64,000 nt of DNA from Raillietiella orientalis (lineage: Eukaryota), in NCBI GenBank assembly GCA_036172245.1, contig JAYWIR010000012.1, positions 310,001-374,000 of the forward strand, written 5' to 3'. The notes below the pieces were generated by a model that was not told the origin of the DNA, searched no databases, and was given only the letters and a program-made list of their open reading frames with translations. The translations under genes were made by a program, and so were the position numbers. How positions within the stretch are numbered: the first letter of the stretch is position 1; each line of letters starts with the position of its first letter. Positions 1-64,000 of this stretch are shown one piece after another.

Positions 1-176
1 CCAAAAAAACAATTTGTTAAGTTTCTGTACAGAGGGAAATGCCATAATAAATTATTCTTTGGAGTCATAGTAATTTTCCTTCCCAATTGCTTTACTTTAG
101 AAAGCTGGTAGTGGGAAAAGTGGGATACATCTGTGACATAGGGAGAGGATATTTTTATCCCTGATAAATGCTTGAA

Positions 177-223
177 TTTATTTTGCTCTGAAATCTAATG
201 CAGGTTGGCATCCAAACTTTATT
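177..223 (-). terminator. candidate polyadenylation signals of Lachesin (AATAAA at 218-223 and 177-182)
   Basis: Two AATAAA hexamers about 110-155 nt downstream of the stop codon on the minus strand. Confidence 0.45.
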
Positions 224-331
224 TTTTGCTATGCAGATTGCACAACAGTGAAATTAAAGTACACAAAATAAAATTGTTACTTATATAGGTACAAAGTAAA
301 TGGACGGATATAAAATGACAAAGTGCTTCTG

Positions 332-456
332 TTAACTGTGCCAATTCAGAATGACCAGGGCAATACATAGTATGGTTGATAGTTCACAAACAGCAGCCTT
401 GCTTGAGTAAAAAGTGTAATGCTCACAAGCTGGAGGGCAAACAGGCACAAAGGTCT
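332..456 (-). CDS. Lac: Lachesin terminal exon (GPI-signal-like tail)
   Basis: ETFVPVCPPAC motif, hydrophobic tail, TAA at 334-332; acceptor TTGCAG. Confidence 0.88.
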
Positions 457-2432
457 CTGCAATACAAGAGTGTGTGAGTGTGAATTCATATTATGAAAGC
501 TAGCAAGCACATACCAAACAACTGCACCACAGCATGTGAAGATCCCAGTTTATTGGATGCTCGACATGTATAATTGCCGTATTGACGCTTTTCCACGGTG
601 ATAACTCGTAGAGTACTTGCAGTAAATTGGTCAGCAGTGGCAAAATTGGAGATTCTATACAGGCAAATAAGAAATGTTATATTCACTGTTCTACCTGTAA
701 TGCTGGTTGTTGCTCAATTGAAAACCTTCTTTATGCCATGAAATGGATGGGCTAGGATAAGCTTCCACATGACATACAAGGTCCATGTCATAGTCTGCAG
801 CTTGACCCACACGTGGATGGGGTGTAGTCACCACAGGGGCAAACTCAACTTCAAGTGCAACATTGCGACGAATACCCCTGCCCACTCCATTTTCTGCCAC
901 ACAGTAATATGTGCCACGATCCTCTTTTTTCACTGAATACACAGACAGAACAGAGCCCCGGTAAATGGCACCACCAGTAGGCAATACAGCTGTATTTTCT
1001 CTCCGCCAAGAGATGCGGGCTTCTGGGAATCCTGAAGCATAACACTCCAGCTTTACTGACTGACCCTCAGATACAATCACTGAGCGTGTTGAATTATCAG
1101 ATATAACAGGGGGACGGCGCACTCGAATGTATGTGTTGGCACTGATTCCATTTTGCAAAGAGAGGACAATGAGGCACTGATACACTCCTGCATCAGATTC
1201 TTGCAAGTCCTTGATCTAAAATCCATCAGTCAGAAGTCCTTGTGGACAGAAAATGACTCCATACCTGCAGCACATAGGAAGAAGATCCTGAGTCATAGCG
1301 TAAGGAGAATCGGTTATCCCTTATCAACAGTGAAGGACCTGATGAGATGGTAACGGCATCAGAACCACGGGAATTCTGCTGCTGATCCACTTTGACCCAA
1401 TACACAGGGTAATCTTGCACGTGTTGAGCAGAGCATTCTAGCTGCACTGTGGAGCCAATGTCCACTATTTTCTCAGGAGAGATGTAGGAGATGCTTGGAC
1501 TTCTTTGTGGTGAGGCTGGAAAGACACACTCTCCGAGGTTTTGGAAGAGAGCCACGGTGGGGGAGGTCACAAAAGTGATGCCAAAAGACACGAGGGATGC
1601 TCTGCTTGGCATGATCTGCCACTTGCGACGGATTGGAATCCTCTCCGGATTCCCTCAGGCAACCGGCCATGGTTCCCTCTCCGACTTGGCTGCACCAGAG
1701 CAACAGCAGCTTGTTTGCAAACGGTGGATGTATCCGAGATGCCTGCACGCAGCACGACCAAGTACGGCACGTTTTTGCTGAAGTAGGCTCTGGCTGCTGG
1801 GGTGACAACACCTTCCCTTGTGAGCTTCTACACGTCCTCGAGGCCAGATGCATGCGATGCAGAGAGAACGGAGCCGTGGTCACATATGTGCATGTATGTA
1901 CACGGCCGTATCTGCGCACGTGAGCAAGGACCGGATGCCTCCTAAGCGCGCCTTTGCCGCTCCCAGGGTCCGGTGGCCAAGTGGTTTCTGACGATCGTGA
2001 TGTTCAATCGTGCAGACGTGGTGCATCCATGGAGAAGGGTGTCCTTTGCTCTTTTGCCGTTGTGATGCATGCATCCGTGGTTTCGTCGACACGGCGGCGT
2101 CGGCTCGTGCAGCTCGCAGGCTTTGGCTAGACCGTGCGAGCTTGTCGTGTTTGGCGACACGAAAACACGCCCGGGAGGACGAGGACGCTTTTTGCTGCGT
2201 GCGACGCTGGCAAATCCCGTTCTCTCCCGAATCGAACGCCCAGCATATGTGTGCATTGCAGCCAGAAGACAGACACGCGGCGAAGGAGGCTTTCGGCCGA
2301 CACTGCATTCCGGTGCCCGCGGGGCAGAAGGGTGGAACGGAAAACACTGCACTTACCGAGGTGAACAAGGCTCAGGAGTACGAGGTACGCGACCCGCGTA
2401 CAGGAGGAACGCTTCGATGAAACCAACGGCAT
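332..2432 (-). CDS. Lac: Lachesin (three-Ig-domain, GPI-anchored cell adhesion protein), 370 aa; join(complement 2357-2432, 1265-1515, 695-1215, 515-654, 332-456)
   Basis: Spliced translation MPLVSSKRSSCTRVAYLVLLSLVHL-ASPQRSPSISYISPEKIVDIG...RRPPVISDNSTRSV...EFAPV...DMDLVCHVEAYP...ETFVPVCPPAC...LSTILCIALVILNWHS* is collinear with insect Lachesin as I recall it. All four introns are GT-AG with consistent phases (1,0,2,1); total 1113 nt. N-terminal signal peptide and hydrophobic C-terminal tail. Confidence 0.93.
515..654 (-). CDS. Lac: Lachesin exon 4 (Ig3)
   Basis: ISNFATADQFTASTLRVITVEKRQYGNYTCRASNKLG; acceptor GTATAG, donor GTATGT. Confidence 0.93.
695..1215 (-). CDS. Lac: Lachesin exon 3 (end of Ig1, Ig2, start of Ig3)
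   Basis: IKDLQESDAGVYQC...ECYASGFP...DRGTYYCVAENG...NNQHY; acceptor TTTTAG, donor GTAGAA. Confidence 0.94.
1265..1515 (-). CDS. Lac: Lachesin exon 2 (Ig domain 1)
   Basis: QRSPSISYIS...VQLECSAQ...RFSLRYD...YVLQ; acceptor TTTCCAG, donor GTATGG. Confidence 0.92.
2357..2432 (-). CDS. Lac: Lachesin coding exon 1 (signal peptide)
   Basis: ATG at 2432-2430, 25 codons plus 1 nt, then a perfect G|GTAAGT donor; phase matches the TTTCCAG| acceptor at 1516. Confidence 0.8.
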
Positions 2433-4561
2433 GCTGCTGCACTTCACTTACGCCTGCTCGGTGTGTCGTGCATTTCCACAGCCCAAATCTTCACGCATCG
2501 GCACAGCTTCCGCAGTGACTCTTCCTCCAAGAAAACAAACACAACACTCAGGTGTGTCCGCGGCAGCTCGCTGCGGCTCACCTTCGCCGCCGCTTGCGTG
2601 CAGCTGAACAACATGGTACCTGCCTGCCACTCGCGGGCTCCCCAATTCGTGATAGAATTCCATCCACACGGGTATGTTCGATGGCTTTGGTTGGCTCTTT
2701 TTGGGGAAGATTCAGCCTTCGCCCCTTATTTCGGGGATTCTCTTTCTTTCTTTTCCTTTTCTCCCGGCTGCAAACGTTTGATTTTAAATAATGTATGCAG
2801 TCGGTTCAAGGTTGGGAAAGTAGCAAGAATTTCGGTTTCAGTTTTATAGGTCTGCCAACTATGAAGCAATATCCGGATACAGCGACAAGAAACTTCCAGT
2901 GTCGTTAATCTTTGTGAGACGAAAGCGTAGGGATCGCTTGAGATCTGTATTTTAATCACTTTAAAATCACCTGTTGCTGAAGTCTGCAGACTAAAACCTG
3001 CTGTAATGAACTAGCAAGAAGTTCTGAAGAAAAAAAAAAATGCTTTTTTTTTTTTCTTCTTATATTTTGTTGCATCAGAGTCTAACGTGAGTGCATAGAT
3101 TTCTTCGTACACATTTCTGTTTTACTAATTGTACATCTAATGAAACATAAAGTGCTTGTGTTTCTTATCTGGATGTTTTTGTTTTGTTACTTCACTAATA
3201 TACCTTATTTGTATCTGAAATATGTACACAGCGTATCTTTCATATTTGCATATGAGAATTTAGATTTCATTCAAACATATACGAATAACTCTGATATGTT
3301 ATAAAAGTGTGTTGATATTAAAAGAGCGATGCTTCCTTCAAATGCTCCATTTTAGATTGGAAATAAAGACTACCCAACTTTCTGACTTAATTCTTTACAA
3401 GGGTGAAGTTCTTCAAAGAAAATAAATAAAAATAAAATGTACAATAAAGCAATTCCCAGATTACCACTCGGCAGACAGAATGAATTCTCACTTTATCAAC
3501 GACATTTTTCAAAAACATTATGAAATCTTCATAAGAGACATTCAAGTGTATCATAACGTGAACAGTAATTGACGGTATGTGATAAGGTTTTCTTCGAAAC
3601 ACCTGGAAAAAAAATATGTAGCAGGTAATGAAAATTTCTGCCCACTATTTCCCGTTTCAAATAATCAAGTACATTGAAAAATTGAAGTATATGGTAGGTT
3701 GCACGTACATCTTTCTAGAGACAGGAAGACTAGAGTGTACAATTATTCCATCTACACGCTGGCGATCGTTTATGTAATTTACAGAAATACGACGCAATTT
3801 GATGCAAACTTTTCGTTTCTTCGGCGGTACACATCTTCAAAAACGACAGTTTAACCTGTGTACGCAAAAAAAAATCAAATCTCCTTTCTGAATGGATTTG
3901 CTATTTACATATTTGGCTCGCGAATCCTTCTGCACCTGCAAATAGTTTATGAAATACTATAGCTTCTATTAGCTTCCTAATGTTACATAACGCCCTTACT
4001 CTCTCTCCGAGTTGCCATCATCATCTTGAGTCTCAGTCAGATGAAGATCATGCAAATTCACAAACATTCCCGAGTATCTCACCAAACGTTAGGTGCACTC
4101 AGCATTGGACCTACTTCCGCGAAAGTATATTTGAAGCTGTTCACATCACATTCTTTGTATTCAGCAGTTTTAAAGAGAGGATACGTTGATTTTGGTAACA
4201 TTTTCATATTTGGTAACATTGTAAAGCCTAAGGCACTTTTCATGCTGCACGTCTTTAGTTTGCTATGCTTTCTCATGAGGCGCTCTGTACCTAAATCCAT
4301 GAATCATCTCGTGAATGCTTCTCCGCCTGCCTGCATAGTCTGAAAGTGAGGCTACACGTATCCAAGTTGAGTGAATACCTGGAGGAACTGGTTAGTACAA
4401 AAACAGTTTTGCAAATCTCTGGAATCCGGGACATTTGTTCCTATCTAGGGCATCTAGATACAAACAGATGCCCTAGGGCACTGTTTCTAGTGCATATATG
4501 TAGTCATGAAGGATATTTCCAGTAATCCAGTGCTTAGAAATCGAAGATTTCGATTCGTTTT

Positions 4562-4593
4562 TGTGTGTGTGTGTGCGCGCGCGCGCGCGCGCG
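4562..4593. repeat. compound (TG)n(CG)n microsatellite
   Basis: tgtgtgtgtgtgtgcgcgcgcgcgcgcgcgcg. Confidence 0.9.
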
Positions 4594-4749
4594 AGTTTCT
4601 TCTTTTTTACATACGTCCAGCGGTTTTCATTTTGCATTGCCGTGAAGTCGTTGCCTGCCGAGCTGAGATTGGGTTAAGACGTGAAGTCCGAACACCAAAG
4701 AGCAGGCGTGTCTCATCTCAAATCAAAACGTGCACGATCTTGAGGATCT

Positions 4750-5450
4750 TTCCAGAATGTGACATGAATACGCTAATTCTTGTATAACCTTTTGTGCTGG
4801 TCCGTGAGAGTTGGCAGGCACTTTGCTAATTTTCAGGATGACTGATTTTGGAGACAGTCTTGGTTAGCTTGTTTTCATAATTAGAGTGCTATTTTACATT
4901 GGCTTCCAGGCAGTTCATGAGGTTTATCGATAGACAAACTGCTTGCCAGGAAAAAAAATCAAGCTTCTTGCACATGATGTATATTTGTGAGCATCCATCG
5001 AAAGGTACGATCACCTGGCGTACAAGGTATATTCGTATCAGCTCTTTTGTACATTCGAAATGCACGGTGAGGTTGCTTTCCGTGGAAGGACAAACTTCAT
5101 AGGAGGCTGAAGATTTTTAAAAAAATCGAATCAACTCGAGAAATCACGCGTTCCTTTGGGGAATATCAGAGCTCTTTTGAGGAAATTATGATTCATGAAG
5201 AGTGCGAATAATGGATGCTATCATTGAACAAATTCATTCATATTCATAAGGCTGACTGTACTTTAACCATACTTTAATCATTAGTGGATGTCAGGGAAAA
5301 TACATGGCTCATTCCAGGGCAATTTCATCTCTTTCAAACACCGAGAGTTCCCGATCAAGAGCAGATTCAGGAAGGGATACTTCTCTCTTTCGGGATTTTC
5401 ATTGAGATGCTGCAGATCTCCTGTCTTAGCTGATCAGACAAACTTGTGAT
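4750..5450 (-). mobile_element. possible Penelope-like RT relic
   Basis: Decayed translations QHLNENP-EREKYPFLNLLLI and SIIRTL resemble the PLE RT C-terminal motif (LN...E.E....LPFLD.L); many stops. Confidence 0.3.
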
Positions 5451-7149
5451 TCTTTGTCAAAGACAAACAGCCCCGCAGAAGCAGCCGAGCATCCTCGTAT
5501 TTTGAAATTTTGAATGTCATTTTAATTCTGAAAATTCAAAGAGTACATAAAAAATTGAATTTTCAGCACATGCTATTGCCTTTCAGAATCCTATCACTAT
5601 CAGAAAACGAATGCGTGTGTAATGAGCTCATTCCTCCAGAAGAGATTTTTGAGTTTAATCGGATGGGGGGGCGGATGTTTCGTCCTCTAGTTACTCTTTT
5701 CAGTCAACGGTTCCATTAGACTACAAAATAACAGTTGCCTTCAGTAAGAGCTATTAGAAGCACTTTGAAAAATCTCTATCCCCCTAACGCACAAGCGTAT
5801 ATCCTAATACACATCTACAAACAGATTACCTGCGCATGCAACCCATGAGGTTTCCAGAGTGATAAGCATTTTTCACATAATCGGGTTCCGAAAGAACATC
5901 GGTATTTGTTAGCGGGGAATCTCATTAAAAGAAAATGATTGCATGTCATGAAACAGAATGACGTTTGACCACTGAAACGCACCGGGTAACTGGCAAAACA
6001 AGCAGGCGTATAATCTCATTTTCATTAGGCAAATAAATTCCGTACTCCCTGAAATTTTAATAAATAATTGGATAAAAGGCAGATAGAGAAGTTGAAGTGC
6101 ATGTCAAGTCACCCTGAATTTTCAGCATAACGTGCGTAAAGACACAGAGCACTTTCGTGAAGGTGGCCACACAAACACCTCATAGCTGGAGTGCGGTAGA
6201 TGGTAATGAATGTCTTTTAAATTACTATAAGTGGATGAGTTAAACGAAACCGGTTGTGCCCAGAGAAGAAAACAGTGACTGGGAAATTTGCTTGAACAAA
6301 AAGACCGATTCTTTCCTTCTTACTGCGGTCGGAAGCTTCGCTTCATAAAAGTGCTTCCATGCAACGTCTTCTCTTAAATCTCACCGTAAAGCGATTGAAA
6401 TTTCGATAAATTCAGCGAATAGGCTGATTCGATGTCATCTGGGTAGGGGATAGGTCTTGGGATTTTGTGTTCTATTACCGGCTAAGAAATTTTTATGACG
6501 TCACGAATTCAGCGACCCTGAGGAACCCTGGAAGAGTCGAGGAGGAAGAGAAAATTCGCATGCACACGTTCTGTAAAAAGCTATGCAGTTTAGAAAACAG
6601 CAGCAACAACAAAAATAATCGTCCAAGTAAGAAGAATGCCTCTGGTGCTTTGCAGCTATATCAATATGACTAGAAGATACGCCCGAAGATATGAATACGC
6701 CTTCACTGTCCACACTAGGCTTTTCTCATTCGAGCAATTAAAGGAAACTGAGTCTCATAATGCCTGGTTACATGACAGGCAATTAAGCATTCAGTTAAGA
6801 GCCCCTAAGGAGGATGAAAGGATACATGATGTGTCGACGTAGCGTCAGATATCTCTTGCTAGCTAACTGAAATAAAAGCACACAACAAGACTTTGGGAAC
6901 ATCATGCTGATTTGAGATTCTCTTCAGTTAAACAGAAAACAAAATAAAGAGGAACAAAAATAGGAAATCCTTTATATGTATGTATATAAAGGATTTATCA
7001 GCAAATCGATATGCGTAGGAAACAGCCTTCTCTGCTGGCAAACGTAGTCAGCATAAGCGGCAAGTGACAAGAAGAATCACCGAAAAGACAACGAGCAACC
7101 CGAAAAGCAGATGATTTTCCATTTGCAGGCTGGAAGATACCATACCTCA

Positions 7150-8180
7150 TAGCGCGGTAGAAATCGGGACAGATTCCCTGTCCACTCGAGACCGTGTCAT
7201 CTTAGAAAGCAGTACACAACTGACGTTGCACGTTTCGTAATGGGTAGATGAAGCAGTGTGCAGCACACACAACACTTTCTCATAAGACCCTGCAATATTT
7301 TTCGAGTGACGCTACAAATACTCCATTTATCATCCTCCTGGCATCGTTCCGTGGGCTTTTAGTTTGTTAAATGGTCCTCTCAAATGGGCCGTGACTGTTC
7401 TCTCAGGAACCATTCGACTGGAACCCGAATCTTGCAAATTTTTTGCGGCATCACTTCCACTGCATGATCGCTAAACAAAAAACGAATTCTTCGTCATCGC
7501 AGTCATGTCACATGGTCTCAGTACTATACTACTGATGCCATGCTCGTTCCATACTCTGTGATGATTCCTGACAGAAACACTGTTTGTAGATCACAAAGAT
7601 GGGAAGGGAGGAGGGGGGAATGACGCGTCTCTGGTGAACTCACAAGTCGAGCAATAAGTCCTCGCAAATGTCGCGGCTGACTTTCTGCACATAACAACCA
7701 TCTATATAAGGACAGGTAAAATATCTGGAGAATTTATCAGAAGCACGCCTCCCCTGCGAGAAGAGGAGAAAACCAGAGCTCTTTTCTTGAGTCATATGGT
7801 TCAGGGACCCTACCTCCGATTCCTCATTCATACAACCCATCTCCTTATTGGTATCTTTGCAGTGTGTTCTAAAGTAACGTGAAAATGATGCCTTTTGTAT
7901 TTTGTACATGTGTCATCACCCTTCTGTGTCATCCTACATACATTCTGTACTCCAGGTAACGCACACGAAGAGACAATCGCAGAAGCTCAGCTGATCCTTG
8001 GTATACAAGGAATGGCACAAGAACTGAAGAACTTGGCCATCCTCTGATCTAGAGGCTTCTCAACAACTTGAGAGTGTCAATGAGTCCCTATTCTGGAATG
8101 TACTTCTACGCATGCTGGGTAGGAACTTGAGCCTCCTATTGCAATCAAACGTGAACTTCTCATCGCCCATGTATTTCACG
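7150..8180 (+). pseudogene. decayed caspase-like pseudogene
   Basis: EFFVIAVMSHG at 7484-7516 (caspase catalytic-His motif), followed in order across frameshifts by PPLR..KPELF (L.GKPKLF-like), TPG..RD...W, IQGMAQELKNLA, DL..LESVN and ..MYF (p10-like). The QACRG motif is not intact. Confidence 0.5.
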
Positions 8181-8577
8181 TACTTTCGTTACCGTGGTCT
8201 CATTTCTCTTAGCTGCTCTGTGGATTTTCCTTTCTTTCTTTTTCGCTTTTCAAAGCAGCAACCAATAATTCGTTTTCTGATAGCTCAGAGATCTCAATCT
8301 TGAAAGCCACTCTTCGCAGCTTCCATTGAGACGATGACGTTTTGCCTACAATTGGAATGCATCCATAAGTCCGATGCTTACTTGCTGCATCTGGTTCATC
8401 TTCCACTGTACAGGAAATTTGTTGTATTCTACAATTTTTGAGATGTTTTCTGATCGGAGATGCATCTTTCACTGCAATGTATTTTTTCCTTTCTTAAAAA
8501 TCATCCCTTAATCGCTTCACTATGTGCTAAACTGTTGAACTCTTCACTCACAATACTCCCATTCACTTGGTTATTAA

Positions 8578-8934
8578 CCTGTTAAGAGAGTTTGACGTGT
8601 ACACATGCGTTTTGTAAAGGCTCCAATGTGGAGCGTTTGACGAATATACACGCCGTGCGAAAAAGCAAAGATTACCCTTCGCCATGAAAATACGAAATTT
8701 TAGTGAAAAATTGACGCAATCTCATTTTAATGTGTACTTTACTTATATTCTGATCGGGACTGCAATGTGCAATGACCTTAATTTTTCATCAAAACATTTT
8801 TGAAGTGATGGCAACCAAACAAAAAATTCTTTCTTTTTACATACTGGGTTTTGTTTACAAACTTTGTACATACTGGGTTAATTGGAGATTTAATTGAGGA
8901 AAATAATAATTGGCAAAAAAGACAGAATATGGTC
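8578..8934 (+). mobile_element. piggyBac left end (truncated)
   Basis: TTAA (8574-8577) followed by TIR CCTGTTAAGAGAG; about 90% identical to 27538-27873. Confidence 0.85.
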
Positions 8935-9950
8935 CACTCCTCCTTTAACTTTTACTGGTCTTCCTTTGTGTTCCTTTGTGTAGAAAGCAAATACAACATA
9001 TGACTTTCTCAGCTGTCTTCTTTCATGCCTTCTTCTAAGAAGACGTTCTTGATAAGATTTTTTCTTCATAAAAATATCTTCATAACCAGAACTCATCTCG
9101 AACTCCCAGATAACCGTGCACAGTCTTTTTTTTTCTCCACAGAAGATTGTCTTCGTCTTCTGCATCCACGGTTGCGATTCTTTCTGATCAAAGCAATGGA
9201 TGCTGAGAGTCGAATGCTCCATTTCCCTTTTCCTTCGATGAGATGGACGTTTCTCAAGCAGATTCTTTGATGTGTGGATCTCCCCATCAACTTGGTCAGA
9301 CTAGCCAGTTCGGAAAAGATGTAGAAGGTTCACATTCCAGCCCCTGAAGAGGATTTCCTAGAAACTTAGTCTTCTTAGAGACATCGACCCCACTGTTCTG
9401 CTGCTGAATGTTTTCAACAGCGGATTCGCTTTTCGGCCTTTTGGATAAAATCAAAAGTGTTGAATGCTTTCAGATACGACAGCAGTTCTATTGGCTTCAT
9501 GTAGCTTTCCGTCGCATCTGCAGGGTTCTTATTTCTGCTTATCCACCACTTGAATATTCTCTTGGCTTCTGACTCGCATTGTTCAATCACCTCAGCATAC
9601 AAAGGCATCTCATGTGTCAAGGTTTTTGAGCAGGAGCCAACTCTCTGACATGATTTCGCGCTACTTCGTTCCGTACCTCGTCCTCTCGTCGCTTGCAACT
9701 ATCAACTGCATCGCAAGTCACCCACTGGCAACCAGTTTCCTGATCTACTGGGACGCGCTGCGGATTGCTCCGAGAGTTGCTTTTGCAGTCGTACTCCATT
9801 TATCCCTGATGTTTTGTCTGAGAGGATCACGAGCACTCCAGACTAAGCTAAGAAGCATGGTAAATGCGACGGGGATTACCAAACTTGCGATGGAGATTTC
9901 TAAGATCCAAGGTTTTCCCGTTCTGCTGAAAACTCACACGAGACCTTTGG
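8935..9950 (-). mobile_element. possible BEL/Pao gag relic
   Basis: LRNLHRKFGNPRRIYHA (DUF1759-like), P.ELLSYL, and a downstream KKRLC Cys/His remnant; decayed. Confidence 0.35.
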
Positions 9951-12900
9951 ATACTGCTGGCTGGACACAGGAAACGAGGAACACGGAAGAAGCGAAACTG
10001 AAATTTTGGGTAGATGTTTACCTTGGACCTGGACATCAACTCCAGAGAAAGGAAGAAAATACATTTTTTACACGTTCTGGTACTCTAATTCTCCAAGTAT
10101 CCTCCAAACTCTTGTCTATTATGCAGTATGTGTCATCAATCCACTTTCCGTCTGCACACAAAAGACGCCAATAGCCATTCCATAAGGATTGGTCAAATCG
10201 AGTGGGAAAAAGAGTTTCCCTGATGAAATTGGAGTCAGTCGGATGTGTGCCATTCGTTGCCACTGGAAACGGAACTCTGTTCGGACTCCTCCTGGAGAGG
10301 CACTACCGCTGAATGCAGGACAGAAATATGGTAGTGGAAAACCGCCAGCATGCAAAGAGAACAAGACGCGAAATGTGTTGTCTTCATTCTTTCAATGATG
10401 CACCAAAGGAGGCGCGAGCGGGGGGAAGATGTTATTCGGCACTAAGGTCTGCGTTGAAATTGCTGAGATATGTAGCGCTCCGAAATTCTAAGAGCAGCAT
10501 TTGCGGATTCGTTGCTGCATCCACTGTGCAAAAGGGATATGGGTACACAACATACCCAAACCACTTCACGCAAGTGAGGAAACACCTAACATCTTGAAGA
10601 AAAGTAGGGAAAGTTGAAAAGGCAACTGGGCATAGACGATTAGATCATGCCCTCTGCAAGAACAAGGATTTCTTTCTTTTTTTTTTCCAATCGTAGAAGA
10701 ACAGCGATCAGAGAAGAACACACTACCCGAAGAATCTTTTCACGTGTGTGCAATATAGAGGGATCGTCCTAGCAGAAAAGAGCACGTTTCACTTGGATCT
10801 GCACGCTATACGGAACAGCACGCATGGAAAGTATCATGTCGTGTAGTTTCCCTCTCGCAAGCTCGCAAGAAGGAAGAGTGCGTTTGGAGAACCCGCCCCC
10901 AAGCAGTGATCTCGGACCACAGGGAAACTTTGCAACTGCTACGGTGCTAAACATTTTCTGTCACGGTGAACGATAACGCGGAAGCCGAAACCGGAAGCAC
11001 CAGGGAATTCGAGCCTCTTTCTCATGCGGCGTCTCCCTCAGGTTCTCCAAGCACGTTGAGCTGGACAATTTTTTTTTTTTTTGATGTTCTAGAAATCCCA
11101 CGAGGATAACGTCATGAAAATAAAAGTGTTCTATCACAACTTGCTGTTTGGAACTGTCAGCCTCTTCAGGGATGCGAATGCATCACGATTGTACCTATGG
11201 ACTTTCATGCTTCTCTCACAGAACCTCTACTCCCTCGGGAAGGGGTGGGGGTGGGGGGGTGGAATGACTGATGGAAGCAATCGCAAAATTTAAAGCTGTT
11301 TACTGCCTTCGCTTCTTTTTCGAGACCATTCACACAATTTCAATACGGAAGCACCCAGCTGGAAACAGGGTAAAGTAGAAAAGAAATTCCTGGTTGTTTA
11401 TGCAAGACGCAATAAGAAACCGACGAATCTTCCTCCTCCAAAAGAGAGAGAGAAGGAAAAAAATCCAAAATGCCTTTAAAACTAAGCCAGAAGTGGTCGA
11501 TGGTCGCGATGCTTTCAACGAAATGCACGCCCAGGGTATTCTTGTTGCAAAAGCGTTGCTGCCAAAGTGACGGAGGAATTTTCTTCCCCCTACCGACTGC
11601 CTATGCAGACGACCATCTATAACACTAATGAACGACCAGAGGCCCTCCGCCCTGCTGGAATCGAGGCCTTCAGGACTTGCAGCCACGGGAGCCGCTTTGC
11701 CATCGAGGCGAGCCCGGTTGAGGCTCACGGCGAACGCACGGAAAAGAACCGATTTGCGTGGCAGGTGACCATCCCTTGGCGGAGAAGATTCCAACCAACC
11801 CCGTTCGCGTCCCAGCGGGACCGAATTTTCGGTGCGGTGCGAATCGGTGATTTTCAAAATGGCACGTGGTTCACGGACAAAAAAAAAAAAATCACGCATG
11901 CCTGTTCACGTGTGTGCGCGAATCCACATTCTCGCATAGGAAAGCACTGGCTCCAAAAAAAAAAAAAAAAGTTCTGCTTACGGCGGCCATCTTGGTTGAT
12001 TTCGCTTTTCTCAGACGTCCTTTTATCCACCTACTCCTCCTCGTACCGATTCGTAGGCTTGGGAGGGTCCTCACGTGGCGCACATGGAAGGATTGCGATT
12101 CTTGATCCCTTTTTTCTTCGCTGCCAACCTTCTGGAAGGGGAGCCATTAACAAGTATTAACAAGTAAACTTGAAATGCCCGTTGGCGGACGATGAGGGTC
12201 GATGAGGTAAGGAACGGAGGGACGCTCTCCGCAGGTGCCCTCATTGTTCCTCAGGCCTCCCCGAACAGGAACCTGGACGCGCGCACCCCCCGTTCGAGAG
12301 GCTGTGCTTCTCGCGCATGGAGCGGTTTGCTCCCTGGTGCTCATCCTAGTGCCAAGGAGCAAACACGTTAGTGTCTCCTTCCGGATCCTTGCTACCATGT
12401 CTTTCAGCTGCACGGCCGGGAATGCACACATGAAAACGCGCTGGTGCTCAGCAAGCGCGCCGCCGACCTGAGGCGACCCGTCAGCGCGGGACCCACTTTC
12501 TTGTGGGTCCCGCGCTGACCCACGAGAAAGTCCAGTTTCGCCTGCTCGCGCGATCCTTCTGCCATTTTCTTCTACGGGTGCGCGTTGATCAGAGGCAGGG
12601 GGAGGACACCAGGTCGGTTTTCCGGAAGTGGGAGGAAGAGAGAGTGCATGCGAGCAGTCAACTGATCAGCACCTTCCTTATCATCGACGACCATCGCAGC
12701 TGAACCAAGTCCGGAGATTCAGCTGCTTTTTCTTGGATGCGAGGGATAAAGGAAACTCGATCGCAGCAAGGCTCTTGATGGAAGGATTTTGTTTTTTTTT
12801 TCTTCCACTCTGCCGATACGGTACTTGGGAGATGCAAAATACGGCGCAAAGCTATGATGAATACAGACCGGTGCGATCCGAACGTCATAAATATCGTGGT

Positions 12901-13259
12901 GGTTGCGTTTCAGCTCTCCCGACGTCTTGGCGAAATCCCGATCCATATTTTAAGAAAATGCCAGTTTCTTAGAAGCATGGATTAAATGGAGTGATTTCAG
13001 TCCTTGTGGTAAATTCTCCCGAGGAGGGTTGGATGCAGTTACACAGAAGAAACTTATGATTGAACCGTTGTTAATTCTCAGGTGCGAAAGAACACTGAAT
13101 GAACCCAAAGGTATGGAAGAAATGGTTGACCAAGGTCTTTTCTCCTTGATTGGGATGCTTCCAGCCTCACTGCAGAAAGCAATACCTAAATCTCATATGA
13201 AACGGTTTGGTGGAACGGAGTAACCGCATGGAAGCTCTTATTCTTCTGGATAAGAAGAA

Positions 13260-14260
13260 TATCAAAATCGCGTATGTAGAAACCTCGAAAGATCATTAAG
13301 ATCATTAAAATATATATTAAATATACAAACAAATATATATTAAATGTGCTTATTATATGTATTAGTAAATGCATTCCTATATAGACTGAGACAAAAATTT
13401 GTTTTAATATAGATATTTATTAATGTTTAACAAACGTATTAACATTAATAGTATTTAACACATGTATTTACTGGTACTTAGTAACAATATTATTAATATA
13501 ATTAGTAATATGTGTTAATATACTTGTTAATATATAAAACATAAATGTATACGTTTATTATATATATGTGAATAATAAATGTGTACTAAACCAATGTATA
13601 ATTATCGAATTACAAAAGAAACCGCGGTGACAAAAATAGCGGAAAAAAATGAAAAGGCAAAAAAGTTTAAGAAACCCCTCAAAAAAATTTGGTATTACGT
13701 TTTCCCATCATCTGTAACACTGAATAAGTGAAAATTTCTCAGGAAATGACGAATTCCATTTTCAGGATTTTGATCGCTTAATGAATATATATTTTTATAA
13801 TTCAATATCTACATATTCATTTCATATTTATTTATAATATGTATAAATGCATATTGACATATATAATAAACATATATATTTAGTTTTTATGATCTTCCCA
13901 ATATATATTAATAATATATATTATTACGTATCATTAATTCAATTAATATATATGTGTGTTAAAATAAGTTTGCACACGAGTCTATATACATACACACATA
14001 TATATATATGAATAATAGGAATATATATTTATTTTTTATAATCCCAAAGATATTAATCTATTATCAATTTATATACAATAAACATATCTATCTTGATATC
14101 TACAATAAATACACACACCTATTCATAATTTTAGTGATATATTAATTTATAATCTGAATGATAATAATTTATATTTGAATATATATATCTCAATATGCAT
14201 AATAAGCATATTCATTTCTTTTTTATGAACTTTCAAGATTTCGATGTTCGGGATTTTGGT
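13260..14260. mobile_element. AT-rich foldback/MULE-like non-autonomous element, copy 1
   Basis: AAAATCCCGAA-type termini in inverted orientation; shares a ~170-bp core (13630-13800) with copies 2 and 3; AT-rich inverted arms. Confidence 0.7.
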
Positions 14261-14269
14261 CGGCACTGA

Positions 14270-14760
14270 CAGTCCAAGATAAAACGACGTCGACGCCATG
14301 ATGATTTGGATGGTGAAACTGTGATCAGTAGTGAATGTTCCGTAAGACAACAAAAGGTTAGGCTTGACTGGAAGGAAATTCTTTGGCGCAGGCCGGAATT
14401 TACCGAGCTTCTGAATACAATGATGCCAAACAGATGCATCATCTTACAATTCCGGCAGGCAATCGTACTCAACTAGTGTTCATTCGGATCTGCTCCCTAC
14501 TGGTGTGTTCCGTCACCGGGAAACCATCTTGCCCATCTTTGTATGTATGATTCTTCTTGTGCATCTTTTGCAGGCTGTACTGACTCTCTCCTGGAGCTCA
14601 CCTGGAGCTTTCAAAGTCCGACACCGGAATACCCACCTGGCAGGGATACGTCCGATGTTGATGTTTCTCGTAGATGAAATAAAATAGCAGGAGACACAAG
14701 GAAGGAACTCCCTTCGATTGGATACGGAACGGAGCATTGCCGTGTTTATGTCTCTCAGGA
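14270..14760 (-). mobile_element. LINE apurinic-endonuclease relic
   Basis: NSG..RI.F and TDH (SDH-like) motifs; decayed. Confidence 0.4.
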
Positions 14761-14899
14761 GAGTTTCGCTAGATGACCCGAGAAATCAGTCGGTCCGAAC
14801 CAGATTGGAGGAAGAAAATCATGGCAGCAAAAATCCACACACCGCCACTGGAAGACCTGACCAACAGGTGAAACGAACTCCACTCTGCTAGGGGATCAA

Positions 14900-16738
14900 G
14901 GAACTTTATCGAAGATGAAACATTTCTGGTTGCAAGAATCGCTTGGCTCAGTTGCTTTTCCAATGTTTTGTGCAACCATGTTAAACAGATTCTGCAAGAA
15001 TGAAATTTCTTTTGTACATAATCTAAGAAAATGGAAGAAATCGTAGGTAGCAAAGCCTCAGCACGGCGAACCAAAAATCGCAACAGAGGTTGCGGCGGTC
15101 AGCCCCTGTGGTTCTGTCATCCAAGCACAAGCTCTCCGCGAAGAGCTCTCACACCGTAGAACCAAACCGATCGAGGTGACCAACTCTCCTCCTACGAATG
15201 CCAGGCAACGACCTACCACTAGAGCACTGCAACAGAAGACTGCGAGTGCTCTAAGCCCGTTCCACCTTGGCAGGTTCGTCCTGCCGGAGCGGGCCTCCAT
15301 TTGGAACACCTTCGTTGCCCCCCTCTTACGCCCCCTGCTTTTTGTTTGCCCGCCCCCCTACTCGGCCAAGCTCCAGGCGAGATGCCTGTTGAGAAACGCT
15401 TTGTGAGGACCCACGAGGTTCAGGATCCGCTTGAAAGACTTGGAGGCTCCACGTCGGGATGCCGGTTTAGGTATCCTGAAGCTGGAGAGAATCGAACTGC
15501 AGGTGCGGTTTCGAATGTTGGCCCTGTGCGCCAACCTTTGGTCCACTCCGTGGTGTGCTCCCGCGCGCCTGCTACTGCGGCGCCGCACCGGCAGCGATGG
15601 CCTTCTGTCGCTGCGGCCGCACACGGAGCGCCCCACGAGAAGCTTCGGTTTCCCCTTGAAACCGCTATACCGGCTCCTGGAAGCCCACACTTGGATCTTC
15701 TGCCGCCCAACGAACTTTAACGCCTGTTGGCAGGAACCGTTGTATGCCTGGGCAAGGCAACAGGATGTGTCCCGTTTGGAACTCCGTTGCGTGAACCTTT
15801 CTCCGTACTGTAGTACTATGGAGGAGGTCAGGAACAACCAGGAGAAGTGGACTCGCCTGGCCGTCACGTTCCTCGCCGAAGCGCTGTCAGGGCAAGTGAT
15901 GACAGCTGCCTACCGGTGAGTTGGGAGGTCGCCTGCACCATTGCAGGAGCAATCCGACCCATGGGCGGCTGGAGGACTAGCGAGCTGGCAGACTCCTTCG
16001 GTGGAGCGAACTTTTGAGTGTGCCCCCCGAAGAATTTGTGGTCCTTCCCTCTTGTTTGAACACTTCTGTGTTCCCCCTTTCTTGGAAATAGGAAGTCATC
16101 ATGCTGGTGCATTGGAGTTTTCACTCCAACCAGCGGACGAACCGTGTTTCCGGGGGAGTTGACTCCCCGAACTGTAAGCGGTGCGGGGAAGTGGAAACGC
16201 TCCCGCGCTTGCTCCTGGACTGCGGTGTCCTCCAAGGACTGTGACGGAGGCTGGCCTCAGCTCTCCTGATCCAGAGGGACACCGCAAGGGATTTGATGCG
16301 CCGCTTCACTCCAGGCGGCCTATTGTTAGGTGCGGTGGTCGCAACGGTCTGTTGCACCCGCGCCATTGACAAGGTCCACCGAGAGCGGGAGACGCAGGCG
16401 ATTCGTCGACAGGCCACCGGAATAGCCGACGATAACATGACGTCGGTTGCCGAGTGGGCCTATCTTCCAGAGGACGTTAGGAGCGAGATCACCGGCATCC
16501 ATAGCCGGTTCTGAAGGAAAGGAACGGCTAAACCAAAGACCCCTGTCCCCTACCCTCCCCAAATCTTTATTTCTATTTTTTATATGTGTATTTGTGGTCC
16601 CCTCCCTCGCGTTCCGGACTTTCCGTTTACCGACCTGCGTGTCGGGGAACCCTCCCTTCGTTTTTCTGTGTTCTTTGTCCGGGAACTCTGTTCCCGGATA
16701 GTTTAGCAATAAACGCCTCGGCGCACCCGGGTGGAAAA
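14900..16738 (+). mobile_element. L1/Tx1-like LINE family A, 3' portion
   Basis: ASIWNTFVAP, GLGIL, a CKRCGEVETLPRLLLDC CCHC-type finger and a 3' UTR ending AATAAACG-hairpin-GGGTG-A run; frameshifted. Confidence 0.75.
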
Positions 16739-16843
16739 AGAGCACTGCAATGTGACCGGATGGCAGCGAATTCTATTCTAAATCAAGCGAAACGGTCCAA
16801 ATGCTCGCCACGAGCCCTGAGTTCGCATCCTAGTACCATCAAC

Positions 16844-18078
16844 AAGCCATCGAACATACCCGTGTGGATGGAATTCTATCACGAATTGGGGAGCCCGCGA
16901 GTGGCAGGCAGGTACCATGTTGTTCAGCTGCACGCAAGCGGCGGCGAAGGTGAGCCGCAGCGAGCTGCCGCGGACACACCTGAGTGTTGTGTTTGTTTTC
17001 TTGGAGGAAGAGTCACTGCGGAAGCTGTGCCGATGCGTGAAGATTTGGGCTGTGGAAATGCACGACACACCGAGCAGGCGTAAGTGAAGTGCAGCAGCAT
17101 GCCGTTGGTTTCATCGAAGCGTTCCTCCTGTACGCGGGTCGCGTACCTCGTACTCCTGAGCCTTGTTCACCTCGGTAAGTGCAGTGTTTTCCGTTCCACC
17201 CTTCTGCCCCGCGGGCACCGGAATGCAGTGTCGGCCGAAAGCCTCCTTCGCCGCGTGTCTGTCTTCTGGCTGCAATGCACACATATGCTGGGCGTTCGAT
17301 TCGGGAGAGAACGGGATTTGCCAGCGTCGCACGCAGCAAAAAGCGTCCTCGTCCTCCCGGGCGTGTTTTCGTGTCGCCAAACACGACAAGCTCGCACGGT
17401 CTAGCCAAAGCCTGCGAGCTGCACGAGCCGACGCCGCCGTGTCGACGAAACCACGGATGCATGCATCACAACGGCAAAAGAGCAAAGGACACCCTTCTCC
17501 ATGGATGCACCACGTCTGCACGATTGAACATCACGATCGTCAGAAACCACTTGGCCACCGGACCCTGGGAGCGGCAAAGGCGCGCTTAGGAGGCATCCGG
17601 TCCTTGCTCACGTGCGCAGATACGGCCGTGTACATACATGCACATATGTGACCACGGCTCCGTTCTCTCTGCATCGCATGCATCTGGCCTCGAGGACGTG
17701 TAGAAGCTCACAAGGGAAGGTGTTGTCACCCCAGCAGCCAGAGCCTACTTCAGCAAAAACGTGCCGTACTTGGTCGTGCTGCGTGCAGGCATCTCGGATA
17801 CATCCACCGTTTGCAAACAAGCTGCTGTTGCTCTGGTGCAGCCAAGTCGGAGAGGGAACCATGGCCGGTTGCCTGAGGGAATCCGGAGATGATTCCAATC
17901 CGTCGCAAGTGGCAGATCATGCCAAGCAGAGCATCCCTCGTGTCTTTTGGCATCACTTTTGTGACCTCCCCCACCGTGGCTCTCTTCCAAAACCTCGGAG
18001 AGTGTGTCTTTCCAGCTTCGCCACAAAGAAGTCCAAGCATCTCCTACATCTCTCCGAAGAAAATAGTGGATATCGGCT
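16844..18078 (+). pseudogene. inverted partial duplicate of the Lachesin 5' end (255 bp upstream, exon 1, intron 1, first 63 bp of exon 2)
   Basis: Reverse complement of 1453-2687. One mismatch found over 16844-18016 and six in 18017-18078; truncated by a SINE-like repeat. Confidence 0.95.
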
Positions 18079-18480
18079 TCTCTCTCCCTCGTCGTTTCCT
18101 CCTCATCTCTTCCTTCCTCCCTTCTTTCTCTTTGTTCTCATTCTCTCCGGAGGGGCGACCCCCTGAGAGGGGTATCAACCAGCTCTACGGCACGGCTCCA
18201 TTCTCACAGCCGGAAGGGAATCCTGAAGGACTGTTTAATTTCTGGAAGGACCCCAGGGGATCACTTTCAATCTCAGTCGGTCAGCAGGGACATCCGATTT
18301 CTGGCTTCTACCAGTGCCACAACCGAACCATTACAAGGATGGTCAGGTCATTTTGCAGGGAGAATTCGAAACCCATGATGCACCCATTTCTCAGACAGCG
18401 ATCCTCTGAGTGGAGGGGGACTCGATCCAGCAAGGCGTGCTACCACGCGCCGAGACCGAAACAGCCTCCAACGCGGGGTC
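18079..18480 (-). mobile_element. tRNA-headed SINE-like repeat copy
   Basis: Homologous along its length to 58488-59050 and 27139-27537. Confidence 0.75.
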
Positions 18481-18646
18481 AGTGAGCATCAAAGCATCTA
18501 CGATCTGTTTTTATACGAGAAGTACATATTTGCAATGTATTTTCGATGTATTTGATGTATTTTATTGCTCGGCCATTGAATGCATTGAATTTCAAAGATG
18601 TTCTGGCATGTCTTTTTGAATACCCACAGTGGTCATCTTTGATTGT

Positions 18647-19600
18647 CATCCAGGTGCCCCTGGACGTTTATTTCATATATAAAAAAATAAACAATTACGA
18701 TGTCCGTTTTACCGGGAGCTGCCGGGTTACCAGTATGCAGACTGGTGAGGTCCACCACGGCAGCAAGAGCGGTGGGGAGCAAACAAAAGGAGAAAAAAAG
18801 AAACAAAAATAAATAAATAAATTTGGGGGGGAGGTGCGAAAAGGGGTCATATCCTGCTGGGGGAGGTCCTCTGCATTCTTCCAAGAATTCCGGCAAGCTC
18901 TTGCTGTACATATTTCTTCAGGTGGGGCCATCTCGTCGCCATCCTCAGGAAGCGTACGGCAAAGTGGATGTGGCACCCCTTTCGCTCGGTCCTCCTCTTG
19001 CGTGGCTTCAGGAAGCTACAATCCCGCGTAGACAGCAGAGTGCTGCTAGCGGGACCGCCGGCTGAAGAGGTCATACAACGTCCCTAAAGTTGCCTCAGGG
19101 GATTCCTAGGGTCGCGGTCAAGCGCTCCCAGAGGAGCCAGAGGGCAACAGAATTCACTAGCAGGTGCGAGAAGGATTCGCTCTCTCCACACCAGGAACAG
19201 CTTGGGTCCACACATACCCCGTGTCCAGTGATGCCGGAGGGTGCTGCATGGGAGGCCGAAGGCAATCTTTGAGAGCTTCAATCTTTATTGCACCCTCTGA
19301 GCTGTGGTCTCCATGAAAGCAAGAAACGAGAGGAAGCGGAAGTGCTCTTGCTGCCGTAAGTGACGGTCTACGTTATATCTATGCTCCATGGCAACGGCGT
19401 GTTGTAAACAGACCCAATTTATTTTGCTTCCCAAACCAAATCCGGTTTGCTCCATGGACGCGCGGCTACCTCTGCATCTCACCGCGAAATGGGACGAGTG
19501 GCCTTTCGTAGCTCATAGAGCCTACTCGAAGCTACTGAACAACTCTAGGGGCCTGATGTCTTCCTTGATAGGTCCACTGGAGAGTGGGTGAACATAGACC
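18647..19600 (-). mobile_element. LINE family A 3' portion
   Basis: LRMATRWPHL...ELAGILGRM C-terminus, 3' UTR hairpin at 18729-18746, AATAAACG terminal motif. Confidence 0.75.
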
Positions 19601-20670
19601 CCACTTGGAAAGGGAAACAGGCACTGATGAGGCTTCACTAATTCAAGATCGTGTCTAGGAGCAAGGAGGTCTGGGATGGAGAACTGGTCCTGGTGATACC
19701 CTACTTTGTTCCCGTTCCCAGGAAGACTTCAATCTGGATACATCAGAGGCGAAGATTGAGAATGGAGCATTGAGAACAGTTCGCCACCAGTGGGAACCCC
19801 CACCAAGCACGACTGTTTCGCCTCAGGCTACAAATGAAAGAGAGATTCAGTTATAGAACACGGGAGCTTTGGAAACAGCTGCCGCAACAGGCGTGGCTGC
19901 TGATGAACAAAGTCAACATCAAGGAAGAAACTCTGAAGAAACATCAAGATGACGACGCCCTCGATGCAGTCTCGAGACGCTACGGACTTGCGCACGAAAA
20001 CGTGCAGGTGGTGGGGACTGCAATCTGGAGGAGTGACCTTTCCCTGGACACCCAGGACAGCCTCCAGTTGTTCTATCAGAGGGATCCTAAGTGGTTCCAG
20101 ACTACGACACTGGAGCGGGAACATCCAGGACGGATTCTGCAAGGCGCGTAGAGCGGAAGAAACGCAGCTCCACTTGTTCATTCACGCTGCGTCCTGATTG
20201 GCAGACGGCGAAGGAGGTGACGGGTCTGCAGAGAAGCGAGAAGAGGAAATTCTGGAGGGCTTGTTTCAGAGGTACGGGAACGTTGCCCTGTACAACTCGA
20301 TGGTTCGAACCACTCTTGACCTCTTCAATCACAGCAACTGTGATCAGAAGGGCAAAGATGCACACATCTCGAAGAGGAGCCTTGGCATTGGATATCCTAA
20401 AAGGGCTGATGATGAAAGGGATTGAGAACAGGAATGAGGAAGGTCCAGCCTGGAAGTATCGCTACATCCTCAGTAAGATTGACGACTACGCAATGGAACA
20501 GCCTGCTCACCCTGAACACAAACTTCAAAAGTGAGGAAGTGGAAGTGAAGTGAAAGTGACGTGAAACGAACAGTGCAAGACCAGTGCAGTTGTTGTGGTA
20601 AAACATGGAAAGGACATAAAAGACTGATAGTTGTGTGTTAGAAGTTAAAAGTTTGTTTTAATAAATTCAT
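19600..20670 (+). mobile_element. second LINE family (B) C-terminal fragment
   Basis: VIRRAKM...ILKGL...W.Y.YIL..I shared with 33497-33685 (-); ends near an AATAAA at about 20660. Confidence 0.5.
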
Positions 20671-20749
20671 CACACTGCTTGTCGGACCTGGGGACAATCC
20701 AGTTCTCTTGAAAATTCTTCCAAGTCGGACCCTCTTCAGTTCTCCGCGA

Positions 20750-21550
20750 ATGAATGAAAAAACTTCATTTTAGGCTGAAGGCAGAGCAAAAGCCATTTTT
20801 TTCGTCGGATTTGGAAACGCTCCGTGGCGGATGCTGGCGTAGACATGGTGGCATGTCCCCTGCGTCATTGGTCTTCGCTTTGCACATCAACCCGATCGCT
20901 TTATGAGTCACTTCCTGGTAGGCAGTCCTTATCCCGAATGAAATCATGCGTGGATAGGAGCACATATGGCCATTGTACGTGGCGTGGGCTGTTGCAGGTT
21001 CCACCAAGGTTTCCATGTCGACTGCCAATAGGTGAGCCATGGGGCGCTCTTGGCAGCTCGAGGAAAACTGGGGCGCTTCGCAGACCGCCACTCGAATCGC
21101 GCAGTGGGCGTTTTGGGGTTTTCAGCGAAGTGGCTGGGTCCGCCTGTCCTCGTGCTCTTCCCAAAGGAGGGCTTCAGAATCGGGATGCTGGAACAGGATT
21201 GCCAAGTTCCACCTTGGAATCACCGTCGCCTTTGCGGATGATTTTCCGGGAAGCGATTGCTGGAGACCAGCACGTCTCACACACCCTTTGCCGTATATGC
21301 GGGTACCTCCCGTGGACCACCCTCGCTCGCGAGGTGTGCCGTGGGAACCGAGCGTCAGAAATGTCTTTTCAGAATCCACGCTTCAGACTCGTCTCTTGGA
21401 ATAGTGCAGAGAGTCCCAGGGGACGCAGGAACGTGCTGAGAATCGTTCGCGAAGGGGTGAGGGGAAACAGCCACACTGCTTGGCTGACCAAGCATCAGCC
21501 GAAGACTCACCACCGAACGAGAAGTGTCTGCTTCTGGATGCTAAAGAGGT
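20750..21550 (-). mobile_element. LINE reverse-transcriptase core relic
   Basis: LRPLGL (RPISL-like) and CQERPMAHLLAVDMETL (RQG.PLS.LL...E.L-like). Confidence 0.5.
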
Positions 21551-21703
21551 GTTCTTAGCGCCTAATGAGATCTAGTCATTCATGTGTATGTTAAATAGGT
21601 ATCTATCGGGCTAGTGGGTCGCTGGGATTAGATTAGGCTCAATGGATTAGGTAGAGTAGGTAGGTTAAGTCGGATTTTTTTTTTTAAGACCGCAGCCACA
21701 CGT

Positions 21704-22200
21704 ACGCGTTGGCGGTCGTGCGACGGGTGCGGTCTCCGCGAGTGGCATCGAGAGTCGCGGGTTCAGATCCCTCCCTGGGAAGAATCGACACCGAGAGAAA
21801 TGGGTTTCAAATCTTCCCCTCAAGATGACGCCGGTTGACCTCATGGCTTCGGGAGCGCACACAGGTGGAATTCGGAAGCCCGTTGAATGGTCGGGATTGG
21901 AAGCTGACCCACCAGAGTCCTTCCAGAGATCAAAGACCTTCCGGCTGTGAAAATGGAACCGTTTCTTCCCCTCAAGGGGTGATCCTCTCGTATCATGGAG
22001 CTGGTTGATACCCCACTCCGGGAGTAGCCTCTTCAGGGTGCAAGAAGCGCGCTGCTCCCTTCGGGGCATCACACTCTCTCTTCAGAGGAGCAAACCAAGG
22101 AGTCGTTTCCTTGAGCATTCCCTCCGAAGAAGAAATTCCAGGAGCATATCCTTTCCAGGTTCTCTTCGGAGGTGACCATGCCACTCAGGATAACCTACTC
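21704..22200 (+). mobile_element. tRNA-headed SINE-like repeat copy
   Basis: CGCGTTGGCGGTCGTG head, GGGTTCAGATCCC B-box-like motif, AGCTGGTTGATACCCC body. Confidence 0.75.
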
Positions 22201-22551
22201 GAGTCTGTGCTCTTGGTCTTTTGCAGAATTTCCAACCATTCCTTCGGGACTCGACAGAAAGCTTTCTTAACCATCTAGATCAACTCGCTCTGCTGAAGGA
22301 TTTCGAAGAGTTGCTCCATTCTGGCATCTTATCGACTCATGCTCTCCGGAGCCGAAAGACCACGCGGACGAAACCGCAGTCCACGGGGAGGGAAAATGGC
22401 GGAGGCGTCCCTCGCTCATTATTCTCGCTTGTTGCTGGGCACAGCGGCTCTCCGTCTGTTTCTCTGGGATCAGCGGATCGGACATGCCAGGATGAGAAAG
22501 CCGGAAGGAAGAGCGGACCGCCGAGTGCGAGGAAACTTTCTGGTGCCGCTA

Positions 22552-22700
22552 CCGGTGAGGACAGCCATGGACAGCAGTTAGGCCGGTAAGAACAGCCATG
22601 GACACCATCCAGGCCAATGATGACTTCCGTGGACAGCAGCCAGACCGGAGAGGACAACCATGGACAACATCCAGACCGGTAAGAACAGCCATGGACAGCC
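22552..22700. repeat. 31-bp minisatellite, about 5 units
   Basis: Units CCGGTRAGRACAGCCATGGACANCANCCAGR start at 22552, 22583, 22614, 22645 and 22676. Confidence 0.9.
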
Positions 22701-24499
22701 AATAAATTGATGTGGTCTCGTGTGGATGAAGAACACGAAATGCGCTCGAGTCGCGGGGAATTCTTCCTTGAAGAGTACGTCCACAGAGAAACGCAACCTC
22801 CGATGTGCAAGCCACATGTCCGAAATGCACCCACAGAGGCGGCTGCCATTTCCATGGCAACGGATCGACTTGCTGATGAGCAAACGAAAGACCGCACGAG
22901 GTACACAAAAGATGGAGGAAGGTGGTCGATTTCTTCTCCTTCTGAAGACTCCAATGAAATCGATGACCGCACCCATGAATGAATCGAAGTGGAGACACTG
23001 CACACCTCAAGAGGGAGCTGCGCTGGAGCTTCCCAAAGAATGTGCCTCACGGTCCCTCAGGGGCGACCGAATGTAACAGGATGAACTGTGCCTATTGCGA
23101 CCCGTCGTGGGTCAGCGGCTGTTCCGCGCTAAGTGCTTCAAGACTTGGGAATGCCGATTTATCCCTGCTGAGCGGCTCAGCAGGCCCGCTGCCTCCATGA
23201 GAGAGTGCAGGAGGTCGGGGTGCGAAAAAAGACCTCTAACCAGCTCCTCCTCAACCACTGCAAATCGCAGCTCGAAGGAGATTGCCGAGTGGGGCGGACC
23301 GGTCTACCCGGGAAAACCGGGAGCTTCCGGACGTCGAACCAACCAGCCGCAGGGACGGATTCACCGATCCGATTCACTGATTCATAGTCCTGATCTCTCG
23401 CACATCGATCCGGTCGCCTGGAGCGGGAGATGGTTGCAGGATGGGTCAAGCAGCATCGCGGGGGGAGTCCGCAGGGAAAGATTGGGGCATGGGTACCTCC
23501 CGGGACATGCACGCGGTGTGTCCTGGAGGCGCCACGACGGGGTCGGTCGAAGAGGGACAGACTCGACCCTATAACCCCACATAGCGTTCCGAAGCGAAGG
23601 TTGGGGCATCACACCGGACATCCCTCGTCCTCTCGGAAGCAGGTCAGGTCCTCAGGAAGACGCTCTGGAAGGAGGACATCCCACTGGTGCCTGGCAACGA
23701 GCTGAGGATCTCGCTGAGAGCGGTAGGCCCCATTCGGGAAGGGGAGAGTTGGCCTCCGGAAGCACTCAGAGCTCCTTCCCCGATCTTTTGGGGGCGTCGG
23801 ATAGGTCGACGCCAGCATCCCTCGCGACACGCCGAAGGAGCCGACCGAGGAAACTCGCAACGCAATCAAGGCGGCGGAGCATTTTCAGGGGGTTGCCATG
23901 GATCCCTCGTCAGTTTAGCAAAGAATCTCGGGTCGGAGGCGCGAGCTGGGGAGCCACTGGCGACCGGGGCAAAACTATCCTTAGGCACTGCCGGACAGCC
24001 TTGCCAGGACGAGGAAATGAAGTCACGGTGATTGCAGCGAGGGAGGGGAACCCATGCCCGTTGACTGCGCTCTCCGATGGTGGGGTGGGTGCGACCACCT
24101 CTAAGCGCAGCCGGATGACGTCACACGCGCTTATTAAATGACTAGTGTGAACGAAACCCGACCCGACATGGCGGGCAGTGATCCTGCTTGTCTTGCGCTG
24201 CCGCGGTGGCCGAGCAGATGTCTTCTATTGGGTGACCAGTAGACTAAAACATTCTTCTGCAAGATGGTAATGCTTCCTCGCGACAAAACACAAAACGCAC
24301 ACACAAAAGACTTCATCCAGCCGCGGTCCGTCAAACGCACTTCACGAATGCGAAACCACAGACGCAGGCGCTAAGGTCAGCTCGGCTCAGACTGTGCACG
24401 TGGGACTCCACAGCGTAGTCTGAGTTCAGCTTCCTCTTCCATTAAGGATGGAGGCTCACGCACGGAGCAAAGGAATCCTTAGGATTAGCGATCTACAGC

Positions 24500-26980
24500 C
24501 GTCGGGCCACCTGAAGCGAAAGGACAGCAGATGATGCCTGAAGACATCCTCTGCCGTCTTTCATGGATCCTCAACAGACGACGACCGGTTGCCCGTCAGA
24601 ATTCCGAAAGATCACAAAATGTGGAGATTTTCTTTCGCCTTCTGCGGAGTCGCTCTTCGGTAAAAGAAAATGGTATCTTCAACGTCACCTATTACCGTTG
24701 GGAGCGCCCTGGCAGGTGCAGTCGATCCGGAAGTCTTGGCTCGCTCAGCACCTCCAGTTCCTCGGGATGATTTAGCTTGCATCCCTTGGCTGTAGGCTGC
24801 GAGCTTTCCTCCGGAAAGCTCGCAGCGGTTGATTCACGGCCGCACCAGCACCGGCATTCCCTTCAGCTCTCGATTCTCGCAACACGTGGGCCGCGCATGC
24901 TGCGTGAGACGCAGCGCACCGCATCTCGTCGCCATCCGAATGAGGCAACAACGTCCTGATCAGAGACGCAGGCACTCGTCGTTAGGGAAAACTGGTTGCT
25001 GATGCTGGAAAATTACAACGGGCGTGGAGAAAGGGATGAGGTTTCAACTCCTTGCTGCCAGAAATTTGCGAGTCACGGGTCGGAATCGCGTCGTAGTAGG
25101 GAGAGGAACGAGCGAACGTTTCCGTTCCCGCCAACTTTCGTCCTCCTCCGCTGCATGGTGTCTTTGCCACGTGCTGGGATTTCTTTCTCTGTTGCCTTCA
25201 GCGGAACTGCTCGAAGGTTCCCACTGAAATTCCAACCCAGGAAATCCCAACCACTGCCACCATGACCTCCGTTGCGTCCACTGAATTCAACAACGGACAA
25301 CTTTCCTTCACTGTCGTTCGTTCTCATCAGTCCGCCTGCGTCCGCGACGTCGAAAGGAAATAAACACCACTCTTGCGTACATGCTCGAGTCTTGTTAACA
25401 GGACCAGATAGAGTCACTTGTGAAGGTCAGGGGCAGCGCATCACAGAGCCATAACGCTGTTTGGTTCGTGGACAACGCTAAACGTACTGTATCCAGTTTA
25501 AAAGTCTTTCCGTCATGGTCTTTTGAGCCAACGACTTTTCCAGCAACGAACCAGAAGGCTTCTCGCTTCAAAACGCGCTTCATTGAAGTTGTCGCTACGG
25601 CTTTCGCTGGTTGTGATGGCAGCTACTGTCGTCGTGCCTTCGCTTCAAAATTTCGAATGCTGAAATCCCGAAAGATCATAAATACATTTGTCACACATAT
25701 ATATATCTTTATGGTGTATGCATATACATATATATATGTATATATATATATACATACCATAAAGATTATAAAAATAAATACATATGCTTATTATGCATAG
25801 TAACATGTATATTTATATACAGATGAATATTCAAGTTTATTTAACACACATATTATTAATACAATCAATCATATGCATAAATATGCATGCTTATTGTACA
25901 TATTTACATACACAATAAATATGTACATTGGATGAATATATAAAAATCGAATTTAAAAAAATGAAAATACAATGTTGGGAGTTAAGAATAGCGGAAAAAA
26001 ATAAAAACAGAAACAACTTGAAAAAAAAAACGCAAAGAAAGAAATGTGGTATTTCATTTTCCGGTCATTTCCAACACTCGACGCATGAAAGTTCCTCAAC
26101 AATTGGCGAATTCCATTTTGGGTACTTTGATGGTTTGGTAAATATATTTTCATAATTCCATATCCATATATTCATTGCATTTATATTTGTTATGTATATG
26201 CATTTATATTAATATCTATAATGAACACATGTTTAGTTTTTATCATCTTCACTACATATATTAATAAATATTATTAATTATATTAACAAATATGTATGTT
26301 AAAATAAATTTGCATATTAATCTCTATGTAAAAATATACCCATTAATATAGCATATATACATATTTTTTATGTTTACAAAATGCATCGATTCCTAGACAA
26401 ATGTATGTATAATCAACATATCATAATTTGTATTAATATGTGTGTTAACAAATATGAATAAAAATGTATACTAAAATAAATTTAGCTTACATGTTTACTG
26501 TCATTTTCGAACCTTGTATATTGTCTATTTATAAAATATTCCTATTAATATACGTAACAAGCATATATATGTATTTTCGAAATCTTTATGATGTATATTA
26601 ATCTATGTGTGGATTCATATTAAATATGTATGACGAACATATTTATTCGTATTTTATAATCTTTCGGGATTTCGATGGGCAGCGGTCGCCGTCCGTTAAG
26701 GAGCCATTTTGTAAACAGTGCTGCCACGACGCCATGGGAAAACCTATAGACAGAGAGACAGCCACGTAGAAGAGCTGAAAAATTCTGAGCTTTGGCAAGG
26801 TGTGTTGAGGTGATCCAGAAAGCTAGGAACAGAGCAACAACGGCAAAAAGGGAAAAGGACCAAACTTGTCTTCGTGATCGAAAATGCAGCAAGCCGACTC
26901 TGGCAAAAGTAGTCGTGGCGTTTCTCGTTTGGTCTTTTCAGCCCAGTCAAGGAATTCCCGGTGGCTCGCCTCCGGACGGA
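24500..26980 (-). mobile_element. L1/Tx1-like APE-domain relic interrupted by the AT-rich element
   Basis: NSLTGLKRPNEKR (N.RGL..P.KR-like), GVVAALF, WFVAG, LCD...FT, VFIS and GWNF motifs occur in order on both sides of 25644-26680. Confidence 0.5.
25644..26680. mobile_element. AT-rich foldback/MULE-like element, copy 2
   Basis: TIR GAAATCCCGAAAGAT(C/T)ATAAA at both ends; shared core around 25985-26160; inverted AT arms. Confidence 0.8.
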
Positions 26981-27138
26981 GACCAGCAGCAAGTTGTCCA
27001 TTGGACATTCAGCTAGCTTCGTTACCACACTGACCTGACTTCGCGTGGTTAAGAACGATCGGCTGCAGAGGCGGGAAGATCGTAATTCCGTCCAGTTCGA
27101 AAAGACCACGAGGCGAAACGCATTTTTTCGAGGAGGGC

Positions 27139-29176
27139 GCAGCGCTGGAGGCCATGCGGCTGCGGTCTCCGTGCGTGGCGCCAAGCGTCCCACGTGGAGG
27201 ATCGACTCCAGGGAACTGGGTGGTGCATCATGGGTTTCGAGTCCTCCCTGCAAAATGATGCTGGCTGGCCTTGTAGGCTTCGGGTGCGGCACTGAGGGAA
27301 GCTGGAAACCGGATGCCCGTGGTGAATGTCCGGGACTGGAAGTTGACACTCCAGAGTCCTTCCAGGAATCAGAATCAAGGAGCCGGTTCCCTTCGGAACT
27401 CCCCTCCGATTGTGCAAATGGAGCTGCACCATGGAGTTGGTGGATTGATACCGCCCCAGAGTGTGAAGAGGGGCACTGCTTCCTTCGGGAAGCTCCCTTC
27501 AGGGAAATTGGGAAGAGTCTTTTCGGGGTTACCTTATCCTGTTAAGCGAGTTTGACGTGCACATATACGTTTTGTAAAGGCTCCAATGTGGCGCGTTTGA
27601 CGAATGTGAAAAAAGCAAAAATTACCCTTTGCCGTGAAAATACGAAATTTTCGTGAAAAACTGACGCAATCTCATTTGAATGTGTACTTTGCTTATATTC
27701 TGATCGGCGCTGCAATGTGCAATGACCTTAATTTTTCATCAAAACGTTTTCGAAGTGATGGCAACCAGACAAAAAATTCTTCTTTCGTTTTACATACTGG
27801 GTTTTGTCTACATACTTTGTACATACTGGGTTAATTGAGGAAAATAATAATGGGCCAAAGTACAGAATATGGTCGAAATTCTCCTCGGTATAAGAGCGCA
27901 ACTCGCATCGTTCTTGAAAACTTTCTCGTGACCTGTTAGGCCAGGGATATACATTCCACTTGCATAACTGGTACACAAGTTTGGAACTCGCACAGAAACT
28001 ATGTACTCGTAGGGCAGACATCATTGGTACAATGAGACAGCCGAGAGTTGGTATTCCTGAAGACATGAAAACAATTTCCCTGAAGAAAGGACAGTACGTT
28101 GAAAGATGTAACGACAAAATCATGTTATTGAAGTGGCGGCACGAAAGGCATGTACTGTTCCTCAGTACAATACACATGGCTCCAATACGATGGAAACAGA
28201 GGACGAGGTGCTGTAAAAAGAGGGCTTGAAGTGGTTTCTGACCATGGAGAAGAAAAGTGGGTGGAGTGGGCGGAAGCGATGGTAGAATTGCAGCGTACGC
28301 GCCGGCAAGAAAGAGGTTAAAGAAGTATTGCAGGAGGAAAGTATTCCTCCATCTTTCAGAAGTTACGTGCTCGGATTCACATTTATTACATGAAAAATTG
28401 AATCCATTCAATTTTTGGCTCGAATGTGTGGAACAAATTATTGAGGAATCTTCAACCCAAGAAAATGGGATAGGTGGTCGACCAACTGCAACTGCCAACT
28501 GCAACTGCAACTGCACGCCTCATCGCAAAACATTCTCCAAATTTTGTACCATCAAAAAACAGTGCACCGCGAAGATGTATCGTGTGGTGTTCAAAACATG
28601 GCATTCGTAAGGAAAGACGATGCCGGTGCTGAACCCGTGAGGTGCCACTTTGCGTGGGATCCTGCTTTCAAAAACATCACACTGCAGAATCAGATTGAGC
28701 TTTTTGCATTTTTCCTATGTACGAAGTTTCTTTTTTTTCTGTACAATCACGAAATTTTTATGAATCAAATTTTTTCTTTCTTTTTCTTTCATTGAAATTT
28801 ACGACAGATGCATTTGCTGTGCGTTTGACGTATTTATTCGTTTTCGCCAATTTCGATTACGCACCCACAGGCAGACTTTGGAAAAAAAATAACTCTCTTA
28901 GCAGGTTAAGGAGTAACGAGGAACGGTTTTCTTGAAGGTTCCCTCCAGACAAGAAATTCCAGGAGCGGATCCTTTACGGGGGTCCCTCCGTAAGAGGAAA
29001 GAGTGACCCCTTCCAGGGAGTCCCTCCGGAGAGAATAAGGGAGAGGCTCTCCTTGAGATTCTCTTCCAAGAGTGAGAGGAACGGACTCCTTTCTCCGGAT
29101 CCCTTCCTGGATTCACAGTGTGGTCCCCTCCCGAGGACCTCTTCAAGTTAGGAGGTATACCTCCTAACTTGAAGAG
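27139..29176 (+). mobile_element. SINE-like repeat copy split by a piggyBac insertion
   Basis: 5' part 27139-27537; 3' part 28910-29176 ending CCTAACTTGAAGAG. Confidence 0.7.
27538..28905 (+). mobile_element. internally deleted piggyBac (PGBD4-like transposase remnant)
   Basis: TIRs CCTGTTAAGCGAG / CTCTCTTAGCAGG, flanks TTAT and TTAA; motifs NWYTS, GTMR.PRVG.P, KW...RHV.FLSTIH, MGGV..SD and a Cys-rich C-terminus. Confidence 0.9.
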
Positions 29177-29199
29177 TTGGCGCGCACCCACATGTGGCG

Positions 29200-30050
29200 C
29201 CTGAATGCACGTGGGCATCCATCTCCCTTCCTCATCCTCATAAGACGGAGACTCTGCTCTTGGTTCCTACGGTGGATGAAAGAGCAGAAACCCTCTGGCC
29301 ACCGGCAGGAGCCAGATCGCGGAGGGTGGGCGCGGGACTTCCGCAGCGGCACGGAGCCCAACTCTCGGACGACAGGCAGCGTCGATTGGCCAAGAGGTAC
29401 CTAAGAGATGCGGCTCGAGCAGGCTTGTGAGCCCCCAGCGCCTTGCAAATGCATCCGGCAATTCGGCTAGTCGGAAGCGGAAACGCCTACCTCCTCCGGC
29501 AAGAATCCTGGGATCCTTCCACGAAGATCGCAGGGTCCCTCCGGAGGACGAAATCTTGGCTTCCGCGCTGCTCTCGACTGCGCAGACAGTTGAGAAAGCA
29601 TGGGGATTCAGAAGGAACATCCAAGAAGCCAAAAGCGTAAGAGACTCTCGTTGCCGCCGTCTTCCTCTGAGAAGATCCTCACAGTCTCTTTCACGCGGAC
29701 ACAGACGACCTTGCTGCGACATGGCTTCGCTCTCGTTCGAAGGGAACAGAAGACAATCATCAGTCAGGCAGTGTTCCACCCGAGTGATCCTGGCAGTATA
29801 TTTCTTACATGCCACGCCTCTTACTCAAGGAGACGTTCGGATGGTCAGATGTGGGCGTACGCCCGAGGAACACGCATTCCTTGCCACCCCCGCAGCGTAA
29901 ATCAGTCGGTGGGAACGATAATAAATCAATAGTTTTTTTTTTCTGTTATCATTTTTTTCTTCTTTTTTTCTTTTTACCTTTTCCCTCATCGGTGCACATC
30001 GGATGGAATCGTGCGGCACTCGCGATTCAGATGTCCCTCCTCTCACGGGA
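29200..30050 (+). mobile_element. decayed LINE C-terminal fragment
   Basis: Weak similarity to the family A C-terminus, followed by a T-rich 3' UTR-like tract. Confidence 0.35.
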
Positions 30051-30099
30051 ACCATGGAACCATCCTTCGCTCCTGGGTAAAGGCTCAGTAAAGTAGATA

Positions 30100-30700
30100 G
30101 CTTCGTCTTATGCCGGAAGGTTTGGCGGAACTGCAGTGCGCCCATCTGCTGAGTTTGCTGCAGGAAAGCTTTCCAGCGACGAACCGGAGTGATTGCAGTT
30201 TTTCTTAGCGGAGCTTCGACCAGATTTTCCGTTTGTATGTGTGTGCGTATGTGTTTTTCTGGTCGAAAGTAAGAATGGTTTAACGAGGGTACGCTTCCTC
30301 CCCCCTTCCCCAAGAGCACAGGCGTCATAGCAATAGGGCAAACGAGCCATTTTGTATCGAAAGTCCATGAATTGCTTTCAAGCTCGAAGCGGACTCTTTC
30401 GCTCAAGACGTGGTGGTTTTGATGGTTTGAGGTAACGCGTGAACTGCCCTTTTGCAAGCCGAAAGCTCTGCAGTGTGGCTCTCGGTTCCCGATTTTCGAC
30501 CGGCCAAGAGAAAAATTCCATTCGATGCTTCGCGCGGAGGGTTGCCGTCGTTCCGAATCCGATCCAGGCGACCGAGGAAGTCGAAGAAAGCCGAAACGGA
30601 TGTGGATCGGAGAGTAGAGTATTCATTCGGAGCGTCCTTCTGCCTCTTTGCTCCTCTTGTCTCTTGCCTTCTACGTCTCGAGCAAGGCTGCATCGCTCCC
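30100..30700 (-). mobile_element. possible gypsy protease relic
   Basis: VRFEL....F..KWLVCP..TPVLLG resembles a retropepsin C-terminal half. Confidence 0.35.
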
Positions 30701-30744
30701 CGCGTCTCGGTCCTGCAAGAGCAGGCAAGGGTGGTGAAGTGGTT

Positions 30745-31900
30745 TTTCACCCAGTCACGCCGGAGCGTTTATTTAATGAAAAGGAAGCAATCAGTTGGGA
30801 ACTCGGTCCTCAGCCGGAGGCAAAGAAGTTCAAGGGGAGGACCCACCCGACCTACATGCTGGTTACTCCAGAAGTGCGGAACAGGAGGAAAGGGACAGTA
30901 AATAAAAGGCGAGGGGTGAGGACAGGGGTCACTGGTCTCTGCCGTTCCTTCTTCCTAGAACCCGGCGCGGGATGACGCCCATCGGCACCTTGACTCCCTC
31001 TTCCAGGCGAGACCACCTAGCGGCCGTCCTCACGTGGGCGGCTGCCATGCAGGTTGACGTCCTTCTCCAAGACACGGCGGGCCGTGCGCGACGGTGGCGT
31101 CGCGATCGCTGCGCCGGCCGAGAGTCCGCCGCGCGCTCACGAAGAATGGCCGCGCCAGGTCGGAGGCGTGTCCTTCTGGTGCAGGTGCGTCGATGCCATC
31201 CAGAAGCCCCTGGGCACAGTTCTTGGAGGGCGCCGCTGGAAGCGCCCCTTTCTCGGCGGCAAAGTGCCTACGCCGGTTGCCCTGGACCCCCCCCCCCCCC
31301 CCCCCCAGTGTAGGAAGAGCTCTGCTTCCGCGTCAGTGGGGGCACGGACGTGTTCAAACTCTGGGGAGGGGACCTCGGGCTCCTCGGAGGACGCACTCAG
31401 CAGTTCGGACCACTGGAGGTCGAGTCCCTTTGACCGGGGATGCGGAGGAGTGGCGCCGTCCACCGGCTCGCCCGCCTTCCAGCCGCCGCCCGGAGGTTCT
31501 GTCGCTCCTGCGATGGCGCGGGAAAGCTCTCACCCCCAAGGCAGTCAGCTGTCGTTGCTTGCCCTCGGAGCTTCGACTACTTCGCCCGAGCCCTTCGTCC
31601 AAGGGATGATGGCTGGGGAAGAGACGCAGCGGACGAAAAAGTTCCTCCGGGAGCAGCCCAGGAAGCAATCGTTTCCTGGCGCCGGGAGCGGAAGTTCTTC
31701 GGGTGGTCGGAGACCCACAGGTAGGTTTCCAGGAGGGAGGCGCGTTGTCTCGGAGGGAAGCCACAATCTCCGCGTCCTGTGCCGGGCGGTCTGGGAAGTT
31801 CCGCGGCAAGGAGTGCGGTTCTTCGCTACCGAAGCAGAGCCGAAGAATGGGGTGCGCGGGTGCGCACCGCGAGGAAGTCCACCGCTTGGCTCAGGGGATC
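30745..31900 (-). mobile_element. LINE family A 3' portion
   Basis: VRTAARWSRL C-terminus and AATAAACGCTCCGGCGTGACTGGGTG terminus. Confidence 0.7.
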
Positions 31901-32214
31901 GCCGTCCTGGAGTGCACTTGCAGTCCTCCCCCCCTCCTCATTCCTTCTAGCGTCGGCACGTCGGAGCCGGCGTCCCGGCGCGGAGCCGCCCAGTCTTTGG
32001 GGCGGATCTCGTAGGTCCAGGATGATGAAGAGGCGGAAAAGGAAGGAGCAGTCACCTCCCTTCCGCCTGCTGCATCCACGAGCAGCTGGTCCGACACGTT
32101 CAGCGTCCTCGCGCCCGCGAAACCACTGGCTGGGCAGGAATGACTGATTTCCCCCTCGCAGCTGGCCACCCTGGACATTCGGCGCTTTGGCGACGGGCAT
32201 GGGTCCGTGTTGGC

Positions 32215-32392
32215 CGGCACCCGTGTTGGCGGTCGTGCGGCTGCGGCCTAGGCGTGCGGCACCAGGCAGGCATCGTGGGTTCGAATCCCACCCGGGGGAA
32301 GTATCGACTCCGACAAATGGGTGGATACGTCGTGAGTTTCGAGTCCCCACGCAGGACGACGCTGGTTGGCCTCTTCAGGTTTGCACTGGTTG
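32215..32392 (+). mobile_element. SINE-like repeat, 5' part (best tRNA-like head)
   Basis: TGGCGGTCGTGCGG A-box-like motif and a perfect T-arm/B-box GTGGGTTCGAATCCCAC. Confidence 0.8.
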
Positions 32393-33105
32393 ACACCCGG
32401 TCACGCCGAGGTGTTTATTTATAAAATAAACATAAACATCTGCAGCAGGACATTTGATCCTGCCACGTTACCTATAACTACGAGAAGGAACCTGCCGGGG
32501 ACTGGCCCGTAGGCCAGCAGGGTCGCCTCGGAAGCACAGGAGAGGGGGAGACGAACAAAAAGAAAACAAAGCAAAACAAAAAACATGCATTCAGAAAATG
32601 AGGGTCGGAGAGGGAAGGGGGGGGGTCGAGAAGGGATCACTGTGTGCTGGAGGATGTCCTCTGCATCCTATGCAGAATGCTGGCAAGTTCCTGTTCCAAG
32701 ACTCCCAGATGGGGCCATCTTGATGCTATTCTCACGAAGAGGACAGCAAAATAGATGGCGTGCCTGTCGTTCTGGCCTCCTCTGGCGTTGCTCCATGCAG
32801 TCACGGTCCCACCCCGCACAGTGCTGCTAGGGATGCGGCCGGCGTGAGGGCTTCTCACAGGAAGAGGCGCTTCAGAACGTCTCTGGGATTGCCCTCGGGG
32901 ATCCGCAGGGACGCAGCGAAGCATTCTCACATGGGGCGGAGGGCAACACACTGCATGAGCAGGGGAGGGAGGAACCCTCTCTCGCCGCACCTGCCGCAGT
33001 TCGGGTCCCCGCCCCACCTTCCGTGTCCAATGATGCCGGCGGGAGTTGCACGGGAGGCCCCAGTGCAGCAGCAGCAACGCTGACCCCAGCCACTTTAAGG
33101 GGAGG
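32393..33105 (-). mobile_element. LINE family A 3' portion
   Basis: LHWGLPCNSR...VRIASRWPHL, 3' hairpin, terminal motif; 32258-33105 is about 99% identical to the reverse complement of 45568-46416. Confidence 0.85.
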
Positions 33106-33399
33106 TTGCGGAAATCCCCTTAAAGCCCTTTTCGGGGTGGTTGGGTTTTGACTGTCGGCCAGGGACAGTGCGAAACAGGATGATGATGTGATCGGGGATG
33201 GGATGATGGAAATTCCCTTGGGATACTTCTGTTTCGCTGCTTTCCTTCTCAAGGAGAGCTAAGGAACAGTTCGCAGTCTTGGGAGGAAGCTCACGAAGCT
33301 CTTCAACCCTTCGAGTGCTATGGGCACATCCGTGCGTCTGGAAAATATGCTCGCGACAAAAGTTACCACTATCCATGTTTTTCCCAGTCCGATGGGGGT

Positions 33400-33690
33400 G
33401 ACTTTATTTTCTACTTTCATTCATACATACATGCGTTAGTCAATGTCACTGGTTTTCACTGTTTTTCACCATCCGGGTTGCTCTTCAGGCATCCAGTCAC
33501 TGAGTTTGTGTGGAGAATTCACTCACTTGATAATGTTCCTGAATCCTTCTCAGGATATAACAGTACATCCAAGTGGGAATACGTCCACAGCTCCTGATCC
33601 CAATTTCCCTTTTTACTAATCCTTTGAGGATTTCCACAGATGGCATGCTGTTTATTCCGCTCCGCATTTTTGCCCTTCTCACCACGTTAC
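33400..33690 (-). mobile_element. LINE family B C-terminal fragment
   Basis: VRRAKMRSG...ILKGLVK...WMYCYILRRI is similar to 20340-20530. Confidence 0.5.
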
Positions 33691-35207
33691 CACACTATCC
33701 ATGTTTGAGGTGGACGCGGACGCTTACGTTCCTATAATTAGTTCCCTTAGCAACGACAGTAAACAAAATTCTATTTATATAGGCTAACGATTCTCGTTTT
33801 TTCTCGGTGTCGCTTCTAATTTATTATCGAGTTGTACCATACCCAAACCGATTATTGATTTATTCGAATTATGGTGATAATTTTTAAACGAATAATGTAT
33901 GTTTGGGAGAAATGGAAATATTTTATTTAGTGTGGTGTAAATAAACAATAGTAACTTGAACCAGCACTTCATGTAGCCAATCGGTACTCCGACGGAGCAC
34001 GCGGTACGCGGAAAAGCGTTCCGTCCAACTGCGACTCGCCGTCACGGCGCTTCCATCTGATGCGCTCCGCACCCAAAGGGTTACCGCTTTGTCCCACGCC
34101 ACTCGAGGGCGCGAGGGCGGAGGACATCCCCAGAGGGAACATGCATATTTACTTTTATTTATTTTTTGTCTCACCATGTACATTTTTCTAGCAGTCGTTC
34201 CGGATATTTTGATTTCGGGATTTTGAACCGTCCAACCCACTCGGAGTTCTCCCATGACGTCATCGTTTGCCGGACCCCTTGACCTGAGGGGGACCTTATG
34301 CAGGGCGCCAGCGTCGGCGAGGGCACTGCCTTACGAGAACCAACGACCAGCGAGCCAACCCCTGATTCTTCGCCCGTGAAGACCGGAGGGAGGGACGACG
34401 AAGGGAAGGGCAGCCGGGAGGGTGCGGGTCGAGCGCGGCGTCCGCTTGGCCGAAGGGACGTCTCGGAGGAGTCCGCACTTGAATTTGCGTCCGTCCGAAG
34501 ACAACTCCGGCTCAAGTCCGTGCTGAACCGACCTCCCTCTGATCGAGGTGAATTGAGCCCGGCGCGGTCCGGGGCCTCTCGTCTGCGTGAGGATTTCGCC
34601 CCAGAGGGATCCCCTCCCCCCCAGTCGGAACGCACACGTCTCTGCCGCACCCAAGGAACGGGGGGTTCACCTCCGGTCTCGGACATTGGCGGCGCTGCCA
34701 GCCAAGTTCCTGCGCCCGCACGTGAGCTCTCTCCGCCTTCGAACGCGCAGCTCGCTTCTGCGTTTCCGCCTCCCGGAAGCCTCCCTCATGCTCCCGGAAG
34801 GATCCAGGCATATCGGACGGCTTGAGGATGAGGTTGCCGAGGCGCCGAGAGGAGTCCCGTCGCAAACTTCCAGAAGAATCCCCACGTTCTTCGAATGCTG
34901 TCGTTCCGTTCCGCAATCCGCTAATACTCTTTCAGTTTATTCAAATTCATGGTCGCAAGCGCTCGTTCTTAATTAGGCTGAGGATGGGGGGGGGGGGAAG
35001 GGGAGAAATCCCAGGTGCCACTCGAGCATCTGCAGATGAGGAGGACGGGAAGAGAAGAAAAAACGAAAAGCAGAGTATGGGATGATTTATTTTGCAAAAA
35101 AAAAAAAACAACGAGAATATAATTAAGCTGTCGCTTCCATCGAGCAGCTCAGGATAGTGCCACACCCGTTTCTCCGTTATCCATCCAACTGAAGCAGTCA
35201 TTCTAAG

Positions 35208-35878
35208 CAGGGTTGCCAACCGAAGTTAATGGAATCCTTCTAGATGGCCTTCGAAAACCCGAGACTCCCCCTCCCCTCCCTAAATCCCCAGATTTTAGTA
35301 CCTAGGAATTCACATTATTATACTATTAAATCATTTAATGTCGTTTGATCTTCCCGTTCGCTAGTGGCAAACATAAAAGGCAAACCGACAGGGTGTCACG
35401 TGACATTCTATGCCACGAATCTTCTTCTTCTGCTGCTGCTGCTGCTGCTGCACTGCCGGTCTCATTCCCCACTGCTGAAAGGAAACGTTGGAGCAGACTG
35501 CAAGTTGCAAGGAAACACTCAAACGAATTGCCGCCGCATTACAGAAATCGCAATTTCAACATTCGAATAAGGAAAGAAAAAGTCTTTTCCCTCGGCAGCC
35601 TTCATCAGAAATGGAAAAATTTGCTCATGCGACTCCACGCCCGCCAAGACGGAAACTTTAGGGGGATAAAGTATCCGGAACTCTATTATTTAAGACTACC
35701 TACTACATCCACAACTGAAAATTCTCTTTGCAGCATGAAAAACCCGTAAACTTGGGTGGACGGCGGACGTTCCCAAACCTCCAGAATTCCCGCTCGGCGG
35801 GATGCAACATTTTCAGCCGCTGGATGGGTCTCTAAGAACGCGAGATGTAGCGCGGAAACCGCTAAGTTGGCAACCCTG
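35208..35878 (+). mobile_element. non-autonomous hAT element (MITE), 671 bp
   Basis: Perfect 13-bp TIRs CAGGGTTGCCAAC/GTTGGCAACCCTG and an 8-bp TSD ATTCTAAG (35200-35207) / ACTCTAAG (35879-35886). Confidence 0.88.
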
Positions 35879-36129
35879 ACTCTAAGCCGAACGATATCTG
35901 AAGAGAACGCTCCGCTGAGACGCTGGCTGCAACGCCACGTAGACGTAAGCGCGGCGAAGCAACCTGCGGGCATTTGGTGTCCCCGTTTCGGCGTGGGGGG
36001 GGGGAGGGGACCCCCCGTTCTTCCGTGAAACTCTGCTGTCGAGAGGTCCAAGCGGAGAGGAGGCGAGGTGCTTCCGGTCTCGTCGTTGTGTTCATCGAAA
36101 TCAACTCACAACGTTGTAGTTGACCACAC

Positions 36130-36605
36130 GTGATCAAGATTGTCGAGGAAAAGGGATTTTTTTTCCCTTATTCGAATGTTGAAATTGCGATTGCTGTAAT
36201 GCGGCGGCAATTCGTTTGAGTGTTTCCTTGCAACTTGCAGTCTGCTCCAACGTTTCCTTTCAGCAGTGGGGAATGAGACCGGCAGTGCAGCAGCAGCAGC
36301 AGCAGCAGAAGAAGATTCGTGGCATAGAATGCCACGTGACACCCTGTTGGTTTGCCTTTTATGTTTGCCACTAGCGAACGGGAAGATCAAACGACATGCT
36401 GGACGTGATATAGTGGACTTCAATACCTCGTTTTAAGTTATTAGGCGTCTTCTCTATTATTTTTATTCATTGCTTCATGCTAATAATAACAAGCATAATG
36501 AGAACGAATTCCTGGGTATTGAAATCTGGACATTTTGGGGAGGAGAATAGCGGATTTTCAAAGACCGTCTAGGGGGGATTCCATTAACTTACGTTGGCAA
36601 CCCTC
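36130..36605 (-). mobile_element. truncated inverted second copy of the hAT MITE
   Basis: Begins AGGGTTGCCAAC..AAGTTAATGGAATCC; 36166-36397 is about 98% identical to 35338-35572. Confidence 0.85.
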
Positions 36606-37719
36606 CACGCGTGGTTCGAATTAAACACCGGACTTGCCGGGTCGCCGGCAAGCAGACTCGCGAGGTCCACGTCGGCAGCGGAGGGGAGGGGAAGAAACAA
36701 TGAGAAAAATAAAATACATAAAAATGAACCCACGCGCACGCAACAAAAAGAAAAGAAAAAAAAAAGCACCCTCGTCGCGGGGTCCTTCGACGGGGCCGCC
36801 GTCAGGAAGAGAAGGTGGAAGCGGGCCTGCCGACCACGTGGCGATCCGGCAACCGGCGGAAAAGAGGTTGAAAGGAGAAGGAAGGCGGACTCGGAGGAAG
36901 GGGAAGACCCACGGGCTCAGCTGGCGGGAACCCGCGGATGAGTTTCCGCGCCAGGATGAGCAGACATTTTTCTATTTCTGTACGGTGAGCGGATCATCGG
37001 CGTGCAGCCGGAATGCTCGCGGCGAGCAGCACTCGCATGCTTTTTATTAGTGGCATAAATAAGCAGTCCAACGGATGCCCGACTGCACTGCTTGAAGACA
37101 CCGTAAATAGCTGAGCAGATTACGAGGCGCGGCAGCTGCGCGAAGAGCCGGTGGGTTCATCTGCCCCAACCGTGCACGTGCGAAGAAGGGAAACTCCGCA
37201 TCAGGGAAAGATGCAAGGCGAAGGAGTGTCCCTCAGCGAAAGATGGATCCTACCTCCTGCGCTGAATAGGATAGGACCGGAGTGGGATAGCGAGCAGGAC
37301 ATTGCCTTTCCTTGCATTTTTATTTCACGTTTTTTTTTTTTTTTTTTTTACGATGCAAACAGCTCGAAAGAAGATCTTCATGCAACGCACGAGCCCTTGA
37401 AAAGTGATTTCCGCTGTGTGCCATGTCCTTTTTTGGCTGGTCCCCATAATTTGCCACGGCTTCAAGCGAGTCGTTCGAGGGAGGTGGTCGGGTAGAATGT
37501 AGGGTTCCTCGCTTCTGGCCATTCTTGTTCGTCACCCGTGATCCTCGGGACTCCTAGACCGAGACTTTGTCACCTGGAAGCACAGCGGCCCCGCCGTAAA
37601 CCTCAGGGACCCTGCGATGAGTTTCTTTTATTTTTCGGGTTTTTCCTTCTTTTTGGTTCGCCAAGTGATGAAGAAACGTCCGCCTAGGGGCTCACGGAGC
37701 ACCGTCCACGCCACCCGAG

Positions 37720-38210
37720 GCGCGTGTGGCTCTTCAAGTTAGGGGCACCTCAGGGTGGGGGGGGGGGGGGGAACCACCACCCTATAAATCCAGAAAGGCT
37801 CTGGGGTCCGTTCCCTTTACGCTTGGGAGGGAACCTCTTCCTTGTTCCTCGTCCTCTGAAGAGAACCCCGAAGGGAGCAGCACACTTCTTAACATTCTGG
37901 AGAAGCGATTCCCAAGGAGAGTGTCGACCAGCTCGCATGGAACGGCTCTATCTTCACAGCCGGAGGGGCTCCTTGATTCCTGGAAGGAACCCGGAGGATC
38001 GGCTTTTAATCCAGGCCACTCAACGGGGGCACCGCTTTCGTAGTCGCGCATCCGAAGCCAGCAGAGGACAACCAGCATCACCTTGCGGGGGGGTAGAAAC
38101 CAACGACGCATCTCCCGTTCTTGGAGTCGAACGTTCCCCGGGCGGGATTCAAGATAGCGACGTTCGGCTCCAGGCATGGAGAGGCGGCAGCCACGCGGCC
38201 GCCAGCGCGG
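37720..38210 (-). mobile_element. SINE-like repeat copy
   Basis: Spans from the head (about 38210) to the CCTAACTTGAAGAGCCACACG end (37723). Confidence 0.75.
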
Positions 38211-39399
38211 GCCGTTTGGGTCAGCGGTGAGTTTCTCGAGCGCGAGCGTGTCCTGTTTAAGCCCGAAATGGCAGCCATCTTTAACCGAGGGCGTAAAGAG
38301 GCAAGCGGCGTCAGTCGATCTAATTTTCAGCGGCTCCCCGCGGACACCTAACGAGATGAGAAAAACTGCTGGGCTTGTCTATGGTGCGCCACACTGGTAA
38401 CCTCACCCTGGCGAACTTAGACCCCTGCTGTGCGCATCTTGATTCTTCTTTGGCCATAGTCGATGTTTGCTTTCAGCTGGGATTTTCGGGAGCAGGTTGG
38501 TCAACACAAGAGGAAATTCATTTCTTTCATGTCTTTCGAATCTGAGGTGGGTGGAGTTTCTGAAGGGAATCCAAGGCCAGTCGTTTTCGATCACCGCGGC
38601 ACCCTATGAACTGCACACTCCGGATTCGATTTCGACGCGACGCGATGCGCCTCTTCGGATGCTGTGCAGCCATTCCCGACCAACCTACCGTTTCCCGTTT
38701 TCCATGTGCCAAGCGCAGCGAAGCCGGGGACCCTCCCAGATATGCGCGACGCGTTTCCTTCTCCCACTTTCTGCACTTCCCTCCAGGGCATTCAGGATTT
38801 TCTCGTGATGCCGACGCTTGCCAGCCGAAGACGTCGGCGACTCGCGGACGGCCGGCTTCTTGCAGGCCATGCAGTCCGGCCTGGGAACTCGGGAAGCCAC
38901 GCTGCTTTTTGACCGTCGAGAATTGCGAGTTGCACGTGCACTGGTAGCTGCCAGCAGCCGCACCTCGGTATCGGTGGGTGGCGTTTCGCAGATGGGGGCA
39001 GAAGAGATGCGGATTCCCTTTCTCCTGGCTTCTCCACGGAAAGTTCTCATCATAATGGTTGGTGTCTGATCTCAAAGAAGTCTGTCTCACGCTCACGAAG
39101 GGTAGCTCGCCGCTAGAACGTAGTATAACCAGTGGCACGAAAGCACTCAATGCCATGCCGACCAAATCTAAAAAATCCAGAGAGTTTGAAGATCTTGAAA
39201 AATGAACCACCCAAAGTCGATACCCCCCGGATAGAAGTTGAGTGTCCGGGATTAAAAGTCGATCCTCCGGGTTCCTTCCAGGAATCAAGGAGACCTTCGA
39301 TGCTGCCATTCCCAGTCCTGATGATGTACCTGAGATGCTTGCTGAAATGTACCTGCATCTGGGATGTGGTGAAAGAGCATGAGATGAAAAGCCGCAACC

Positions 39400-40200
39400 T
39401 CCTCTGAGTGACAGCTGGGTACGACGTTGTTGAACCAACTTGGTACACATAGAAGAAGGATGGCGAAAGACATGAGTAGCTCTTCACCACTGCCTTGGCT
39501 GAGATCACCTTCAACGGGTTCGAAGCGTTTTACAGCGTATGCCGTGAAACCGAAAGCCGTCTCGGATTCTTAAGCATCGATGGTCACCGAAACGGCCCGG
39601 ATTTGTCGCTCGTTTTGCCACATCTTGAATGTTCGAGCAAAGTGTTGCTGTTGCATGGAAAAGAAACAGATATCGGAAAGAATTTTCTCAGTAGCCATAC
39701 CTACCCAGATACGCCAATGTTTCGAAGTACTATCTACGCCACGACTGCACAATAAAAGCCAGAAGACCTATAAATAACTTCGTGCACCAACACTGACAAA
39801 GTCCTAAACAAAGACTGGGTTGCATCTTGCAGGATGTAAACAGTGACTCGAAAGCCATTGGAAAAAAAATAATAATAATAAACACATAGCTTCTGACGAT
39901 TTTTCTTCGAATGCTGATGTGGAAATAGTCGGTCTTTCTGGGAGAGTGTTCTGCCAAAGGTGGATTTTTTTTTTCTTTCAATCTTTTTGTTAATGTCATA
40001 TAATCTGTTGATGCCAACCATTTTAAAATAAATCTTGGAGAGCACATAACTCAGAGAACATTCGCCGATACTCACAGAAACGCAAACCAATCACTAAACC
40101 AATCAGCCCACTTCTGGACATTTCGCTGCCAATTATTTCTGCCTATTTGAGGAACCGAGTGGATTTACCAGCATAACAGGAGAAAAAGAACTGCATCTGC
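39400..40200 (-). mobile_element. DIRS/YR-retrotransposon-like RT relic
   Basis: KWLASTD, DYFHISI...RSYVF, LGLCQ..CTKL and LAYLG occur in order, resembling DLKDAYFHIPI / PFGL..AP..FTKL / YLDD. Confidence 0.45.
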
Positions 40201-40720
40201 AACTCCGCATAGAATGTTTGCTTTGCGAGTTCAAAATGAGCGGCCATAAATAAATCTCTCAGTGTTACTCTTTTAGAGTCTTCAACGACTGCCCTAAAAA
40301 CGTAACCATGAGCCACCATGAACAACACACACCCTATCACCCCCATTCCTCCTCCTACTAGCCTTCCACTTACAATAACCCTTATATCACAAATTGAAGA
40401 ATGAGCTATAATTACCTTAAAGCCTACTGTGCCGAAAACACAGTGAAACCCCTTATTACACCTCCCACTACCCTTATTCCTACCAAATAAATCCCTATAA
40501 TCCTATACCTAGGTTTCCTAAATAACCGTACCCAACTACAACATAACCCCCGCAAGAACTTTGAACCATAAAAAAGATTCCACATGAGCCTTAGGAGGCC
40601 ACAAATGTACCCCAGGCACTGGCGAGTCCTCAATAAAAATGCTCCAACCAATCTCACCCCTTCCATTCCTTCCACTTTTCCTCTACCATTCTCGCGATTT
40701 GAGCCCATATCTATTCCAAA

Positions 40721-40849
40721 GGTGGGTTGGGTTCAAAATCCCGAAAGATCTCGAAAATACGTTTATTGTTCTAGATGTTGATATATAAATTTATACAGAG
40801 ATTACTATATGTCGCAAATATTATAATATATACATATATAATATAATTA

Positions 40850-40881
<32 letters not shown>

Positions 40882-41841
40882 TAATATGCAAATTTATTTT
40901 AACATTTATTGACACACGTATTATAAGCATAGTTAACAATGTGATTATTACATGTACTTATATATATAGACTAATATATATCATTAAGATTACGAGAAAT
41001 TAATGCAAGGCTAAGTTATTGTAAGCTTTACAATATGTATATTAATACATAAGTTAATGTATAGATTAATTATATGGATTGATAAACAAACTTATTTCAA
41101 CATACACATTCATTAATATAATTAATAATAAACATCAATATATATTGTTAACATATATAGTATGGAGATTATAACACGTGTTTATTAAGCACATTCATGT
41201 ATATTGATATACAAAAAGTATATATCAAATGAGTATAGGAATATCGAACATAAACATGAATACTATATATGTAATAAACGTACACTAAGTGAGTGTATAA
41301 ACGCCGAATTTTAAAAAACGAAAAAAATAATGGTGGCAATTGAAAATGGTGGAAAAAGCTGAAAAGGCAAACAAACTAAAAAAGCCCAAAAAAAAGTTGG
41401 CATTTCGTCTTCCTGTCACTTCCAACAATCCGTAAACGAACCTTTCTCAGGAAATGACGAATTCTGTTTTCGGGATTTTGATCGCCCGATAAATATACAT
41501 GTTATATATTCATTGCATATGCATCTATTACATGTGTAAATATGTAGTAACATATATAATAAACACACGTATTCATTTTTTATAATCGTCAATAATTTCT
41601 ATATTAATAATATCTATAATAAAATAAATATGTATGTAATTAAATATTAATAAACGTGCATCTTAAAATAAATTTGTACATTAGTCTATATATAAATATG
41701 TATATTAATTGACATAATAAGCACAGTATTTATTTTCATAGTCTTTATAATATACATTAACGAGTTGATCCATGTATACATTTATTTGTCAGTGTATATG
41801 ATATTTATTTCTAAGTTCTGGGATTTCGAACCCAATTCATC
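40721..41841. mobile_element. AT-rich foldback/MULE-like element, copy 3
   Basis: TIR TTGGGTTC(A/G)AAATCCC at 40727 and 41835; shared core around 41340-41500. Confidence 0.8.
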
Positions 41842-42519
41842 AGGTCAACTTCACATAGGTATTTCTTTGTATCTCAACCTTATTGTAGAGCTGTAGGAGG
41901 TGTTAAAAAGCACCCTAATGATTGCTAATTTGAACACACATTCGGTTGCCGGTCAGGCTCAGCTGGAATTCAGACAGAACCGAGTGCTCCCTCTTTTGCG
42001 GCCGTCATGCTTTCTAAGAAAGGTCACGATTTTGCCCAGTTTCCCCGTGGGTCCGTTTCCTCGTGCTTGGCCGGAGTCGACGAGAAGCATGCTGTCAGCC
42101 TGGGCAGCGGCTGCTGGATAGGCAGCTGAACATGTTGTGGGGCTTTTGGGGAAAGAAGTCCTTCCGGTCTTAGGAACTCTTCGTTTTTGTTCAGTCCTCA
42201 GAAAAATATGCGGTCGTGGAGAAGTTGGGCACCATCGTGAGGCAACCGGAGAAGTTCAGAAGTATCTCCCTCTTTCTCCTCTTCTCCGGAGCAGGACCCC
42301 ATCTCGAACAACTTGGTTCGCCCCATCCACCGGCCCTTGTTTTCTGTTTACGAGCCCCGGGCAAGAAACGACAGTTGCCTACCAGCGGGGTGGGAACTGC
42401 ATCACAGCACTGCAGGAGCGACCACACTTCCGGCGGCTGGAGGGCAGGTGAGCCGTGGATGGCGTCACTCCTCGTTCTCAAGAAAAGGGACTCCTCTGGC
42501 GCAGTGATCTGCTCGGTTT

Positions 42520-43110
42520 AACATCCCGTAACGCCGGGGCGTTTATTATAAAAAACAAGAAACGTATAGTGTAGGGCCATCGGCCCTACATCGTCCGAAA
42601 ATGTTCGGAACCTGCCGAGTAACCTGCACACAGGCCGGCGAGGTTCGCCTCGGCAACGGAGGGGCAAAAAAAAATAAAAATCAATAATAAAAAAAAATTG
42701 GGTGGGCGCGGGAAAGGATCGCTGCCTTCTGGAGGGCGTCCTCTGTACCCTTTCCAGGATGCTGGCAAGTTCCATCCGAGTATGTCCCAGGTGGGCCCAT
42801 CTTGCTGCCGTCCTCACGAAGCGCAGGGAGAAGCAGATGGCGTCCCTATAGCGCCGTCCTCCTCTCGCGTAGCTCCAGGCCTCCACAATCCCACGTGGGC
42901 AGCAAAGAGCTGCTAGGCATGCGGCAGGAGAAAGGGTTCGCGCACGAAGAGGTGCTTCATCACGTCCCTCGGATTATCCGTTGGTGCACCAACCACGAGC
43001 ACCAAGAGCCAATGCGTAACGCAACCACAGGAGCCGGAGAGCAGCACAGTCTACAAGCGGGTGCGGGAGGGATTCTCGTTCCCCACACCTGCAACTGTTG
43101 GGGTTGGTGA
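42520..43110 (-). mobile_element. LINE family A 3' portion
   Basis: VRTAARWAHLGHTRMELASIL; core about 97% identical to the reverse complement of 47668-48030. Confidence 0.85.
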
Positions 43111-43119
43111 CCTGCCTGG

Positions 43120-43797
43120 TGTGACCCCCGAAGAACTCGTAGTCCCTCCCCTGTGTGCAGACACTACGATGCCTCCTCTACCGTGGAATCGAAATGTTCT
43201 GCTGTTTCTGGGGTGTTTTCCAAACTGTTTGAGGTGCGGGGAGGTAGAATCGTTCCCACGTCTGCTGTTGAACTGTAATAGCTTTGGAGGAGGCTGGATT
43301 CAGAGCTCCTAAATCCCGAAGACACTTTGAAGGGATCGCCGAGGCGGTTCTTCGCAAGAGGTTTTCACGACGGGCATCGTGATTGCGACGACATGTTTGT
43401 TGCATCCGCGCCATCGTCACAGCCCTCCATGCGCCGGAGTCTCGTTCGCAGCGAAAGGAGACCACCAGCATGGTCGTCGCATTGATGAGGACGGCTGCAT
43501 GGTGGTCTCACCTTCCAGAAGTCATCAGAGAGGTCGTCATCGTCCTCCCCAGCCGCTTCTAGGAAGAAAGAAACGAATGAAACCAAAGACTCCTGTTCCT
43601 ACCTTCTCGCCTTTTTCCCCCTTCTTTTATTATCCCTTCCCCATGTTCCCTACTTCCCTAGAAGTCGGTCTATTTGCCGGTGGTCATCGCCAATGAACTT
43701 GTCTTTTTTTTTCTTTTTTGGCATCTTTTGTATTTAGGGAACACTGTTCCCCTGATTCATGGTTTATTTTTAAATAAACGTCCCGACGTGACCGAGT
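43120..43797 (+). mobile_element. LINE family A 3' portion
   Basis: PNCLRCGEVESFPRLLLNC finger, RTAAWWSHL, 3' hairpin, terminal motif. Confidence 0.75.
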
Positions 43798-43829
43798 ACC
43801 AATCCATTGTTCCAAAAATAATGCGGAAG

Positions 43830-44800
43830 TGACGAATATGCCAAAAAGCAAGAATGGGTCGGTGGGCTGCTTTCAGGTATGCTCGTTCCGTATTTCGAAG
43901 AAGATCAGCACCTCTGGTGTTCCACTGTTGAGGACGAAACTACCCATGCGTTGCAGAAACTGACGCGCTTGAATCAAGCATGAAGGGGAATACCAGTGCA
44001 AGTGAAGGAGTCACCCCCCAAAAGAAGATACCCGAAACAAACTGAGGTTTTCCATCGGATCCGTTCCCTGGACCAGCAGGAAGCTAATCTCACTATGAAG
44101 TGCTTTCGGGACAGGAAGGCTGCGCTTTTTCCGCTCTCGATCTTTGCAAGAACCGGAAAGATCGAAGCAGTTCTAGAGTAAGCAATGCCGCGTCCATCTT
44201 GCTACTGGAGTGCTGGAAACGCGTCCCAAGCTGCCTGCCTTCAATCCTCGACTGTTAACAGGAAGATGATGCTGACACGATGTTCTTTTTCGCCCCATTT
44301 CGAGAGCAGCAGACTCGGTACACAAACTCCTGCTTGAAAAGAGTAGTTCCATCGATTGCTGTTGCCAGTTCATTTACGGTGGTAAAACCAAGAAGAAGAA
44401 GGAAAGTGTTCGGAGGGAAAAATCTCCTCCATGATCCCAAGAAGAGTCGAAATCATTTGAGGACCAAGTCAGTGCTTCCGTAGAACTTTTCAGATTGCAG
44501 TTCCTCCCCCTCCGACTGGCGGTGGGACTCATTCTTTGAACGAACGGTTTGCACAGGAACAAACCGAACAAGCACCTTCGCTTTTGCCGCTTTTCTTTTG
44601 CCACTTTCTCGAAAAGGTGCATCCCATCCTTTCCCCAGCTTGCTGTGGGGCGGGCTGCTCTCAACGCTGTGCGGGTGAAAGTTCTTCCTCCATTCCTTCT
44701 TCTGCCTTCCCGCTGGATGCACCTGAGGACCGCATAACGAAGCAGCTGCTGCTCTGCCTTCTGTTAGTCTCAGAGTGCTCCATACGTCCACTGGATCACC
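43830..44800 (-). mobile_element. LINE ORF1/APE junction relic
   Basis: PVNSRGLK (N.RGL) and KSAAFLSRKHF APE N-terminal motifs. Confidence 0.4.
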
Positions 44801-44849
44801 CCCGTGTCCGCATGTCCATTCAGGATTCTGTATAAATAACTGAACTCCT

Positions 44850-46283
44850 AGAAGCCGCTATGGTTCGAGGTTCTTCTCCACAAGAGAAGGTTTGTCTGGA
44901 AACCCTTCTGGGTTCTGCTTTCGCTGCTTTCCTTCCAGCTCTTTTTCCTTTCGATGGAGAGAATGGAGATGCAGCTACAGTTTCGGAGACTCGCCCTCAT
45001 GGCAAACCTATGTAACACCATCTGGTGCCAACCTACACGTCTTCTCGTCCAGCAAGCCACAGGCACCGTGGGACTTGCGTCCTTGAGCGCCGTCCATGCA
45101 GTCTCATCCACGGTGGACTGCACCTGCGGCAGGTGACCACGCTGGCCAGGAACAACGGGTGGATCTCGTGCTGCCCCGCTAATGGAATTGCCTGGTTGCA
45201 GGGAACCGTTCGCAAGTGGGCGAGGAGCCAGGAGCCAAGCTCAGAACTGGTGCGAGAGGCTTCCTGTACGCGCGCAACAACTGCACGCTCCGGGAGATCC
45301 TGGAAGATCCCGTGAAGAGTGCGTGGGCAAGCAGGACCTTCCTCGCCGCCTCTCTGCCCTACCTTAGGGAACACATGGGCAACAACAGATGGGAGGTCTC
45401 CGTGGAGATCTCCGAAAGAAGGAAAGGACTGGCGAGTGGACGACGGGTCAGCTCACCGACGCTGCGACCCTGATTGCTCGACCCCATGCATTTTTGCACT
45501 GCGGTGTGCCACTGGGTATTCTAGAAAAGGACACTCAGTGGCCTCCGGTGCTCATGAACATCCACACCCTCCCTTTAAAGTGGCTGGGGTCGGCGTTGCT
45601 GCTGCTGCACTGGGGCCTCCCGTGCAACTCCCGCCGGCATCATTGGACACGGAAGGTGGGGCGGGGACCCGAACTGCGGCAGGTGCGGCGAGAGAGGGTT
45701 CCTCCCTCCCCTGCTCATGCAGTGTGTTGCCCTCCGCCCCATGTGAGAATGCTTCGCTGCGTCCCTGCGGATCCCCGAGGGCAATCCCAGAGACGTTCTG
45801 AAGCGCCTCTTCCTGTGAGAAGCCCTCACGCCGGCCGCATCCCTAGCAGCACTGTGCGGGGTGGGACCGTGACTGCATGGAGCAACGCCAGAGGAGGCCA
45901 GAACGACAGGCACGCCATCTATTTTGCTGTCCTCTTCGTGAGAATAGCATCAAGATGGCCCCGTCTGGGAGTCTTGGAACAGGAACTTGCCAGCATTCTG
46001 CATAGGATGCAGAGGACATCCTCCAGCACACAGTGATCCCTTCTCGACCCCCCCCCCTTCCCTCTCCGACCCTCATTTTCTGAATGCATGTTTTTTGTTT
46101 TGCTTTGTTTTCTTTTTGTTCGTCTCCCCCTCTCCTGTGCTTCCGAGGCGACCCTGCTGGCCTACGGGCCAGTCCCCGGCAGGTTCCTTCTCGTAGTTAT
46201 AGGTAACGTGGCAGGATCAAACGTCCTGCTTCAGATGTTTATGTTTATTTTATAAATAAACACCTCGGCGTGACCGGGTGTCA
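44850..46283 (+). mobile_element. LINE family A 3' portion
   Basis: FRRLALMANLCNTIWCQPTRLL is homologous to FRMLALCANLWSTPWCAPARLL at about 15510; terminal motif at 46254-46280. Confidence 0.8.
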
Positions 46284-46455
46284 ACCAGTGCAAACCTGAA
46301 GAGGCCAACCAGCGTCGTCCTGCGTGGGGACTCGAAACTCACGACGTATCCACCCATTTGTCGGAGTCGATACTTCCCCCGGGTGGGATTCGAACCCACG
46401 ATGCCTGCCTGGTGCCACGCGCGGGGAGACTGCAGCAGCTACACAGCCTGCCTTC
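46284..46455 (-). mobile_element. SINE-like repeat, 5' part
   Basis: GGGATTCGAACCCAC B-box complement. Confidence 0.8.
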
Positions 46456-46459
46456 ACAA

Positions 46460-48080
46460 GGTTCTCCTGTGAAGACAAAAGGACGCCGAACCACGATGGC
46501 ACCAGCGGCAGTCCGGCCTAGCCAAGCAACTGTCCTCTGGTGCATTCGTGCCAGTGACCCGACTGTGAGATAGCGCCTGTTGCGGGACGCTCAAGATGGC
46601 ACGGAAGATCGGAGAGGAGGCGGATGATCTCAGGCAGTCGCTCACAAAGGCAGCGAATGCACGGCGCGTGGGGGATCTCATCCTTTACCTCAGGAATGCG
46701 GATTCGATGTAGAAGATCCGTTTCCGGGAACCGTGGCGCGGGATGGGGATCGAAAGCGGGGAAGGAGGGGGAGGGGGAGCGACTGGCGGCAGCTGACTTT
46801 TCCATCGAACATCGAAGGGCTTCTTTCTTTTCCTGTCTCTTTATCTGCGGAAACCTTGATGATGATGACGATGACCGGGTACGAACGGCACGCTCGGGAT
46901 TCCAGCTGGAACGAACAGTCGCGCATGGTAGCCCAGCTAGCGTATGCGAGAGCGAGGACGTCGGACTGGGCATTCCAATGCCAGGACCAATAACTGGGAC
47001 TTCTACCGACCCGCGAACGGCAGTGTCTGGTTGCAGGAAACCGTTTGCACATGGGTCAAGAACAACGGAGCGAGCACGGAGATGCGGCAGCGACTGCTGC
47101 ACTCCTTCTACAACAACCGTTACCTGCAGGATGTCATCGTGCAGCCCACCACGTGTGTGTGGGCTGCACGATGGGCTCCCTAGCTGCGGTACTGCACTCC
47201 CTCAGGGAGAACTTGGGCAGTAACCAGCCGGCCAAACTGGGAAGTCAGTTGCGAAATAGCTCTTCGTACGAAGAAATTAGGTGGTTGAACCAGGGGCCTG
47301 CTCATGGACGCTGCGACCCCAAGTGCCCCACCGAAGGAACTATTGCTCTGGGACGAGATACTGGGAATCCCGCTGGAAGTCCCCGAGCGGAACTCCAGCG
47401 CTAAAGAACAGCCGGGCCCTCTCCCTGAAGAGGCAGGAGTCAACACTTCTGCTGTTGCACCGGGGTCTCCCGTGCAACTCCCGCCTCTCCCACTAAACCC
47501 GGGAGGCTGTGGACATCAACTGTTGCAGGTGTGGGGAACGGGAATCCCTCCCGCACCTGCTTGTAGACTGCGTTGTTCTCCGGCCCCTGGGGTTGTGTTA
47601 CGCAACGGCCCTTGGTGCACCGACGGACAATCCCAAGGACGTGACGGATCACATCTTGCGCGACTCTCTTTCTCCTGCCGCATCCCCAGCAGCTCTTTGC
47701 TGCCTACGTGGGATTGTGGAGGCCTGGAGCTACGCGAGAGGAGGACGGCGCTATAGGGACGCCATCTGCTTCTCCCTGCGTTTCCTGAGGACGGCAGCAA
47801 GATGGGCCCACCTGGGACATACTCGGATGGAACTTGCCAGCATCCTGGAAAGGGTACAGAGGATGCCCTCCAGAAGGCAGCGATCCTTTCCCGCGCCCAC
47901 CCAATTTTTTTTTATTATTGATTTTTATTTTTTTTTGCCCTTCCGCTGCCGAGGCGAACCTCGCCGGCCTGTGTGCAGGTTACTCGGCAGGTTCCGAACA
48001 TTTTCGCACGATGTAGGTCCGATGGCCCTATACATGTATGTTTATTTTTTATAATAAACGTTACGGCGTGACTGGGTGAT
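46460..48080 (+). mobile_element. LINE family A, RT C-terminus to 3' end
   Basis: GLGIP, CCRCGERESLPHLLVDC finger, 3' hairpin, terminal motif. Confidence 0.8.
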
Positions 48081-48639
48081 AAACCAAGCAGGTTTCTCCA
48101 CCGATGGAGTCCCTTTGCCCGGCAGCGTTCACCAGCTCGCTCGTCTTGCAGCTGTCTAGGAGGTTGGCTGCTATCAGTGTTTGCCCTGAGGGCAGGCAGC
48201 ACTGCAGCAAGGGGTGAGACGGCTAGCCAGGTCCATTGCGTCCAATCCAGCAGATCTTCCAGCGGTTTGCGTAAGAGAGCCTGCAGCGGTCGTAGTTCCT
48301 CTATGCGCATTTCCAAAGTGATAGTCCAGTGCTCCATAGCTTGGTGCCACCAGGCATTCCAGTTTATGGGGCGGCAGCAGATCTACGGATGGGCTAACTG
48401 TAATGAGGACAGATGCCTCATGGGGTAGCCGAATCCAGTCCTCCGGTGTAGGTTGCGCAGCAGTAGCGAGAGACTTACCGCTGGACGAGCGGCGGTTGTC
48501 TCCCGCGCCGCCCTGTTGACTCAAGACTCCCCAGGCAGGAGGTGCCCGGATCCAACCGAAAGGGTTGGCCTGACCTCGATTCGCGCCATCCACACGACCT
48601 TGGAGTACGTGTCTTTGGAGACACGTGAGGAGGGACACG

Positions 48640-48830
48640 AAGAAGTGGAAAATGGCTGCGTCGTGGGTTTGGCGCTCCCCGCTCAAGATAGCGCTGGGTT
48701 GGCCTCGGTTGGCTTGAGGTGCGCCATTGGTGAAAGCAGCCGGATGCCTTCGATGGGCGGCCGTTCCCTATTGATGGCGGGATTCGAACCCGCGACGGTC
48801 GGTGCCATGCGCTTAGACGCAGCCACACAG
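48640..48830. mobile_element. SINE-like repeat fragment with an internal inversion
   Basis: Head on the minus strand (48775-48830) abuts body sequence on the plus strand (48640-48750). Confidence 0.6.
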
Positions 48831-49879
48831 CTGCTTCTCTTGTGGGTGCGAGGCGGCAGCTGGCGGGACAGTTCGCGTGCCCCGCGGCTGAAGTCAGGCC
48901 AGACGGGCCTAGTGGCAGTAGCACCCAGCATGCCTGTGTACCCCCTGGCTCCGAGGTCCCGTTTTTGGCTCTGTGCTCCCCTCCGGTGGCCATCGTGCTT
49001 TTCACGCGCTGGGGTTTCCCCGCGCGACCCGCTTCCGTGGAGATCAATCCCCCCTTCCGTCTCTCCGGGCCACAACACGGTAGGAGGAAGCGGAAACGTT
49101 CGTACGCCTTCCGGAACATTCGGACACGTCTCAAAGCCGCCCTGGAGAAACCCCGAGACGGAGTTGCTACGAGCGCCGCCGCCGCACTCGTGGTGGACCT
49201 CAGCCTTGCGGCCCTCACACCCAGGGTGCCCTGGAAACTATGGAAAACTTGCATCCAAGGTATCCCATAAAACATTCTTGTAGTAGAATGAAGATACTCC
49301 CTTTCTGGAACCATTTGCAGCAGCTGGGTCACTGCAGGCAACTTGTCATTCAAGCTAGCATTATAATAATAGTGCACATTCGATATAGTTACCTTTTGCT
49401 GGAATCAAAATCTTAAAAGTGTTGCGTTTATAGAATGTTGATTGTATCGAGACGGGAGTGGAAATATATATATAAAAAAAAATTAATCTGAGGGAAACCG
49501 AACACTGGTTGTCTCCTAGTAACTCTTCAGTTACGAAACAAACCCGTAGGGACCACTCTACGAATCCAGGAAGGCTCGCAGAAAGTGTGTCTGTTCTCCT
49601 CAAGCTCTTCAGTTTGGGAACTACCTCGTAGATGGCATTCTACGAATTCAGGAAGGTTCCGAGGTAGGTTTCGGTTCCCCTCACGCTTGGGAGGGAATCC
49701 CGAAGGGAGCCGTCGCCCTGGTTGCCTCCGAAGGGATTCCTTAGGAGAAAGAGGAGTACAGGCCACGAGCGAGTGCAGGAGGGATTCGCACTGCCCGCAC
49801 CCGCTGCAGTTTGGTTCCACCGCAGGAAGGCTGGAGGCGGAACCCACTTCTATTCCACGTCTCTCAGGGCAAACGATGG

Positions 49880-50760
49880 CAGCAGCCAATTGGCGGGGTG
49901 GGAGCTTCCCTACGAAACTGCAGGTGTCGAGAAACTCCTCGACGGCCGAAAGACTAGCGAGTTGGTGGACGGCGCCGCTCCTCGTTCCCGGGGGAAGAGA
50001 ACGAGCAGAGCGACCGGTTCTCTGTGACCCCCCGAAGAACTCGCGGTCCCTCTCCTGTGCGTGGACACCACGCTGTTGCCTCTACCGTGCAAACGGGATG
50101 CCCTGCTGCTTCTGCACTAGGGATTCCGGTGTAACCGGCGCAGACGCCTGGTTTCTAAGGGAGCTGCCTCCCTGAACTGTTCCAAGTGGGGACGATAGAA
50201 TCGTTTCCGCACCTCCTTCTGGACTGCAGTGTTCCAGAAGACACATGCGGCGGAGGCTCCCTCCGGCGACCCGCCGACTGCAGACCCCCTCTCTCCGGAC
50301 TTGCTGAGACACTTTATAGCAAGGTAGGCTGACTGCAGGCGTTGTGATAGCAGTGAGATGCTGCATCCTCACCAAAATGACAGTCCTCCATGCGTTGTAG
50401 TCTCATTCGCAGCGAAATGAGGCCACCAGCAAGACAGTCGTCTTCATGAGGGCGGGTGTGACGCGGCTCCTCAACTGCCAGAAGTCATCAATGACGTCGC
50501 CACTACACGCAGCCGCTCCTAGAAAGAAAGGAACGAATGAAACCAAAGACTCCTGTCCTACCCTATCATCTTTGTTTCTCTTTATTTATTGTCCCCTTCT
50601 TCCGTTCCCTATTCTTTTTCGATGCCGGTCTGCATGTCGGCGGTCATCCCCAATGGACTTCATTTTTTTGGCATCTCTAGCGTTCAGGGGACAGTGCTCC
50701 CCTCTGGCTTGTGGTTTCTCTTTTTATTTTCTTTTAATTAACGTCCCGAGGTCGCCGGGC
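49880..50760 (+). mobile_element. LINE family A 3' portion
   Basis: Collinear with 15915-16735 and 43120-43797; hairpin at 50624-50641. Confidence 0.7.
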
Positions 50761-51039
50761 AGGGATCACCTTCCTCCTGGATCCAAACTGGTCCAGACTG
50801 GCCTGCAATTTTCGCGCCGCATCTTTGCAGAAGTGGTGGAGCTCGGATGTGCCTCCCGCAACTGAACCCATCTGCTCGTCCGGCTCCAACTCGCCCTTTT
50901 CCTTGACTGCCGGAGGCTTGGCACCAGGTTTGTGGCTTCCTTTTTTCAGGCCGGATGCCCTCCGTTCCAGTCTGAGGAGCAGCTCTTCAGTCCTGTTCCA
51001 TGCCAACCGAGGATGCACGTAATTCGTCAATGTACGGTG

Positions 51040-51300
51040 TAACCAGGTAGGGGACCGCCCTATGAATCCAGTAAGGGTCTGGAGAAAAGAGTCGGATCCT
51101 GTCAAGCTTGGAGAGGGATCCCCGAGGGAAACCTCCACCCTGGTTGTCTCCCAAGGAAACCCCGAAGGAAACCCGGAAAGGATCCGCTGTTAGGAATTTC
51201 CTCTCCGAGGGAACCCCACAAGGGGACCGCTGCCTGTTTCCTCCTCTGAAGAGAACCCCGAAGGGACACTTCCTAATTTTCTCCGGAGGGGGCGGCACGC
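51040..51300 (-). mobile_element. SINE-like repeat, 3' part
   Basis: Homologous to 53625-53820 and 37775-37880. Confidence 0.6.
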
Positions 51301-51699
51301 TTCCCTGCACTCTAGAGAGGTGCCACATCTACCCCATGGTACCAGACGGAGGGCCCCCCTCGAAGTCTCCTTTGCACAACCGGAGGTGAATCCCGAAGAA
51401 AGTCGGACTACTGTCTGAGGAGCAGCATGGTTTCAGAAGACCTCTGGGAAGCAAGCGTGCGATTCTTCGCCCGGCAGACCCTGTTCGAAAGACCTACTCG
51501 CACAGAAGAAGAAGGGTCACTTATGCGTCCTAGAGTCGCTACATCTTCGTCGCAGTTGCCTTGAAGAGCTGAATTACCGGATACTCAACGATCTTTGAGG
51601 AGAAAAAAAAAAAATTTTTTTTCTTCCCTCTCTTGCGATGGCATCAGGGACGATTCGACATTTTCCAAGGTAGAAAGATCTGAGGTTGAGATCTGAGAC

Positions 51700-53100
51700 G
51701 AGAGTCCCCTTGCAGCTCTTGCGGGAACAACCTTGTCTTCCAGAGTTCGCTTGTGACAAATGAAACGGATGGTTGCGAACGCGCATTCCGTTCCCGGCGC
51801 CATCCCGACAATTCCCGAAAACTGGCATTTCAGGTTTGCGGGAGACTGCTGCCGTCCCCCGTGCATGGAATGCGCCACCGGCGCGAAGCAGCAGCAGGAA
51901 TATTTCGTCTTCAGGGAGACTGCATTCACCAGGGAGGGAACCGTCGTTCGTTTCTCAACGACATTTCGAAGGGACTGACTCGCCCCTCTCCCTTCCTTAG
52001 GTGCGCACTTGATTTTTGCAGCATCCTTTCCATTGCAGCCGATTCGAAAGAGAAACTTAAAGATGAGCATCATCGGGATTCGTCGCCGAAGGCCTCGTGG
52101 ACCGACCTTGCTGTGCGGTCGCCTGTGCAGCAAGGGCCAACCTACGCGGAGCGGCGGGTTCGGCCCGGTTCGTGAGGCCAGACAAGCGGCTGCGGTCGGA
52201 GAGATCAGGAGACACGGAACCATCGGTCCAGAGCCAACTCGTTCGCCCCTGACTCACGGGTGACGACCGTCAGGCGCCCTCGCGAGATGACAGCTGTCAC
52301 GTTCAATTGTCAGCGCATGAATTTTCCCTCGCGAGACGGGAGAGAGCAGGGACGAGGCAAGACAGCGTTGGCTACGGGGGAAACTGCTTTCCAAAGCTCT
52401 CGATCGTGCCCTGCTCTCGTTCTCCATGGAGATGGTGCATAGATTCCAGTAAAGCTTAGGCTTTACTGGAATCAATATTATACAAGAAGTTGAGTTCCTC
52501 AGCACCATTCCAGCGCCAGCAATACCTGCAACGAAGCGTCCGGGCAAGAGAGTCTGCTTCTTCCGTCAACCGTTTCTGTGTTTGGCTAATCATCTCGGTC
52601 TTCTGGGGGTTCCACACGTCTCTTCCAATGCTTGGGAAAAAAAAAACAAAAAAAAACAGTACGGTTGTTGAAAGTACAGTAGATTTTGTGGCGTTGCACC
52701 TTCGACTCGTTTGCAGGTTTCGAACGTGCTGTGCCCTGCTCTCGATCTCCGCGGAGACGGTGCGTAGTCTCGCGCTGTTTCAAACGCGTTGAAAAGCAGG
52801 GGGCGCGATGCCAACGCCAAGAGGTCTATCGGTGGCGGAACGAAGCCGAGGACAGCAGATCTTTCGTCCTTCTCGTCTTTCCCCGGGGTCTCCGAAGAAT
52901 CAGGCAACCAGCATCGGCAAGTAGAGCAAGGGGGAAGGACTTGCCTCGAATAACCCGGAAGCATCAGATGAAACACGAAGTGTGCTGGGGATCCGCCACT
53001 TGTCTTTTAGCACCGCGAGGAGGGTCGCGGCGGAACGGGAAGATTGCCATTTCATCGAGCCGTGACGCCGAGGGAGGAATCCTCGGGAATGCTTTTGCTT
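51700..53100 (+). mobile_element. Ty3/gypsy RT relic
   Basis: HGTIGP..SP, LSSSAPFQR (FGL..AP..FQR-like), LF..RKAG and ETRSVLG (ELR.FLG-like) occur in order; heavily decayed. Confidence 0.45.
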
Positions 53101-53596
53101 CAGACTCGTGATTCACCGAGATTAGCAGCTGCTGCTGTGTTCCGGTTTCTGTCGTCCCTGGCGACAGCTCTCTTAACAGGTCCCTAGTCGGTTGACTCCC
53201 CATCTCCTCAGCGTAATGGAGGAGTGATTTATAGGTCGCGGCTGGTGTGTGTGCGCGCGCCCTCTGGTGAAGATGCCCATCTTCCCCGTCTTCTCGGAGT
53301 TGTTTTTCAAGTCCTCCACTGTAAGATGGGGGTGGGGAGGGGAGGAAGAACGGCTGGACGCACGCCCGAGTCTTCTTGGGTCTACGAGAGGCACCCGACT
53401 TTTGCCCCGACAGACTGGGATACCTCACGATGTGGAGGTTATCGACGGAGGCAGCCTTCGTTCCAGCTCACTGCGAATTCCATGGTGCTGAAGAGCAATC
53501 CTTTTTCGGTTGCCAAGGAGAGCTGCACTGAAGAACCTTTCGCCTTCCTAGGGGAGCTCACGAAGATCTTTGACATCGTCCACAGCTCCCGAGGTT

Positions 53597-54178
53597 GCGT
53601 GTGGCTCTTCAAGTTAGGGGGTGATCTGTAGGGACCACCCCATGAATCCTAGAGGACTCCGGAGGAAGGATACCGTTCCTCTCACGCTTGAGAGGGAACC
53701 CCAAAGGAAACCTCTTCCTTTCTCTCTCCGTAGGGACCCCTCAGAGGAGGTCGCTCCTAGAATTTCTTCTACGAAGGGAAGCCGGAAGGAATTCGCTCTT
53801 CTGAAGAAAACTCCGAAGGAAGCAGCGTGCTTCTGACTCTTTGGAAAGGCAACCTCCCGAGGGAAGCATCAAACATCTCAATGGTAACGGCTCCACTTTC
53901 ACAACCGAAGAGGTGACCCGAAGAGAACCGACGCTCTTCCTTGACTCCCGGAAGGACCACGGACCTAGGCTCCAATCCTGGCCAGTCAACGGGGGCATCC
54001 GGCTGCTTCCACCAGTGTTGCCTCCGAAGCCTGCAGAGGCCAACTAGGGTGATCCTGCGAGAGGGAACTCGAAACCCACGACGCACACCTCATTTCTCGG
54101 CGTCAGCTGTTCTTCCCACGACGGGATTCGAACCCACGACTCCACGCGCGGAGGCTGTAGCCACACGGCCGCCAATGC
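53597..54178 (-). mobile_element. SINE-like repeat, near full length
   Basis: Head 54120-54178 with B-box, second B-box-like motif near 54065-54078, 3' end AACTTGAAGAGCCACACG. Confidence 0.8.
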
Positions 54179-54619
54179 AGGCAAGAGTAATCTTGAAGCG
54201 CCTCCTATTTTGCTTCCAGGAGAACACAGGTTTTAGTGGTACCCAGATCTTTTTTTTTCTTTTTGGGTCATGTCAGGGAATTCGTCCTCCCAATTCTGGA
54301 CGCCTGTTTCCATGCCTTGTGTTTCCTTCTTGGTAGTTTTCCCGTCGCCTCCTCCTCCACGTTAGACGAAGGCGCGAAAAGGGCCCTGCACGCGTAGGCA
54401 CTCTTAGGACTTCTCTCGGTTCTTTTCCTGACCTTTCCTGCAGGGTTCTTTCGCAGCTGATTCGGCTCCTCTTTCCTCTCCTGCGGCGAGCTTCCCCGTC
54501 ATCCCTTTGTCGATCCCCCTGCCCCTCGACTGGCTTTCCCTGGTCCTCGGGAAGATTCCCGCTGGGCGTTCCTTTTTTGGGAAAAGGGTGCACTCCGCCC
54601 TCGTTTTCTTCGCTCTGCC

Positions 54620-55640
54620 GTTTCCGTCCCTTGCGCGTTTAGTAGGTGGAGCGCAGCGAAACCCTCCTTTACGTTTTCAAATGAACAGGAGATGTCCAGC
54701 ACACCTATTCGATCGCTTTTCTCCAAAACCAGGTCTGGTTTTAGGGTGGAGGTGGTTCTTGGCACTCTGCGATTACTCGATACCAGAGTCCACTTGGCTT
54801 CATCCATTACAGCCTTCTTGATAATTTCCAGGATAGCATCATGGCGCTGCATCTTCAGAGGCACGTGCTTTTTACGTCTGTTGAGCACGTGTGATAAAGT
54901 CTCATCCTCGGCTCCTCAACGCCGATATATCCTTTCATGAACCTTCTTCGTTGGTCCAGTGTTTAGTGGCAGAAGGTTCAGTCCTGCCCATGGATGAAGC
55001 TGTAGTCTTGGTATCTTAGGTGGATTCCGTTTGTATGGAAGAAACTTGAAGAGTGATGCATGCCCACACACTGCATGGCCTTTCCTTGACTAACGTGGTT
55101 TTCAATAAGGGATTGCCATGCGTGTTCTCTCTGCAATGCTCTTGCGCCGGAGGCGAGCAGTCTTCTTGCACTGCTGGTGAAGAGTATTCCGTCCACCGTG
55201 GTCCTGGGTTCTCCTTGTCGAAACGCCCTGAGCGGAGGACGGAGCTCGGAGTTGGGATCTCCGTGGTGGTTTTTCCGGCACCCGGAAGCTGCAGTCGAAC
55301 CTGGGAGCGTGTGCTTCGGACGGACGCTACCTTCCTCAACACGCTTTCCGCCTAATGCTAAGCGCGCGCACCCGGGGAACGAACCCTGTGACACTTTCTG
55401 CTCCCGTTCCTGAAGCTTTCGCACCGGAAATCCATGGGTTACGCGTGTTTTCCCTCTGGCTGCTGGCTCATCCGATCCGTCCCTCTGCGTCCTACGGCAG
55501 CCCGGTATCAGTCCGGATCCTGCCATGTGGTGTTTTCTTCCTGCACTTGATGCGTGCCAGGCACCCTGTGGCCAAGCGCCATGAACCGCCTTGCGAAAAC
55601 CATGATGGTACGTTGCCTGGGCTCACAGCGACAGCTCACC
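54620..55640 (-). mobile_element. RLE-type non-LTR retrotransposon (NeSL/Utopia-like) C-terminal relic
   Basis: QGKA...FIH..LN.LP.N, ETLSHVLN (CCHC remnant), RHDAILE and LKPDLVL...VLDISC.FEN (PD..D endonuclease). Confidence 0.85.
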
Positions 55641-55679
55641 GGTGAGAATCTGACTTGGGGTCTCGTTGTCCTTGCGGAA

Positions 55680-55990
55680 TGCTTTCCAAGGCCCTTCCTT
55701 CCTACGTTTGTGCTCACCACTTTCTTATTCTCCCTTTTTCCCCTTCGCTACCGAAGCGGACCTCACCGGTCTGCGTACCGGAGAATTGGCGGGTTCAGTG
55801 TGTATCTTCTTTCATTTTTTTTTTTTTTTTTTCGGGGGGGGGGGGGGGGGAGGACGTGATAGGACCACGTTTTCCACCACAGAAAATGCTTTGCGCAAGC
55901 GCAATATCATAGTGGAGGGCGGAAACGGAGACTTTACCACAAAAAATGAATGCGTTATTTTCATAATAAATGCCTTGGCAAAACCGGGTG
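55680..55990 (+). mobile_element. LINE family A 3' UTR fragment
   Basis: Hairpin at 55765-55782 and terminal AATAAATG...CCGGGTG. Confidence 0.65.
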
Positions 55991-56049
55991 ATAAAGCAAG
56001 CAGGTCACTCCACCGGAATCCCTTTGCCCGGAAACGGGGCGTGGCGGCT

Positions 56050-57150
56050 TCTGCATTGGGAGAGGGAAGGCTGTTCTATACTGCTTCCTGGGACGTGCCA
56101 GGACTCAGACCGTGTTTCCTAACCTACCTAACCATATGCACCGAACCTCCACGATCCCCTTGGTGTCCCACCTTTCAGATGAATGCCAAACATGGCGAGA
56201 CCATTGGCAAGCATTTGATTTTCGGTACGTTCTCCTCCAGCGAACGTCGTACTTGGTTTGTTGCTTTCGAAAAAATTCTCATGCTGTCTTCGCTACAACG
56301 CTATACAGATTATCACGTATGTCGCCCATCGGGAAGCTGACGAACCCCTCTTTCCCCTAATGTTTGGCGGATGGGTCCGTCCACCTCAGCTTCAAAACTT
56401 CTCGGCAGCATGGCGGCATTTGAAATGGCGGTCGGCAGGGTTGCTACCATCGTCGCGTAGGACGCCGCTGCTTTGCTTGGGAGCCGCTTCCCTCGTCTCC
56501 ATGGTTGCGCTTCGTTGGATCGCGCGCCCCATTTGTGGACTGCATCGCCGTTTCGCACCGAGCCGCAGCGGATACTTGACCGGGGAGTGTAGGGTGGGCG
56601 AAGAGGACCAACACATAGAAACATGCAATGAATACATGGGGAAGAAGAACCAGTCTCACGGTGGCGTACCACGATTCCCGAGGGCATGCGTCTGAGAGGG
56701 ACGGGAGGCAAAGGAAAGGGAGCGCTGTCCAGGGTGACCCTCGGCGGTCTGTCCGCGGTTGATGTGAGGCTGCCTTTCATCCCATCTTCCAGTTCGGTCC
56801 ATTTCGCCGCAGAGCCCGCGTGAGGAGGGACGAAGAGCATAATGGCCACTCTTCCGTCCGTCGGGGATCCGGGTGGTGATGGTTGCTTGAGGCACATTCC
56901 AAGAGCGCGTAAGGGAGGAAGGGTTTTCGCGGCTCTGCGGCGCGCGCAGTCCGTGGAGCCGCCCCGGCTTCACAGGTCGGCCCGATCTCCGGGAGCCAAG
57001 CATCCGTCCCCGCCCGCCAAGGACTGCGAGCATTCCGAGCGCGGAAGAGGCAGGGTCGGCCAGGAGACCGCAGTCAGAGAGTTCGTCTCGTGGTTTCCCT
57101 CTCCTCCAGGAAGTCCCCTTCCGGCCGAGCCGCCTCCGCACCGAGGGGTT
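56050..57150 (-). mobile_element. possible gypsy gag-pro-RT relic
   Basis: Cys-knuckle remnants near 56930-57040 and QVRRSLEEN..I...PMVSP near 56190-56260. Confidence 0.35.
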
Positions 57151-57254
57151 GCGCAATTTTGCGTTGCGCGTAACAGCACGCGTGATCCCCAGCAACGTTA
57201 ATAATCGCCAACAGTTGTGTGGGCGACTTGTGGAGGGAGAGGAGGGGGAAGGTG

Positions 57255-58200
57255 CTAAACCGGTCACTCCGGAGCGTTTATTTTTTACAGAGAAAATAAA
57301 TAAAATCAACGGAGAGGAGTTGGTGGGACTATGTATCCTACCATCCGTAGGAGTGCCCCAGCAAGGTTCACGACATCACGGAGGGGTTAGAGAATGAGAG
57401 ACTGGGGGGAGGGGGAGAAAATAAATTGGCTTGTTGAAAATGGCGGAGGGAGAGACAAGAAGTCTCATCCTGCGATTGTGTGGTCTTCTGCGTCTTTTGC
57501 AGGATGCTGGACAGCTCCTCTTAGTGGCTATGCAGTGGCTCCACCTTAGGGCCACGAAAGTGAAGGGGAAGATCTGAAATCGTCGTCATTGACACGACAT
57601 GCTGAGAAATTGCCTCACCCCTTTTCTCTCTATCCCCCCCACGACGAGCTTCTTCCTCCCCTCCTCCTCCTCCCAGGCCTGCTTGTGGTTGCCAGTGCAA
57701 GAGCAGAAAGGAAGGCCCCAGGCCACGCAGGCTGCATTCGTGCTCAGTGATTTCGGACTACGAGGTGAGGGTCTGCTCCAGGATTCTCTCCTTGGAGGAG
57801 GAGGAAGAAAGGAAAAGGAAGAGAAGAGGGGAGGGGGAGGAAGTGAAGAGGAAGAGAGGAGAAAGAGAAAAGGAGGGAAAGAGGAGGAAGGGAGAAGGAG
57901 AAGCTGGTGGGGAGCTTTTCCTTTCTCCACACAATGGTGGGTTGCTCCTGAAGGAAGATGGCGGTCTGTGCGGTTTCCACACGATGCCGCTCCTCAGGTA
58001 ATCGCCGCTTTCGTCTCACCTGCAGAGCCACCGCACCGGCAGTTCCCGGTAGTTCAGAAAGCCTCGCGCAACTGTGCAGCTCCGCTTTCGACGGACGCAT
58101 CACCTGCAAGAGTTCGAAAGTCCTCAGCAAAAGATGACTACAGCGCCTGGTGAATTCTAAAAATACAAACGTGGAGGGAAAAATTGCGGAAGGTGCTGCC
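57255..58200 (-). mobile_element. LINE family A 3' portion containing a purine-rich tract (57790-57905)
   Basis: Terminal AATAAACGCTCCGGAGTGACCGG; EELSSILQK-type C-terminus. Confidence 0.6.
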
Positions 58201-58487
58201 ATCTGAGCAGGACCCCTGCGGGTCCTTGCGGGAGACGCCAGTCACTTGGGATGATGCAACCGGTAATGGTTTTGCAGGTTCCTTCCTTCCGCCCCGTCAC
58301 GCGCTTTCTGCTCTTTCGCCCGCGTCCGCAGAAGAATGAGCAGATGGAGCATAAAGCTGTGACCACAAAGCTCGTGGTCGGAAGCGCTCCTCAAGAGAGT
58401 GCCACTTGCGCGGCAGAGAGCAGAGGGAGTGCGAGGTGACCAGAAAGAGCGAAAATTGTCTACACCACATAGAAATCATGGGAATGC

Positions 58488-59050
58488 CCGCGTTGGCGCC
58501 GTGTGGCTGCTGCCGTCTCTCCACGCGTGGTGCCAAGCGCTGCTGGTTCGAATCCCGCCCGGGGAAGGGTCGACGCCGAGAAATGGGCAGTGAGTCGTGA
58601 GTTCCGAGTTCCTTCCGCAGGGTGACGCTGGTTGGCCTTGGTTGGCTTCGGGTGCAGCACCGGTGGAAGCTGGAGCTCCCAGTCGGGATTGGAAGTCGAC
58701 CTCCAGGGTCCTTCGAGGAGCCCTTGGGGATTCCCCTCCGGATGTGAGAAAAGGGCCTCTCTTTTCCCCGCGGAGGGTGACCTTCATCGCGTACCTTGGA
58801 GCTGGTTGATACTTCCCTCGGAGGCTGCCTCTCCAGAGTGAAAGTGCTCTGCTCCCTTCGAGATCCTCTTCAGAGATGGTCTAGACAGAAGCGTGAAGGA
58901 GTGACCAAGTGAGCAAGAAACGAGGAGTGACCCCCTCCGGGGTGTCCCTCCGGAGAGAATGAGGACAAAGAGAAGGAAGAAAAGGGTGAGGAAGAGAGTG
59001 AGGAGGAAGAAGAGAGGAAGGATTCATGGGGTGACTTGAAGAGTTACACG
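58488..59050 (+). mobile_element. SINE-like repeat, near full length (~560 bp)
   Basis: GCCCGCGTTGGCGCCGTGTGG head, GGTTCGAATCCC B-box, end ACTTGAAGAGTTACACG. Confidence 0.8.
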
Positions 59051-59399
59051 TAACCTCGGATGACGTGAACAGCGTTAAAGAGCTTCGTGACTCCTTCCTC
59101 CTAAGGTGGAAGACGGTTTTTCGGCGCTTGGTAAACCAAAAAAGAAAACTGTAAGGAAAGCAGTGAAAACGGATGAAACCAAGAAGAAGAAAATTCATCA
59201 ATACGGAAACTCTTTAGATCCCACGCCTCTTCGTTGCCTTCTTTCCATACCGAGTCTTTTGTTCGAGCAGACACTATCCTCCATCTTTCACTTCCATCCA
59301 AGCATCAGCGCGCAACATTTCTTCCACAGCATTCATATGTGGGCAACGGGGAATATTTTTTCGTAGCATCCTCGATGCCAGCGAACCCCTACAAGAACC

Positions 59400-60240
59400 C
59401 CAGCTTTCTCCCTTGAAAGTGATGTTCACAGTGTGCAATCCACGCCTTTGCCATCCCCATTCCGTCAGCATGTTGTCTTCCGCCCAATTTACCAATACTT
59501 CTCCCTCCAGAGGAATCGGGAAGCCTTGCTTGTGGCAGTGCTTTCCGATGTGTTTACGGGTCTGGGCGGGACAAGTGCTGACATCCTTCGGTCTTTTCGA
59601 AATCCCTGCGCGTGGCTGCTTGTACCTTCCATCACAGCCAAGCGGTCTGGCAGCAACTCCTGGAATCCCCCATTCGGGATGCACAAGTTCGAACACTCTG
59701 TGTGAAGCAAACGAAATTACGAAGGGACTATTCGATGTTCTCCTGAAGCCACTCGAATGGCGCGATGCCTTGAAAGGGGGAGACTTCGAAAACGCCAGCG
59801 AGCGGTCTTTTCCCGTTGCATCTCGTGGTGGCACGTGCGCCAATGCACGCGTCGCACTTTACGTGCCGTCTCGGGAAAACCTCTCTCCCGCTCTTCTTCT
59901 GGCCGTCTGGAAAACACGTTTTCTCGTTTTTCTGGCCATAGGTGTACTTGTGTACCAGATGACGGAGCAAAGCACAACTCCCGAAATTCCTTCGGCGCGT
60001 GGGTACCCCGTTCGCCAGCCACGAATTCCGGACCGTGCTCCAAAGGCATCTTTGAGATTGAGCCTGCGTACGCACACTGCGAGGTGGATTTGACTTTTAT
60101 GGAAATGCTGGCCACGAAGAGAGGGCAGAAAGTGCCCGCGGTGGCGGTCTCTAAGCAGTTCTTTTCTGCGCTTTACATTTCTCATACTTCCGAGCAACTC
60201 TTGGGCCAACCTGGCTCGTACCCGGTCTCGCCGGAACGTT
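59400..60240 (-). mobile_element. LTR-retrotransposon integrase relic
   Basis: YEKCKAQK..PP.AL (C..CQ-like) and GPEF...KEFRELCF (SD.G..F...EF..FC-like). Confidence 0.45.
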
Positions 60241-60289
60241 CATTTCAACGTTAACAAACCACAAGTCAGAGGGATGCGGCATCCCCTAA

Positions 60290-61000
60290 ATACAAAAGTA
60301 GGATGACTGCCGGCACGCAGGCTTAAACGGAACGGGAGGGTGAGAACAAGCCTCTTTGGTTTCAGTCGTTCCTTTCTTCCTAGAAGCGCCTGTGTGTGGT
60401 GGCAGGTGAAGCCACCTTGCAGCCGTCCTCACCATGGCGACGGCCATGCCTCCCTTCGCTGCAAACGCGACGCCGACACATAGCCGACTGTCACCATGGA
60501 GTGATGCCACAGACCGCTGCCATCGCGGAGACCGTAGTCAGACTGCCTTCCATGAAGAATCTTCGCAGCAAGTCCTTGGCAGTGTCCTGGAGATGCGAAA
60601 GCGCTGTATCCAGCCTCCGCCAAAGTTCCTGGAGAGCACTGCAGTCCAACAGGAGGTGAGCGGTCTTTAGTGAACACAACAACACCCCCGGAAGCCAGGT
60701 GCTTGCTCTGGTCGCACTGGAGCCACCAGTGCAGAAGCAGCAGGTGGTCTTGTTTCCACGGAAGAGGCAGGAGCTGTACTGTCTGCACACCGGGGAGGGA
60801 CCTCGAGTTCTTAGGGGGGGGGGCACACCGAAGGGCTCCCTTCTCTTACGAACGAGGAGAGAGAGATACCATCCACCTCTCTCGTCTTGCAGTTGCTGAG
60901 GAATTCCTCGACCTCTGTAATTCAGCAGGGCAACTCCCACTCCGCAGGCTGGCTGCTGAGACCGTTCCAACTTCCAGCTCATCGTGTCTCTCGAGTACTT
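60290..61000 (-). mobile_element. LINE family A 3' portion
   Basis: HLLLDCSALQELWRRL...DTAKDLLRRF and VRTAARWLHL. Confidence 0.75.
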
Positions 61001-61499
61001 TGCTTTGTAAAGAATCTTCCCTCTCTATTTGGAATGATCGTCTCGCTTCCAAGAAAATGATCTCGGAAGCGAGACGTGAACGAAGGAGCTTCCTCTGTGT
61101 TTTCATGGTGTGAGCTCTGGTTCGGGAAACCGACGTTCGAGCCGTATCTCTTCAGCTAAAGATTCGTTGATGGTTTCTCACTGCACTCATTTCCTGGACT
61201 CTTTCACCCCCACAGGAAATCCCGTTTTCTTGACATCCTCGTCGCTTCGTCCTGCAAGGCGGACTTTTGACTTTTTCGCTCTCACTGATCAACGGAGTAG
61301 CTGGCTAGGCACTTGAGTTTGCAAACCGAGTAGGAAAAATTCGGAATCGCTATGGCAACCAAGAGCGATCACTACGTAATTCGAAGTTTTTTTTCTTTTT
61401 TCAGATAGATCAGCTTCATTTCAAGCTTTCTTTCAACGTGCGCGATCACCAGGCTTCATGGAAACTAAGCAGGTGGTGGTCTTAGCATGCAGAAAGTAC

Positions 61500-62400
61500 A
61501 ATGGTGAGGACTTCATGCAAGCACCTCACTATCGGCGGATGCCCACCAATGATTGTCCTGGGGGGTGGAAGGTTCGGTAACGTTCAAGAACCCAATTCCG
61601 TTCAGGGCAGCCAGAACGCAGCTTGAAGAGCAAAGCACCTTGTCTCCCCTTTGGCAGTTCCTGCGCCAGCAATCTCGGAGATGCTATCAAGAGCTGACGT
61701 GTGTTCCTAGGCAGTAGGGAGCAGTCCGAAATAGGCACCGCATCACCCTTTTCATCCTCGGTTTGCTCTCTAAAGTATTTCAGTTGCTGGACAGCAAGCG
61801 CCCACTCGTCCGGCCGACGAAGCCTTCAGCTTTTTTTACCAAAGACTTTCGACTGCTGCCGGCAGGGCTCTGTGGCTATATGCGGCAAACCCGGAATCTT
61901 GAAGTGCCTTGCTTTTATTGCCATTTTCTTGCACGCCTATTTAATCTGGGCAGCGCCTACTTGAAGAACTAGGTGTGGGCATTCTCTCGTCAAACAAGAG
62001 GTCGAATTTTCGTATTCTGAAGGCCCATTCGATTTCTCTTGAGGGTGACCTCACACGCATCCCATGTTTCACATACCCGAAGACATGGGAATCCATGAAA
62101 TGGTACGCAATAACCCTTTCAACCCTCGCTTCCTCGCTCCCAGCTAGAAAAGCCCCTTTGAGTGGCTGGTATACTCTCGCCAAAGAATTCACATCGTCCC
62201 TACTCCGATTTGGCCTTCCTCCGTGTCAACGTGATAAATGAGCTCTTACGACTTGCTCCTGCAAGTCAGCAAACGTTTGGTTTGACCAGCATGTTCGAAA
62301 CCAAAGGGTTTCCGACCTGTGTTCCATTTAAAGACGACACACCCATTCCTGGCACTTTAAGTTTGGCTCGTTTCATGGAGCTTAGCTCCCGCGCCAAAAT
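61500..62400 (-). mobile_element. possible CACTA/EnSpm transposase relic
   Basis: HFMDSHVFGYVKH (D.MH...G..K-like) and KLKAS motifs only. Confidence 0.3.
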
Positions 62401-62429
62401 AATGCGTCCCTTGCCAACTTTTTTGAACT

Positions 62430-62900
62430 TTACATACACTCATTCGTACATACATACGCATGTATACATACGTACATACAGACACATACACATACCGACA
62501 AACTCACTACACACATGCATACACACAGGCAGACAGATAGACATGTATACGCACATACAACCCGAGAAACATATATACATGCATAAACACGCATACACTT
62601 ACATACCTAGATACACATACAGATACAGACATACATCAGACATATATACATACACCCATATACACATATACATACACATACCGACAAACTCACATACATA
62701 CGTACATATGTAGATACATATGCACACATACATACGTATGTAGATACATACATGCATAAACACATACGTACACACTACATACAAACATTCATATATACAT
62801 ATGTATGTAGATACTTAGATACACACATACATACATACATATAGACATTCATAATACATGCATCCATACGTACAAGGAGACATACGTACATAGATATATT
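62430..62900. repeat. degenerate (CATA)n/(CA)n low-complexity tract
   Basis: About 470 bp of TACA/CATA/CACA units. Confidence 0.9.
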
Positions 62901-62999
62901 ATTCACTCTTCAGACTTCTGACGAAGGAGATGCTTTACATAATTTGCACACGTTTCGGCTGTACATGCACTAAAAATGTTTCAAATAATAGGGGAATTT

Positions 63000-64000
63000 C
63001 TTTGGAATGGATCAAGTACTACCCAGAGTGGACCGTATTCTTTGAACCTTGAACTGCAGCATAAGTGGATACTTTTCGTGCTCCTAAAGGCGAAGCTCAT
63101 ACTTCGTGGGTCACCGGGTTGTAGATGCTTTTTTGCATTGGGAGTGGGAATTCTCACTTCTATTCAGTTTTTGTTGCGCCGGATTATGAAATAGATGGCT
63201 CGTTGCTATGCCCGGGATCGATCCAAGCTCTAAACAAGATGCTCGAAATCGCATGCGACGTTCTTCTCAAAGGGCGAAAAGTGCGCTTCCGGATGCAATG
63301 AGATCAAATGCATGCACGAACACGCGCGTCGCCCAGGGTGATCCGTCCATATGAAGCTCTTGCATTTACATGTAAACAGGATTGCAGGTTCCAGTCCACG
63401 ATCTTCCCTCCTTCCAAAATTCGCTTTTCTCCCTCTGAGTGATTTCTACGCAAGAATCTGTGAGCCGGCAGTGTCCACCATTGCTGAGTGCCAGTGTTCT
63501 CGAAAATCTGGTACACTCGGTTTCTGTGGAGCCGTTTTCTCGCTCGCTCAACATCCCAGAATGGAATTCACTCCTCACTCGAGGCAGTTCCTGGAATTTC
63601 CAAAGGTCGCTCTTCCATCTGCTTCTGGAAGAGGCTCTCGGAAAGGTTTCGTTTCTTCGTTCGGCAACCCACCCCTCCGGCTGGTGTCGGAAGCGACTTT
63701 TGGAGCGACGTTCGCGGTGCCCCTCCCAACAACAAACCACCGTCATGAGGTTTGGAATGCCGTGAGGGAGGACAGCGCTTGCGGACTCCTCCAGACTCTG
63801 GGGCGAACGGGCGCGCGCACCAACACCGACCGTGCCTCTCGACCCTCCGCGGGCTCGCAGAACCCCGAAACTTTCGGCGCGGCTGCTGCAAGAATTCCTC
63901 GCACTGGACTTCGGGGTTTCGCGGCTAAGAAATGCACGAGTGTGCGATCGGAATTCCGAGATTTGAGGTCAGACGCTACGGGGTGGCATAACAACACTGG
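63000..64000 (-). mobile_element. L1/Tx1-like APE-domain relic
   Basis: GREARSVLV (SRGVA-like), VVCCWEG and LWKFQELP (WKFN.SLL-like). Confidence 0.45.

What the first reader, a model, noticed from the sequence alone, without database searches (positions are those of the whole stretch)
1453..48030. Window-wide rule: the closest repeat pairs are all inverted, most with patchwork identity
Seen: five pairs, 1453-2687/16844-18078, 32258-33105/45568-46416, 35338-35572/36166-36397, 37969-38024/39237-39292 and 42572-42934/47668-48030, are about 95-99.9% identical and all inverted. Four are bordered by more diverged but still homologous sequence. Direct-orientation copies of the same families look only about 65-80% identical by eye, and the piggyBac pair about 90%. 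The pairs involve unrelated sequence classes (host gene, LINE, SINE, hAT) with spacers of 0.6-14 kb. Inference: a sequence-independent, orientation-specific homogenising process such as intrastrand conversion or template switching, or else selective deletion of near-identical direct repeats.
Basis: partly seen in the sequence, partly recalled or inferred. Interest (0 to 1): 0.8.

Follow-up and report, generated by a model that had tools for sequence, protein, structure and literature searches.

The report
Inverted repeat pairs homogenised by copying
Several old transposon copies and one gene fragment that lie in opposite orientation a few kilobases apart have had stretches of sequence copied between them, a known kind of event; that all the cases here are inverted is too small a sample to count as a rule.

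Summary
All five inverted pairs exist at the stated coordinates and identities (99.4, 99.1, about 98, 94.6 and 97.2%). Four are mosaics: a near-identical tract inside, or attached to, much more diverged homology. P5 has 10 of 363 differences in the core against 63 of 256 in the flanks. P3 has a 235-bp core at about 98% against about 71-77% in the flanks. P2 is an 855-bp tract that starts inside two independent SINE copies. In P1 all 7 differences fall in the first 189 of 1235 bp.

The partners are independent insertions (different truncation points, one with its own target-site duplication), so sequence was copied after insertion. That means non-allelic gene conversion or homology-anchored templated repair, at different times.

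The "rule" is not established. Homologous pairs in the window split 80 direct to 78 inverted, with equal identity distributions. Only 4 pairs (5 counting a 62-bp one) carry a tract, so all-inverted has P about 0.03-0.09, post hoc. Short exact repeats show no inverted excess (47 direct, 52 inverted).

No genome, reads or relatives were available, so genome-wide and raw-read tests could not be run. Homogenisation of inverted repeats is already well described. Modest interest.

The parts
1453..2687 (-). P1 copy A: upstream intron plus the first ~62 bp of an Ig-domain exon of the host gene (gene on the - strand; candidate splice acceptor AG ends at 1516). Probable original, because the exon continues to ~1229.
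16844..18078 (+). P1 copy B: inverted copy of A. It is identical to A over the part matching 1642-2687 (1046 bp). 6 of the 7 differences lie in the exon-derived 62 bp at its right end. It abuts the GA-rich tail of a SINE (18084-18466).
32208..32257 (+). P2 anchor: the 5' end of the recipient locus's own SINE copy. It is about 50% identical to the donor's SINE 5' end (28 of 57 alignment columns), and the flanks upstream are unrelated.
32258..33112 (-). P2 recipient tract (copy B): SINE head fragment plus a LINE 3' end (LINE on the - strand). 848 of 856 columns match the donor. It ends abruptly at 33112, with 4 of the 8 differences in the last 32 bp.
45561..46416 (+). P2 donor tract (copy D). 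It lies inside a longer LINE 3' fragment (about 45145-46287) that continues in register across 45561, which is why D is read as the donor.
35209..35877 (+). hAT-like MITE copy 1: 13-bp terminal inverted repeats CAGGGTTGCCAAC and an 8-bp target-site duplication ATTCTAAG/ACTCTAAG. It contains the P3 tract 35338-35572.
36131..36604 (-). hAT-like MITE copy 2 (partial, inverted). The tract 36166-36397 is about 98% identical to copy 1, while the terminal ~100 bp are 77% and carry an ~85-bp length difference.
37963..38024 (-). P4 arm inside a full SINE copy (37854-38212, - orientation).
39237..39298 (+). P4 arm: an isolated 62-bp SINE-internal fragment, 91.9% identical to 37963-38024 and 71-80% to four other SINE copies. 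Weak case.
42484..43100 (-). LINE 3' fragment C (5'-truncated at 43100). The P5 tract 42572-42934 is 97.2% identical to E; the flanks are 72-90% in 60-column windows.
46980..48116 (+). LINE 3' fragment E (longer copy). The P5 tract is 47668-48030.
8569..8944 (+). Control: the best direct pair. This is a piggyBac 5' end (TTAA at its start) matching 27527-27885 at 85%, evenly spread, with no high-identity tract.

Best explanation
These are four, perhaps five, separate events in which DNA was copied from one repeat into a nearby, oppositely oriented, already related repeat. The process is non-allelic (ectopic) gene conversion or, where one junction lacks homology, homology-anchored repair synthesis that ran past the shared sequence.

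Shown:
- The tracts are sharply more similar than the homology around them.
- The partners are independent insertions.
- The tracts differ in divergence: 0 of 1046, 4 of 824, about 1.3-2.6%, and 2.8%. They therefore arose at different times.

Inferred for each pair:
- P5 and P3 are classical internal conversion tracts between two LINE 3' ends and between two hAT-like MITEs.
- In P2, a break in the SINE at about 32250 was repaired from the inverted SINE+LINE at 45.5-46.4 kb. Synthesis copied 855 bp, bringing a LINE fragment that was not there before, and the end was then joined without homology at 33112.
- P1 is an old inverted duplicate of an Ig-exon start whose adjoining 1.05-1.17 kb of intron was copied or re-homogenised very recently.

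The all-inverted pattern is most simply either chance at n=4-5 or survivorship. Exchange between inverted repeats leaves both copies in place. Equally similar direct repeats a few kb apart are prone to collapse by single-strand annealing or unequal exchange (general knowledge, not tested here).
For: Identity steps:
- P5: core 10 of 363 differing columns against 63 of 256 in the flanks (Fisher p=7e-17). The step is visible in 60-column windows: 72-80%, then 97-100%, then 82-90%. The same core is only 42-78% identical between LINE copies C and B/D, so it is not a generally conserved LINE segment.
- P3: a 235-bp core with 3 substitutions and one 3-bp indel. The next 35 bp have 10 differences and the terminal ~100 bp are 77% identical.
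- P2: 8 of 856 differing columns in the tract against 29 of 57 in the SINE 5' part (p=9e-32).
- P1: all 7 differences lie in the first 189 of 1235 bp (p=2e-6), 6 of them in the 62 exon-derived bp (p=8e-8).

Independence of the partners:
- LINE copies are 5'-truncated at different points (33112, 43100, 45145 or lower, 46980 or lower).
- The SINE 5' ends and upstream flanks of the P2 partners differ.
- MITE copy 1 has its own terminal repeats and 8-bp target-site duplication.

Donor direction in P2: the donor's LINE continues in register across the tract end.

The differences look like real mutations: 16 of 24 are transitions and 9 of 24 are in a CpG context.

P1's edge looks old: 5 of 6 differing exon codons are synonymous.

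Literature: homogenisation of inverted-repeat arms, long and short, is described as a striking and often reported property (PMC8604942, introduction passages).
Against: - P1 has no homology outside the block and P2 has none at one end. Both could be plain recent inverted duplications rather than conversions of older copies.
- Starting identities of about 50-80% (P2 anchor, P3 and P5 flanks) are low for canonical homologous recombination (recalled knowledge). That fits microhomology-guided template switching better.
- No outgroup or second individual was available, so no event is polarised by phylogeny. The donor in P1, P3 and P5 is unknown.
- No raw reads were available, so the assembly is unverified.
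- All four tract-bearing pairs are inverted while 0 of 59 direct pairs of 100 bp or more carries a tract.
Confidence: 0.62

Rival explanations
1. There is a truly orientation-specific copying mechanism. One form is polymerase template switching between the arms of imperfect inverted repeats, which homogenises and extends the arms. Another is fold-back annealing of long resected single strands followed by mismatch correction. Either would act here over 0.5-14 kb and on any sequence class.
For: - 4 of 4 pairs with a 100-bp window at 99% or more are inverted, as is the 62-bp P4, against a 50:50 background.
- P1 and P2 look like arm extension: a diverged anchor, then a near-perfect tract, then an abrupt junction.
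- Differences cluster at tract ends: 4 of 8 in the last 32 bp of P2 and 6 of 7 in the last 62 bp of P1.
- Template switching between inverted-repeat arms is reported to homogenise arms (PMC8604942, abstract and passages) and to expand them (PMC13100816, abstract start in the search listing only).
Against: - P is about 0.03-0.09, chosen post hoc.
- Exact repeats of 14 bp or more outside the known pairs show no inverted excess (47 direct, 52 inverted) and no excess at short range.
- The template-switch cases in PMC8604942 involve arms of 7-16 bp and spacers of 70 bp or less, with shorter spacers favoured. That is orders of magnitude below 0.5-14 kb.
- P2 and P5 interleave (B-D and C-E cross), so they cannot come from one fold-back.
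- P2 added about 740 bp of sequence absent from the recipient, which mismatch correction of a fold-back cannot do.
Confidence: 0.17
2. No conversion took place. The pairs are simply young copies: recent inverted segmental duplications (P1, P2) and recent insertions from the same transposon subfamily (P3, P4, P5).
For: - P1 and P2 have sharp ends and very few differences.
- P1 occurs only twice in the window.
- P4 is just a short, more similar SINE piece.
Against: - P5 and P3 are mosaics whose element ends are far more diverged than their interiors. This is the reverse of what is expected of subfamilies, whose recognised ends are conserved (recalled knowledge).
- P2 is a composite of two unrelated elements, and its left junction keeps the SINE register with the recipient's own, different SINE 5' end. 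A random insertion would not do that.
- P1's differences are confined to one end.
Confidence: 0.12
3. It is an assembly or polishing artefact. Either repeat copies were over-corrected towards one another, or direct repeat loops were collapsed by the assembler so that only inverted near-identical pairs survive in the assembly.
For: - No reads could be examined.
- The window is a single assembly with 1-kb perfect repeats.
- One difference in P2 is a G9/G10 homopolymer length.
Against: - There are no Ns or gaps.
- The tracts carry 0.5-2.8% differences with a transition- and CpG-rich spectrum (16 of 24 transitions), and in P1 a synonymous-codon pattern. Polishing would not produce either.
- The unique spacers of 0.5-14 kb are assembled through.
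- P2 involves a structural insertion, not just base changes.
Confidence: 0.07

Closest known systems
Non-allelic (ectopic, interlocus) gene conversion between dispersed repeats and paralogues, including transposon copies (Alu-Alu conversion, PMC8230782 passages; Caenorhabditis paralogues, PMC3966223 passages)
   Same: Both show a tract of hundreds of bp with near identity embedded in older, diverged homology. The partners lie on the same chromosome within a few kb. The tracts include non-coding sequence. Events are of different ages.
   Different: - The published passages state that conversion occurs in both direct and inverted orientation; here only inverted cases are seen (n=4-5).
- The starting identity here is low (about 50-80%).
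- P1 and P2 have one non-homologous junction, which is not classical conversion.
Arm-to-arm concerted evolution of long inverted repeats and palindromes (recalled: primate Y-chromosome palindromes, hsp16 and hsp70 inverted pairs; hsp16 is cited in PMC3966223; 'long-IR homogenization' in PMC8604942)
   Same: Oppositely oriented copies are kept or made nearly identical while related copies elsewhere decay. In P1 identity drops at the edge of the homology block.
   Different: The arms here are short (0.2-1.2 kb) relative to the spacers (up to 14 kb). Most arms are unrelated old transposon insertions rather than one duplicated block. Recurrence of conversion is not shown.
Template switching between imperfect inverted-repeat arms (Ripley-type quasipalindrome correction; PMC8604942; PMC13100816 and PMC5453318 seen in search listings only) and its large-scale relatives FoSTeS/MMBIR (recalled)
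   Same: It is orientation-specific and sequence-independent, homogenises arms and can lengthen them. The P1 and P2 architecture (anchor, copied tract, abrupt return junction) fits two switches.
   Different: The documented short-range events involve arms of about 7-16 bp and spacers of 70 bp or less. No microhomology or inserted bases at the junctions could be established here. No window-wide excess of short inverted repeats was found.
Transposon-mediated rearrangements with chimeric elements at junctions (Alu/Alu-mediated rearrangements, recalled; PMC9675761 seen in a search listing only)
   Same: The left junction of P2 is a chimeric SINE: the recipient's 5' end joined in register to the donor's SINE body.
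   Different: The outcome here is an 855-bp inverted templated insertion 12 kb away, not a deletion, duplication or inversion of the interval.

Membership tests
Non-allelic gene conversion | A high-identity tract flanked on both sides by homologous but clearly more diverged sequence | tested here: met
   Met for P5 (10 of 363 against 63 of 256 differing columns) and P3. Met on one side only for P2. P1 has a gradient inside the block but no homology outside it. Not met for P4.
Non-allelic gene conversion | The partner copies predate the tract (independent insertions or an old duplication) | tested here: met
   LINE copies have different 5' truncation points. The P2 partners have different SINE 5' ends and flanks. 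MITE copy 1 has its own terminal repeats and 8-bp duplication.
Non-allelic gene conversion | Phylogenetic incongruence against orthologous copies in an outgroup, or a GENECONV-type test on a larger family | not testable with these tools
   No genome is held, no runs were listed, and two metagenome scans gave 0 matches.
Palindrome / inverted-repeat concerted evolution | Recurrent conversion over time between the same two arms | not testable with these tools
   It needs several individuals or species. The only hint is P1's diverged edge (6 of 62) next to a perfect interior.
Template switching between inverted-repeat arms | Restricted to inverted orientation | tested here: inconclusive
   4 of 4 (5 of 5) tract-bearing pairs are inverted against 78 inverted and 80 direct homologous pairs, P about 0.03-0.09. 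Exact repeats of 14 bp or more split 47 direct to 52 inverted.
Template switching between inverted-repeat arms | Short spacer, within reach of one replication fork | tested here: not met
   The spacers are 524, 1213, 4417, 12449 and 14157 bp. The cases in PMC8604942 have spacers of 70 bp or less.
Young insertions of one transposon subfamily | Even identity along the shared element, ending at element boundaries, each copy with its own target-site duplication | tested here: not met
   Mosaic identity in P3 and P5. P2 is a composite of SINE plus LINE. No terminal repeats or duplications are evident at the P1 ends on my inspection of the sequences printed.
Simple inverted segmental duplication | Even identity, with both junctions in unrelated sequence | tested here: inconclusive
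   P1's junctions are abrupt, but its differences are confined to one end. P2's left junction lies in register inside a resident SINE.
Assembly artefact | No support in raw reads | not testable with these tools
   No run could be listed. The indirect evidence is against it.

The most novel reading that the evidence does not exclude
In this animal genome, double-strand-break or fork repair copies sequence preferentially between oppositely oriented repeats up to about 14 kb apart. It does so whatever their class, even when they are only 50-80% alike, making and lengthening inverted repeats. Direct repeats of similar quality are not homogenised, or are lost. This would be a kilobase-scale counterpart of quasipalindrome template switching that continually builds long inverted repeats out of old transposons.
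Probability: 0.15. Interest if true: 0.65.

Novelty: new member of a known kind. Interest (0 to 1): 0.3.

Why it matters
The window shows that old, dead transposon copies in this genome still exchange sequence. This has three consequences:
- Divergence-based dating of these copies would be wrong.
- Near-perfect inverted repeats of 0.2-1.2 kb are created. These could mediate inversions or form double-stranded RNA. P1 places a perfect 1-kb inverted copy of an intron 14 kb from the original, beside an Ig-family gene.
- Repair synthesis can carry a LINE fragment into a new site without retrotransposition (P2).

If the all-inverted pattern held genome-wide, it would point to an orientation-dependent repair outcome worth studying. 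With one 64-kb window it remains an anecdote.

Tried and rejected
- Whole-genome search: no genome is held for this window.
- Two exact-pattern scans of metagenome contigs (a 30-mer from the P1 interior; a degenerate 36-mer for the LINE family): 0 matches each.
- Earlier notes of this scan: none for this genome or for look-alike sequence.
- Rfam at gathering thresholds and ARAGORN: 0 hits each. The tRNA-like SINE head is therefore recognised only by eye (T-arm-like GGTTCGAATCC).
- Pfam on 362 stop-to-stop frames of 80 aa or more (78 + 150 + 134): Ig domains in 2 frames (one at 24.3 bits, below Pfam's 30-bit cut-off) and piggyBac transposase in 1. There were also three sub-threshold hits (DUF1072, DUF1702, TOP_N), which I disregarded. 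No reverse transcriptase was found. 'LINE' therefore rests on the shared 3' end with variable 5' truncation and a conserved Cys-x2-Cys...His...Cys motif, which I recognise from memory.
- Protein Atlas on a LINE frame: no usable hit.
I used open frames instead.
- P1 as a transposon: rejected. I saw no convincing terminal repeats or target duplication in the ends printed, and there is no third copy.
- One large palindrome or a single inverted duplication covering P2-P5: rejected. The pair midpoints differ, and P2 and P5 interleave in the order B, C, D, E rather than B, C, C', B'.
- P5 core as a generally conserved LINE segment: rejected.
- Papers: PMC2950799 (Aleshin and Zhi), the paper most likely to report orientation effects for neighbouring Alus, is not held. 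PMC3790853 contains neither 'orientation' nor 'inverted'.
Full report
**What the window is.** It is 64,000 bases with no N and 50.2% G+C. No whole genome is held for it.

I ran Pfam on 362 stop-to-stop frames of 80 aa or more (78 + 150 + 134). It found three things:
- immunoglobulin domains in two adjacent minus-strand frames (694-1215 above Pfam's cut-off; 1229-1654 at 24.3 bits, below the 30-bit cut-off);
- a piggyBac-type transposase fragment (27918-28226);
- three sub-threshold hits that I disregard.

The nearest Atlas clusters to the Ig exon are animal Ig-superfamily proteins. The rest of the window is a field of old repeats:
- a ~390-bp SINE with a tRNA-like head, matched in 8 further places at 62-78% identity to the copy used as query;
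- a LINE-like family seen as five 3' fragments that share their 3' end, are 5'-truncated at different points, and carry a conserved Cys-x2-Cys...His...Cys motif (I read that motif as a LINE feature from memory);
- a hAT-like MITE;
- piggyBac ends.

| Pair | Coordinates | Identity | Spacer (bp) |
|---|---|---|---|
| P1 | 1453-2687 / 18078-16844 | 1228 of 1235, ungapped | 14157 |
| P2 | 32258-33112 / 46416-45561 | 848 of 856 columns | 12449 |
| P3 | 35338-35572 / 36397-36166 | 3 substitutions + one 3-bp indel in 235 bp | 524 |
| P4 | 37969-38024 / 39292-39237 | 53 of 56 (my count from the alignment) | 1213 |
| P5 | 42572-42934 / 48030-47668 | 353 of 363 | 4417 |

Direct copies of the same families are 60-73% identical. 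The best direct pair, two piggyBac 5' ends, is 85% identical and evenly so.

**The mosaics are real.**
- P5: the core has 10 of 363 differing columns and the flanks 63 of 256 (p=7e-17). The same core is only 42-78% identical between other LINE copies, so it is not simply a conserved segment.
- P3: the 235-bp core is followed by 10 differences in 35 bp. The element termini are 77% identical and differ by a length change of ~85 bp.
- P2: the tract (8 of 856 differing) begins inside the SINE head. Upstream of it, the two loci carry recognisably SINE-like but different 5' ends (29 of 57 columns differ) and unrelated flanks.
- P1: all 7 differences lie in the first 189 bp (p=2e-6), 6 of them in 62 bp, and 1642-2687 is perfect.

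It is not right for P1, where there is no homology at all outside the block (0 hits). It is also not right for P4, an isolated 62-bp SINE piece.

**What each pair is.**

*P5* joins two independent LINE 3' fragments. C is truncated at 43100; E runs back to about 46980.

*P3* joins two hAT-like MITE copies. Copy 1 (35209-35877) has its own 13-bp terminal repeats and an 8-bp target-site duplication (that 8 bp is typical of hAT is recalled).

Both P5 and P3 are therefore post-insertion exchanges with both ends in homology, which is classical non-allelic conversion.

*P2* is a composite of SINE head plus LINE 3' end. In the copy at 45.5-46.4 kb the LINE continues in register beyond the tract. In the copy at 32.2-33.1 kb the similarity stops dead at 33112. 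So the former was the template and the latter the recipient. One junction is a chimeric SINE and the other is non-homologous, and about 740 bp of LINE sequence was added to the recipient. Half of P2's differences (4 of 8) sit in the last 32 bp.

*P1* copy A is the intron upstream of an Ig exon plus the exon's first ~62 bp (candidate acceptor AG ending at 1516). Copy B is its inverted image 14 kb away, abutting a SINE tail. Of 6 differing codons in the exon part, 5 are synonymous. One of the five spans the putative splice site, so its reading is uncertain. This pattern, and the ~10% divergence of that edge, suggest an old duplicate whose interior was copied or re-homogenised recently. The numbers are small, and 3 of the 6 sites are in a CpG context.

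**Timing and authenticity.** Tract divergences differ: 0 of 1046 (P1), 4 of 824 (P2), about 1.3-2.6% (P3) and 2.8% (P5). The events are therefore separate. Of 24 substitutions in P1, P2 and P5, 16 are transitions and 9 lie in a CpG context. That is a mutational spectrum rather than an error spectrum. I could not check reads: no run was listed, and two metagenome scans found nothing.

**Is there a rule?**
- The sensitive self-comparison gives 158 homologous HSP pairs, 80 direct and 78 inverted, with the same identity distribution (Mann-Whitney p=0.80).
- Exactly four pairs contain a 100-bp window at 99% or more. All four are inverted. The fifth best is the direct piggyBac pair and the sixth is P4.
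- With an inverted fraction of 0.49-0.55, four of four has P of 0.06-0.09 and five of five 0.03-0.05.
- Outside the known pairs, exact repeats of 14 bp or more number 47 direct and 52 inverted, with no short-range inverted excess.

The window therefore does not establish an orientation rule, and it cannot exclude one either.

**Comparison with what is known.**
- A review of Caenorhabditis paralogues states that conversion occurs in direct and in opposing orientation, that relative rates are undetermined, and that one genome-wide study suggested more conversion in the same orientation (PMC3966223, passages).
- Two of three mammalian pairs homogenised for over 100 My are direct (PMC2720389, passages).
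- Homogenisation of inverted-repeat arms, long and short, is described as a striking and much-reported property. Template switching between imperfect arms homogenises them (PMC8604942, abstract and passages) and can expand them (PMC13100816, abstract start seen in the search listing only). The cases there have arms of 7-16 bp and spacers of 70 bp or less.
- For human Alu pairs, direct pairs are reported to be the more prevalent ones (PMC3670932, abstract). This runs against a general 'direct repeats are lost' expectation.
- Two earlier notes of this scan, on another genome, describe inverted transposon pairs homogenised by conversion and call them ordinary. I did not test them.

**Verdict.** The pairs and their patchwork are real, and they record repeated copying between nearby inverted repeats. 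P3 and P5 fit ordinary non-allelic conversion. P2, and probably P1, fit homology-anchored repair synthesis or template switching that lengthened an inverted repeat. Orientation specificity remains an open, testable hypothesis with weak support. The phenomenon belongs to a known kind.

Noticed in passing
window 694-1215 and 1229-1516, minus strand: Two adjacent Ig-domain exons of an animal Ig-superfamily gene (I-set/Ig_3 hits), apparently separated by a very short intron. The gene's upstream intron contains P1 copy A. If transcription starts beyond 18 kb, both P1 arms would lie in one pre-mRNA.
   Followed up: partly
window 1457-1516 vs 18015-18074: In the exon-derived edge of P1, 5 of 6 differing codons are synonymous, all by a third-position change. 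The sixth is Glu to Lys. This hints that the two copies diverged under purifying selection or at CpG hot spots.
   Followed up: partly
window 27527-28226 and 8569-8944: A piggyBac element end with a transposase fragment (DDE_Tnp_1_7, E=1e-16), and a second 5' end copy starting at a TTAA. They are 85% identical in direct orientation with no mosaic.
   Followed up: partly
window 40001-42000: An AT-rich island (32% G+C against ~50% overall). It overlaps copies of a repeat family also present at 13262-14222 and 25645-26577 (64-66% identical).
   Followed up: no
window 43120-43794, 50023-50757, 60333-60966, 15884-16645: A further unclassified repeat family at 60-64% identity with no Pfam hit. One copy directly abuts LINE fragment C, and another flanks P1 copy B.
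   Followed up: no
window 62431-62892: A run of overlapping direct self-matches (67-69% identical, offsets of ~130-260 bp), suggesting a degenerate tandem array.
   Followed up: no
window 35420-35450 and 36290-36320: Inside the P3 tract, a (TCT)n(CTG)n microsatellite differs by one 3-bp unit between the arms.
   Followed up: no
window 18084-18171 and 58931-59020: A GA-rich ~90-bp segment follows the SINE body in two copies (78% identical), so the SINE family probably has a longer tail than the ~390 bp used here.
   Followed up: no

Follow-up and report, generated by a model that had tools for sequence, protein, structure and literature searches.

An inverted partial duplicate of the Lachesin 5′ end with two strata of different age, and its tentative origin by one-sided copy-repair

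The human gamma-globin genes are paralogs that have been partly homogenised by gene conversion, with a sharp boundary to the homogenised part. These genes, and PMS2/PMS2CL in the portion of its description drawn on here, have a mosaic identity profile in which non-coding parts fall within the near-identical block. The same kind of profile is found at the locus described here, which carries two inverted arms from the 5′ end of a Lachesin gene, arm A belonging to the intact gene and arm B to a relic copy. Both human cases keep older homology on both sides of the block, whereas our locus is without it on one side.

In the model of Goulding et al. 1996 for the expansion of the plastid inverted repeat (IR), as outlined in the sections of the source cited here (PMC8592052), a break in one inverted repeat is repaired off the other copy, and the copying crosses the repeat junction into single-copy DNA. 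Formerly single-copy DNA then becomes an identical part of the IR with a sharp new end, and in both respects the model resembles our locus. Our locus differs in that it is nuclear, lies in an arthropod and has arms 14 kb apart, that its event is inferred rather than observed, that its old repeat, unlike an identical IR, is an exon fragment that has diverged, and that its far end needs end joining. The aborted synthesis-dependent strand annealing (SDSA) of Adams et al. 2003, in the excerpted account (PMC3962482), likewise combines a one-sided invasion, about 1 kb of templated synthesis and a non-homologous junction, and its product has one homologous and one abrupt end, as at our locus. The events in that account were experimental, at P-element gaps and with identical templates, while ours would be a natural germline event primed from homology of about 90% identity. 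Inversions 2h and 2q of Drosophila mojavensis, according to the part of the report used here (PMC3355041), carry about 1–7 kb of single-copy DNA duplicated in inverted orientation around a segment, and one of the two copies may be a partial gene, again as at our locus; such duplicates are born identical over their full length, whereas the outer 63 bases of our repeat are far older.

Mosaic paralogs, the expansion of inverted repeats and aborted SDSA have each been described before, and our locus is a tidy new example that brings no new principle; the literature search was aimed at analogues, and it does not establish that similar cases are absent from print. We propose, tentatively and at a confidence just short of even, that this two-age mosaic inverted partial duplicate of the Lachesin 5′ end arose by recent one-sided copy-repair.

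The intact gene and the inverted arms

The window, by which we mean the whole 64-kb stretch of DNA analysed, contains no N, and the features on which the argument turns are as follows.

332..2432, minus strand: coding region of the intact Lachesin gene (gene A), five exons, from an exon model built on the sequence
1453..2687, minus strand: arm A, with the upstream region, exon 1, intron 1 and the first 63 bases of exon 2, from the repeat search and base comparison
2688..16843, no strand: spacer of 14156 bp between the arms, AT-rich beside arm A and GC-rich beside arm B
16328..16645, no strand: dispersed repeat on the left flank of arm B, with 3 other copies at 61–66% identity and contigs of the public run X1 about 90% alike
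16844..17098, plus strand: arm B upstream region, 255 bases before the start codon, 100% identical to arm A
17099..17174, plus strand: arm B exon 1, a start codon and signal-peptide-like 25 codons plus 1 base, identical to arm A
17175..18015, plus strand: arm B intron 1, 841 bp, GT..AG intact, with one mismatch (17890, T against G in arm A)
18016..18078, plus strand: arm B exon 2 fragment, 21 codons, the old stratum, with 6 differences from arm A
18079..18477, no strand: dispersed repeat in place of the remaining exon 2 of arm B, from repeat matches in the window

Lachesin is an arthropod GPI-linked septate-junction protein with three Ig domains. Gene A is intact: its exons (2432-2357, 1515-1265, 1215-695, 654-515 and 456-332, stop included) are separated by introns of 841, 49, 40 and 58 bp, all GT..AG, and encode a product of 370 aa, every exon of which was recovered when the product was compared with the window by tblastn. 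In Pfam scans of single exons, exon 3 matched Ig_3 with 97 bits (cut-off 30, two stretches) and I-set with 81.9 bits, while exon 2 alone reached 26.1 bits for Ig_3, under the cut-off of 30; the third Ig domain straddles exons 3 and 4. The exon 3 peptide (173 aa) matched 405 proteins at E ≤ 0.001 among 914 candidates from a large protein collection, and the best 120 of these 405 have 65–73% identity, mostly at 99–100% query cover, with three covering 80–91%. Many of the matches listed are named “lachesin” or “septate junction protein lachesin” and come from insects, an ostracod, brine shrimp and a springtail; the closest one listed is 73% identical, and the collection contains no close relative. 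In an alignment with 10 orthologs, the beginning of exon 2 falls on their mature N-terminus. On inspection the translation is hydrophobic both at its N-terminal end, in exon 1, and at its C-terminus, and the conserved C-terminal cysteine-rich motif was aligned with the orthologs by eye. Judged by these sequence matches, gene A is evidently the Lachesin ortholog of a pancrustacean. Three of its introns (457-514, 655-694 and 1216-1264) are tiny (58, 40 and 49 bp) with a GC content of 0.30–0.41, in striking contrast to intron 1 (1516-2356), which has 841 bp, a GC content of 0.58 and undepleted CpG.

Comparison of the window with itself returned 67 repeat pairs, the strongest of which is formed by the two arms, 1453-2687 and 16844-18078, each of 1235 nt and spaced by 14156 nt; among these pairs no further match to either arm was found. 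In a repeat search of the first 25 kb, the same two arms came out as the one long inverted pair. Base by base, 16844-18078 and the reverse complement of 1453-2687 differ at 7 positions (17890 in the intron, and 18017, 18020, 18056, 18057, 18071 and 18074), and outside the arms, on both sides, the match level is that of random sequence. A first-pass annotation, made from the sequence alone, had placed the inverted repeats 14 kb apart and named pairwise alignment as a check; the alignment returned the same seven mismatches at the positions it had listed. Its further details were reproduced as well, namely a single mismatch (17890) ahead of the exon 2 divergence, an 841-bp intron inside the repeat (17175-18015, GT..AG), a divergence that starts at the second base of exon 2 (the exon begins at 18016 and the first difference is at 18017), and 6 mismatches in the following 63 bp, five of them synonymous in the codon comparison. 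Inverted copies of non-repetitive DNA flank one segment here, as they do in inversion-associated duplications. The long frames of the spacer held no Pfam domain, and the spacer held no second exon-1-like sequence. Reading by eye, one can pick out in both arms (16917-17085) an ATG with its own open frame before the Lachesin start codon, and the leader may contain a short GT..AG interval of some 55 bp.

Arm B is a 5′ gene fragment in repeat-rich DNA and not a gene, its coding sequence being incomplete: after 21 codons of exon 2 it is truncated at the dispersed repeat, and tblastn of the gene A product (E ≤ 10) found no Lachesin exon in the 64-kb window besides those of gene A and arm B. The right-flank repeat has 8 other partial matches in the window at 61–78% identity, starting at 18084, and a contig of 153 bases from the public run lies on 18079-18231 with zero differences, starting at 18079. 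The search for public runs turned up this single DNA run and no RNA run; it contained 0.06 of the sampled words and is uninformative on the arms or their expression; over 15500-19500 its contigs cover the repeat flanks only, mostly 88–95% alike, and leave 16840-18045 uncovered. The flanking repeat had been considered as a SINE with a tRNA-like head, a label that was dropped in favour of “dispersed repeat” after Rfam returned 0 matches in 15000-23000 (E ≤ 1). Likewise, Pfam returned 0 families at E ≤ 0.01 for 26 open frames of 136–318 codons between 8890 and 60093 of the window (15 between 8.9 and 30.6 kb, and 11 between 31 and 60 kb), and the repeat field therefore seems to be made of non-coding or heavily decayed elements.

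If spliced, the arm B frame runs on through 135 codons of the dispersed repeat until it meets a stop whose last base is 18485, and the hypothetical product of 181 aa (17099-17174 joined to 18016-18485) carries the Lachesin signal-peptide exon. With its start codon, splice sites and 181-codon frame, arm B could encode a predicted secreted chimeric peptide. It is also liable to be called, in annotation, the start of a second “lachesin-like” gene, which calls for caution. Among the observations made on the surrounding repeats, 18138-18194 faces another member of the flanking repeat family at 21989-22045, 3.8 kb apart (57 nt, 74% complementary), with a fuller match between 18192-18376 and 21800-21962; just right of this second copy, at 22551-22700, lie tandem-like short units in which GGCTGTCCATGG-type words abound.

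Two strata of very different age

The repeat consists of two strata of very different age. Mismatches number 1 in the 1172 bases before exon 2 and 6 in the 63 bases of exon 2 (Fisher p = 9e-8), which corresponds to a raw divergence of 0.085% (0.00085) for the block against 9.5% for the exon 2 fragment. The contrast persists when the two canonical CpG transitions are left out (p = 3e-5) and when only the three non-CpG events are kept (p = 5e-4). By the Nei-Gojobori method the exon 2 fragment has pS = 0.34 on 14.7 sites, a dS of about 0.45 and dN = 0.021. The first-pass annotation had argued that a single recent duplication cannot explain the pattern, a conclusion that the 0.085% and 9.5% divergences uphold. 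Since one recent duplication is insufficient, the natural reading is that the upstream region, exon 1 and intron 1 were copied anew in some non-reciprocal way. We rejected a difference in mutation rate, that is, decay of methylated CpG in exon 2, as the sole cause of the two strata, given that the contrast stays significant without the CpG sites; CpG decay alone would also need a change at all three CpGs. A retro-copy of a spliced mRNA is ruled out by the presence of the intron.

Five of the six exon 2 differences are third-position synonymous changes, the sixth (18057) turning a Glu of arm A into a Lys of arm B. If both copies drifted neutrally, the probability of at least 5 of 6 synonymous changes is 0.004–0.011, the range depending on the transition bias. 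If arm A was constrained and arm B dead from birth, the expected synonymous share is 0.378 and the probability 0.032, or 0.071 with 18056/18057 counted as one event. The earlier description of these changes as mostly synonymous therefore holds as a count (5/6), while as evidence it is weaker than it looks, at 0.032–0.071 if only arm B drifted. The synonymous excess weakly favours an old functional paralog in arm B, and a once-functional gene is only weakly required there because an always-dead fragment still gives p values of 0.03–0.07.

The polarity of the exon 2 differences is mixed between the arms. Glu occupies the Glu/Lys site (18057) in 8 of 10 orthologs, Leu and Lys in one each, and arm A therefore looks ancestral at this site. 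The 63-base fragment contains three CpGs in arm B and none in arm A, a difference compatible with the decay of CpGs within the gene A body, which is CpG-poor (observed/expected 0.26–0.46). The longest perfect run within the fragment is 35 bases, and an exact scan of JGI metagenome contigs with this core, common to both exon 2 variants, returned 0 matches.

Ends of the young block and the proposed repair

Identity between the arms is perfect over 16844-17889, with zero mismatches, and it ends abruptly. Beyond 16844/2687 the local alignment score was 13 over 1500 bases (shuffle mean 14.2, maximum 19) and 10.5 over the nearest 300 bases (shuffle mean 10.5), and downstream of the arms it was 15.5 (shuffle mean 17.3), so that no homology was detected in these stretches. 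The inner end at 16844/2687 is a blunt non-homologous junction, that is, a breakpoint and not a fading tract. The opposite end of the block, where young sequence gives way to old, falls between 18015 and 18017, within 2 bp of the splice acceptor. Older homology flanks the block on the exon 2 side only, whereas classical conversion has it on both sides. Searches at the DNA and the protein level for a displaced older exon 1 or upstream region found none in the spacer or the rest of the window, the scores being no better than those of shuffles.

Under one-sided copy-repair, the old layer would be the short exon 2 stretch common to the intact gene (arm A) and the relic copy (arm B), and the young layer would be the 1172 bases of upstream region, exon 1 and intron 1, laid down recently. 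A broken end with exon 2 homology would have invaded the other copy, its non-matching tail would have been trimmed to the edge of the homology, which is the exon/intron boundary, and DNA synthesis would then have run about 1.2 kb outward via intron 1, exon 1 and the upstream region. The new strand would finally have been sealed without homology to the other broken end at 16844/2687, a pathway that would amount to aborted SDSA plus end joining. On this view a larger part of the gene would formerly have been present in arm B. Trimming of a non-matching tail at the edge of homology is a feature of yeast recombination. With synthesis primed by homology, a switch at the acceptor is expected, because at a dS of 0.45 only the exon would still be alignable. 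One-sided copying fits better than symmetric conversion between fully homologous old duplicates, since one end of the block lies in old exon homology and the other is abrupt and non-homologous. The surviving old homology, 63 bases at about 90% identity, is short for strand invasion, and the model must therefore assume that arm B carried more of exon 2 at the time of the event. That no trace of a displaced older exon 1 or intron was found in the spacer or elsewhere in the window is, at best, neutral towards the one-sided model. The setting is supportive, in that arm B is a relic in repeat-rich DNA with repeats abutting both sides. Work on Drosophila, in the excerpted sections of one report (PMC3962482), indicates that diverged sequences are poor partners for conversion, that gap repair takes the form of aborted SDSA with end joining as often as that of complete SDSA, and that at least 0.9 kb was synthesised in 80% of the aborted events.

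The first-pass annotation had read the locus as an old duplicate gene recently homogenised with its parent by gene conversion. Its two strata and the recent re-copying of the block stand, while two of its components are not sustained. Arm B is no old duplicate gene in the present sequence, but a fragment in which 21 codons of exon 2 give way to a dispersed repeat. For ordinary conversion, older homology is required on either side of the tract, whereas identity here is perfect to the last base at 16844/2687 and nothing is alignable beyond it; it is a poor fit also because an old intron at a dS of about 0.45 would hardly be a substrate. The closest version of that reading, in which old, fully homologous inverted duplicates underwent arm-to-arm conversion that homogenised the repeat from its inner edge to the acceptor and spared exon 2, appears unlikely to us, though it deserves real weight. 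It fits the two-age pattern and the mosaic of identity (0.085% against 9.5%), inverted duplicates kept alike by conversion are common, as judged from the parts of the sources on hsp70/Hsp68 (PMC3355041) and PMS2/PMS2CL drawn on here, and a tract of about 1.2 kb lies within the Drosophila range given in the cited sections of PMC3962482. On the other hand, the tract would have had to extend inward to the final base of the old homology and leave zero diverged remnant there, and to stop within 2 bp of the acceptor by chance; the probability that a random tract end falls within 5 bp of the acceptor is about 0.009, an argument made post hoc, after the data had been seen. Old paralogs are, moreover, normally homogenised in their conserved exons and not in their non-coding parts.

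We regard as improbable a single recent inverted duplication of all 1235 bases, for instance as a by-product of a 14-kb inversion by staggered breaks, after which the start of exon 2 was overwritten from a third Lachesin copy or altered by a mutation cluster from repair synthesis at the breakpoint. Inversion-associated inverted duplications have exactly this geometry, and partial gene copies are possible among them according to the excerpted report (PMC3355041); both arm ends are abrupt, and exon-limited conversion from a third paralog would also put the boundary at the acceptor. However, a third Lachesin copy is absent from the 64-kb window, and no close second copy occurs among the named lachesin matches, the best match in the collection being 73% identical. 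A mutation cluster is unlikely to be synonymous at 5 of 6 changes (p 0.004–0.011), and its six changes would have to account for three CpGs gained by arm B or three lost from arm A. Two strata are found where such a duplication should have a uniform age. An assembly artefact, in which mis-assembly, cross-polishing or a haplotype switch made the near-identity, the pairing of the flanks or the inversion, seems quite improbable. The sole public run found contains 6% of the sampled words, and neither copy is independently confirmed by it. Against an artefact, the flanks on both sides of each arm are unique and different, 64 kb of repeat-rich DNA without N suggests a long-read assembly by which a 1.2-kb repeat would be easily spanned, and polishing should be incapable of making 99.9% identity out of 10–40% divergence or of stopping at a splice site. 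One-sided copy-repair remains our preferred reading, on the tentative terms given above.

Direction of copying, consequences and regional composition

At locus A the block has a GC content of 0.57–0.58 and a CpG observed/expected ratio of about 1.0, and it stands out as a GC- and CpG-rich island; upstream of it the GC content drops to 0.41 and then to 0.28. At locus B the block blends into its flanks (GC 0.49–0.69). The composition hints at copying from B to A. We did not accept it as proof of direction, given that the same composition would result from an unmethylated promoter island or from an earlier recombinational flip of the spacer, which swaps the inner flanks. Copying from the relic to the living gene, by which the proximal promoter, signal-peptide exon and first intron of Lachesin would have been replaced by those of a dead paralog, is in our judgement a doubtful and rather unlikely outcome, and it would explain why the block is a GC/CpG-rich island in the AT-rich, CpG-poor locus of gene A.

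If the proposed event is real, non-allelic repair in an animal germline has left an unusually clean natural footprint at this locus, in which one-sided invasion, tail trimming and end joining can be read from a single sequence, and a dead gene fragment may keep, or donate, a live promoter and first exon. Identical inverted arms of 1.2 kb would, if true, make the 14-kb upstream segment invertible, and the distal DNA that lies upstream of Lachesin could differ among individuals. The value of the locus rises if the essential Lachesin was the recipient of the promoter and exon 1 of the relic, or if the spacer is invertible.

The window also shows a step in composition, with a GC content of 0.40–0.49 in the first 16 kb and mostly 0.51–0.61 in the rest, apart from AT-rich pockets at 26–28 kb (0.41) and 40–42 kb (0.32); the AT-rich part harbours the Lachesin gene, and arm B lies where the GC-rich, repeat-dense part begins. 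Within this GC-rich repeat field sits a second young inverted repeat, 32252-33112 and 45561-46422, of 862 bp and 98.8% identity, with its arms about 12.4 kb apart, together with older inverted pairs at 42484-43100/47517-48116 (88%) and 35338-35607/36131-36397 (94%).
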